In this document: piece after piece, positions 1 to 64,000 of the stretch
Layout: the number at the start of each line of letters is the position of its first letter
Position numbering within the stretch: position 1 is the stretch's first letter
DNA from: Flectonema sp. DT1601
Taxonomy: Eukaryota
Direction: 5' to 3'
DNA: 64,000 nt
Assembly: GCA_964019425.1 (NCBI GenBank)
Contig: OZ025790.1
Coordinates: 744,001 to 808,000, forward strand
Notes under the pieces: generated by a model
What the model was told of the DNA's origin: nothing
Database searches by the model: none
Seen by the model: only the letters and a program-made list of their open reading frames with translations
Made by a program: the position numbers and the translations under genes

Positions 1-17
1 ACCCTCCATTGCAGCCA
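1..17 (-). repeat. Target-site duplication (partial, cut by window edge) at the 3' end of the 890-bp element
   Basis: accctccattgcagcca at 1-17 is identical to 911-927 and to the TSDs at 31556-31575 and 38226-38245. Confidence 0.9.
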
Positions 18-1454
<1,437 letters not shown>

Positions 1455-1469
1455 TTAAAGTAGAAATAA

Positions 1470-1502
1470 CTGAATCGGGGAGAGAGAGAGAGAGAGAGGA
1501 AA
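1470..1502 (-). promoter_or_regulatory. Polypyrimidine tract plus CAG 3' splice acceptor upstream of the protease ATG (possible SL trans-splice site); copy at 38788-38820
   Basis: - strand (TC)n CCCCGATTCAG|TTATTTC, about 33 nt before the ATG. Confidence 0.5.
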
Positions 1503-4500
1503 GAAATAATAAATATTAATAAAATAAAATAAAACAAAATACAACTTTATATCGATCCAGGAGGGACAAGTCAAGCGGAAGCTCCAGTGAAAGTCTGTAA
1601 ACTCGCTCTCTAAAACTCGACAACCCCAATGTCGGTGGCAGTCTTCATTTTTTAGAACATCCTGAGAAATAACTGAAATAACAAGTAAAGGAAACAATAA
1701 ATATCATATTAACACGTTAAGTCCCCTCTTCTTCTGAGATTCAAAACAACAATAAGTTAGTAGTGAAATAGTTAATATCGAGACGGAGTAGAAATTTAAT
1801 TTCGACGACGGAGTGGAACAGAAGATTAAAAACAAGTCGGAAGCCTCAGTGAATGACAAGGTAGTTGAATACAACATTTATTAATACAAATCAAACCGTC
1901 GGATGGAATGCTGCAATCAGTAAACAGTCACAGTCACTCCCCTCGGGGATCAAACAAATAGTCGAATCAATTCACAGGAATACATCTATGCTCGGACTTT
2001 AGCTTACACGCATGTGAATTAATTCACAACAGTTATTCACAAGACTATACTGCTTCTGTCAGTAGCGGTAGTTTAGAGCACAGCGTCTCGCAGTGTTCGC
2101 CCGGGAGCAATGCGGGCTACTAATTGCTTTGGTGCTGTTAGCTACTTATTTGTACCGAATTTTGAAATTGGATGAAAAAGCGAAGGGGAAAAGGGGAGGA
2201 GGGAGGAACAAGTCGAAGGAGGGAGACAAGTGATCAAGATATAGAGATATAACTCTGCCTGCTTGAAGAATCAGAAATTAAGACCTTTACTTATTTTCTG
2301 CTTTTAATTTATTCTTTTTTTCTTTTTTGTGTGGAAGTCTCCCCCCAGCGGTCTTTTCGGAAAGTGCGAACGAGACGATGGGCAAACAAAATAAAAAGGG
2401 GGAGAGAGAGAGAGATTGAAAAGAAGAAATAAAATATAATAAAACAGCCATACAACACCATCAGCTATAATTGTAGTTAGAGATAGGGATGTACCGATAT
2501 TACCAACAAATCGAAAAACTGTAGCAAAGCAGGAGCCACAAATGATAAAGATAAAGAGAACTGCTAAACAGACTCACCTTACTAATAGCCTAAGGCAATA
2601 CGTTAGGGTATCAAACCGTAACTTACGACTTACGAGTTTTTTGGGAAGCACGCCCTACGAATACAGTTGAGAAAACTGCTCGCAAGGAGAGCACCACTTT
2701 ATTTGTCACTCGATGACTAAAAACAAGAGAGAGACTAAGAACACCCGAAAAAAAATAGAGAAGGGGGGGGGGGGTGGGATGAGTGGAGGTGAGGGAAAAT
2801 GGGTTGGGATGAAAGGATCGTCCAAAAAATAAAAAATATTTTATCTTGTTTTCTAATTTTGATAATATAAAATAAAATCATACAAAATAACTTTTGTATG
2901 ATGTATATTAACAGAAATTCGGAAAGTCTAAAATATTCTTATAAAAAGAATCAACAATATAATAAAGTCATCAACACAAAGAGTCGATGAAATGGGTCAT
3001 CAGATCTTCTGTACGAAGATCCAAAACCTTATCTACTGAATTATTAATTAAATAGCAGGAAGACACCTGCTTACCGCAAGTAAAGTTATTTTTGGAAATC
3101 CAACGTTGTTGCTGCTTCATGAGAACTCTAGCGAGGGTAACTCACAGCGATAAGTAAGTTAGTTATGCAGAACAAAAACTGATCTGACTGCAAAAAATAA
3201 TAAAATAATATTAAAATAATAAAGAAATAAAAGAGGCTATCACCATGTAGTGGTATGGTCGCACCTAAACAAAAAAAAGAAAAAATTGTTTTTCTCTTTT
3301 TTTTCGTTTTTTTTTTTTTTTTTTTTTTTTTCGGTGATTCATATTCCCTACGTGGTGGAAAAAAAAGTATTATTGTTTTTGAAAATGAAAATAAAAAAAA
3401 GAAAAATTCAAGTGGAAGGAGGAAAAAGCTCTTTGAAGTCTACCGAACGCAGAGAATTCTTCTTTTTTTCAAGAACGGGATGCTGAGAAGTAAATAGAAC
3501 AGAGCTAATCACATGGTGCTCAAATCGTTCTCAAAATTAGAAGACGAACTATCGATCGCAATTGTTGACCTGAAGTTCCAAATGTTAGTTTTAAATAATT
3601 AAAAAAACTTTCCTTTTGCTCATTGCGAATATTACGCCGCTTTTTTGCGGCAATTAAAATTGCGTTGTTTTTTTCTCTTTGTTCTTCAACATTGAGTTTG
3701 TAATTTTTTCATTATTTTTTATCCATCTACCGGTTGAAGGTTGTTTTCCCTTCAATTTCAATGATTACTTCAATAGCACGGCTCAACCTCTTATGAGGAA
3801 GGAGGCAACCTTTTCAACACGAGACGGCTGAAAACGGACTGCCACCTTTTTTTTTCATGTTTTGTTTTATTCTACAAACTTCAACAAAAACAAAACGAAG
3901 AGCACTCACTGAGCAGGATGCGATCCTTTAAAGTCTTATCACTCAGTGAGGTCAGAAGGGAGAATGACATGCCCCTGAACAGGTTTTATAAATAAGTAAA
4001 ACAAAATAAATAAATTCATAACACAAGAAGAGCAATGATTGCGAAGAGAATGACGTTTATCATTTCTGAAGCTCTTCTTCAATCAGAAGAAAAGCTGATT
4101 TTACTGACACACAAGTACTACTAAAGTACGTCAGTAATCAGTTATTTCTTTCTTTCCTTCTTCCTCATTCTACGGGGGGGGAGAAGGGGGGGGGAGAGGG
4201 ACAACAAGAATAAGGGAAAGTGGGTACACCCAACAGTGGAGGATTACCAGAGCCAACTTCTAAAACGATTTTTCATAATCAACAACAACAACAACAACAA
4301 CACACTAGTTGTACACAACTAGAAAGAAATCGTCAAGACAACAAATAATAATAATAATGCAGACTCTATCCAGAAGATAAAGGTAACTATCCATCCAGTT
4401 ATGGGTTTACTCTAAAGTAAATTAAAAACATGACTGAAATCTACAACAGTATTCAACACCTATCAAGGCATCAGTAAGCAACATATAAAATAATCGAATA

Positions 4501-5560
4501 AGTGCTCTGAATGCGATGACGGAATACTGCTGCAGACACAACAGTAAATATAAAAAGAGAAGATTAACCCCCAAAGGGGAAATAAAAAAACAAAGTCATG
4601 CAGCGTTATGGAAGGGAAATAATATAAAAGATAAAAGAAAATACGAGGAAACATGGAATGACCACTGCTGAAGGAGATTACCCATCAACAGGTGGTCTCC
4701 ACTAAGAAGTCCCGTAGTCGATGACTTGGGAGTAAATTTCTACTGCGGAGCAAAACAATAATACAGCACCAGGAATTGTTCAAGGGCTAAGCGTATGCGA
4801 CAAGCAAGCAAACATAAAGTAGGATAACGTCCACGACCTACACAACAATCCTACTCAACTAGCGCACAGTGAGGTAAGCTCCTTTGTTGGGAAAATGGGA
4901 GTTGGTTGTAATAGAAGGAGTGAAGAAATATAATTAAAAAAGAAAAGCCAACGTAAAGAATAGAGGGGAAAATAAATACATAAGCACAAGCACTCAACTC
5001 ACTTCTTTACGAGCGTATCACTGACGACGACTATATTTCTGAGAAATAAATATCTTCGGTGATGTGCCATAACGAAGTATTTTCATTGCGGATTGTTACC
5101 TTCCCCCAACACCACCAATCCTAGTCCACAACACCAGCAGTCACTTTGGTGTGCAAATCATATGCAGTTCAGCAATGCTTGTTTTTATTATTTTCCCTTC
5201 TCTTCTTTTCCGAAGAGTTGTTTGTTTCAAAAAAAAAAATTAAAAAAAATATATTGTGTTGCGAAGATAAAAACTAGTCACTTTTTAACCCACTGCGATC
5301 AGTGACCAGTCTAATTATAGTTTTAGGGAAGAAGGGAATAGGGCATTCAAATAATTTGAAACAAAAAAAAAAAAAAAAAAAAAAAAAACAGTGAAAGAGT
5401 CTACTGGAAATAAAGGTACCGAGATCAGGGGATGGAAAGTGAATAGAATAATATTACAAATTGGTAAAACAACTTAATAATTATTTTTGATCCTTTTGAT
5501 TCCCCCCATCTTGACATATTTAAAAAGCGTTTGTCCCCAATGTTGATATTGTTATCGGAT

Positions 5561-8500
5561 TTAATCTTTCTTCGTGAGACCGAAGACACCATCCCAGTAT
5601 TGGTTCTTAACTTCTGGAAGTGGTGATCTTGGGCGATCAAATCCTCCCTGAGTTAGGGTACCGTACGCTGTTGAAAACAAAACGCCGTGAGCTCTGTTCT
5701 CCAACTGTGTTCTTGAACTATCTTCGTTGTAGAAGTTTGTGTAGAATTCACTCTCAACAGTCGAAACGTTATCCTTGTGTGTGTCTACGAACCCAACATC
5801 ACTTCCTTCACCACCAATGATTTCATTCCTATCAGCTGTGTGGTCATCCCGACTGATATCAATCATTCGATCCCAACAATCGACATCAAATAATTTATAT
5901 GTCGAACTCTTTAAGTCAACGTAATTGTTATCAACTAGTTGTCCATCTCTTTGAAGAATTGATAAAACGATTCCTGTGAGTTGTTGAAATTATTAATTCC
6001 AATTAATGAAAAAAAGGGAATCTGAAAAAGGATCCTAACCTACCAAACAAAGACATACCTGCGTTATTGTTAACCAGAACATCAGCACCATTGCCTCCAT
6101 TGATAATGTCACAAAGAGGACCACTCTTTGGTTCATCGTGATTGAAGCTGTCGGAACTCTCGTGATCTTCATCATCGTGATGAGAGTAACGTTTTTTGCG
6201 TTCATTCCAATCGTGATCATCATCGTCATGATGGTGTTCGTCGTCATGGTGATGCCACCAGCTGGTGTACTCATGGTGGTGACCTGTTTTTAATTTATTT
6301 CAAAACTCAACACGGATACAAAACTATTTTTTTGTTGAAAAATATTATCTCCAATCAGTTCCTTTTCAATTCCTCCTCACCTTCTCCCTTTTTTCAACCT
6401 CTCCCCACCCTCCTACCCTCCCTCTTGTGATTGGATTACTTCACACAAAAAGTTAATAAAAACATACCCTTATCATTGTACAAAACAAGGTTGCTGTATG
6501 GGTGTAGACCCTCGTCTCTGCCCTTCAACAACCCAAGCTTCTTCGCCGGGTTGAGTGCACGTTCCTTGATAGTGTCTTGAATATTACTCATGTACATATC
6601 TTGGACTACATCAATGTGTTGGAAGTCGTGTTCTGTAGTTGGGTCAGCATGTGCTCCCGCAAAAGTATTGACGAACAAGATTCCGTAGTCTCCGATCACC
6701 ACGTCGTCTCCGGCGTTTCCATTAAGCTCGTCGGATCCCCACTTCGTAAGCGGAAGGGCGTTCCATCTCTCGTTCGAACGATGTCCAAGCTCGTGGATGG
6801 CAAGAGCGTGTGAAGGAGAAAACACGTCAACGTGGCGCCTGAACTTGTACTCCAAGTCGTTGAACAGCTGAGTGAAGGTGTGCTTGTCGTGGTTGTCACT
6901 CGGGTAGTAGTGGTCAAAGTGATCATTGTGGTCATCTTGGTTAGCGTCGTGGTGGTCGCCGTTATGATTGTAATCCCTGTACTCAACCCACTCCCAGTCC
7001 CAACCGTTCCAGCGGTAGTGTCCTGTGTGCTCGTGTTGCCACTCTCCATGGTGATCGTGTGCAGGAGGATTCTTTGTCAGGGTCTTCGAAACTAACACCA
7101 AACCATCACCAACCAGAACATCGTTTCCGTTGTTTCCGCGCATCACATCATTCGACACCGAGAGCTCCACCGCAGGTGCGGCAACCCCGACATCGCTGTT
7201 AGCAACCAACGCCTCAACAATCGCGTGGTGGGCTTCGAATACTGCGTGTGCAGCGTCCGCCGCCAACACCGAGTAGTCGTACAAGACGTGCATCATACCC
7301 TTCACAACGATTTCCAAGTCATCCTCAACAATTTCGTCGTGGAAGATTACGTCTACGAACGACTGCATGTTGTCTCCAACCAGCAAATCGTTTCCATTTC
7401 CTCCGTTTACCACATCGTTTCCGATCACTACCTCCGCTGGAAGCGCGTATGTTCCTTGGTCCGACTCGTAGGTACGCAAGTCAGTAGACGCTCGGAGGAG
7501 GCGTTTCTGCAACTCAATCCAGCGCGCACCAGCTGAGTCGTGAATGCAGTCCAAAGCACCGATTCTTAGGTTCATCATCGCGTGGTGTGTCGCACTGTCT
7601 CCAACCACGATGTCGTTTCCGTCACCCCCGTTCAACACGTCGTTTCCGTACAACGCCCTCTGGTTACGCACCGCGTCTGGGATCATCGACACGTATCCCC
7701 TCATCGTGTGTGACTGGTCGTCCGTGCGCCTCACATCTGCTACCCCGACTGCCTCGTGCAGTTTCTCCAACGCAGTCGGCAACACGGTAGCCATTGCCGC
7801 CCCCTCGATGATTTGCATAGCCGCCGCACGGTTCGAAGACTCCGGCTTCAACGCGATTCCAACGTGCATCACCGTTCCGAATTCATCGACTTCCAGAGGA
7901 GGCGAGTTCGCCGCACTGTCCTCCACCGACAGCACTCGAATCACGTTCGACACCAGAGGCATGTCGGAGTCGTAGTGGTACACCGAAGACACATCGTCTC
8001 CGTACAGCAAGTCGTTTCCTCCCTCTCCCGACAGCACGTCGTCTCCACGCTGTCCGAACAGATAGTCGTCGCCGTCTCCACCGTTCAGCGTGTCGTGGCC
8101 GGCAGGCTTCAACCTCATGCCCGCAATCGCCGTCTCCCACTCACCGCTTGGAGCCGTCGCCTTCACCTTCTGCGATTCGAATGCGCCCATCGACACCAGC
8201 AGCTCGTTCCTGAAGAAGGTTGCGGCTTCGTCAGCTGTGAACGTGCTACTCTCCCACGTTGGCAGCCATCCGGTCACCGTCACCGGCTCTTCGAGAACAA
8301 CGTCACGGTGCCAGGCACCTGTCCTTTCGTTCAAACGCGGGCTTCCGCCGCTCCTCAACGATCGCACCACGTGCCCGACATCTCCGATCAGCACGTCCCG
8401 TCCTTCCCCGCCGTGCAGAACGTCGTCCCCGAGTTCACCGAACAGCTCGTCGTCTCCCTCCTGTCCGTGCAACGTGTCGTCTCCACGCTGACCGTGCAAG

Positions 8501-11500
8501 ATGTCATTACCTGCTCCACCATCGATGCTGTCATTCCCAGACACCTCGTCGACGTCATCGAACCTCTGGATAGTCCGCACCACGTCTGCGAACATTGCCG
8601 ATCCAGGGAACCGCTCCCACACCTTCTCGTGGTCGAATGGAGCTCCGTTCTCCATCGTTAACACAGTCCTGCTGATTACACCGTTGTCACCCAGCACCAC
8701 GTCTGATCCCTCTTCTCCGAAGATCGTGTCGTCGCTGTCCACTCCTCCCAGCACGTTGTGCCCCCCAGTGATGTCATCGTCGCCGTCCCCACCGTTGATC
8801 GTGTCCTTTCCTTGCTGTCCCATCAGGAAGTCATCCCCCTCCCCTCCGTTAATCGTGTCGTCTCCGGCACCGACATCCGACGACGTGAACAACGACAAGT
8901 ACGTCGACCCACCACCCTCGAAGGCTGCGTGGTCACCCATCACCACATCCGAACCGGCGTTCCCGTTGAGCACGTCGTTTCCGGTTCCTCCGAATACGTA
9001 GTCGTCACCTGACCCTCCGTTGATCACATCCGACGCACCAGCCAGTGGATCGATCGTTTCCGCGGACACCACCTTCAGTGTCGCTGCATTCACCTTTGCG
9101 ACAACCTGATCTCCCCACAACATATCCTGGCCATCCTCTCCGTCCAACGTGTCAGATCCTTGTTGCCCCGCCAAAAGATCATTACCAGCGCCTCCCTTTA
9201 AGTGATCCGCTCCACCATTCACGTCGTCTCCTGTCGACACCGATGTAAAGGTGAGCAGCTCGGTGGACCTTTCGAAGACCGCGAAGTCACCGAACGCGAC
9301 GTCGTGACCTGCTTCTCCCTCCAACACGTCGTCACCTTTTCCTCCGAACATCACGTCGTTGTCATCGCCACCGAACATCGTGTCCGCACCACCGGTCCCC
9401 TGCGACATTGGTTCCGCATGCGATACCAGTCCGGTGTTTCCCTGCTGCGTCTCGATCGACATGTGGTCTCCGAACATCCAGTCGTCTCCGGGGTTCCCCT
9501 TCAAGTTGTCTCCCCCGTTCCCGCCGACGATCACATCGCTGCCGGCCCCACCGGAAACCTCGTCCGCGCCTCCTCCGTACTGGTCCTCTGTAAACACCGA
9601 TTCCAACGTCACGCTGCCATCCGCCACAGCGGTGCCCCACCTCAGCTCCAAGTAGTCACCGAACAACACGTCGTTACCGACACCGCCTGCCAACTCGTCG
9701 TCTCCAGCCCCTCCGACCAGCACGTCCGCGCCGTCGTCTCCGTGAAGCTCATCTCCGCCACCCATCCCTGGATCTGTGGACACCGCGTGCACGTTGTTTC
9801 CATCGTGTGGAATTGTTATCTCTGCGAAGTCACCAAAGATCCAATCATCTCCTGCGTTTCCGTGCATGACGTCCGCCGCTGCACCACCAAAGAGAACGTC
9901 GTCGCCTTCATCACCGTTCAGGGTGTCCGCTCCTCCGGCCTGGTCATCTCCCGGGAACGCTGTTTTCATAGTCACATCTCCCTCCTTCGACTTGGTGTAC
10001 TCTGCGTGGTCTCCGAACACGAAGTCCCTTCCGGAATTTCCGCTTACTTCATCCGCAGCCGCACCACCGATGACCACGTCGTCCCCCTCGTTTCCAGAAA
10101 TCGTATCCCCTCCCCCGAGGGTCGCCTCCGTCGATTTCATCGTCACTCCCCCATCGACGATGTCCACCGAACCATGGTCCCCGAGGATCTTGTCGTCACC
10201 CGCACCACCAACGATGTCGTCTCCGCCTGCCCCTCCGAAGATGATGTCATCTCCATCCGATCCGGCAACCGTGTCGGCATCTCCGTTGCTTCCAGGGGTC
10301 TTGAAGACCGTGCGCATGTGGCGGTCTTCCGGACTTGTGTACGACCGCTTGATCTCTCCGCAGTCTCCGAACACCACATCATTACCTTCCCCACCGTCGA
10401 TGACGTCCCTGTCCGCACCTCCGAACACGGAATCGTCACCGGCTCCAGCGACAATCGTGTCGTTTCCACCGCTCACCGCCTGCTCCAGACACTTCAGCGT
10501 GTGCTCGTCCTTCTTGATCGACAACAGCACGTCTCCGTGATCCCCGAACACCACGTCGTTTCCGCTCGACGCGTCGATGTGGTCAGCACCCTGTCCACCG
10601 ATGATGAAGTCATCGCCTTCGTCACCGTTCAGTTTGTCGTCTCCTCCACAACCAGACTCGGTGTGCGTCGAGTGCAACACACGCTCGTCTTTCTTTGACT
10701 CATACAGACCGTGGTCCCCGACAATCACATCTGCCCCACCGTTTCCATCGATCACATCTCCTCCAGCACCTCCGAACACGTAATCGTCTCCAGCTCCCGC
10801 CGTGATTGTATCGTCGCCACCACTACACGACCCGAGTGTGATGAGTTTCGTAAGCTCCGCGCTCGGCGTCCACGCAACCTCCCCGAGGTCTCCGAAGATG
10901 TAGTCGTTCCCGCCCTCGCCGTCGACTTCGTCGTCTCCCTCACCCGCAACTACCACGTCGTCCCCTTCGCCAGCGAAGATCTTGTCCGCCGCACCGGCAT
11001 CCGATGTCGCCGGACCTGCCGATCCCTTCACGGTGAAGTCACCTGGATTAGTCGTCTCGTATTTCCCGTAGTCTCCGATGATGACGTCCCCACCGGCCCC
11101 TCCGTGGACCACGTCACCGCCTGCCCCAGCGAGTATCTTGTCGTCGCCTAGTCCACCGTCGATGACGTCGCTTCCCCCGCCCACCTGGTTTGCGTTGCGC
11201 AACCTCACCCAGTGTGACGATGGGTTCAAATGCACCTCTCCAGCGTCTCCGAACACGAAGTCATCTCCGTCTCCTCCATTGATGGTGTCCTCACCACCAC
11301 CTCCCAACAAGATGTCGTTCTCTTCGTCTCCGTTCAAGTGATCATCCTCCCCATCCGCCGCGTCACCAGTCGTGACGAGGTGGGTCAGCCCAGTCAGAGG
11401 CGTGCGAGTCATGATCCCGATGTCACCGAATACCACGTCCAACCCAGCGTTTCCGCTGATCGAGTCCGCGCCCCGTCCTCCGAATAGGATGTCGTCCCCC

Positions 11501-14500
11501 GCGCTTCCGTGGATGGTGTCATCCCCGCTCCCGGCAGTGGCCTCGCCGTCGAAGACCGTTTGCAAAACCAAGTCACCCGGCTGTGTAAACATCTTCCTCA
11601 CGCGTCCAAAGTCACCGAAGATGAAGTCGACTCCATCCTCCCCATCGATTACATCGTTGGCCGATCCTCCGAACACGATGTCGTCTCCGCCACCAGTCAG
11701 AATCTCGTCATTCCCGCCATCCGCCAGCGCAGGCGCAGTCGACTCGTACACCAACGAATCGGCCTCCTTCGAGATTACCACCGATCCGTGGTCTCCAAAC
11801 ACCGAATCGTCTCCTCCGCGCGTGCGGATGACGTCGTTGCTCTGACCCCCGAACACGTAGTCCTTCCCGTCCTGCACGTCTATTGTGTCACTTCCACCCT
11901 CCCCGCCCTCCGTGAAGATCGAGGTCATGTTGAACTCATCGCTGGCATTGCGCTGCACGAATCCGTGGTCTCCGAACACCACGTTGTTCCCGTTGCTTCC
12001 ATCGATGGTGTCGTTCCCGTATCCTCCGAAGACGATGTCGTCCGCGTCTCCTGCCGAGATGGTGTCCGCTCCGCCAGACAACGGAGCCAAGGATTCCAAC
12101 GTGTAGGTCCCGTTCTCGTGGTCGCGTACGTGACCGTGGTCCCCAAAGATCCAGTCACTTCCCTCGGCAACCGTGATCACGTCGTCTCCCTGACCTCCCA
12201 TGATGATGTGCCGGCCGTACGAACCCGTGATCGTGTCAGCTCCTCCCTCGCCATCGGAATCGGTGAAAGTCGACTTCACGTAGAGTCCTCCCACGTCGGG
12301 GTTGCTGCTGTCGTGCGTCGTCCGGTACACCTCTCCATGGTCCCCAAGCAAGATGTCTTCGCCGCTGCTACCGACCACCTCGTCGTCACCGAACCCACCA
12401 ATGATCACGTCGGTCTCCGACTCTCCGTACAGGTGGTCATTTCCTCCCGACAAGCTCGCAGTCGAACGGAGCGACCACGTGTCCGAAGTTGCTGGGTCGT
12501 CGCTGATGTCAATCTCACCCTGGTCACCGATGATGAAGTCCTTTCCGTCCCCTCCGTGCACCGTGTCCCCTCCTTGACCACCGATTATGATGTCGTCTCC
12601 CACCGATCCGCTGAGGACGTCGTCGCCCCCCTCTCCCGCGTCCCCAGTGTGCAGCGACTCGAATTTTCTCCATCCCCCAACCGCCGACCATTTGATCTGG
12701 TACCGACCATGGTCACCGAAGATCACGTCGTTGTGTTTTTCTCCCTTGATCGAATCCTTCCCAGTCCCTCCGAAAACCACGTCGTCTTCGTCCCCCGCGC
12801 TGATCTCGTCATCTCCACCGGTCGTCGGCGACGTCGAAGTCATGATCGTCAGTTCCTCGCTTTCCCTCACTTCGATCTCACCAAAGTCCCCGAAGATCCA
12901 ATCCTTCCCGGTGTGTCCGGTGATCACGTCCAACACCCCACCTCCTCCGAAGATGATGTCGTCACCGATGTCCCCGACCAGCACATCAGAGTCGTCCGCC
13001 GACTGGTCCGCCAACTCAAAAAGCACCGACCGGTACACGATGTCTCCCGGCACCGCGCTCGTGATCGCACCGTGGTCACCGAACAGAACGTCGTTTTCAC
13101 GCTCACCGTACACCTTGTCCTGACCAAACCCTCCAAACAAGTAATCCATTCCGTCTCCTCCCCGCAGGTCATCTGCCCCTCCTCCCGACGTCGCGTGAGT
13201 TGATTCCAAGTGGAACGACGTCGGTCCCAAGTTCACCAAACCGTGGTCCCCGAACAGCCAATCACGCCCTGCTCCACCGACAATCTTGTCAATTCCTTGT
13301 CCTCCGAACACGATGTCGTCTCCGTCGTGGGTCGTGATCACATCGTCGTCCCCGTGCTCCGCCTCCGTCAGTATCGACTCCCAGTGACCCTCCCCATGGG
13401 CTGCGCTGCTGAACTTTCCGTGGTCACCGAACACCGCGTCGTTGTGCTCGTTTCCGTCGATCGTGTCCTTCCCTTCGCACCCGAAGATGTAGTCGTCCTC
13501 ATCTCCTCCAACGAGCGTGTCGTTTGCCCCGCATCCGAGAATCGACTCCACCGATCGGAAGTCCAAACTTGGGGCCAGGGTTCCCTTCCCGTGGTCTCCG
13601 ATGATCCAATCCTTTCCGGTGAACCCTTCGATCACATCAGATCCGAACCCTCCGATCAGGACATCGTTTCCGTGCTCACCGTAGATCAGGTCCGCCCCCC
13701 CGTCTTCGCACGTGAACAACGACTCCATCGCCATGTCTCCAGGCTTCGCGCTCTCCACCGACCCGAAGTCCCCGAACACCACGTCGTCGTGCTTTCCAGC
13801 GTGGATCGTGTCAGCTCCCCGTCCACCGAAGATCACGTCGTCCTCGTCTCCTCCAGACAGCTGATCCCCAGCCCCGTGTCCCGGACTCGTCGACTCCATC
13901 TTGAAGTACTCGAGTGAACCGTCCAAGAGGGCCTTCCCGTAGTCTCCGAACATCCAATCCCGCCCAGCCCCTCCTTCGACCACGTCCGCCCCAGCGCCAC
14001 CGAAGATGATGTCGTGGCTCTCCCCTCCGTAGATCGTGTCCTTCGCCCCCGTCGCAGGAGGAAGCGGCTGGTCGACCACTTCGAACGACGCATCGTACAG
14101 CCGGCTCCCAGCCGAAATGCTCTCGTACCGTCCGAAGTCTCCAAACAACACGTCCTTGTGATCGCCTCCGTGGATCTCGTCCGAACCCGGCCCTCCAAAC
14201 ACGAGGTCGTTCCCCTCCCCTCCACCGAGGGTGTCTTCTCCCCCGTACTCGAGAAAAGTCGTCTCCGCAGTCGCGTAAGTCTTGCTCGGCGAAACTTCCA
14301 CCGCCCCTGAATCTCCAAACATCCAATCGTCACCGGCACCGCCGACGACGTTGTCTCCTCCCTGACCACCCACGAGGATGTCGTCATCGTCTTCTCCGAA
14401 CAGCGCGTCAGAGTCACCGGCAGCAGCCGCTGCTCCACCGGACACCGACCAGTACTTCCGATCTTCCCCAACCACCTCGAACTCACCGCAGTCTCCGAAC

Positions 14501-17500
14501 AGCACGTCGTTGTTGTCCCCACCGTGAAGCTCGTCCGATCCAGCTCCACCGAACACCGTGTCCTCATCGTCTCCTCCGTACACCACGTCCCGGGCTCCGA
14601 GGGCCACCGCGTCGCCCACGGCGCAGCGTCCCTTCGCCGTCGCCACGTCCGCGATCACCCCCACCTCAACCGCTCCGTGGTCTCCAAAGATCGTGTCTCT
14701 CCCCTCCCCTCCGGATATCGCATCTTCGCCGGCCCCTCCGAACAAGAAGTCGTGTCCGCTCTGTCCGCTCAACGTGTCGTCGCCACCTTGCTCTGCGAAC
14801 AGCGACTCCAGCGTGAAGTCCGTCGGCTTCGAGAGAGCACTCGTGTACCGCCCGTGGTCTCCGAACAGGAAGTCCCGGTTCATCGATCCAAGCACCCGAT
14901 CCCCAGAAGCCCCTCCGAACGCCGTGTTGTTCCCGTACCCGACGTCGATCACATCGGCACCCCCGTCCGATGGGTGTCTTGACTCCGCAACGGTCACGTG
15001 ACGGTCTTCCTCAGCTCCCTTCTCCGAGAAGTATCCCAGTCCAAGCATTCCGTGGTCCCCGAAAACCACATCGTCCGAGCGCCCAGTGTCGATCACATCC
15101 GCTCCAGGTCCTCCGAACACTATGTCGGCCGAATCCCCGGTGTTGATCGTATCATCGCTTCCCTGCCCTGGGCATGTTGACTCCATTTTCACCACTCGAC
15201 CCTCGGCGTCGAACTCAATCGAACCCAAGTCACCGAATACGAAGTCCAACCCGCCCTCCGTTGTGATCTCGTCCCCTCCAGGTCCTCCAAATATGATGTA
15301 CCTCGAGCATCCTTTTGTTACGATTACATCCTTCGATCCCGCTGCCTCAGCGGCGCACGCCGACGAAGGCGACTCAGCGGTTTGCGCCGACGTCGGAGGC
15401 GCTGCCTTTCCGTCCAGCTGGCCCGTCGAACCGTGAGCTGAACCGATGCTCATCGTCCCCCCGTACGTCACCGTCCCCTCGTCTCCGAAGATGATGTCCG
15501 CCTTTTGACCTGGGTAGATCGTGTCACTCCCCAATCCTCCCACGATGACTAGCGGAATCACCGTCTCACGGGCATCAATTACGTCGTTGCCCCCCTCACC
15601 GTTCACCACGAAGAATCCGTCTGGGATCTCCCCTCCCAAGTAGATCTCCACTTCGTCGTCTCCGCCTCCCGTGTTCAACGTCGTCACCACCCGTTCTCCC
15701 TCAACCGCCGCCAGGATCGTGCTGCGCACGTACACCTTGTCCTTCTCTTGACCCGTCCACACCGTGATCCCTCCAGTGAACGTCCCCACGTACGGGATCG
15801 GCACAGGTGCCAAATTACGGATCAGGTTCTTCTCCAAGATCACCCGTTCACCATCCACTCCCTTCCCGGACCCAGTGCTGTCGCTCACCATCAACCGGTT
15901 GCATCCCGTCCCCGCATCCAGTGTGATCGTGTTCTGGATGTACTTCAGCCACCCCGGCAGCGTTGATCCCGACCCAGCTTCCGCAATCGTCACCAGGTTA
16001 GCATCTGACCCGAGGGCAATGACGTCGTCCCCTCCGTGGGTCCGGATCGCAGTCGGGATCGACACTCCACGCACGTTGATTGCATCCTTCGCCGTCGTTC
16101 CCATGTCGATCTCGAGCGTGCGCATGTCTCCGTAGTTGATCCCGGCCAACCGCACGCGGGAGTTGATGTCCGCACCCGCCAAGTATTCCACCTCCCCGTT
16201 CACCACCCCGGATACATCCACCGTTATCGCCCCACCAGCAGTCTCCGCTTCACCCTCGTACCTCACAATGTACGTCAGGGAATCCACCGAGTCCACCGCA
16301 AAGCTCCTCGTGCACTTGCTCTTCAACTCGTTCCCGCACCGGTTGGGGTCCGCCCCGAACACCGCATGTTGCATCGCATCCTCAATGGTCTTCGCAGCTG
16401 TCCCCAATGAGAACGCGTCAAGGTGGTACACCATCCCGTCGAACTCGAACGACAGCGCGAACGCACCCGACGTCCCGCGCACCGTCACCGCGTGCACCTT
16501 CTTCGAATCTTCTCCGCGCTTTGCAACCATTCCGAAACCGGACAGGTCCGTTCTCGACAAGAACCCGGCGAATCCGAGATCCGGGTTCCCTCCCCAGTTG
16601 TTAATGTGCAGCGTGTTGTGCTCTCCGCTCCCTCCGCTCAGCGACACCAGGTCTTTGATCTGCACAAGCTTCCCCGCATCGTCTCCGACCACAAAAGTGT
16701 CGTCTCCCTCCTGTCCGTTCACGTACGTCGGCCCAACAGCCCCGTACACCTGAAACGTGTCGTCCCCCTTTCCAGCGTTGATGTAAGTCGCCCCCGTGTG
16801 CGTACCTCCCACCACCACCGTGTCCACAGCAGCTCCGAGGTTCAACACCACCACCTCCAAGTCCGAGTACTGGATTCCACCCAGAAGCGCCTTCCCTTCA
16901 CGCACTCGGTCGGTTCCCATTCCCATTCCGGTGACGCGTCCTGGCAACAACGTCACCGTCGTTGGAAGGAATCCCCCCGTGTTCTCCACCGTCAGCGTGT
17001 CGATCTGCATTGACTCGATCACATCCAGGTTGGGGTTGTCCAGGCGATCCGCGAATACCCCGGAGTCCGTCTCCCCCGGCAACATCACCGGTGGCAGGAA
17101 GTCGATCGCAGTGGGGTTGTTGTCTCCGCTGACCGTCAGAGATCCCTGGATTTGGTACGCCAGAGACGGTTGCGCCCCGAACTCCTTCACCGTGTGGTCA
17201 TCCACCGCGTTGTCCACCACCGCCGTCACCGTCACCGTTTGCGCAATGTAGTAATTCGAACTGTCGAACGTCAGCGTCGCCGGACTCACGCTCACCTGCT
17301 CACGCTCCGGCAGGAACTTCGCCTCGATCGCCTTCGTCTTCTTCACAGTCGGCGACACCGTCACCGATCCCTGGGGTTCCTTGGTCAGGTACACTTCGTA
17401 CGTGTCAGTCAGGCCACCCTCGATGACGTCCGTGCTCCCATGCGACTCCAGCAGCACCATCCCCGGCGCCTCGTTGTCCAGGATCTGGATTCCGACATAA

Positions 17501-20500
17501 GGAACCGCTGCTGCCGCGAAATCCGCGTTCGCCGTCTCCACTTCATGTTGCACAGTCGTGTAGTGGAATCCTTCCACCGCCTCGTCGTCCACCGCAGTCA
17601 CCGTGATCACCTCCTCACACCCGTTCGACGTCGTGAAGTCGAACGCTTCACGGGATACCTGCACCTGTGCCGAGTCGTACACAAGCTTCATCCTCACAGC
17701 CGTCGACACGCACGGACGCATCAGCATCGTGTACGAAGCCGTCTTCCCCACCGTTCCCAATCCCGTCTCCGACACCCGCATTCCACCATCCATCCCCTCA
17801 ATCAGGTAGAACTCGAATTCTTCGCTGTCCAGGATGCTGAACTGAACCATCGGCACAATCAAGTTGTCGTACTCGCTTCCCCCGTTAAACTGCGCCACCG
17901 TGTGCGCGATTGCGATCGCTTCCTTCCCTTCCTTCACGTTGTCATCTTCCACGCTCACCGTCACCGTTTTCACATCCTTCCAACGGTTCCCATTCTTCTC
18001 GAACGTCAGAGACTGCGGCGTCACGAACACGTTCTTCGATCCCACCAGCTGCGACGGCGGGGTCGGTGCCACCACCGTGATCGTCACGTCCGCCGAAGGC
18101 GGATGCACCATCCGGATGGTGTACGTTCCTTGCGTTCCCTTCCCCTCGATCATCACTTGCATCCCGTCCGTGTTGAAAACCATGCTCGGCGTGTCTTCGT
18201 CCGCCACGTTCGCCGAAACCCCGTGGGCCTCCATCCCGTTGTACGATGCATCCGTCGCACTCGTCACCATGTTGTTCACCACCCCGCTGTGTCCCCTCAG
18301 GTCGTTGCTAACTACATACGACGATTCGTGCGGCGTGATGATCACGTCGTCGCTCCCAAGACCGGTGTACACGCTCGTCGATACTTGCTCATCCGTGCTC
18401 ATCACGTAAACCGTGTCGTCTCCCGCCAACGTCGCCACTTCCACGCTCTCGATTCCGACGAACGTCACGAACAACCCAGCCCCGTAGATTCCGTTCCGCG
18501 TCACCACGAACGTGTCCGGATACTCGGTACCGATCACCACCAGCGTGTCGAATCCCGGACCTCCGTCGATCGCAACCGGCGCGTTCACCGCGTACATCAC
18601 CACATCTTGACCTTCACCCGTGTCTACCGTGGTCTCCTTGATTTCGGGGTCAGGCTTCTCCGGCGTCAAAGAATCCCACAACGCGAACGCACGGATCGTG
18701 AACCTGTCGTCGTCGGCTCCACCACGCAACGCCAGCGTCGCAATGTTTCTCATCACGATGAACGTGTCATCTCCGGACTCTCCGTTCGCGTTGATGTGAA
18801 AGTGGTTCCCCGACGACAGGTATCCTTCCGTCGTCTTCGCCGTCGTGAACACGTCCGACACACCGGGAATGTGCACCGAGTCACGCTCCGCGTTGTACAG
18901 CTGTCCGAACAAGAACTGATCGTTCCCCTCTCCACCGTTCAGCGTCATGATTCCCGCGTTGTCGTCACACGCATACGTATCGTCTCCCTTCAAACCGTTG
19001 ATGGTAATCCCCGCGTTGATCCCACGGTCCATGTCCACACGCTCCGCTGCTGCTCCCCCGCCGTGGATGTTGGCGATGAAGTTTGCTCGGATCAGGAAGT
19101 TGTCGTCTCCCGGCGTCCCGTTCATCTCCAGCGTGTTCAGCTCCGACGGGTCATGCACCAAGTACCCGCTGTCCGTGATGCTCACGAACGACGCTCCAGT
19201 TCCGGCGAACCCGACGCTGATCGTGTCGTTTCCACGCTCACCATCGATGTACAGCGGCGCCAGCAGCGGATTGATCGCCGACCCCTCCGGATTCGTCGCC
19301 GGAGGCACCGTGATCACGTCTGCTCCGTTCCCTCCGTTCACGTAAGTCGTCCCACTCGTCCCCTCCACCGTCAAGTGGTCTACCCCGTTTCCTCCCTGCA
19401 CCGTCACCAACCCGCGGTGTGTCCCTGCCACCGTGAAAACGTTCTTCGAACCCTCCGGGATCGTCACCGGCAGCTTCACAATCAGCTCCCCCAGCGCCGC
19501 GAACTCGATCCCGGGACCAGACATCCCGAGTCCACTCACCACTTGAGACGTCATCCGTCCACTGTTCCCCGAGGTATCCGCCGAGTCATCGATCGTCAGC
19601 TTCGCAACCCTGGTCTGACTGTCTCCTTCGACCATCACCAGCGAACGGATCTTCTCGACCGTTCCGTCTCCGATCGTCACGTGGTCACCACCTCCAGCCG
19701 TCACCACTTCCACGTCCGTCGTCGCCAGCGTCTCGATCACCCTGAACGTGTCTCCGTTCTTTCCCAGCTGCACAACAACCAGCTCGAACCCAGAGTACGA
19801 CACCGGGATCAGCATCCCCAGTCCGTTCACCGTCGTCGGTCCCAGGCTTCCACCGACGCTTCCCGAGCTCGACGGCACCGTTATCCGCAGCGTGTCTCGG
19901 TCGTTTCCTCCCTTCACCACCAGCGTACCCTTCACCTCCCCCGGGTTTGTTACTTCGAACTCGTTGTTTCCGTCAGCCCCCTCGATCGTCAGCGTCGTCC
20001 CGCTCGCCACCCCAGTCACAGTCACCTTCCCCGCATCCGCAGGCAACAGCACATTCACATTCCGCGCGTTGAAATTCAGCACCAGCTCCCCCATCGCAAA
20101 CCCACTCAACCCGCTCGACCCAATTGTTCCATCCGCGAGCACTCCTTGGTGGGACGTGTAGTCGATCACGATCGTGTCTGCTCCTTGACCGCATACCAAG
20201 TTTCCACCAGACATCGGGTTCTGCAGGTAGATGTGATCCGTTTGCAGTCCGCAGTTCCCGCTGTATGAAGAAACCTGTTCGAACTCCGTCGTCAGCTGAT
20301 CTTCCCGGGCTTCTCCCTTCACAAACACCACCTCCACCGTCTCCAGCCCCGGTTCTCCGTTGATGTGTCGGATCTGGAACGTCTCACCGTTGTCAGACGT
20401 GTCTCCACTCACTCGCTTTCCCGCATCTGGTCCCATGTGCAGCGCCAAGTTTCCGCTGTCGATGTGCGCCAGGATCGGCTGCGGTGGAGGCGACGTGTCG

Positions 20501-23500
20501 ATGTCGATCAGGCACGCCGAAATCGATAGCTCCGGGTTCGTCTTCTCCCACCTTCCCCGAGGGTAGCAGTACACCCATCCACACTTCCAGTTCACGAACG
20601 GATTGAAGATCTCCGCGTAGATGCTCGCCCCGGCGCAGAACTTTGCCTTGAGATTGAACAGCTTGAAGAAGTTTTCCTTGATGATCGCCCAAATCTCCCC
20701 CAAACGAATCTTTCCGTCACCGTTCGGGTCGTACAAGTCGATCGAAGCTTCGAAGCTCACGAAACCCGACGCACGCACGCGCACCAGACCCAGGTTGATA
20801 CTCGCACTCACCCGGATCCCTCCCGATGCCGCCAGCTCCAACGTGTCTTCTCCCGGCGTCTCCGTGTCCGAGATGAAGAATCCGTTCAGCGCCAGCAGCG
20901 GCTTCTTCCGCTCGATAGCCTCCCGGATCCCGGACGTGTCGTACCCGGCCTGCAGCCTTGCGCTCACCTTGAATTCTCCGTAGAAGTTGATCGCCAGCAC
21001 GAAGAAGTCGATCCCGAAGTCCACGATCACTTCGATCTCCATCTTCGGCGAGTTCAACGTAATGAGATCCACGTCCTCTCCCGTGATCAGCCCCAACGCC
21101 CCGCTCGGTGACAAGAACGGGTACTGCCACATCGCCTCCGAGTCCGTCAGCCTCTTCAGCAGCTTCTGCATTCCACCCCCGCCCGTGTCCTTTCCGATGT
21201 CCCCGGTGCTCTTGGTCTGCGTCGACGGCTTGGTCTTCGAGCTCGGCGATGTCGCCAACACGTCCCATTCGCGTCCCGTTCCCTCGAATGTTCCCGGGTT
21301 CGGTCCGGTGAACACGAACGGCACAATGTACGGTCCGATCTTTTCCAACTCGAAGTCTCCGAAGTTCAACTTGAACGAATCGATTGGAGGGTTTCGGTTC
21401 AGCTGCTCCTCCACCTGTTTCACGAGGTCCACGATTAACTGAATCAGTTCAACAATCTCCGTGATCACTCCGAGGTAAGCTGCAATGTTCTTAACTGATC
21501 CACGAACCGGACCACCAGACCCAAGCAGTCCGTTGATCAGCAGTTCCGGCAATTCCAAGATGGTGACCGACCGTCCCGCGATGTCCGAGATCACCGGCAG
21601 CCTCACCTGCAGGGCGTCCAACACCGGCTGGATTGGCTCCACCAGTTCTGCCAACTTTCCGAAGATTGGCTGCAGCAGCGTCGTGATGATCTTTCCCATG
21701 TCCAGCGACACGTCGAACAGAAGCACCCGGGGCAGCGGAATTGCGCGGGGCTTCTTCAGCGACTTCGACTGGTACTTCTTCGGCAAGTCCTTCTTCCCCG
21801 ATTGAGCTGGAAGGGCTGCCGATGACTTCTTCCCCTTCGTGAAAGCTCCAGAGATCGTCCATTCGATGTACGCCCCGCAAGACAAACTCGGCAATCCGGG
21901 GATCACGGATTCCAGGATTCCGAACCGGAGGTCCATTTCCGCCAACGCCGTGAATTCGTACTCCAAACTCAAAAGCGACAGTCCACCCTTTTTCAGCTCC
22001 TTCAGCGTTAGGTAATTGTCCGTGTTCACGTCCAACACGTCCAAGTAGATTGCTCCAATCAATCCCGTCGCACCCTCGCCATCCGGGTAGTCTCTTCCGT
22101 TCATCTCGATGTTCATGATGAACAAGTCTCCCGCTGCTCTCAGGTTCGGGAACGTCAGCGCAGCGAACACCGTCAGCTCTTTTCCGTCTACGTTCAGGTA
22201 GAATCCCTTCTTCACACTCATACCGAACTTCAAGTTGAACCTCCACCCGATTACGAATTTCAGGTCCGACGACAGTTCGAACCCGAGCGGGAACTCGTCC
22301 AATCCGAACCCGATGTCGAACCCAGCTCCCACTTCCCAACTCATACCGATGTTCAAGTTCCACTCGATCGCGTCTGCTTCCGACAGGTCTGCTCCGTCAA
22401 CCAACGCGTAGTTCTCGTCCAGCACCTCGGGCATCACGTTCCCGTCCTTGTGACGCACAGTCACCTCGATCGCTTTCCAATCCGACGCTGGGTCGTAAGG
22501 GTCTGCCGCTTCCAGCAGGATCCCCAGCTCATCGTGGAACAGCAGTCCCATCAACTTCGCAAGCACCTGAGCCACGTTCAGTTTCTGCCCCGGTTCGTCC
22601 TTCGCCAATGCGTCCAGCCCGTTCGTCATCGTGTTCACCAGCCCCGTTCGGAAAGACGAGATGAAGCTCGTGTCCAGCGCGTCCCGAACTTTCTCCCCGA
22701 GCATCGGAAGCAGCAGCTTCTTCAGGATACCCGCCCCACCGGTGATGATCTTGTCCAGCAGGGCCAACACCGAATCGATTCCATTGATGATCGTCTGGCT
22801 GTCGGTCAGCATTACCTCAACCGGGCTGATGCTGAACTTACCCGACAGCAGCTTCAGCACGTCCAGTCCCGTCACCGTCACCGAACCTGGAGTGCGGCTC
22901 AAGAACGCATCCAGCGACTCAATCTTGAACCCGATCTCCCCGAAACCGTCGATTGGCAGCGAAGCTTGCACCCCTCCCGTCAATCCCTGCGTCGCTTTGA
23001 AGTCCGCCAAGATTGCCGAGAACGCTCCGCTCTCCAGTGCGTGATTCTGGCTCAAACCGAACCGGTACTGCACCGGCACGTCCGCGATTCCAACCTCCGC
23101 CTTCGCACCTGAGATCGAGATGTCGAACGGACCGAGAGACGCCGCGAAGCTGAATTCTCCCTTCGCCAACAGCTGCAACGTCAACCCCGTCTCCTTGTTG
23201 AGCGACAGCTTCGGCGTCTTTTCCAGCGTCACCTCCAGAGCCAGCACCAGCTCCGCCGAGGCCGAGAACGAGAACACCGACTCCAAACTAGCCGATGCGT
23301 CCACAAGCGACGTCAACGAATCCAAACCCACCTCGTCCAGGGCGTCGCTGTTCTGGATCAGCTCCGCCAGCGACACGTCGAACCTCAGCTCCTTCGAATA
23401 CCCAAGCGCCTTCGTCAGGGATACCTGGATCGAGCTCGGTGCCCCTCCCATCCCCTCCACGTATGTGAAAGTCAGCAGCGACGGGTCCAGTCCCAGCTTG

Positions 23501-26500
23501 TCTTCGATCAGCTCTTCCAACCGCTTGATGCTCCCTCCGAGGTCGCTTGCGATCGACTCGATCTCCCGCAGCACGACCTGCACCGGGTCCAAGATCTCGT
23601 TCGGTGTGAACGACAAGAACGGAATCTCCATGTCCAAAATCGCCAAGTCTCCAATCAGACCCGAATCCCCGAACTTTCCCGCAACAATCGTCGGCACCCC
23701 GTCCACCAGGGTTTCCGGAGGCCCGAACACCAGCTCCACCGCGTCCGCAATCAACCCGATGATCTGTCCCAAGTCCATGTTCTTGATGTCCGACAGGTTC
23801 GGGAACGACGGCACGTCCACGGTCACCAAGAAGTCCGAACCTGTTGGCAGAGACGACGTGAAGCCTTTCTGCAGCGGCAGCACGAACTCAGGGAGCTCCA
23901 CCTTGATCCCACCCGCCGTCAGGCTCAGTACCCCCGGAACTTCGATCGACACCGTTCCCTCGGGAAGCGTGAAAGCTCCCGAGAGCTTCGCCGTCGCCGT
24001 CACCAGAGAGAACCGCGTGTCCGCGTCACCGAGCGCCTCACGAAGCGCAGCCAACGTCGTCTTCTCCGTCAGGCTCCCCAGCACCACGTCCAACTCGGCC
24101 CGCACGAACCCGCTCCCGCCGTCCGCCACCGCCGCCAACACCGCAACGTTTGCCAGGAATCCGAAGTCGGTCGCGTCCAGCTGCAAAGCCCCCACGAAAT
24201 GCAACCCCCTCACCAGCGGCGCAAACGTCTTGGCCCGCGAGCTCTCGCTCTTCATTCCTCCCACGTTCTTGAACTCCTCCGTCACCTCAGTCTCAAACTT
24301 CCTCACTCCCGTCGTCGTCACCGTGTACGACTTCTGTTCCGTGTACTGGATCACCGTAATCTTCTTTCCTCCACTCAGTTGCGCGTCCACCGTCGCCACC
24401 TGCTTCGTCAGCTCCTCCACGAGCTTCTTCCCCGAATCCAGAGTCACCGAGTACCGCACCTTGTCCAACACGAAAACGCAACCCATCCCGCTCGTCGTCG
24501 TTGCCTCCAGCCCCCCCGCAGGCGCCCCGATGATCGACAGGTCACCCGCCGACATCCCGAGACGCGCCCCGAAGTCGAACGACAAGTCGAAAGTCGTGCT
24601 CAGAGCCAGGTTCGCCGACGCCTCCACGTCCAACAACGGATCCACTTCCGCCCCAAACCGCAGGTTCACCGTCGGGGTCGGCAGCGACAGTTGCGGAAGT
24701 GCCACGTTGAACATGACATCCCACTGCTGCGTCACCGCATCCTGCTCCAGGGTTACCTTCACCACCGTAGGTGCAAGCGCTTCCGACAAGATCGCGCTCA
24801 GAGCGTCAGCCGTGCTGAACGACGGTTCGCGTGCCACGTTCACGACCGTCCCGTCCTCAATCCCGAGCACCTTCACAGGCTTTCCGAGCATCTCCTCGTA
24901 CTTCGTGTTCCCCGTCTTCAGAAGGGTCACTCGGAACCCGAGAACCGAAGCCTCAATCTCCTCGGTCGTGCACACCCGAATCCCCTCCGTCCCGTCATCC
25001 CTTGCCGCCACGGTGATCGATGATCCCAATCCAGCAGCGTTTACCGCCTCCGCCACCCTCGCTGCCACTCCAGCGGTCGTCGTCTCCGCCTGGATCGCCG
25101 CGTAGTCCAGCTCAATCAGCGTCACGTACTGCTGGTTGATTTCGATCTCGAACGTCCGGAACGTAAGCGCCTCTTGGAACGCTGCGTTGTCCGCTCCCGC
25201 CCAGCCTGGCAGCATCTCACTCTCGTAGCACAGCGACAGCGTCTGGCGATCCTTCGGTGCCTGCGCCGCCGTCATAACCGAAACCAGCTTCTCCGTGATC
25301 GAATCTGCGAAGTCGATCGCATTTCCGAGCGACAAGTCTATCAGAGGCAGCGTCACGTTGAAAACTGGCGAACTCGCGTATTCTTGCAATCCATTGATCA
25401 CCGTGTTCACGATCTGCACCACGTCAAGCGGCGACAAACCCCGAAAGTTCAGCAGCTGGTCCATGTTGTGGTGCGCAATCGTCAGTCCCCCCGGGGTGAA
25501 GATGTCCGGCAAATCCACCGTTACCCGCGGTCTTAGGTCCTCTCCCCCCATTCCCACATTGTTGCTCCCGCTCAGATCCGTCTCCCCGATCGTCGCCTTG
25601 AACGGAATCTCAGCCTTCACGTGACCACTCTTCGTGATTACCATCGCATCTCCGCTGATCTGCGTGATGGCAACGTGGTTTCCCCCGGAAAGCGCTCCCT
25701 CGAACCGCATCGCGATGCTACCCGACCCCCCGTCAATCGCAGCGCCGAGCACCCCCACCGTCACAGTCGCCTCCAGCCCACTGTTCAACGACAGGTCCAG
25801 CACAAAGTCATCGAACGCGATCGACACGTCGTTTGCCGACACCGACGACAGCCCACCCGACAGGTCGATGCGCAGCTCGAATCGGAACCCAAGCGTCGCC
25901 TTCGCCGCAAACGTGTTCACCCCGCTGAACTCGAAAAGCTCTTCGTCGATCAGGTCCTGCAGCTTCGGCGTGATCTCCATGTCAAGCAGCCCGTTTACGA
26001 GAAACGAAAGCTCGAACACGTCCCCGTTCCGCCCTCCCGAAACCAATGCGAACGGCACGTTGTTCTGCGGTTTGAAGATCAGCTCGACCATCGCCAAAAG
26101 CTTCTCCTGGTACATCGTGATCACCTCACGCGCCCCGGGGCACACCGGTGACCCCTCGCTCGCCTTGCACGTTGCCGAGTATTTCTCGTCCACCAACTTC
26201 GTCAGCTCCGCATCCCAGATCAAGAAATCTCCGAACGTCGTCGAGTTCTCCCCCGTCGCCAACATCCCGTTCAGCGAACGGTCCAGCAACGGAATGTTCG
26301 TGTTCAACGCTTCCAACGAGTTCAGTTTCTCCCCGACACTTGCCACCGCCCCGAGACCCGATTTCAGCGCGTCCACGATCTGCGGAGTCAGGGCCACGTC
26401 TACCTGGAATTTAGGTCCCGTTGCATCGAACAAGTTGCGATCCACAATGTCCAGCGTCACCAGAACAGATTCCACTCGGATCGGCAACGATGCCTCCAAA

Positions 26501-29500
26501 CTTCCCTGCAGGACTAGCGAATCTTTCAGAGGCTGCACGTCGAACGACACCGCTGGCGACGCCGTCTGATCGAACAAAGTTACAGGTCCCGCCGCCGTGG
26601 CCGTCGAGTTTACTCCGAACCCGAGAAGCAGGTTTCCGCTTTCCAACGTAAGGTCGATCGCCCCGAACGAAAGAGTCTCCACGTAGTCCGTCAGGTTCGC
26701 CCTCACCGCGAAGAAGAAATCCGTCACACGTGTGTAAGCCAGGGGCGCTGACTTTGTTTCGATCAGCGGCTTCAGGTTCAGCCCCGCCGTCACCCCGACC
26801 CGAAACTCCGCTCCGAACGAGAGAGCCGTCGATAGGTCTCCAAGCGCTCCCAACGTCTCCATCGCCACGCTGTCGAACGCTGGATTATCCGCAACTCCGT
26901 CCAGCAGCTTAGTCAGTGCATCCGCAAGCGCCGTCACCAGCTCCGCAGTGGTCGCTTCCGCCCCGAAATCCAGCAGCAGGTCTACCACCACACACATGTC
27001 CCCCTCGGTGTTCGTCTCGAGACCTCCGTTCACCGACAGCGGCCCAACCGACACCCCGACAGTCAGTCCGCTCCCGAACACGCGCTTCTTCAGATAGTTC
27101 ACGAACCCACCGATGCTCGGGTTACGTCCAAACAGGTTCGCCAAGTCATCAACGGTGATCGAAACTGCCGAAGATCCGAACAGTGCGCTTCCCACCTGCG
27201 GAAGGTAGTTTTTCCAGTCGAAGATTTCCCCGGTGCTCGGGTCAAGGTGAAACCCCTCCACCGTCAACACGCTGAACTTGCTCTCACCGATCAGCACCAA
27301 CATCGCACTCTGGAAGTCGGTACTCGTCCCAAGGGCCTCCCCGACGCTCAGCAGATCCCCGAGGCTTCCCAGAGTGAACGACCCCGCGCTCACAGAAGGT
27401 GCCAACGCAACACGAAGCTCCGTCAGGTAATCCACTGGGTTGAATCTCACACTTCCCACCGTCACCGGGAACCCTGAAGCGTCCACCGATCCAAACAGAT
27501 TCCTCACCGCGTCCGGAAGTTCCCTCAGCAGCGCCTGCGCCATGCGCTTCGTCATACCGAAGTCCGGGTGCAGCGACAACAGCTGTCCAACCTCTCCGAC
27601 GCTCAGCGCACCCGTCGAAACAGATCCCGTCGACAACCCAGTGAAGTACGCTCTGAAATACGTTGGGAAGCTGAACAGACTAAAATACTCGTCCGCAGAG
27701 GGGTCATGGAGCCCCGAGTTGAATCGTCCGAACACCGCTCCCCACTTCCCCTGAAACACCACCAGAATCTTCGCGTTCGTCGCGTCCAATTTCGCCCCCA
27801 CGTCCAGAGACGACAGCGCCCCGGCAACCTCCAGAGACAGACCTCCAGCCAACCCATTCGCCAGCTGACGGAACTTGATTAGCAATTCCAGGTAGTCCCC
27901 CAAGTTCTTCGCGATGTCGAATTTCCCCTTGAAAGACGACAGAAGCCCCTCGATCTGTGACAACCCCGGGATCGATGACAACCCCGACACGTCGAGACCC
28001 CCAATCCCCTCAATCAGGCTCGTCAGCTTCTCCGGCAGCTCCGAGAACGTGTTCGTCGACAATCCCGTGTGTCCGACCCCTTCCCCGACACCGTTCGGAA
28101 GGCTCGGAATGAAAGCCGACAAGTCCATATCCAGAGAGAATTTCGGAAATCCCCCCGCGAACAGATTCTCGTTGTGGTACTCGATGATGGGGATCAGGTT
28201 CGCGTCCCCGCTGAACAGTCCCACGTCCAGCTCGATTGGCAGGATCACATCCACCGATGCGTAAGGAGTAATCGACAGTTGCGACAGAAACTCTTTCATC
28301 CCATTAACACCTCCGGACCGCAGCTTGAACAGCGAAGCCTCCAAGTACGGAGTCAGCTCACCTTCCGCTACCGCAGCTCCAAAGTTCGACTTGAACCCAG
28401 CACCCAGAGCGAAAGACCTCGCTGATCGCAACCGTGAACACGTCTCCCCCGAAAGACAAGCTGAAGTCCACCGGGTCCACCACGATCGCTGCCCCTGCGG
28501 ACAAATCGTTCACCCGAATCACGGAATTCACCGCGATCTTCTCTCCCGACAGCGCCCCGTCGTTCACGAACTTCGTGTTCACCGCGAGCGTCACGTCAAC
28601 GACCACCTGCGCTTCGAACTTCACCTCTGCCGACAGGCTCGGTGCCGCTACATCCCCCTGCGACTGTCCCAGCAGGTCGAACAGCGGACCCAGGTCCTTG
28701 ATGTGCGAAAGCATCCCGTCGATGGTCGCCCCAAAAGATCCCACAGACTCACTAGCTGAAGCCTCCAACCGCATGTTCAGCCGCACCTCGTTCGACTCCG
28801 GGAACCAACCCCCGCTCAGCGTCAACCCGCCCCCTGCGGCATAGTCCAGCGACGCCCCGTTTGTCGGCGTCATCAACCGATCCTTGATGTGGGCCATCAG
28901 CCCGCGGAACGTGTGCGACCCCGACAGCCCGAAGTACGCCTCCGCCACGGTCTCCAACTTCAGCAGCTCTCCCACTCCGTTGAACAGCGTAGACGAGTCC
29001 AATCCCTCGATGTTCAGCCCGCCGTCCCACCCGAATTTACCAAAATCAATGTTTGCAAGCTGCCCCAGCTGTCCCAAGATCGTCTCTTTCAGTGGATCGA
29101 TGTCCGCATCTACCGAGAAAACCAGCGCCACTCCATCGAAGATGTTCTCATCCGACAAACTCAGAACAGGCGACGGCAGCTGCCCGACGATCGGCGTCGT
29201 TACCCCAACCGTGAACACTCCCTCGAAACCTCCGCTCGGACTTCCCACAGAAATCTCCTGCACCCGCGTCAAGAAGTTTGTCACGTCGTCCGACGGAAAG
29301 TAAATCGGAACTTCCGCATTCGAGATCGTCGCCGTCCCAGCAAGGCTCACCATCCCACTCACTCCGGTCCAAGCCACCTCCTCTCCAGCATCTACCGACC
29401 CACTCAGAGAGATCGTTACCTTCGAAGCACCAATCGAGATCGTCGCCTTCTCCGACGGAGACGTCACCGAGTTCGGAATCTTCAGCGTCACCGTCGACGA

Positions 29501-29998
29501 GAAACCACCGGTTCCGGTCAAACTCAGCCCCCCACCCACCTTGAACGCAATCCCCAGCTTCTGCAGGTCAGCTGCCGGAAGTGATCCAAGACTACCGGAA
29601 AGGGTGACCGCTTCTTCCAGAGCCACCGTCATCGAGATCGTCAGCTCATCTGTCACCGTGTCGTGCGTGCACGCCGCTGCGATCTGGCTTCCAAGGGCCG
29701 TATTCACCACGTCGAATGCCGTCTCGTTCACCGTGTTCAGCGTGGTAGTCAGATCCGCTGCGAACTTTGGCAGACCCATCGAACCTAAATCCTTGTTTGC
29801 TCCCGGAATTAAGTTTGAGAATTGGGTCAGTTTGCCTTCGATCGAAGCAGATGCGACCTTCACTGCGTCCAGTGCGTCTAAGATATGCTGCTGATACGCA
29901 GCTGCCACGTCTACACATGGTTCCATTAAACCGTTTGTAGGTGTTGCTGACAACATCGCACTTATCGCCATCATCATTATCGACGATCGCGTACTCAT
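5561..29998 (-). CDS. Giant secreted RTX-like Ca-binding repeat protein, copy A (~8,050 aa): exons 29998-6468 (frameshift ~28417), 6283-6059, 5973-5561
   Basis: Joins ORFs 28358..29998, 6436..28431 and 5561..5866. N-terminal hydrophobic signal; dozens of GGxGxD and FGDxG repeats; Calx-beta/Ig-like VTAVDD modules; spliced exons stay in frame (…YNDK-G-HHHEY…VNNNA-G-IVLSIL…MIDISRDD…LTKKD*). Confidence 0.85.
5974..6058 (-). other. Spliceosomal intron 2 (85 bp) of the RTX gene; copy at 43292-43376
   Basis: GTATGT…CTCACAG, phase 1, AT-rich; removal restores the frame. Confidence 0.85.
6284..6467 (-). other. Spliceosomal intron 1 (184 bp) of the RTX gene; copy at 43602-43785
   Basis: GTATGT…AAAACAG, phase 1; the following exon encodes a further IINGGNGADVL repeat. 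Confidence 0.85.
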
Positions 29999-30080
29999 TT
30001 TTTTAGCAGCTGAGAGTTGTTTCTAGCTGCTCTTATTCTTTGATTACCCTTTTCTTTTATTTGATGGGTAACTTGTATAA

Positions 30081-30100
30081 CTGAACGAGAGAATGAGAAT
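30081..30100 (-). promoter_or_regulatory. Putative 3' splice acceptor upstream of the RTX gene ATG
   Basis: - strand ATTCTCATTCTCTCGTTCAG|TTATAC, preceded by a TG/T-rich tract; same TTCAG|TTAT junction as the protease gene. Confidence 0.45.
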
Positions 30101-30117
30101 AAGTAATATAAAAAAAA

Positions 30118-30210
30118 ACAATACAATACACTACACTACACTACACTACACTACACAGCACAACGCAACACAACACAACACAACACAACACAACAAAACA
30201 AAACACAAAA
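30118..30210. repeat. Compound pentanucleotide microsatellite (ACAAT/ACACT/ACACA)n
   Basis: atacaatacactacactacac…caacacaacacaacac seen directly. Confidence 0.9.
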
Positions 30211-30755
30211 AGGAACGATGTCGTAGATCAAGTCTTCCCCTATTTACCAACAGAATAGAGTCACGCAATTAGATTAATTCACATTAGAGTGTTGTGGTAG
30301 CCTGCATTAACATAAATAAAATACACAAATACGTCTGTGCGAACATTACAACACTCCCATCTCCCAACAACAGGAAACAAGAAGAAGATACACAACAAGG
30401 AAAACGAGGCACAGCTCAACACACGGAAAACGTCGAAACACTGAATGCAACACGATCCAGCATTTCGAGAAAAAAAAGGAAGTTTTTTTTTAATTCAGTT
30501 TGTGTGTCATATAAACAACATGACACAGCGGAGAGGAAGAAACTGCTGCGTTCTGATTGTCTGGTCGAAAGCTACCAAGCAATTCAGCACAGCATACGAA
30601 GCTTACACAGTTAACAACTGGATTGCTACCAGACATATTCGTTGTCGGGAGAGCGTTTAAAATGGAACAAATAGTGTTTTTTTTTCTCTTTACTGTTAAT
30701 TTTTTAATTTTTCTTTTTTTTTTTTTTTTTTTTTTTCAGAGAAAAGCAATACTTT

Positions 30756-31598
<843 letters not shown>

Positions 31599-31655
31599 TC
31601 ACCCAGTCTGTACAAAGACAGCTCTGTCGGATGATGCGACACTTTTCCGACCTAT

Positions 31656-32963
31656 CTAGGTCAGGCCCTTACCCTCCCGTCTCCCCTCGACGTCTCCCGT
31701 CTTTTCCTTGGTGAAACCAAGGCCCAGCAGGGTTCCCTGTCCCTTCACTTCCTTCTTCGTCTTCCGTTTAGGGGCAGGTTTCGGTGGCAGTTGTCCGTGG
31801 TGTTTGTGTGAGCAGCACCAGGATGCCAGTCGGTGCGACCGGTTCGCGTTGCGACCGCAGCTTTGACAGATCGGTCTGTCGTGTTGTTTGCACCTGTGAT
31901 GGTACTTCCCGCAGCAGGTGTCGGCTGTCTTCCTCTGCGAGTAGCAACTCCCGCATGCCGTCATTCTGTGCTTCGTACAGAAGTCCCAGACGGGGGTCAG
32001 TCCGTCTGATTCGTCATTTCGGTGGTGGTTGTAGCAGCATTCGTAGATTGCCACTTCCACCGCGTTGTCGCATGTCGCGCACTTCCCCTTGCGGTGAAGT
32101 TTGCATACCGGTGGTGGCTTTTTTCCTAGTGGCGGTGGTCTCTTCGTTGCTTCCTCCGGGGCCACAACTGAGTCCTCTTGTTCACGCATCACCGTCCATC
32201 TCGCATCCCATTCAGGTGAGGGTTCCTCGGAAGCAGTCTTCCTCCAAATGTCAGCTTTCTTTTCCCATCCCGGCGGGTGTTCGATGAACGTGTTGCTGCC
32301 GAAAGGTTGTTCGGGGTACAGGTCTTTCTTCTCGTGTGCGTCCGAGATCAGGTCTTCCACCTTCCGGGCAGATTCTTCACCTCCGAGGAACGTCGATCTC
32401 CTGTCGATTCCCGCAATTCTCGGTCCGTCCAGCGGTCGTAGAGATTTGATCACTTCCTTGATGTTGCCATCGGGGTAGATTCTCTTGTCCGGTCCGTCCA
32501 TTTTCTTCGCGATCCTGTCTATCTTCACCAGTAGGTTGGCGAAGGTTCTCGATTTCTTGTCCATTGAAATCGGGTGGGTGCTTTCGGTGTGGCTGGTGGT
32601 GGCTTCTTTCAATCTGATTCCCGTGCAGATCTCGAAGTCCACCGCCATTTCCAGGAAGGTTATCCCGTTTCCGTCCTTCCTTGCCGCCCACTTGATCCTG
32701 TTCAAGTAGCTTGCAATCGCGAGGTATGTTTCTCTCGTATTGCATCCCGGCCAGGCTCGGTAGTTAGGCATGTATCGGGCCAGGTTGTTGGGGTACGAGA
32801 TCATCTCTTCGGAGCTCCAGTCGCCGGCGTATTTCAGTGTGGTGGTCGGTCGTGCCGTCCGATCGCAACGTCTTCTGTCTCTCTCGAGTCTGATTCGCGC
32901 CAACATCAGTTGCATCCTCCCAGTGATTCCGTTCGGAAGTTCCATTTCCAGAGGTTTTATCCC
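31656..32963 (-). CDS. C-terminal part of LINE ORF2 after a frameshift (~32964), with three tandem Cys/His modules
   Basis: Frame is open upstream of the annotated Met (GIKPLEMELP…), continuing PPCLRL; contains FLEMAVDFE and three CxxHxxxxCxxC…CCxx(x)HH repeats. Confidence 0.75.
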   Translation of the reverse strand, partial: GIKPLEMELPNGITGRMQLMLARIRLERDRRRCDRTARPTTTLKYAGDWSSEEMISYPNNLARYMPNYRAWPGCNTRETYLAIASYLNRIKWAARKDGNGITFLEMAVDFEICTGIRLKEATTSHTESTHPISMDKKSRTFANLLVKIDRIAKKMDGPDKRIYPDGNIKEVIKSLRPLDGPRIAGIDRRSTFLGGEESARKVEDLISDAHEKKDLYPEQPFGSNTFIEHPPGWEKKADIWRKTASEEPSPEWDARWTVMREQEDSVVAPEEATKRPPPLGKKPPPVCKLHRKGKCATCDNAVEVAIYECCYNHHRNDESDGLTPVWDFCTKHRMTACGSCYSQRKTADTCCGKYHHRCKQHDRPICQSCGRNANRSHRLASWCCSHKHHGQLPPKPAPKRKTKKEVKGQGTLLGLGFTKEKTGDVEGRREGKGLT

Positions 32964-35900
32964 AGAGTCTCAGACATGGTGGCCAGGATTCTGAGTAAAC
33001 ATGCATTACGTCAGGAAATTCAGAACGGATTTCGTCGTATGATGTGCATATCCAGAAGTTGTGGTCAAGGGATTCCACCTTTTCCTCACCATCCTCCGTA
33101 CAGTTCTTGCACGTCTTGTCCCCACCTCCGGCATTCTCATTGGTAAAGATGTCGTCCATCATAATGCTCCTGACAACCCCTCTTTCCAACGGCAGTCCCT
33201 TCTCCAACTTCAGTATTTGGAGGGTTTCCCCTCTGTCGATACCGCTTTCGATTCCTTTCAGGTTCACTCTCTGTTTAGTGACCTTCTTCCACTCGATCAG
33301 CCTGCAGCTTTCACGGATCTCGTGCTGCCAGGCTCCCAGTTCCAGCTCGTTCATGTTGAAGGTCTTCGTCGGTGTTTTGATTTCCAACGGTGATTCCCAG
33401 CTCCATCCCATTCTCCGTAGTGATTCCATCACCAATCCGATAGGGCCTCTCGTTCGGGTGGATTCTTTCGCCTTCCTCCATGTATCGATTATTCTTTCTC
33501 GGAATTTGTCGAGCATCCGTACGAACATCGATAGCCTGTTGTAGGTTATATAGGTGTCCGGGTTCACGCAGTGTCCCTTGCACAGTAGTGATAATCCTAT
33601 CGTGTTCGATAGTTTACTCCCTTTTACCTTCCTATTAAAGATCGCTGCTGCCATCGTACTTTTCAGCTGACCCAGTCGTTTCTGATCTGGTTGGTACAGC
33701 TCTATGCCGAACAGGGCGCTCGTCATGACAGCTGCGGTCGCGATCATTGCTCTCTTGTGATACTTCAGGGGTAGCAGTTTGATCCTTCTCGCTCTCTCGA
33801 GGAGTTCCTTCGTGATCCTTCCCTGACCCGTACGGCGGGTGTTCCCGTTCATCTCGATGTGACTTCCTACGATGTCGACGTGTTTCGAGAATTCGAGGGT
33901 CACTCCGTTCATCTCTATTTTGTGTCCGTTCTCTTCCCGGTTGGAGAACCAGTTGCATTTGTGAGGTGCCAGCTGTTGTCCCGTCACTGTGCAGTATTCG
34001 GCTACGATGTCGACACCCTTCTGTAGGTCTTCTCTGGCTCCCACCAGCGTCAGATCGTCCGCGTACGATTCAGGCTTGATACCCGATTCTTGCTCAATCG
34101 CCTTGCTGAGGATAGAGCATAGTGCATTGAACAGCACTACGCTCAGAGGGCAACCTTGCAGTATTCCATTGGTGGTTTTGAATGGCTTTCCGACCCCCGA
34201 TGCGAATTTGAACCTCCTGGTCAGGTTGTCGTAGACGTGCCGAATAGGTTTCAATATCCTATCCGAGATCCCCATGGCTTTAACCAAACTTAAGAGGATG
34301 CCGTGCGGTACTAGGTCGAAGCATTTCTTGAAGTCGGTGGTAACCCCCGCGATCTCTTTCCCGGACAGGGTAGCTAGTTCCACTTCCAAAGCCAGTTTCC
34401 AACTCAGGTCGTGGGTTGATTTCCCCTTCCTGAATCCGGTTTGGCCTTTGTGGGCCCAATCTTCTTGCCAATCCATCACGTCAGTCTTCAGTCTGATCGC
34501 ACCCCAGAGCCTGTACAGCGCCGAGGTTACCGTGATTGGTCGCTGTTCCAGAGGGCCTGTTCCTGCTCCTTTCGGAATCGTTGACACCAGTGCGCATAGC
34601 ATCGCTTCAGGCCATCCCATCTCCTCCACGGTGTTGAGAAAGAACGCTATTCTCGGTAGCATGATCTCCGGGAGTGCTTTCAATTCTGAGACACGGAATC
34701 CGTCGGTTCCAGCTGCCTTCCGCGAGCTCGTTCTCGACAGCGCTTCCTTCACATCTTTCTCCGAGATGTCTTCGCATATCATCGGATGGTTCTCGATATA
34801 CTTGCCGTATCTCTCACGAAACGATTCCCAGTCCGGTTGCGGATCCTCGCGGTATTTCTGCAATATGTCTCTCCAGGCATTCTGCATCTCCGCATCCATT
34901 TCTCCGCAATTCGCCGTCCAGTTGCCGTCTTCCTTTTGCATCAAGAGGGTCTGTGTCTGGTGAGCGTCCTTCACCCAACGGAAGATCCTTCCTGGATCCT
35001 CGTACCAGCAGTCCACCATCCTGCGCTTCCACATCCTCACGCGCTCATGCTTTATGTCCGTCAGGGAACTCGTTTGTTCCCTTCTCAGATCATTGCATTG
35101 CCTGGTGATGCCTTCCCTATCCGGGATCTCTTCCGGGAGCGTCGGGTCGATCTTCTTCGCCTTCTTCCACAAGTGTTCGATTGTGGTTGGAGTCACGGAG
35201 GGTCCTTCCTGGTCTTTCATCAATCTCCTCAGTTCTTCCAGAATCCTTAGCAGTCGTAGGTTGTTCACCGTCCAACCGTCCAGTGCTCCGTTCGTCCCTG
35301 CTTGTTTCGGTGCGCGGGAACGGTTCTTCGGCGTTTGGGCTTTCCCTCTTCCGAGGTATTTCTTCCTCTCTTTATCGGAGATGTCGTTCTTCTTCAAAAA
35401 GTATTCCTCGACGTCGTTCCCGATGATCCGCAGCATCGAGTCGGTGTTCTTCGCTGCACATGCCTTCTCCCAATCCCGGTTCGAATCCTTCAAGATCTTC
35501 CGAGCAAGCTTCACATCCGGACGTAGATGCTCCGTGTCGAATTGCCTGGGTTTCGGCATATATTGTGTCTTCCCGTCGTATGCCTTCAGTCGTAGGTGGT
35601 TGACCATCACCGGCTTATGTGTCGGGATTCCGGTGTCGCTTAGAGTCTGGGTCCTAGACTCCGCTGTTATGGCCGCCGCAGCCGTGTTGTTCAACAGGAC
35701 GGCGTCGATTCTTCTCAAACCCAGTCCGCCCGTGCAGGTCGGTTCGGCGCTGTTCATCGCTACCGCGCAGTCGGTCCAAAGTCCTTGGCTCGTCGCTAGT
35801 TGAATGCAAGCGGATTCGCGGGTGTCCATGTTGAAATCACCACCGATCAACACTGGCACATCCCCCAGCGCTGCCGCTTCCCGGAGAGTCAATTTCAGGA

Positions 35901-36383
35901 GTTCTTCCGTGTTCGCTTCTGATCGTACATCTCCGTAGAACGAAATGGCATGCAGAACCTTGCCTTTTCCGTATGCTACGCCAGCGTGTACGTATCTTCC
36001 GGATTCTTCGAGTACCTTCGGTCCTCTGATCCTTCTAATCGGAGCGTTGTGTTTCGCGAGGACCGCTACTCCACCCGTGGTCTTGTAAGACCGTTCGTCG
36101 ATTCTTCTCCTTTCGGAGGGTTTGCTGAAGACCGCCGACCAGCCCTCTCGTTCGAGTTGTTTGAGCATCTTCTTCTGTTCTGTTTCAGAAAGAAGTGTCT
36201 CTTGCACTAGGATGATGTCGGCGTCCAGCGCTATCACCGCTGCGACGTTTTTCATCATCGTCGTGGTATTCACCGTTGCCACCGAGAATTCCGAAGGGAG
36301 TCTCATTGTTGCGTTGTCGTCCCCAATCCGTCCTGTGTCGGTCCAGCCGCTTCCTCTCCTTTCTGTGTTGTGGAGGTTCCGAG

Positions 36384-36387
<4 letters not shown>
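32964..36387 (-). CDS. LINE ORF2: apurinic-like endonuclease, reverse transcriptase, CCHC zinc finger
   Basis: APE: VATVN, DIILVQET, GGVAVL, IGGDFN, RIDAVL, PTHKPV. RT: AAGTDG, RPITV, QTGFRKG, DFKKCFDLVPH, GILQGCPLS, YADD. Zn finger: CKNC…ESLDHNFWIC. Confidence 0.95.
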
Positions 36388-38772
<2,385 letters not shown>

Positions 38773-41700
38773 TTAAAGTAGAAATAACTGAATCGGGGAG
38801 AGAGAGAGAGAGAGAGGAAAGAAATAATAAATATTAATAAAATAAAATAAAACAAAATACAACTTTATATCGATCCAGGAGGGACAAGTCAAGCGGAAGC
38901 TCCAGTGAAAGTCTGTAAACTCGCTCTCTAAAACTCGACAACCCCAATGTCGGTGGCAGTCTTCATTTTTTAGAACATCCTGAGAAATAACTGAAATAAC
39001 AAGTAAAGGAAACAATAAATATCATATTAACACGTTAAGTCCCCTCTTCTTCTGAGATTCAAAACAACAATAAGTTAGTAGTGAAATAGTTAATATCGAG
39101 ACGGAGTAGAAATTTAATTTCGACGACGGAGTGGAACAGAAGATTAAAAACAAGTCGGAAGCCTCAGTGAATGACAAGGTAGTTGAATACAACATTTATT
39201 AATACAAATCAAACCGTCGGATGGAATGCTGCAATCAGTAAACAGTCACAGTCACTCCCCTCGGGGATCAAACAAATAGTCGAATCAATTCACAGGAATA
39301 CATCTATGCTCGGACTTTAGCTTACACGCATGTGAATTAATTCACAACAGTTATTCACAAGACTATACTGCTTCTGTCAGTAGCGGTAGTTTAGAGCACA
39401 GCGTCTCGCAGTGTTCGCCCGGGAGCAATGCGGGCTACTAATTGCTTTGGTGCTGTTAGCTACTTATTTGTACCGAATTTTGAAATTGGATGAAAAAGCG
39501 AAGGGGAAAAGGGGAGGAGGGAGGAACAAGTCGAAGGAGGGAGACAAGTGATCAAGATATAGAGATATAACTCTGCCTGCTTGAAGAATCAGAAATTAAG
39601 ACCTTTACTTATTTTCTGCTTTTAATTTATTCTTTTTTTCTTTTTTGTGTGGAAGTCTCCCCCCAGCGGTCTTTTCGGAAAGTGCGAACGAGACGATGGG
39701 CAAACAAAATAAAAAGGGGGAGAGAGAGAGAGATTGAAAAGAAGAAATAAAATATAATAAAACAGCCATACAACACCATCAGCTATAATTGTAGTTAGAG
39801 ATAGGGATGTACCGATATTACCAACAAATCGAAAAACTGTAGCAAAGCAGGAGCCACAAATGATAAAGATAAAGAGAACTGCTAAACAGACTCACCTTAC
39901 TAATAGCCTAAGGCAATACGTTAGGGTATCAAACCGTAACTTACGACTTACGAGTTTTTTGGGAAGCACGCCCTACGAATACAGTTGAGAAAACTGCTCG
40001 CAAGGAGAGCACCACTTTATTTGTCACTCGATGACTAAAAACAAGAGAGAGACTAAGAACACCCGAAAAAAAATAGAGAAGGGGGGGGGGGGTGGGATGA
40101 GTGGAGGTGAGGGAAAATGGGTTGGGATGAAAGGATCGTCCAAAAAATAAAAAATATTTTATCTTGTTTTCTAATTTTGATAATATAAAATAAAATCATA
40201 CAAAATAACTTTTGTATGATGTATATTAACAGAAATTCGGAAAGTCTAAAATATTCTTATAAAAAGAATCAACAATATAATAAAGTCATCAACACAAAGA
40301 GTCGATGAAATGGGTCATCAGATCTTCTGTACGAAGATCCAAAACCTTATCTACTGAATTATTAATTAAATAGCAGGAAGACACCTGCTTACCGCAAGTA
40401 AAGTTATTTTTGGAAATCCAACGTTGTTGCTGCTTCATGAGAACTCTAGCGAGGGTAACTCACAGCGATAAGTAAGTTAGTTATGCAGAACAAAAACTGA
40501 TCTGACTGCAAAAAATAATAAAATAATATTAAAATAATAAAGAAATAAAAGAGGCTATCACCATGTAGTGGTATGGTCGCACCTAAACAAAAAAAAGAAA
40601 AAATTGTTTTTCTCTTTTTTTTCGTTTTTTTTTTTTTTTTTTTTTTTTTCGGTGATTCATATTCCCTACGTGGTGGAAAAAAAAGTATTATTGTTTTTGA
40701 AAATGAAAATAAAAAAAAGAAAAATTCAAGTGGAAGGAGGAAAAAGCTCTTTGAAGTCTACCGAACGCAGAGAATTCTTCTTTTTTTCAAGAACGGGATG
40801 CTGAGAAGTAAATAGAACAGAGCTAATCACATGGTGCTCAAATCGTTCTCAAAATTAGAAGACGAACTATCGATCGCAATTGTTGACCTGAAGTTCCAAA
40901 TGTTAGTTTTAAATAATTAAAAAAACTTTCCTTTTGCTCATTGCGAATATTACGCCGCTTTTTTGCGGCAATTAAAATTGCGTTGTTTTTTTCTCTTTGT
41001 TCTTCAACATTGAGTTTGTAATTTTTTCATTATTTTTTATCCATCTACCGGTTGAAGGTTGTTTTCCCTTCAATTTCAATGATTACTTCAATAGCACGGC
41101 TCAACCTCTTATGAGGAAGGAGGCAACCTTTTCAACACGAGACGGCTGAAAACGGACTGCCACCTTTTTTTTTCATGTTTTGTTTTATTCTACAAACTTC
41201 AACAAAAACAAAACGAAGAGCACTCACTGAGCAGGATGCGATCCTTTAAAGTCTTATCACTCAGTGAGGTCAGAAGGGAGAATGACATGCCCCTGAACAG
41301 GTTTTATAAATAAGTAAAACAAAATAAATAAATTCATAACACAAGAAGAGCAATGATTGCGAAGAGAATGACGTTTATCATTTCTGAAGCTCTTCTTCAA
41401 TCAGAAGAAAAGCTGATTTTACTGACACACAAGTACTACTAAAGTACGTCAGTAATCAGTTATTTCTTTCTTTCCTTCTTCCTCATTCTACGGGGGGGGA
41501 GAAGGGGGGGGGAGAGGGACAACAAGAATAAGGGAAAGTGGGTACACCCAACAGTGGAGGATTACCAGAGCCAACTTCTAAAACGATTTTTCATAATCAA
41601 CAACAACAACAACAACAACACACTAGTTGTACACAACTAGAAAGAAATCGTCAAGACAACAAATAATAATAATAATGCAGACTCTATCCAGAAGATAAAG

Positions 41701-42878
41701 GTAACTATCCATCCAGTTATGGGTTTACTCTAAAGTAAATTAAAAACATGACTGAAATCTACAACAGTATTCAACACCTATCAAGGCATCAGTAAGCAAC
41801 ATATAAAATAATCGAATAAGTGCTCTGAATGCGATGACGGAATACTGCTGCAGACACAACAGTAAATATAAAAAGAGAAGATTAACCCCCAAAGGGGAAA
41901 TAAAAAAACAAAGTCATGCAGCGTTATGGAAGGGAAATAATATAAAAGATAAAAGAAAATACGAGGAAACATGGAATGACCACTGCTGAAGGAGATTACC
42001 CATCAACAGGTGGTCTCCACTAAGAAGTCCCGTAGTCGATGACTTGGGAGTAAATTTCTACTGCGGAGCAAAACAATAATACAGCACCAGGAATTGTTCA
42101 AGGGCTAAGCGTATGCGACAAGCAAGCAAACATAAAGTAGGATAACGTCCACGACCTACACAACAATCCTACTCAACTAGCGCACAGTGAGGTAAGCTCC
42201 TTTGTTGGGAAAATGGGAGTTGGTTGTAATAGAAGGAGTGAAGAAATATAATTAAAAAAGAAAAGCCAACGTAAAGAATAGAGGGGAAAATAAATACATA
42301 AGCACAAGCACTCAACTCACTTCTTTACGAGCGTATCACTGACGACGACTATATTTCTGAGAAATAAATATCTTCGGTGATGTGCCATAACGAAGTATTT
42401 TCATTGCGGATTGTTACCTTCCCCCAACACCACCAATCCTAGTCCACAACACCAGCAGTCACTTTGGTGTGCAAATCATATGCAGTTCAGCAATGCTTGT
42501 TTTTATTATTTTCCCTTCTCTTCTTTTCCGAAGAGTTGTTTGTTTCAAAAAAAAAAATTAAAAAAAATATATTGTGTTGCGAAGATAAAAACTAGTCACT
42601 TTTTAACCCACTGCGATCAGTGACCAGTCTAATTATAGTTTTAGGGAAGAAGGGAATAGGGCATTCAAATAATTTGAAACAAAAAAAAAAAAAAAAAAAA
42701 AAAAAACAGTGAAAGAGTCTACTGGAAATAAAGGTACCGAGATCAGGGGATGGAAAGTGAATAGAATAATATTACAAATTGGTAAAACAACTTAATAATT
42801 ATTTTTGATCCTTTTGATTCCCCCCATCTTGACATATTTAAAAAGCGTTTGTCCCCAATGTTGATATTGTTATCGGAT

Positions 42879-45800
42879 TTAATCTTTCTTCGTGAGACCG
42901 AAGACACCATCCCAGTATTGGTTCTTAACTTCTGGAAGTGGTGATCTTGGGCGATCAAATCCTCCCTGAGTTAGGGTACCGTACGCTGTTGAAAACAAAA
43001 CGCCGTGAGCTCTGTTCTCCAACTGTGTTCTTGAACTATCTTCGTTGTAGAAGTTTGTGTAGAATTCACTCTCAACAGTCGAAACGTTATCCTTGTGTGT
43101 GTCTACGAACCCAACATCACTTCCTTCACCACCAATGATTTCATTCCTATCAGCTGTGTGGTCATCCCGACTGATATCAATCATTCGATCCCAACAATCG
43201 ACATCAAATAATTTATATGTCGAACTCTTTAAGTCAACGTAATTGTTATCAACTAGTTGTCCATCTCTTTGAAGAATTGATAAAACGATTCCTGTGAGTT
43301 GTTGAAATTATTAATTCCAATTAATGAAAAAAAGGGAATCTGAAAAAGGATCCTAACCTACCAAACAAAGACATACCTGCGTTATTGTTAACCAGAACAT
43401 CAGCACCATTGCCTCCATTGATAATGTCACAAAGAGGACCACTCTTTGGTTCATCGTGATTGAAGCTGTCGGAACTCTCGTGATCTTCATCATCGTGATG
43501 AGAGTAACGTTTTTTGCGTTCATTCCAATCGTGATCATCATCGTCATGATGGTGTTCGTCGTCATGGTGATGCCACCAGCTGGTGTACTCATGGTGGTGA
43601 CCTGTTTTTAATTTATTTCAAAACTCAACACGGATACAAAACTATTTTTTTGTTGAAAAATATTATCTCCAATCAGTTCCTTTTCAATTCCTCCTCACCT
43701 TCTCCCTTTTTTCAACCTCTCCCCACCCTCCTACCCTCCCTCTTGTGATTGGATTACTTCACACAAAAAGTTAATAAAAACATACCCTTATCATTGTACA
43801 AAACAAGGTTGCTGTATGGGTGTAGACCCTCGTCTCTGCCCTTCAACAACCCAAGCTTCTTCGCCGGGTTGAGTGCACGTTCCTTGATAGTGTCTTGAAT
43901 ATTACTCATGTACATATCTTGGACTACATCAATGTGTTGGAAGTCGTGTTCTGTAGTTGGGTCAGCATGTGCTCCCGCAAAAGTATTGACGAACAAGATT
44001 CCGTAGTCTCCGATCACCACGTCGTCTCCGGCGTTTCCATTAAGCTCGTCGGATCCCCACTTCGTAAGCGGAAGGGCGTTCCATCTCTCGTTCGAACGAT
44101 GTCCAAGCTCGTGGATGGCAAGAGCGTGTGAAGGAGAAAACACGTCAACGTGGCGCCTGAACTTGTACTCCAAGTCGTTGAACAGCTGAGTGAAGGTGTG
44201 CTTGTCGTGGTTGTCACTCGGGTAGTAGTGGTCAAAGTGATCATTGTGGTCATCTTGGTTAGCGTCGTGGTGGTCGCCGTTATGATTGTAATCCCTGTAC
44301 TCAACCCACTCCCAGTCCCAACCGTTCCAGCGGTAGTGTCCTGTGTGCTCGTGTTGCCACTCTCCATGGTGATCGTGTGCAGGAGGATTCTTTGTCAGGG
44401 TCTTCGAAACTAACACCAAACCATCACCAACCAGAACATCGTTTCCGTTGTTTCCGCGCATCACATCATTCGACACCGAGAGCTCCACCGCAGGTGCGGC
44501 AACCCCGACATCGCTGTTAGCAACCAACGCCTCAACAATCGCGTGGTGGGCTTCGAATACTGCGTGTGCAGCGTCCGCCGCCAACACCGAGTAGTCGTAC
44601 AAGACGTGCATCATACCCTTCACAACGATTTCCAAGTCATCCTCAACAATTTCGTCGTGGAAGATTACGTCTACGAACGACTGCATGTTGTCTCCAACCA
44701 GCAAATCGTTTCCATTTCCTCCGTTTACCACATCGTTTCCGATCACTACCTCCGCTGGAAGCGCGTATGTTCCTTGGTCCGACTCGTAGGTACGCAAGTC
44801 AGTAGACGCTCGGAGGAGGCGTTTCTGCAACTCAATCCAGCGCGCACCAGCTGAGTCGTGAATGCAGTCCAAAGCACCGATTCTTAGGTTCATCATCGCG
44901 TGGTGTGTCGCACTGTCTCCAACCACGATGTCGTTTCCGTCACCCCCGTTCAACACGTCGTTTCCGTACAACGCCCTCTGGTTACGCACCGCGTCTGGGA
45001 TCATCGACACGTATCCCCTCATCGTGTGTGACTGGTCGTCCGTGCGCCTCACATCTGCTACCCCGACTGCCTCGTGCAGTTTCTCCAACGCAGTCGGCAA
45101 CACGGTAGCCATTGCCGCCCCCTCGATGATTTGCATAGCCGCCGCACGGTTCGAAGACTCCGGCTTCAACGCGATTCCAACGTGCATCACCGTTCCGAAT
45201 TCATCGACTTCCAGAGGAGGCGAGTTCGCCGCACTGTCCTCCACCGACAGCACTCGAATCACGTTCGACACCAGAGGCATGTCGGAGTCGTAGTGGTACA
45301 CCGAAGACACATCGTCTCCGTACAGCAAGTCGTTTCCTCCCTCTCCCGACAGCACGTCGTCTCCACGCTGTCCGAACAGATAGTCGTCGCCGTCTCCACC
45401 GTTCAGCGTGTCGTGGCCGGCAGGCTTCAACCTCATGCCCGCAATCGCCGTCTCCCACTCACCGCTTGGAGCCGTCGCCTTCACCTTCTGCGATTCGAAT
45501 GCGCCCATCGACACCAGCAGCTCGTTCCTGAAGAAGGTTGCGGCTTCGTCAGCTGTGAACGTGCTACTCTCCCACGTTGGCAGCCATCCGGTCACCGTCA
45601 CCGGCTCTTCGAGAACAACGTCACGGTGCCAGGCACCTGTCCTTTCGTTCAAACGCGGGCTTCCGCCGCTCCTCAACGATCGCACCACGTGCCCGACATC
45701 TCCGATCAGCACGTCCCGTCCTTCCCCGCCGTGCAGAACGTCGTCCCCGAGTTCACCGAACAGCTCGTCGTCTCCCTCCTGTCCGTGCAACGTGTCGTCT

Positions 45801-48800
45801 CCACGCTGACCGTGCAAGATGTCATTACCTGCTCCACCATCGATGCTGTCATTCCCAGACACCTCGTCGACGTCATCGAACCTCTGGATAGTCCGCACCA
45901 CGTCTGCGAACATTGCCGATCCAGGGTACCGCTCCCACACCTTCTCGTGGTCGAATGGAGCTCCGTTCTCCATCGTTAACACAGTCCTGCTGATTACACC
46001 GTTGTCACCCAGCACCACGTCTGATCCCTCTTCTCCGAAGATCGTGTCGTCGCTGTCCACTCCTCCCAGCACGTTGTGCCCCCCAGTGATGTCATCGTCG
46101 CCGTCCCCACCGTTGATCGTGTCCTTTCCTTGCTGTCCCATCAGGAAGTCATCCCCCTCCCCTCCGTTAATCGTGTCGTCTCCGGCACCGACATCCGACG
46201 ACGTGAACAACGACAAGTACGTCGACCCACCACCCTCGAAGGCTGCGTGGTCACCCATCACCACATCCGAACCGGCGTTCCCGTTGAGCACGTCGTTTCC
46301 GGTTCCTCCGAATACGTAGTCGTCACCTGACCCTCCGTTGATCACATCCGACGCACCAGCCAGTGGATCGATCGTTTCCGCGGACACCACCTTCAGTGTC
46401 GCTGCATTCACCTTTGCGACAACCTGATCTCCCCACAACATATCCTGGCCATCCTCTCCGTCCAACGTGTCAGATCCTTGTTGCCCCGCCAAAAGATCAT
46501 TACCAGCGCCTCCCTTTAAGTGATCCGCTCCACCATTCACGTCGTCTCCTGTCGACACCGATGTAAAGGTGAGCAGCTCGGTGGACCTTTCGAAGACCGC
46601 GAAGTCACCGAACGCGACGTCGTGACCTGCTTCTCCCTCCAACACGTCGTCACCTTTTCCTCCGAACATCACGTCGTTGTCATCGCCACCGAACATCGTG
46701 TCCGCACCACCGGTCCCCTGCGACATTGGTTCCGCATGCGATACCAGTCCGGTGTTTCCCTGCTGCGTCTCGATCGACATGTGGTCTCCGAACATCCAGT
46801 CGTCTCCGGGGTTCCCCTTCAAGTTGTCTCCCCCGTTCCCGCCGACGATCACATCGCTGCCGGCCCCACCGGAAACCTCGTCCGCGCCTCCTCCGTACTG
46901 GTCCTCTGTAAACACCGATTCCAACGTCACGCTGCCATCCGCCACAGCGGTGCCCCACCTCAGCTCCAAGTAGTCACCGAACAACACGTCGTTACCGACA
47001 CCGCCTGCCAACTCGTCGTCTCCAGCCCCTCCGACCAGCACGTCCGCGCCGTCGTCTCCGTGAAGCTCATCTCCGCCACCCATCCCTGGATCTGTGGACA
47101 CCGCGTGCACGTTGTTTCCATCGTGTGGAATTGTTATCTCTGCGAAGTCACCAAAGATCCAATCATCTCCTGCGTTTCCGTGCATGACGTCCGCCGCTGC
47201 ACCACCAAAGAGAACGTCGTCGCCTTCATCACCGTTCAGGGTGTCCGCTCCTCCGGCCTGGTCATCTCCCGGGAACGCTGTTTTCATAGTCACATCTCCC
47301 TCCTTCGACTTGGTGTACTCTGCGTGGTCCCCGAACACGAAGTCCCTTCCGGAATTTCCGCTTACTTCATCCGCAGCCGCACCACCGATGACCACGTCGT
47401 CCCCCTCGTTTCCAGAAATCGTATCCCCTCCCCCGAGGGTCGCCTCCGTCGATTTCATCGTCACTCCCCCATCGACGATGTCCACCGAACCATGGTCCCC
47501 GAGGATCTTGTCGTCACCCGCACCACCAACGATGTCGTCTCCGCCTGCCCCTCCGAAGATGATGTCATCTCCATCCGATCCGGCAACCGTGTCGGCATCT
47601 CCGTTGCTTCCAGGGGTCTTGAAGACCGTGCGCATGTGGCGGTCTTCCGGACTTGTGTACGACCGCTTGATCTCTCCGCAGTCTCCGAACACCACATCAT
47701 TACCTTCCCCACCGTCGATGACGTCCCTGTCCGCACCTCCGAACACGGAATCGTCACCGGCTCCAGCGACAATCGTGTCGTTTCCACCGCTCACCGCCTG
47801 CTCCAGACACTTCAGCGTGTGCTCGTCCTTCTTGATCGACAACAGCACGTCTCCGTGATCCCCGAACACCACGTCGTTTCCGCTCGACGCGTCGATGTGG
47901 TCAGCACCCTGTCCACCGATGATGAAGTCATCGCCTTCGTCACCGTTCAGTTTGTCGTCTCCTCCACAACCAGACTCGGTGTGCGTCGAGTGCAACACAC
48001 GCTCGTCTTTCTTTGACTCATACAGACCGTGGTCCCCGACAATCACATCTGCCCCACCGTTTCCATCGATCACATCTCCTCCAGCACCTCCGAACACGTA
48101 ATCGTCTCCAGCTCCCGCCGTGATTGTATCGTCGCCACCACTACACGACCCGAGTGTGATGAGTTTCGTAAGCTCCGCGCTCGGCGTCCACGCAACCTCC
48201 CCGAGGTCTCCGAAGATGTAGTCGTTCCCGCCCTCGCCGTCGACTTCGTCGTCTCCCTCACCCGCAACTACCACGTCGTCCCCTTCGCCAGCGAAGATCT
48301 TGTCCGCCGCACCGGCATCCGATGTCGCCGGACCTGCCGATCCCTTCACGGTGAAGTCACCTGGATTAGTCGTCTCGTATTTCCCGTAGTCTCCGATGAT
48401 GACGTCCCCACCGGCCCCTCCGTGGACCACGTCACCGCCTGCCCCAGCGAGTATCTTGTCGTCGCCTAGTCCACCGTCGATGACGTCGCTTCCCCCGCCC
48501 ACCTGGTTTGCGTTGCGCAACCTCACCCAGTGTGACGATGGGTTCAAATGCACCTCTCCAGCGTCTCCGAACACGAAGTCATCTCCGTCTCCTCCATTGA
48601 TGGTGTCCTCACCACCACCTCCCAACAAGATGTCGTTCTCTTCGTCTCCGTTCAAGTGATCATCCTCCCCATCCGCCGCGTCACCAGTCGTGACGAGGTG
48701 GGTCAGCCCAGTCAGAGGCGTGCGAGTCATGATCCCGATGTCACCGAATACCACGTCCAACCCAGCGTTTCCGCTGATCGAGTCCGCGCCCCGTCCTCCG

Positions 48801-51800
48801 AATAGGATGTCGTCCCCCGCGCTTCCGTGGATGGTGTCATCCCCGCTCCCGGCAGTGGCCTCGCCGTCGAAGACCGTTTGCAAAACCAAGTCACCCGGCT
48901 GTGTAAACATCTTCCTCACGCGTCCAAAGTCACCGAAGATGAAGTCGACTCCATCCTCCCCATCGATTACATCGTTGGCCGATCCTCCGAACACGATGTC
49001 GTCTCCGCCACCAGTCAGAATCTCGTCATTCCCGCCATCCGCCAGCGCAGGCGCAGTCGACTCGTACACCAACGAATCGGCCTCCTTCGAGATTACCACC
49101 GATCCGTGGTCTCCAAACACCGAATCGTCTCCTCCGCGCGTGCGGATGACGTCGTTGCTCTGACCCCCGAACACGTAGTCCTTCCCGTCCTGCACGTCTA
49201 TTGTGTCACTTCCACCCTCCCCGCCCTCCGTGAAGATCGAGGTCATGTTGAACTCATCGCTGGCATTGCGCTGCACGAATCCGTGGTCTCCGAACACCAC
49301 GTTGTTCCCGTTGCTTCCATCGATGGTGTCGTTCCCGTATCCTCCGAAGACGATGTCGTCCGCGTCTCCTGCCGAGATGGTGTCCGCTCCGCCAGACAAC
49401 GGAGCCAAGGATTCCAACGTGTAGGTCCCGTTCTCGTGGTCGCGTACGTGACCGTGGTCCCCAAAGATCCAGTCACTTCCCTCGGCAACCGTGATCACGT
49501 CGTCTCCCTGACCTCCCATGATGATGTGCCGGCCGTACGAACCCGTGATCGTGTCAGCTCCTCCCTCGCCATCGGAATCGGTGAAAGTCGACTTCACGTA
49601 GAGTCCTCCCACGTCGGGGTTGCTGCTGTCGTGCGTCGTCCGGTACACCTCTCCATGGTCCCCAAGCAAGATGTCTTCGCCGCTGCTACCGACCACCTCG
49701 TCGTCACCGAACCCACCAATGATCACGTCGGTCTCCGACTCTCCGTACAGGTGGTCATTTCCTCCCGACAAGCTCGCAGTCGAACGGAGCGACCACGTGT
49801 CCGAAGTTGCTGGGTCGTCGCTGATGTCAATCTCACCCTGGTCACCGATGATGAAGTCCTTTCCGTCCCCTCCGTGCACCGTGTCCCCTCCTTGACCACC
49901 GATTATGATGTCGTCTCCCACCGATCCGCTGAGGACGTCGTCGCCCCCCTCTCCCGCGTCCCCAGTGTGCAGCGACTCGAATTTTCTCCATCCCCCAACC
50001 GCCGACCATTTGATCTGGTACCGACCATGGTCACCGAAGATCACGTCGTTGTGTTTTTCTCCCTTGATCGAATCCTTCCCAGTCCCTCCGAAAACCACGT
50101 CGTCTTCGTCCCCCGCGCTGATCTCGTCATCTCCACCGGTCGTCGGCGACGTCGAAGTCATGATCGTCAGTTCCTCGCTTTCCCTCACTTCGATCTCACC
50201 AAAGTCCCCGAAGATCCAATCCTTCCCGGTGTGTCCGGTGATCACGTCCAACACCCCACCTCCTCCGAAGATGATGTCGTCACCGATGTCCCCGACCAGC
50301 ACATCAGAGTCGTCCGCCGACTGGTCCGCCAACTCAAAAAGCACCGACCGGTACACGATGTCTCCCGGCACCGCGCTCGTGATCGCACCGTGGTCACCGA
50401 ACAGAACGTCGTTTTCACGCTCACCGTACACCTTGTCCTGACCAAACCCTCCAAACAAGTAATCCATTCCGTCTCCTCCCCGCAGGTCATCTGCCCCTCC
50501 TCCCGACGTCGCGTGAGTTGATTCCAAGTGGAACGACGTCGGTCCCAAGTTCACCAAACCGTGGTCCCCGAACAGCCAATCACGCCCTGCTCCACCGACA
50601 ATCTTGTCAATTCCTTGTCCTCCGAACACGATGTCGTCTCCGTCGTGGGTCGTGATCACATCGTCGTCCCCGTGCTCCGCCTCCGTCAGTATCGACTCCC
50701 AGTGACCCTCCCCATGGGCTGCGCTGCTGAACTTTCCGTGGTCACCGAACACCGCGTCGTTGTGCTCGTTTCCGTCGATCGTGTCCTTCCCTTCGCACCC
50801 GAAGATGTAGTCGTCCTCATCTCCTCCAACGAGCGTGTCGTTTGCCCCGCATCCGAGAATCGACTCCACCGATCGGAAGTCCAAACTTGGGGCCAGGGTT
50901 CCCTTCCCGTGGTCTCCGATGATCCAATCCTTTCCGGTGAACCCTTCGATCACATCAGATCCGAACCCTCCGATCAGGACATCGTTTCCGTGCTCACCGT
51001 AGATCAGGTCCGCCCCCCCGTCTTCGCACGTGAACAACGACTCCATCGCCATGTCTCCAGGCTTCGCGCTCTCCACCGACCCGAAGTCCCCGAACACCAC
51101 GTCGTCGTGCTTTCCAGCGTGGATCGTGTCAGCTCCCCGTCCACCGAAGATCACGTCGTCCTCGTCTCCTCCAGACAGCTGATCCCCAGCCCCGTGTCCC
51201 GGACTCGTCGACTCCATCTTGAAGTACTCGAGTGAACCGTCCAAGAGGGCCTTCCCGTAGTCTCCGAACATCCAATCCCGCCCAGCCCCTCCTTCGACCA
51301 CGTCCGCCCCAGCGCCACCGAAGATGATGTCGTGGCTCTCCCCTCCGTAGATCGTGTCCTTCGCCCCCGTCGCAGGAGGAAGCGGCTGGTCGACCACTTC
51401 GAACGACGCATCGTACAGCCGGCTCCCAGCCGAAATGCTCTCGTACCGTCCGAAGTCTCCAAACAACACGTCCTTGTGATCGCCTCCGTGGATCTCGTCC
51501 GAACCCGGCCCTCCAAACACGAGGTCGTTCCCCTCCCCTCCACCGAGGGTGTCTTCTCCCCCGTACTCGAGAAAAGTCGTCTCCGCAGTCGCGTAAGTCT
51601 TGCTCGGCGAAACTTCCACCGCCCCTGAATCTCCAAACATCCAATCGTCACCGGCACCGCCGACGACGTTGTCTCCTCCCTGACCACCCACGAGGATGTC
51701 GTCATCGTCTTCTCCGAACAGCGCGTCAGAGTCACCGGCAGCAGCCGCTGCTCCACCGGACACCGACCAGTACTTCCGATCTTCCCCAACCACCTCGAAC

Positions 51801-54800
51801 TCACCGCAGTCTCCGAACAGCACGTCGTTGTTGTCCCCACCGTGAAGCTCGTCCGATCCAGCTCCACCGAACACCGTGTCCTCATCGTCTCCTCCGTACA
51901 CCACGTCCCGGGCTCCGAGGGCCACCGCGTCGCCCACGGCGCAGCGTCCCTTCGCCGTCGCCACGTCCGCGATCACCCCCACCTCAACCGCTCCGTGGTC
52001 TCCAAAGATCGTGTCTCTCCCCTCCCCTCCGGATATCGCATCTTCGCCGGCCCCTCCGAACAAGAAGTCGTGTCCGCTCTGTCCGCTCAACGTGTCGTCG
52101 CCACCTTGCTCTGCGAACAGCGACTCCAGCGTGAAGTCCGTCGGCTTCGAGAGAGCACTCGTGTACCGCCCGTGGTCTCCGAACAGGAAGTCCCGGTTCA
52201 TCGATCCAAGCACCCGATCCCCAGAAGCCCCTCCGAACGCCGTGTTGTTCCCGTACCCGACGTCGATCACATCGGCACCCCCGTCCGATGGGTGTCTTGA
52301 CTCCGCAACGGTCACGTGACGGTCTTCCTCAGCTCCCTTCTCCGAGAAGTATCCCAGTCCAAGCATTCCGTGGTCCCCGAAAACCACATCGTCCGAGCGC
52401 CCAGTGTCGATCACATCCGCTCCAGGTCCTCCGAACACTATGTCGGCCGAATCCCCGGTGTTGATCGTATCATCGCTTCCCTGCCCTGGGCATGTTGACT
52501 CCATTTTCACCACTCGACCCTCGGCGTCGAACTCAATCGAACCCAAGTCACCGAATACGAAGTCCAACCCGCCCTCCGTTGTGATCTCGTCCCCTCCAGG
52601 TCCTCCAAATATGATGTACCTCGAGCATCCTTTTGTTACGATTACATCCTTCGATCCCGCTGCCTCAGCGGCGCACGCCGACGAAGGCGACTCAGCGGTT
52701 TGCGCCGACGTCGGAGGCGCTGCCTTTCCGTCCAGCTGGCCCGTCGAACCGTGAGCTGAACCGATGCTCATCGTCCCCCCGTACGTCACCGTCCCCTCGT
52801 CTCCGAAGATGATGTCCGCCTTTTGACCTGGGTAGATCGTGTCACTCCCCAATCCTCCCACGATGACTAGCGGAATCACCGTCTCACGGGCATCAATTAC
52901 GTCGTTGCCCCCCTCACCGTTCACCACGAAGAATCCGTCTGGGATCTCCCCTCCCAAGTAGATCTCCACTTCGTCGTCTCCGCCTCCCGTGTTCAACGTC
53001 GTCACCACCCGTTCTCCCTCAACCGCCGCCAGGATCGTGCTGCGCACGTACACCTTGTCCTTCTCTTGACCCGTCCACACCGTGATCCCTCCAGTGAACG
53101 TCCCCACGTACGGGATCGGCACAGGTGCCAAATTACGGATCAGGTTCTTCTCCAAGATCACCCGTTCACCATCCACTCCCTTCCCGGACCCAGTGCTGTC
53201 GCTCACCATCAACCGGTTGCGTCCCGTCCCCGCATCCAGTGTGATCGTGTTCTGGATGTACTTCAGCCACCCCGGCAGCGTTGATCCCGACCCAGCTTCC
53301 GCAATCGTCACCAGGTTAGCATCTGACCCGAGGGCAATGACGTCGTCCCCTCCGTGGGTCCGGATCGCAGTCGGGATCGACACTCCACGCACGTTGATTG
53401 CATCCTTCGCCGTCGTTCCCATGTCGATCTCGAGCGTGCGCATGTCTCCGTAGTTGATCCCGGCCAACCGCACGCGGGAGTTGATGTCCGCACCCGCCAA
53501 GTATTCCACCTCCCCGTTCACCACCCCGGATACATCCACCGTTATCGCCCCACCAGCAGTCTCCGCTTCACCCTCGTACCTCACAATGTACGTCAGGGAA
53601 TCCACCGAGTCCACCGCAAAGCTCCTCGTGCACTTGCTCTTCAACTCGTTCCCGCACCGGTTGGGGTCCGCCCCGAACACCGCATGTTGCATCGCATCCT
53701 CAATGGTCTTCGCAGCTGTCCCCAATGAGAACGCGTCAAGGTGGTACACCATCCCGTCGAACTCGAACGACAGCGCGAACGCACCCGACGTCCCGCGCAC
53801 CGTCACCGCGTGCACCTTCTTCGAATCTTCTCCGCGCTTTGCAACCATTCCGAAACCGGACAGGTCCGTTCTCGACAAGAACCCGGCGAATCCGAGATCC
53901 GGGTTCCCTCCCCAGTTGTTAATGTGCAGCGTGTTGTGCTCTCCGCTCCCTCCGCTCAGCGACACCAGGTCTTTGATCTGCACAAGCTTCCCCGCATCGT
54001 CTCCGACCACAAAAGTGTCGTCTCCCTCCTGTCCGTTCACGTACGTCGGCCCAACAGCCCCGTACACCTGAAACGTGTCGTCCCCCTTTCCAGCGTTGAT
54101 GTAAGTCGCCCCCGTGTGCGTACCTCCCACCACCACCGTGTCCACAGCAGCTCCGAGGTTCAACACCACCACCTCCAAGTCCGAGTACTGGATTCCACCC
54201 AGAAGCGCCTTCCCTTCACGCACTCGGTCGGTTCCCATTCCCATTCCGGTGACGCGTCCTGGCAACAACGTCACCGTCGTTGGAAGGAATCCCCCCGTGT
54301 TCTCCACCGTCAGCGTGTCGATCTGCATTGACTCGATCACATCCAGGTTGGGGTTGTCCAGGCGATCCGCGAATACCCCGGAGTCCGTCTCCCCCGGCAA
54401 CATCACCGGTGGCAGGAAGTCGATCGCAGTGGGGTTGTTGTCTCCGCTGACCGTCAGAGATCCCTGGATTTGGTACGCCAGAGACGGTTGCGCCCCGAAC
54501 TCCTTCACCGTGTGGTCATCCACCGCGTTGTCCACCACCGCCGTCACCGTCACCGTTTGCGCAATGTAGTAATTCGAACTGTCGAACGTCAGCGTCGCCG
54601 GACTCACGCTCACCTGCTCACGCTCCGGCAGGAACTTCGCCTCGATCGCCTTCGTCTTCTTCACAGTCGGCGACACCGTCACCGATCCCTGGGGTTCCTT
54701 GGTCAGGTACACTTCGTACGTGTCAGTCAGGCCACCCTCGATGACGTCCGTGCTCCCATGCGACTCCAGCAGCACCATCCCCGGCGCCTCGTTGTCCAGG

Positions 54801-57800
54801 ATCTGGATTCCGACATAAGGAACCGCTGCTGCCGCGAAATCCGCGTTCGCCGTCTCCACTTCATGTTGCACAGTCGTGTAGTGGAATCCTTCCACCGCCT
54901 CGTCGTCCACCGCAGTCACCGTGATCACCTCCTCACACCCGTTCGACGTCGTGAAGTCGAACGCTTCACGGGATACCTGCACCTGTGCCGAGTCGTACAC
55001 AAGCTTCATCCTCACAGCCGTCGACACGCACGGACGCATCAGCATCGTGTACGAAGCCGTCTTCCCCACCGTTCCCAATCCCGTCTCCGACACCCGCATT
55101 CCACCATCCATCCCCTCAATCAGGTAGAACTCGAATTCTTCGCTGTCCAGGATGCTGAACTGAACCATCGGCACAATCAAGTTGTCGTACTCGCTTCCCC
55201 CGTTAAACTGCGCCACCGTGTGCGCGATTGCGATCGCTTCCTTCCCTTCCTTCACGTTGTCATCTTCCACGCTCACCGTCACCGTTTTCACATCCTTCCA
55301 ACGGTTCCCATTCTTCTCGAACGTCAGAGACTGCGGCGTCACGAACACGTTCTTCGATCCCACCAGCTGCGACGGCGGGGTCGGTGCCACCACCGTGATC
55401 GTCACGTCCGCCGAAGGCGGATGCACCATCCGGATGGTGTACGTTCCTTGCGTTCCCTTCCCCTCGATCATCACTTGCATCCCGTCCGTGTTGAAAACCA
55501 TGCTCGGCGTGTCTTCGTCCGCCACGTTCGCCGAAACCCCGTGGGCCTCCATCCCGTTGTACGATGCATCCGTCGCACTCGTCACCATGTTGTTCACCAC
55601 CCCGCTGTGTCCCCTCAGGTCGTTGCTAACTACATACGACGATTCGTGCGGCGTGATGATCACGTCGTCGCTCCCAAGACCGGTGTACACGCTCGTCGAT
55701 ACTTGCTCATCCGTGCTCATCACGTAAACCGTGTCGTCTCCCGCCAACGTCGCCACTTCCACGCTCTCGATTCCGACGAACGTCACGAACAACCCAGCCC
55801 CGTAGATTCCGTTCCGCGTCACCACGAACGTGTCCGGATACTCGGTACCGATCACCACCAGCGTGTCGAATCCCGGACCTCCGTCGATCGCAACCGGCGC
55901 GTTCACCGCGTACATCACCACATCTTGACCTTCACCCGTGTCTACCGTGGTCTCCTTGATTTCGGGGTCAGGCTTCTCCGGCGTCAAAGAATCCCACAAC
56001 GCGAACGCACGGATCGTGAACCTGTCGTCGTCGGCTCCACCACGCAACGCCAGCGTCGCAATGTTTCTCATCACGATGAACGTGTCATCTCCGGACTCTC
56101 CGTTCGCGTTGATGTGAAAGTGGTTCCCCGACGACAGGTATCCTTCCGTCGTCTTCGCCGTCGTGAACACGTCCGACACACCGGGAATGTGCACCGAGTC
56201 ACGCTCCGCGTTGTACAGCTGTCCGAACAAGAACTGATCGTTCCCCTCTCCACCGTTCAGCGTCATGATTCCCGCGTTGTCGTCACACGCATACGTATCG
56301 TCTCCCTTCAAACCGTTGATGGTAATCCCCGCGTTGATCCCACGGTCCATGTCCACACGCTCCGCTGCTGCTCCCCCGCCGTGGATGTTGGCGATGAAGT
56401 TTGCTCGGATCAGGAAGTTGTCGTCTCCCGGCGTCCCGTTCATCTCCAGCGTGTTCAGCTCCGACGGGTCATGCACCAAGTACCCGCTGTCCGTGATGCT
56501 CACGAACGACGCTCCAGTTCCGGCGAACCCGACGCTGATCGTGTCGTTTCCACGCTCACCATCGATGTACAGCGGCGCCAGCAGCGGATTGATCGCCGAC
56601 CCCTCCGGATTCGTCGCCGGAGGCACCGTGATCACGTCTGCTCCGTTCCCTCCGTTCACGTAAGTCGTCCCACTCGTCCCCTCCACCGTCAAGTGGTCTA
56701 CCCCGTTTCCTCCCTGCACCGTCACCAACCCGCGGTGTGTCCCTGCCACCGTGAAAACGTTCTTCGAACCCTCCGGGATCGTCACCGGCAGCTTCACAAT
56801 CAGCTCCCCCAGCGCCGCGAACTCGATCCCGGGACCAGACATCCCGAGTCCACTCACCACTTGAGACGTCATCCGTCCACTGTTCCCCGAGGTATCCGCC
56901 GAGTCATCGATCGTCAGCTTCGCAACCCTGGTCTGACTGTCTCCTTCGACCATCACCAGCGAACGGATCTTCTCGACCGTTCCGTCTCCGATCGTCACGT
57001 GGTCACCACCTCCAGCCGTCACCACTTCCACGTCCGTCGTCGCCAGCGTCTCGATCACCCTGAACGTGTCTCCGTTCTTTCCCAGCTGCACAACAACCAG
57101 CTCGAACCCAGAGTACGACACCGGGATCAGCATCCCCAGTCCGTTCACCGTCGTCGGTCCCAGGCTTCCACCGACGCTTCCCGAGCTCGACGGCACCGTT
57201 ATCCGCAGCGTGTCTCGGTCGTTTCCTCCCTTCACCACCAGCGTACCCTTCACCTCCCCCGGGTTTGTTACTTCGAACTCGTTGTTTCCGTCAGCCCCCT
57301 CGATCGTCAGCGTCGTCCCGCTCGCCACCCCAGTCACAGTCACCTTCCCCGCATCCGCAGGCAACAGCACATTCACATTCCGCGCGTTGAAATTCAGCAC
57401 CAGCTCCCCCATCGCAAACCCACTCAACCCGCTCGACCCAATTGTTCCATCCGCGAGCACTCCTTGGTGGGACGTGTAGTCGATCACGATCGTGTCTGCT
57501 CCTTGACCGCATACCAAGTTTCCACCAGACATCGGGTTCTGCAGGTAGATGTGATCCGTTTGCAGTCCGCAGTTCCCGCTGTATGAAGAAACCTGTTCGA
57601 ACTCCGTCGTCAGCTGATCTTCCCGGGCTTCTCCCTTCACAAACACCACCTCCACCGTCTCCAGCCCCGGTTCTCCGTTGATGTGTCGGATCTGGAACGT
57701 CTCACCGTTGTCAGACGTGTCTCCACTCACTCGCTTTCCCGCATCTGGTCCCATGTGCAGCGCCAAGTTTCCGCTGTCGATGTGCGCCAGGATCGGCTGC

Positions 57801-60800
57801 GGTGGAGGCGACGTGTCGATGTCGATCAGGCACGCCGAAATCGATAGCTCCGGGTTCGTCTTCTCCCACCTTCCCCGAGGGTAGCAGTACACCCATCCAC
57901 ACTTCCAGTTCACGAACGGATTGAAGATCTCCGCGTAGATGCTCGCCCCGGCGCAGAACTTTGCCTTGAGATTGAACAGCTTGAAGAAGTTTTCCTTGAT
58001 GATCGCCCAAATCTCCCCCAAACGAATCTTTCCGTCACCGTTCGGGTCGTACAAGTCGATCGAAGCTTCGAAGCTCACGAAACCCGACGCACGCACGCGC
58101 ACCAGACCCAGGTTGATACTCGCACTCACCCGGATCCCTCCCGATGCCGCCAGCTCCAACGTGTCTTCTCCCGGCGTCTCCGTGTCCGAGATGAAGAATC
58201 CGTTCAGCGCCAGCAGCGGCTTCTTCCGCTCGATAGCCTCCCGGATCCCGGACGTGTCGTACCCGGCCTGCAGCCTTGCGCTCACCTTGAATTCTCCGTA
58301 GAAGTTGATCGCCAGCACGAAGAAGTCGATCCCGAAGTCCACGATCACTTCGATCTCCATCTTCGGCGAGTTCAACGTAATGAGATCCACGTCCTCTCCC
58401 GTGATCAGCCCCAACGCCCCGCTCGGTGACAAGAACGGGTACTGCCACATCGCCTCCGAGTCCGTCAGCCTCTTCAGCAGCTTCTGCATTCCACCCCCGC
58501 CCGTGTCCTTTCCGATGTCCCCGGTGCTCTTGGTCTGCGTCGACGGCTTGGTCTTCGAGCTCGGCGATGTCGCCAACACGTCCCATTCGCGTCCCGTTCC
58601 CTCGAATGTTCCCGGGTTCGGTCCGGTGAACACGAACGGCACAATGTACGGTCCGATCTTTTCCAACTCGAAGTCTCCGAAGTTCAACTTGAACGAATCG
58701 ATTGGAGGGTTTCGGTTCAGCTGCTCCTCCACCTGTTTCACGAGGTCCACGATTAACTGAATCAGTTCAACAATCTCCGTGATCACTCCGAGGTAAGCTG
58801 CAATGTTCTTAACTGATCCACGAACCGGACCACCAGACCCAAGCAGTCCGTTGATCAGCAGTTCCGGCAATTCCAAGATGGTGACCGACCGTCCCGCGAT
58901 GTCCGAGATCACCGGCAGCCTCACCTGCAGGGCGTCCAACACCGGCTGGATTGGCTCCACCAGTTCTGCCAACTTTCCGAAGATTGGCTGCAGCAGCGTC
59001 GTGATGATCTTTCCCATGTCCAGCGACACGTCGAACAGAAGCACCCGGGGCAGCGGAATTGCGCGGGGCTTCTTCAGCGACTTCGACTGGTACTTCTTCG
59101 GCAAGTCCTTCTTCCCCGATTGAGCTGGAAGGGCTGCCGATGACTTCTTCCCCTTCGTGAAAGCTCCAGAGATCGTCCATTCGATGTACGCCCCGCAAGA
59201 CAAACTCGGCAATCCGGGGATCACGGATTCCAGGATTCCGAACCGGAGGTCCATTTCCGCCAACGCCGTGAATTCGTACTCCAAACTCAAAAGCGACAGT
59301 CCACCCTTTTTCAGCTCCTTCAGCGTTAGGTAATTGTCCGTGTTCACGTCCAACACGTCCAAGTAGATTGCTCCAATCAATCCCGTCGCACCCTCGCCAT
59401 CCGGGTAGTCTCTTCCGTTCATCTCGATGTTCATGATGAACAAGTCTCCCGCTGCTCTCAGGTTCGGGAACGTCAGCGCAGCGAACACCGTCAGCTCTTT
59501 TCCGTCTACGTTCAGGTAGAATCCCTTCTTCACACTCATACCGAACTTCAAGTTGAACCTCCACCCGATTACGAATTTCAGGTCCGACGACAGTTCGAAC
59601 CCGAGCGGGAACTCGTCCAATCCGAACCCGATGTCGAACCCAGCTCCCACTTCCCAACTCATACCGATGTTCAAGTTCCACTCGATCGCGTCTGCTTCCG
59701 ACAGGTCTGCTCCGTCAACCAACGCGTAGTTCTCGTCCAGCACCTCGGGCATCACGTTCCCGTCCTTGTGACGCACAGTCACCTCGATCGCTTTCCAATC
59801 CGACGCTGGGTCGTAAGGGTCTGCCGCTTCCAGCAGGATCCCCAGCTCATCGTGGAACAGCAGTCCCATCAACTTCGCAAGCACCTGAGCCACGTTCAGT
59901 TTCTGCCCCGGTTCGTCCTTCGCCAATGCGTCCAGCCCGTTCGTCATCGTGTTCACCAGCCCCGTTCGGAAAGACGAGATGAAGCTCGTGTCCAGCGCGT
60001 CCCGAACTTTCTCCCCGAGCATCGGAAGCAGCAGCTTCTTCAGGATACCCGCCCCACCGGTGATGATCTTGTCCAGCAGGGCCAACACCGAATCGATTCC
60101 ATTGATGATCGTCTGGCTGTCGGTCAGCATTACCTCAACCGGGCTGATGCTGAACTTACCCGACAGCAGCTTCAGCACGTCCAGTCCCGTCACCGTCACC
60201 GAACCTGGAGTGCGGCTCAAGAACGCATCCAGCGACTCAATCTTGAACCCGATCTCCCCGAAACCGTCGATTGGCAGCGAAGCTTGCACCCCTCCCGTCA
60301 ATCCCTGCGTCGCTTTGAAGTCCGCCAAGATTGCCGAGAACGCTCCGCTCTCCAGTGCGTGATTCTGGCTCAAACCGAACCGGTACTGCACCGGCACGTC
60401 CGCGATTCCAACCTCCGCCTTCGCACCTGAGATCGAGATGTCGAACGGACCGAGAGACGCCGCGAAGCTGAATTCTCCCTTCGCCAACAGCTGCAACGTC
60501 AACCCCGTCTCCTTGTTGAGCGACAGCTTCGGCGTCTTTTCCAGCGTCACCTCCAGAGCCAGCACCAGCTCCGCCGAGGCCGAGAACGAGAACACCGACT
60601 CCAAACTAGCCGATGCGTCCACAAGCGACGTCAACGAATCCAAACCCACCTCGTCCAGGGCGTCGCTGTTCTGGATCAGCTCCGCCAGCGACACGTCGAA
60701 CCTCAGCTCCTTCGAATACCCAAGCGCCTTCGTCAGGGATACCTGGATCGAGCTCGGTGCCCCTCCCATCCCCTCCACGTATGTGAAAGTCAGCAGCGAC

Positions 60801-63800
60801 GGGTCCAGTCCCAGCTTGTCTTCGATCAGCTCTTCCAACCGCTTGATGCTCCCTCCGAGGTCGCTTGCGATCGACTCGATCTCCCGCAGCACGACCTGCA
60901 CCGGGTCCAAGATCTCGTTCGGTGTGAACGACAAGAACGGAATCTCCATGTCCAAAATCGCCAAGTCTCCAATCAGACCCGAATCCCCGAACTTTCCCGC
61001 AACAATCGTCGGCACCCCGTCCACCAGGGTTTCCGGAGGCCCGAACACCAGCTCCACCGCGTCCGCAATCAACCCGATGATCTGTCCCAAGTCCATGTTC
61101 TTGATGTCCGACAGGTTCGGGAACGACGGCACGTCCACGGTCACCAAGAAGTCCGAACCTGTTGGCAGAGACGACGTGAAGCCTTTCTGCAGCGGCAGCA
61201 CGAACTCAGGGAGCTCCACCTTGATCCCACCCGCCGTCAGGCTCAGTACCCCCGGAACTTCGATCGACACCGTTCCCTCGGGAAGCGTGAAAGCTCCCGA
61301 GAGCTTCGCCGTCGCCGTCACCAGAGAGAACCGCGTGTCCGCGTCACCGAGCGCCTCACGAAGCGCAGCCAACGTCGTCTTCTCCGTCAGGCTCCCCAGC
61401 ACCACGTCCAACTCGGCCCGCACGAACCCGCTCCCGCCGTCCGCCACCGCCGCCAACACCGCAACGTTTGCCAGGAATCCGAAGTCGGTCGCGTCCAGCT
61501 GCAAAGCCCCCACGAAATGCAACCCCCTCACCAGCGGCGCAAACGTCTTGGCCCGCGAGCTCTCGCTCTTCATTCCTCCCACGTTCTTGAACTCCTCCGT
61601 CACCTCAGTCTCAAACTTCCTCACTCCCGTCGTCGTCACCGTGTACGACTTCTGTTCCGTGTACTGGATCACCGTAATCTTCTTTCCTCCACTCAGTTGC
61701 GCGTCCACCGTCGCCACCTGCTTCGTCAGCTCCTCCACGAGCTTCTTCCCCGAATCCAGAGTCACCGAGTACCGCACCTTGTCCAACACGAAAACGCAAC
61801 CCATCCCGCTCGTCGTCGTTGCCTCCAGCCCCCCCGCAGGCGCCCCGATGATCGACAGGTCACCCGCCGACATCCCGAGACGCGCCCCGAAGTCGAACGA
61901 CAAGTCGAAAGTCGTGCTCAGAGCCAGGTTCGCCGACGCCTCCACGTCCAACAACGGATCCACTTCCGCCCCAAACCGCAGGTTCACCGTCGGGGTCGGC
62001 AGCGACAGTTGCGGAAGTGCCACGTTGAACATGACATCCCACTGCTGCGTCACCGCATCCTGCTCCAGGGTTACCTTCACCACCGTAGGTGCAAGCGCTT
62101 CCGACAAGATCGCGCTCAGAGCGTCAGCCGTGCTGAACGACGGTTCGCGTGCCACGTTCACGACCGTCCCGTCCTCAATCCCGAGCACCTTCACAGGCTT
62201 TCCGAGCATCTCCTCGTACTTCGTGTTCCCCGTCTTCAGAAGGGTCACTCGGAACCCGAGAACCGAAGCCTCAATCTCCTCGGTCGTGCACACCCGAATC
62301 CCCTCCGTCCCGTCATCCCTTGCCGCCACGGTGATCGATGATCCCAATCCAGCAGCGTTTACCGCCTCCGCCACCCTCGCTGCCACTCCAGCGGTCGTCG
62401 TCTCCGCCTGGATCGCCGCGTAGTCCAGCTCAATCAGCGTCACGTACTGCTGGTTGATTTCGATCTCGAACGTCCGGAACGTAAGCGCCTCTTGGAACGC
62501 TGCGTTGTCCGCTCCCGCCCAGCCTGGCAGCATCTCACTCTCGTAGCACAGCGACAGCGTCTGGCGATCCTTCGGTGCCTGCGCCGCCGTCATAACCGAA
62601 ACCAGCTTCTCCGTGATCGAATCTGCGAAGTCGATCGCATTTCCGAGCGACAAGTCTATCAGAGGCAGCGTCACGTTGAAAACTGGCGAACTCGCGTATT
62701 CTTGCAATCCATTGATCACCGTGTTCACGATCTGCACCACGTCAAGCGGCGACAAACCCCGAAAGTTCAGCAGCTGGTCCATGTTGTGGTGCGCAATCGT
62801 CAGTCCCCCCGGGGTGAAGATGTCCGGCAAATCCACCGTTACCCGCGGTCTTAGGTCCTCTCCCCCCATTCCCACATTGTTGCTCCCGCTCAGATCCGTC
62901 TCCCCGATCGTCGCCTTGAACGGAATCTCAGCCTTCACGTGACCACTCTTCGTGATTACCATCGCATCTCCGCTGATCTGCGTGATGGCAACGTGGTTTC
63001 CCCCGGAAAGCGCTCCCTCGAACCGCATCGCGATGCTACCCGACCCCCCGTCAATCGCAGCGCCGAGCACCCCCACCGTCACAGTCGCCTCCAGCCCACT
63101 GTTCAACGACAGGTCCAGCACAAAGTCATCGAACGCGATCGACACGTCGTTTGCCGACACCGACGACAGCCCACCCGACAGGTCGATGCGCAGCTCGAAT
63201 CGGAACCCAAGCGTCGCCTTCGCCGCAAACGTGTTCACCCCGCTGAACTCGAAAAGCTCTTCGTCGATCAGGTCCTGCAGCTTCGGCGTGATCTCCATGT
63301 CAAGCAGCCCGTTTACGAGAAACGAAAGCTCGAACACGTCCCCGTTCCGCCCTCCCGAAACCAATGCGAACGGCACGTTGTTCTGCGGTTTGAAGATCAG
63401 CTCGACCATCGCCAAAAGCTTCTCCTGGTACATCGTGATCACCTCACGCGCCCCGGGGCACACCGGTGACCCCTCGCTCGCCTTGCACGTTGCCGAGTAT
63501 TTCTCGTCCACCAACTTCGTCAGCTCCGCATCCCAGATCAAGAAATCTCCGAACGTCGTCGAGTTCTCCCCCGTCGCCAACATCCCGTTCAGCGAACGGT
63601 CCAGCAACGGAATGTTCGTGTTCAACGCTTCCAACGAGTTCAGTTTCTCCCCGACACTTGCCACCGCCCCGAGACCCGATATCAGCGCGTCCACGATCTG
63701 CGGAGTCAGGGCCACGTCTACCTGGAATTTAGGTCCCGTTGCATCGAACAAGTTGCGATCCACAATGTCCAGCGTCACCAGAACAGATTCCACTCGGATC

Positions 63801-64000
63801 GGCAACGATGCCTCCAAACTTCCCTGCAGGACTAGCGAATCTTTCAGAGGCTGCACGTCGAACGACACCGCTGGCGACGCCGTCTGATCGAACAAAGTTA
63901 CAGGTCCCGCCGCCGTGGCCGTCGAGTTTACTCCGAACCCGAGAAGCAGGTTTCCGCTTTCCAACGTAAGGTCGATCGCCCCGAACGAAAGAGTCTCCAC
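42879..64000 (-). CDS. Giant RTX-like repeat protein, copy B (5' part beyond window): exons >64000-43786, 43601-43377, 43291-42879
   Basis: Same protein as copy A apart from three noticed amino-acid changes. Confidence 0.87.

Follow-up and report, generated by a model that had tools for sequence, protein, structure and literature searches.

The 64,000-nucleotide stretch of DNA analyzed here (the window) carries on its minus strand a gene for a giant RTX-type protein which, judging from its sequence, is very probably of bacterial origin. Its introns, a cruzipain-type cathepsin neighbor (DUF3586) and transcriptome homologs place it as a diplonemid nuclear gene. As an overall explanation we slightly favor a coat or adhesion protein that is secreted through the ER, held by disulfides and stiffened by calcium. 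The features of the locus are the following.

29998 (ATG) to 5561 (TAA), minus strand: whole gene, product of 8,056 aa
29930..29998, minus strand: predicted signal peptide (~23 aa), from sequence, hydropathy and homolog alignment
28421..29998, minus strand: exon 1, first frame (526 codons up to the break), from homolog N termini and P0323
28417..28420, minus strand: frameshift in the window's copy (assembly indel or broken copy), with homologs colinear and P0323 uninterrupted
6468..28419, minus strand: exon 1, second frame, within the 7,357-aa open frame
20482..29929, minus strand: N-terminal ~3,150 aa, alternating helices and long antiparallel strands
22003..22032, minus strand: EF-hand-like loop 1, in 6/6 homologs
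20701..20730, minus strand: EF-hand-like loop 2, in 6/6 homologs
19660..20481, minus strand: predicted parallel beta-helix or beta-roll without canonical motif, from an AF2 model
18220..19140, minus strand: best-conserved stretch, common to bacterial giants, from identity to 10 homologs
17140..18210, minus strand: three likely Ig-like repeats of ~115 to 130 aa, not Pfam Calx-beta, from their mutual similarity
8100..15500, minus strand: RTX block of ~60-aa units, with scattered units on to ~6,100, from PF00353 and motif count
6284..6467, minus strand: intron 1, GT-AG, 184 nt, 34% GC
6059..6283, minus strand: exon 2, His/Asp-rich, with the final RTX-like unit
5974..6058, minus strand: intron 2, GT-AG, 85 nt, 31% GC
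5561..5973, minus strand: exon 3 up to the stop
42879..64000, minus strand: another tandem copy of the gene, truncated where the window ends; it differs by 4 substitutions, of which 3 change a residue
30756..38754, minus strand: cathepsin-L gene (PF00112 and PF12131) belonging to the tandem unit and interrupted by a 6.65-kb LINE; marks the host as eukaryotic

The preliminary description of this DNA had proposed a 23.5-kb GC-rich first exon, two GT-AG introns near the 3' end and a protein of about 8,050 aa. The length and composition of exon 1 were borne out (23,531 nt, 59% GC, compared to only 31 to 34% in the introns), but it is not a single open frame: at about 28,420 it is broken into a 546-aa frame (29,998 to 28,358) and a 7,357-aa frame (28,509 to 6,436). 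An intron at this position was excluded, since all five homologs reaching the break are colinear across it and leave no space for one. P0323 (7,847 aa), a record of the same gene, reads through the site; the first frame is identical to it at 520 of 520 residues, and the rest of the gene differs at only two. No shorter homologs of the stretch just past the break were found among 7,991 candidates scored. At the other end, the tail is open through to the stop once both introns are removed, and it aligns with transcriptome proteins as a single block over both junctions (P0001, E = 1.5e-52; P0003, E = 1.6e-36), in good agreement with the proposed introns. The 8,056 aa computed from the spliced gene likewise agree with the proposed size.

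The gene is contained in a 37,318-bp tandem duplication, overlooked in the earlier account, in which positions 907 to 26,682 equal positions 38,225 to 64,000 save for four substitutions. We consider an assembly error the rather more probable cause of the frameshift. Indeed, apart from the break the gene nearly matches the intact P0323, and both a single frame break in the adjacent LINE and the splitting of the homolog P0065/P0066 on one contig fit residual assembly indels. That the window's copy is instead a dead tandem duplicate with a real frameshift, its sister copies still working, is possible but less likely. It would be in line with the break itself, with the disruption of the upstream cathepsin gene of the same tandem unit by the LINE, and with three of the four differences between the copies altering residues; it would say nothing on the role of the family. 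For the cathepsin inserts, precise GT-AG excision was considered by eye and rejected, as the junctions do not fit.

The nearest relatives are diplonemid proteins (31 to 44% identity), followed by a testate-amoeba protein and eukaryote-like proteins. The second frame is 36 to 41% identical to six diplonemid-clade proteins over 5,000 to 6,200 aligned columns, and the first frame is 32 to 34% identical to the N termini of P0002 to P0006. The best matches, Diplonema japonicum P0001 and Rhynchopus euleeides P0003, are transcriptome products from EukProt, and transcriptome-derived homologs come from three diplonemid genera. P0001, labeled complete, starts about 1,500 aa in and is without a signal peptide, as is P0005. 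Further diplonemid relatives are Flectonema P0063 and a distant paralog in D. papillatum, DIPPA_05841. P0063 consists of the core only, with no RTX match and an added CAP domain, and the testate-amoeba protein, Pyxidicula P0068, has five GGxGxD motifs and no PF00353 match; the repeats are thus not common to every family member. Diplonemids harbor endosymbionts, and the GC-rich 23.5-kb exon is bacterial in type, but bacterial contamination or a chimeric assembly is hardly credible: the two spliceosomal-type introns are backed by transcript homologs, the gene shares its locus with a LINE and a euglenozoan cathepsin, its nearest relatives are eukaryotic, and LEPR-XLL is absent. Relatives were not found in viral contigs either, where two pattern sets gave 0 of 28 and 0 of 54 matches confirmed.

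Bacterial ancestry is supported by the middle stretch (18220..19140), which is 42 to 50% identical to 10 homologs; bacterial relatives, at 42 to 50% identity in this region, are spread over many phyla, in agreement with the horizontal acquisition from bacteria suggested previously. In GTDB genomes, 353 of 437 pattern-matched stretches encode relatives, and in all five genomes that were opened these are frames of 8,568 to 14,491 aa. In a tree built from 50 of 208 core segments (a quick, unrooted search with long branches, its groups picked after viewing a first tree, and identical or short eukaryote-like rows among those left out), 14 eukaryote or eukaryote-like rows formed one clade with an SH-aLRT of 99. 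Three prokaryote-type rows were nearest to it, and the clade stands beside giant bacterial proteins. Homolog search and phylogeny thus uphold the bacterial ancestry, but the nearest homologs being eukaryotic, the gene is not a one-off, and the transfer is either old or was followed by passage between eukaryotes.

The bacterial relatives lend no support to the idea that a C-terminal type I signal was abandoned upon entry into the ER pathway. The actinobacterial relatives from Oryzobacter and Microbacterium have N termini resembling Sec-type signal peptides, the Gram-negative ones carry an N-terminal LEPR-XLL and often lie beside a SecA_DEAD/HlyD/M50/SapC cassette, and there was no ABC transporter among the five Jannaschia genes scanned. 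The bacterial family likely had N-terminal export signals already, so that capture by the ER would need a leader swap and not a reversal of secretion polarity. The LEPR-XLL model (NF012209) has no match on the first frame of the gene; a loose form of the motif occurs in 41 of 55 non-diplonemid matches, in none of five diplonemid homologs, and not in the window protein.

The signal peptide, called by eye from hydropathy and homolog pattern, has a best 11-residue hydropathy of 2.0, compared to 2.45 to 2.9 in four of the five homologs having this end, and the homolog N termini align on a cysteine a few residues past the predicted cleavage site, so this part of the earlier account is supported as a prediction. 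Upstream of it lies a polypyrimidine tract with an AG, a possible trans-splice acceptor. The N-terminal ~3,150 aa are without a Pfam or NCBIfam match and show faint internal repeats of about 300 aa (self-profile E = 9e-7 and 1e-4). An AF2 model of 22,389 to 19,660 (910 aa) reached a pLDDT of 72 and a pTM of 0.42, and its fold matches were generic (Z ≤ 8.6, rmsd up to 35); a second, N-terminal model was poor (pLDDT 47). Foldseek gave no match above TM 0.12 on either model, taken whole rather than cut into single domains, a PDB search by sequence, using 1,800 aa from the middle, returned no match below E = 0.14, and the ESM Atlas returned unnamed clusters only (0.83 to 0.91). As this region has no known fold match, an unseen activity may reside there.

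Both EF-hand-like loop motifs noticed earlier are present (at 22,032 and 20,730) and conserved in all six diplonemid homologs; in Pfam, loop 2 (DPNGDG) matches PF00036 below threshold (E = 0.016; 15.2 bits, cutoff 25.4) and loop 1 has no EF-hand match. In the model, a strand and not a helix precedes each loop, loop 1 being strand-loop-helix. The beta-helix segment (model residues 637 to 910, pLDDT mostly 85 to 94) was closest to the RTX blocks of 6sus (VIA Z 7.5, rmsd 4.7, 182 aligned), followed by the adhesin Awp1 (Z 6.7) and the TPS domain of HxuA (Z 6.3), all below the Z of 8 that the fold-comparison tool states as background. Of the three modules previously called Calx-beta/Ig-like, the triple repeat stands (mutual E ~1e-6) and the Calx-beta identity falls: PF03160 gave no match in them even at E = 10, in a scan that found five stretches in a bacterial positive control, P0017. 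A subthreshold fn3_6 match in Pfam (E = 0.005) accompanies what is likely an Ig-like fold.

The GGxGxD-FGDxG repeat block was confirmed, with 55 GGxGxD motifs (300 shuffles: mean 2.0, maximum 6) and a PF00353 match at E = 1.3e-212 over 34 stretches. Each unit of about 59 to 60 aa consists of three nonapeptide-like turns and one FGDxG, and 32 consecutive units could be laid out. The RTX class is defined by type I secretion through an uncleaved C-terminal signal, and calcium drives the folding of RTX proteins, some of which have S-layer and motility roles (PMC3034196). By analogy, the repeats would fold into a beta-roll on calcium. The Gly/Asp-rich nonapeptides near the C terminus are present here, but in place of type I export (ABC, MFP and OMP components, uncleaved C-terminal signal) we found an intron-bearing eukaryotic locus and a predicted N-terminal signal, with no transporter gene among the scanned long frames of the window. 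Pfam and NCBIfam showed no enzyme or pore domain, and Pfam no match to the N-terminal RTX domain of HlyA-type pore-forming toxins; the RTX_toxin model NF033943 scored 478 bits (cutoff 1000), its best stretch lying within the repeats. The roll contains about 20% Asp and Glu, the protein end has 20 to 23 His per 250 aa, and the whole protein has a predicted pI of 4.3 and mass of 844 kDa. No transmembrane or GPI-like tail was seen at the C terminus (15-residue hydropathy peaks at 0.69 within the final 60 aa).

Sixteen of the 36 cysteines are retained in all diplonemid homologs covering them, and they are arranged in pairs. Cys 4097 and 4128 are found in 15 of 15 eukaryote-like rows versus 3 of 153 and 1 of 148 other rows; Ig-like module 2 holds a pair common to the eukaryotic clade, and the pair 4555/4563 also occurs in 18 of 47 to 48 noneukaryote rows. 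Cysteine content is 0.42 to 0.53%, compared to a median of 0.16% in 55 other matches. Together with the predicted leader, this pattern makes ER secretion with disulfides highly likely. A bacterial giant-RTX gene would be the likely ancestor of the diplonemid gene, whose intact product would enter the ER through its signal peptide and form disulfides there. Calcium would fold the beta-roll, and the released protein would be an acidic rod of about 840 kDa that probably helps to build an adhesive surface coat.

A role in a coat or in adhesion is what we modestly favor. D. japonicum attaches by an amorphous mucilaginous coat (PMC5845003), and the link between the protein and this mucilage would be a match of biology only. 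It is unlikely that the protein is a secreted weapon or extrusome cargo, its RTX rod delivering the hydrophobic sheet-and-helix part to the membranes or walls of prey. Hydrophobic residues do account for 38 to 48% per 250 aa in the N-terminal 3,150 aa, the long sheets of the model loosely resemble half beta-barrels, a secreted-type cathepsin is coduplicated with the gene, and diplonemids have extrusomes and are suggested predators (PMC10161547, PMC5845003). However, no 19-residue window exceeds a hydropathy of 1.96, the barrel matches are generic (rmsd 5 to 35), Pfam finds neither a hemolysin pore nor any enzyme or effector domain, and the RTX_toxin score stays far under its cutoff.

Still less likely is a lipid carrier, with the long sheets of successive repeats lining a hydrophobic groove like that of TamB/AsmA or lipovitellin. 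Strands of 15 to 28 residues in repeated modules and weak matches to the TamB beta-taco (Z 5.8), to LptG (Z 6.8) and to MTP and vitellogenin (E about 0.01 to 0.02) would suit this, but comparison of the 910-aa model with beta-groove, TULIP and LLTP folds gave matches at the tool's background only (Z under 8, TM ≤ 0.12), and the interleaved helices may mask the sheets. Within the secretory pathway, the protein might also act as a sink for metals or a template for minerals: the acidic Asp-rich roll and the His/Asp-rich tail could bind Ca, Sr or Ba, and barite and celestite accumulate in diplonemids (PMC9972996). This seems quite improbable, as it leaves the conserved 4,800 aa ahead of the roll unexplained and the repeats are few or absent in some relatives.

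Among known proteins, the window protein is most readily compared with the bacterial giant LEPR-XLL/hemolysin-type calcium-binding proteins of Planctomycetota, Verrucomicrobiota, Alphaproteobacteria, Acidobacteriota and Actinomycetota, for which we found no characterization in the literature searched. They are of similar or larger size and have the same order of parts: a sheet-and-helix core with EF-like loops, a beta-helix, the middle stretch, Ig-like modules and FGDxG-type RTX. Unlike them, the window protein lacks LEPR-XLL and any Calx-beta or SdrD-B match, its gene has a eukaryote-type predicted signal peptide, introns and paired cysteines, its first ~1,200 aa match eukaryotic members almost exclusively, and its neighbors are a cathepsin and a LINE instead of an export cassette. 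With the classical, type I-exported RTX proteins (HlyA, CyaA, RsaA, SwmA, RTX adhesins) it shares GGxGxD nonapeptides toward the C terminus (PF00353), and its predicted beta-roll is similar to blocks of CyaA (Z 7.5). It differs from them in its ~60-aa units with an FGDxG insert, in having no pore, enzyme or acylation partner, in RTX_toxin and serralysin scores far under cutoff, and in its predicted N-terminal signal and a eukaryotic host without an outer membrane.

Reported bacterial gene gains in diplonemids are mostly metabolic. Here, an 8,000-residue RTX giant in abundant marine protists has been kept, bears introns, is tandemly amplified and is transcribed in relatives, in contrast to the definition of RTX proteins as type I exports of Gram-negative bacteria. 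The protein is a named candidate for the adhesive coat of diplonemids, with a distant paralog in the tractable D. papillatum, and brings to light a large repeat region without a known fold match. We tentatively propose, as a scenario that is rather doubtful in its entirety, that a giant-RTX export substrate was captured from bacteria once, in ancient times, and gave rise to a hitherto unrecognized eukaryotic family (diplonemids in Discoba, a testate amoeba in Amoebozoa, other protists). The family would have acquired disulfides in the ER and lost its dedicated SecA_DEAD/HlyD/M50 exporter, and would now provide coats, glues or shells with a fiber set by calcium. The N-terminal region of 3,000 residues would be a repeat fold with no solved relative, which diplonemids have reused together with other cargo domains. 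We did not find this gene or family described in the literature on diplonemids, LEPR-XLL proteins or eukaryotic RTX. The orthogroup OG0026306, "putative Ca2+-binding hemolysin," listed as a diplonemid gain in Sulcionema specki and Rhynchopus humris (Valach et al. 2023, table S1B), is alike in being diplonemid specific and in its matching label, a comparison by label alone.

On the bacterial side, the SecA_DEAD/HlyD/M50/GAF secondary cassette, for which the available portions of Kamneva et al. 2015 (PMC4452313) name no substrate, directly follows the Jannaschia relative. At 15 of 80 GTDB loci, at least one SecA_DEAD/HlyD/M50/GAF cassette gene or SapC adjoins the relative. The giant bacterial proteins are candidate substrates of the SecA_DEAD cassette, which would suggest likely substrates for this orphan system.

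The giant RTX gene was located by sequence reading:

29,998-5,561, minus strand: giant RTX gene

As the preliminary description had stated, it opens with a GC-rich first exon (23,531 nt, 59% GC), but this exon is not a single frame in the window: a frameshift at ~28,420 breaks it into two overlapping frames, one of 546 and one of 7,357 codons. Two GT-AG introns of 184 nt (34% GC) and 85 nt (31% GC) follow, and the spliced 3' tail keeps an open frame up to the stop. The last 420 residues of the spliced product matched transcriptome proteins of Diplonema japonicum (P0001, E 1.5e-52) and Rhynchopus euleeides (P0003, E 1.6e-36) in one block over both junctions. Both introns, which had been noticed from the sequence alone, are thus well supported. 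Since the homologue P0002 is continuous through both positions, they may be recent gains; the ENA calls of the window gene enter intron 1 and then stop. Third-position GC, ~0.7-0.8 along exon 1, falls to 0.43 in exon 2 and 0.36 in exon 3 (window 5,561-7,500).

The GGxGxD-FGDxG repeat block described earlier lies far beyond chance: GGxGxD occurs 55 times, where 300 shuffled versions average 2.0 and never exceed 6, and PF00353 matched the product with an E value of 1.3e-212. The unit measures ~60 residues, with FGDxG at its end. Conversely, the three modules taken for Calx-beta (17,140-18,210) proved to be repeats of one another without any Calx-beta match, where a bacterial control gave five. 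Both EF-hand-like loops are kept in six of six homologues, but only one scores, and this under the cut-off.

All five homologues reaching ~28,420 are colinear across the break, leaving no room for an intron, which was ruled out. An ENA record of the window gene (P0323, 7,847 aa) agrees with the first frame in 520 of 520 residues, differs from the second at only two residues beyond the break and is uninterrupted where the window copy shifts frame, indicating that an intact form of the gene is on record. The frameshift is more likely an assembly error than not, because the adjacent LINE has one similar break and another assembly splits a homologue on one contig; a dead copy is less favoured. Within the LINE, a change of frame at ~32,970 separates the reverse transcriptase (RT) frame from a 437-aa Cys/His-rich one without Pfam match.

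When 3,743 candidates were searched with the core, 61 matched. Identity was 38-43% for the six best, which comprise D. japonicum, R. euleeides and four ENA proteins, and 22-29% for the remainder. Among the best 150 of 1,054 matches of an unindexed search were further relatives from Flectonema neradi, D. papillatum (DIPPA_05841) and a testate amoeba, Pyxidicula operculata, together with proteins starting or finishing in intron-like text. The close diplonemid relatives and the neighbouring gene, which encodes a cruzipain-type cathepsin (PF00112 and PF12131), make a diplonemid the most likely host. Of the shared parts, the F. neradi protein (P0063) retains the sheet-and-helix core alone; behind it lies a Cys-rich region that includes a CAP domain, and RTX models gave no match. 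As read from its sequence, this architecture is a reuse of the core with eukaryotic domains.

The middle stretch (18,220-19,140) shares 42-50% identity with 10 homologues. Of 437 stretches matched by pattern in GTDB genomes, 353 proved to be relatives; the best 80 of these 353 belong to Planctomycetota, Pseudomonadota, Acidobacteriota, Verrucomicrobiota, Chloroflexota and others, including 25 from Actinomycetota. The five genomes examined all held open frames of 8,568-14,491 aa. Eukaryote and eukaryote-like rows formed one clade both in a FastTree analysis of 208 core segments (support 96) and in a quickly built LG+C20 tree from a selection of 50 rows (support 99), both trees being unrooted with long branches, the supports not bootstrap values and the groups drawn after the first tree. 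Nearest to this clade in both were P0067 (LEPR-XLL, DUF4347), P0020 and a Planctomycetales protein. A cysteine pair in Ig-like module 2, which lies outside the tree columns, supports the clade: it is present in 15 of 15 eukaryote-like rows (near-copies and Pyxidicula included) and in 3 of 153 and 1 of 148 other rows, many of which share only this module. As a counter-case, the pair 4555/4563 also occurs in 18 of 47-48 other rows. Because the family is wide in bacteria and patchy in eukaryotes, horizontal acquisition from bacteria, as originally proposed, is the simplest reading of these sequences; it may have been a single transfer or have involved spread between eukaryotes.

Bacterial members are annotated, and none was found studied in the literature searched. 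There, with most subscription papers outside its scope, we found no description of a diplonemid RTX protein or hemolysin; LEPR-XLL returned unrelated literature only, and broader RTX/eukaryote literature nothing relevant by title. The main text of the D. papillatum genome paper, as far as seen, mentions no RTX or hemolysin; a single row in its seven supplementary files lists an orthogroup gained in diplonemids, "putative Ca2+-binding hemolysin", which by its label is a candidate match to our family. Part of the main text of a 2026 preprint on diplonemid transfers (10.64898/2026.01.29.702485) names none, and its supplements could list the family; a giant-gene preprint (10.1101/2023.11.21.568195) deals, in the part seen, with other proteins.

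For the ancestor, a C-terminal type I signal had been assumed; the relatives suggest otherwise, with LEPR-XLL and signal-peptide-like starts. Of 55 non-diplonemid matches, 41 carry a loose LEPR motif within their first 150 residues. The LEPR-XLL family NF012209 scored above cut-off in P0067, P0045 and the Jannaschia and Mesorhizobium proteins, and below it in P0020 and a Stieleria protein. Downstream of the Jannaschia giant gene lie GAF-HlyD, M50-HlyD, a SecA_DEAD protein, HlyD and SapC; no cassette gene adjoins the Stieleria gene. At least 15 of 80 GTDB loci, none of them actinobacterial, hold at least one cassette gene or SapC, a minimum count since most loci are taken up by the giant gene. 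Giant LEPR-XLL RTX genes stand beside the SecA_DEAD/HlyD/M50/GAF cassette and SapC at L162:2326-9820 (Jannaschia), L167:1-10518 (Mesorhizobium), L034, L035, L043 and L061. Their products may be the missing substrates of this cassette, in which Kamneva et al. 2015 found no ABC transporter and for which they name no substrate in section 17 (PMC4452313). Gram-negative members may still possess a C-terminal signal; for ABC exporters, the analysis covered gene neighbourhoods.

Oryzobacter and Microbacterium, which we take to be bacteria without an outer membrane, have relatives whose N termini, as judged by eye, combine basic residues, a hydrophobic segment and an AxA site. These actinobacterial RTX-repeat giants of 9,000-14,500 aa (L165:1-7767 and L166 in Oryzobacter; L163:9101- and L164 in Microbacterium) begin with signal-peptide-like sequence and end in tails that are Pro-rich or both hydrophobic and basic; at least three such frames lie in one Microbacterium genome.

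The predicted product of the window gene (844 kDa, pI 4.3) has a signal-peptide-like N terminus, as do four of the five homologues having that end, and neither a membrane span nor a GPI-like tail. Of its 36 cysteines, 16 fall in pairs and are conserved in every homologue spanning their positions. The ER lumen is calcium-rich and would fold RTX repeats during import. Such repeats fold upon calcium binding and function not only in toxins but also in S-layers and surface fibrils (PMC3034196). In an AF2 model of 910 residues, long sheets and helices precede a confidently modelled beta-helix, which resembles RTX blocks and the wall adhesins of fungi at Z 6-7.5, a background-level score. In the domain search, we found no catalytic or pore domain in the product, and a prey-directed weapon seems unlikely. 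D. japonicum, which transcribes a homologue, attaches via an amorphous coat (PMC5845003). Because of the signal-like start, the paired cysteines, the missing anchor and catalytic or pore domain and this coat, we give a secreted structural adhesin or coat fibre slightly better than even chances.

Against an adhesin or coat fibre, the P0001 and P0005 records are without signal, the Flectonema and Pyxidicula members carry few or no repeats, and the N-terminal 3,150 residues are left unexplained by it. That the product is a lipid carrier is improbable, and that it is a metal sink slightly more so.

The giant RTX gene sits within a 37,318-bp tandem duplication (4 substitutions in the 25,776 bp compared). 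The array looks real, as the records P0204 and P0323 differ at one of the positions that separate the window copies, and P0322 represents a third copy with 16 differences from the nearer one, all in the last 360 residues. Compared to window 7,500-6,440, these fall mostly in a His/Asp/Trp-rich stretch and could stem from gene conversion elsewhere or mark a tip that is diversifying. In each tandem unit, an insert interrupts the neighbouring cathepsin-L gene, in both cases at the same GCNGGL codons:

38,244-31,555, minus strand: cathepsin-L gene insert
926-1, minus strand: cathepsin-L gene insert

One insert is a 6.65-kb LINE (APE endonuclease and RT), the other a ~0.89-kb element without a long frame. 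Both are flanked by the same duplicated target of ~19 bp, the last copy of which runs into the window edge and is incomplete, and the two match at 79% over 39 nt of their 3' ends. The shared insertion point, duplicated target and similar 3' ends suggest a site-specific retroelement and its partner, targeting a protein-coding gene. The target contains the telomere hexamer, GGGTTA.
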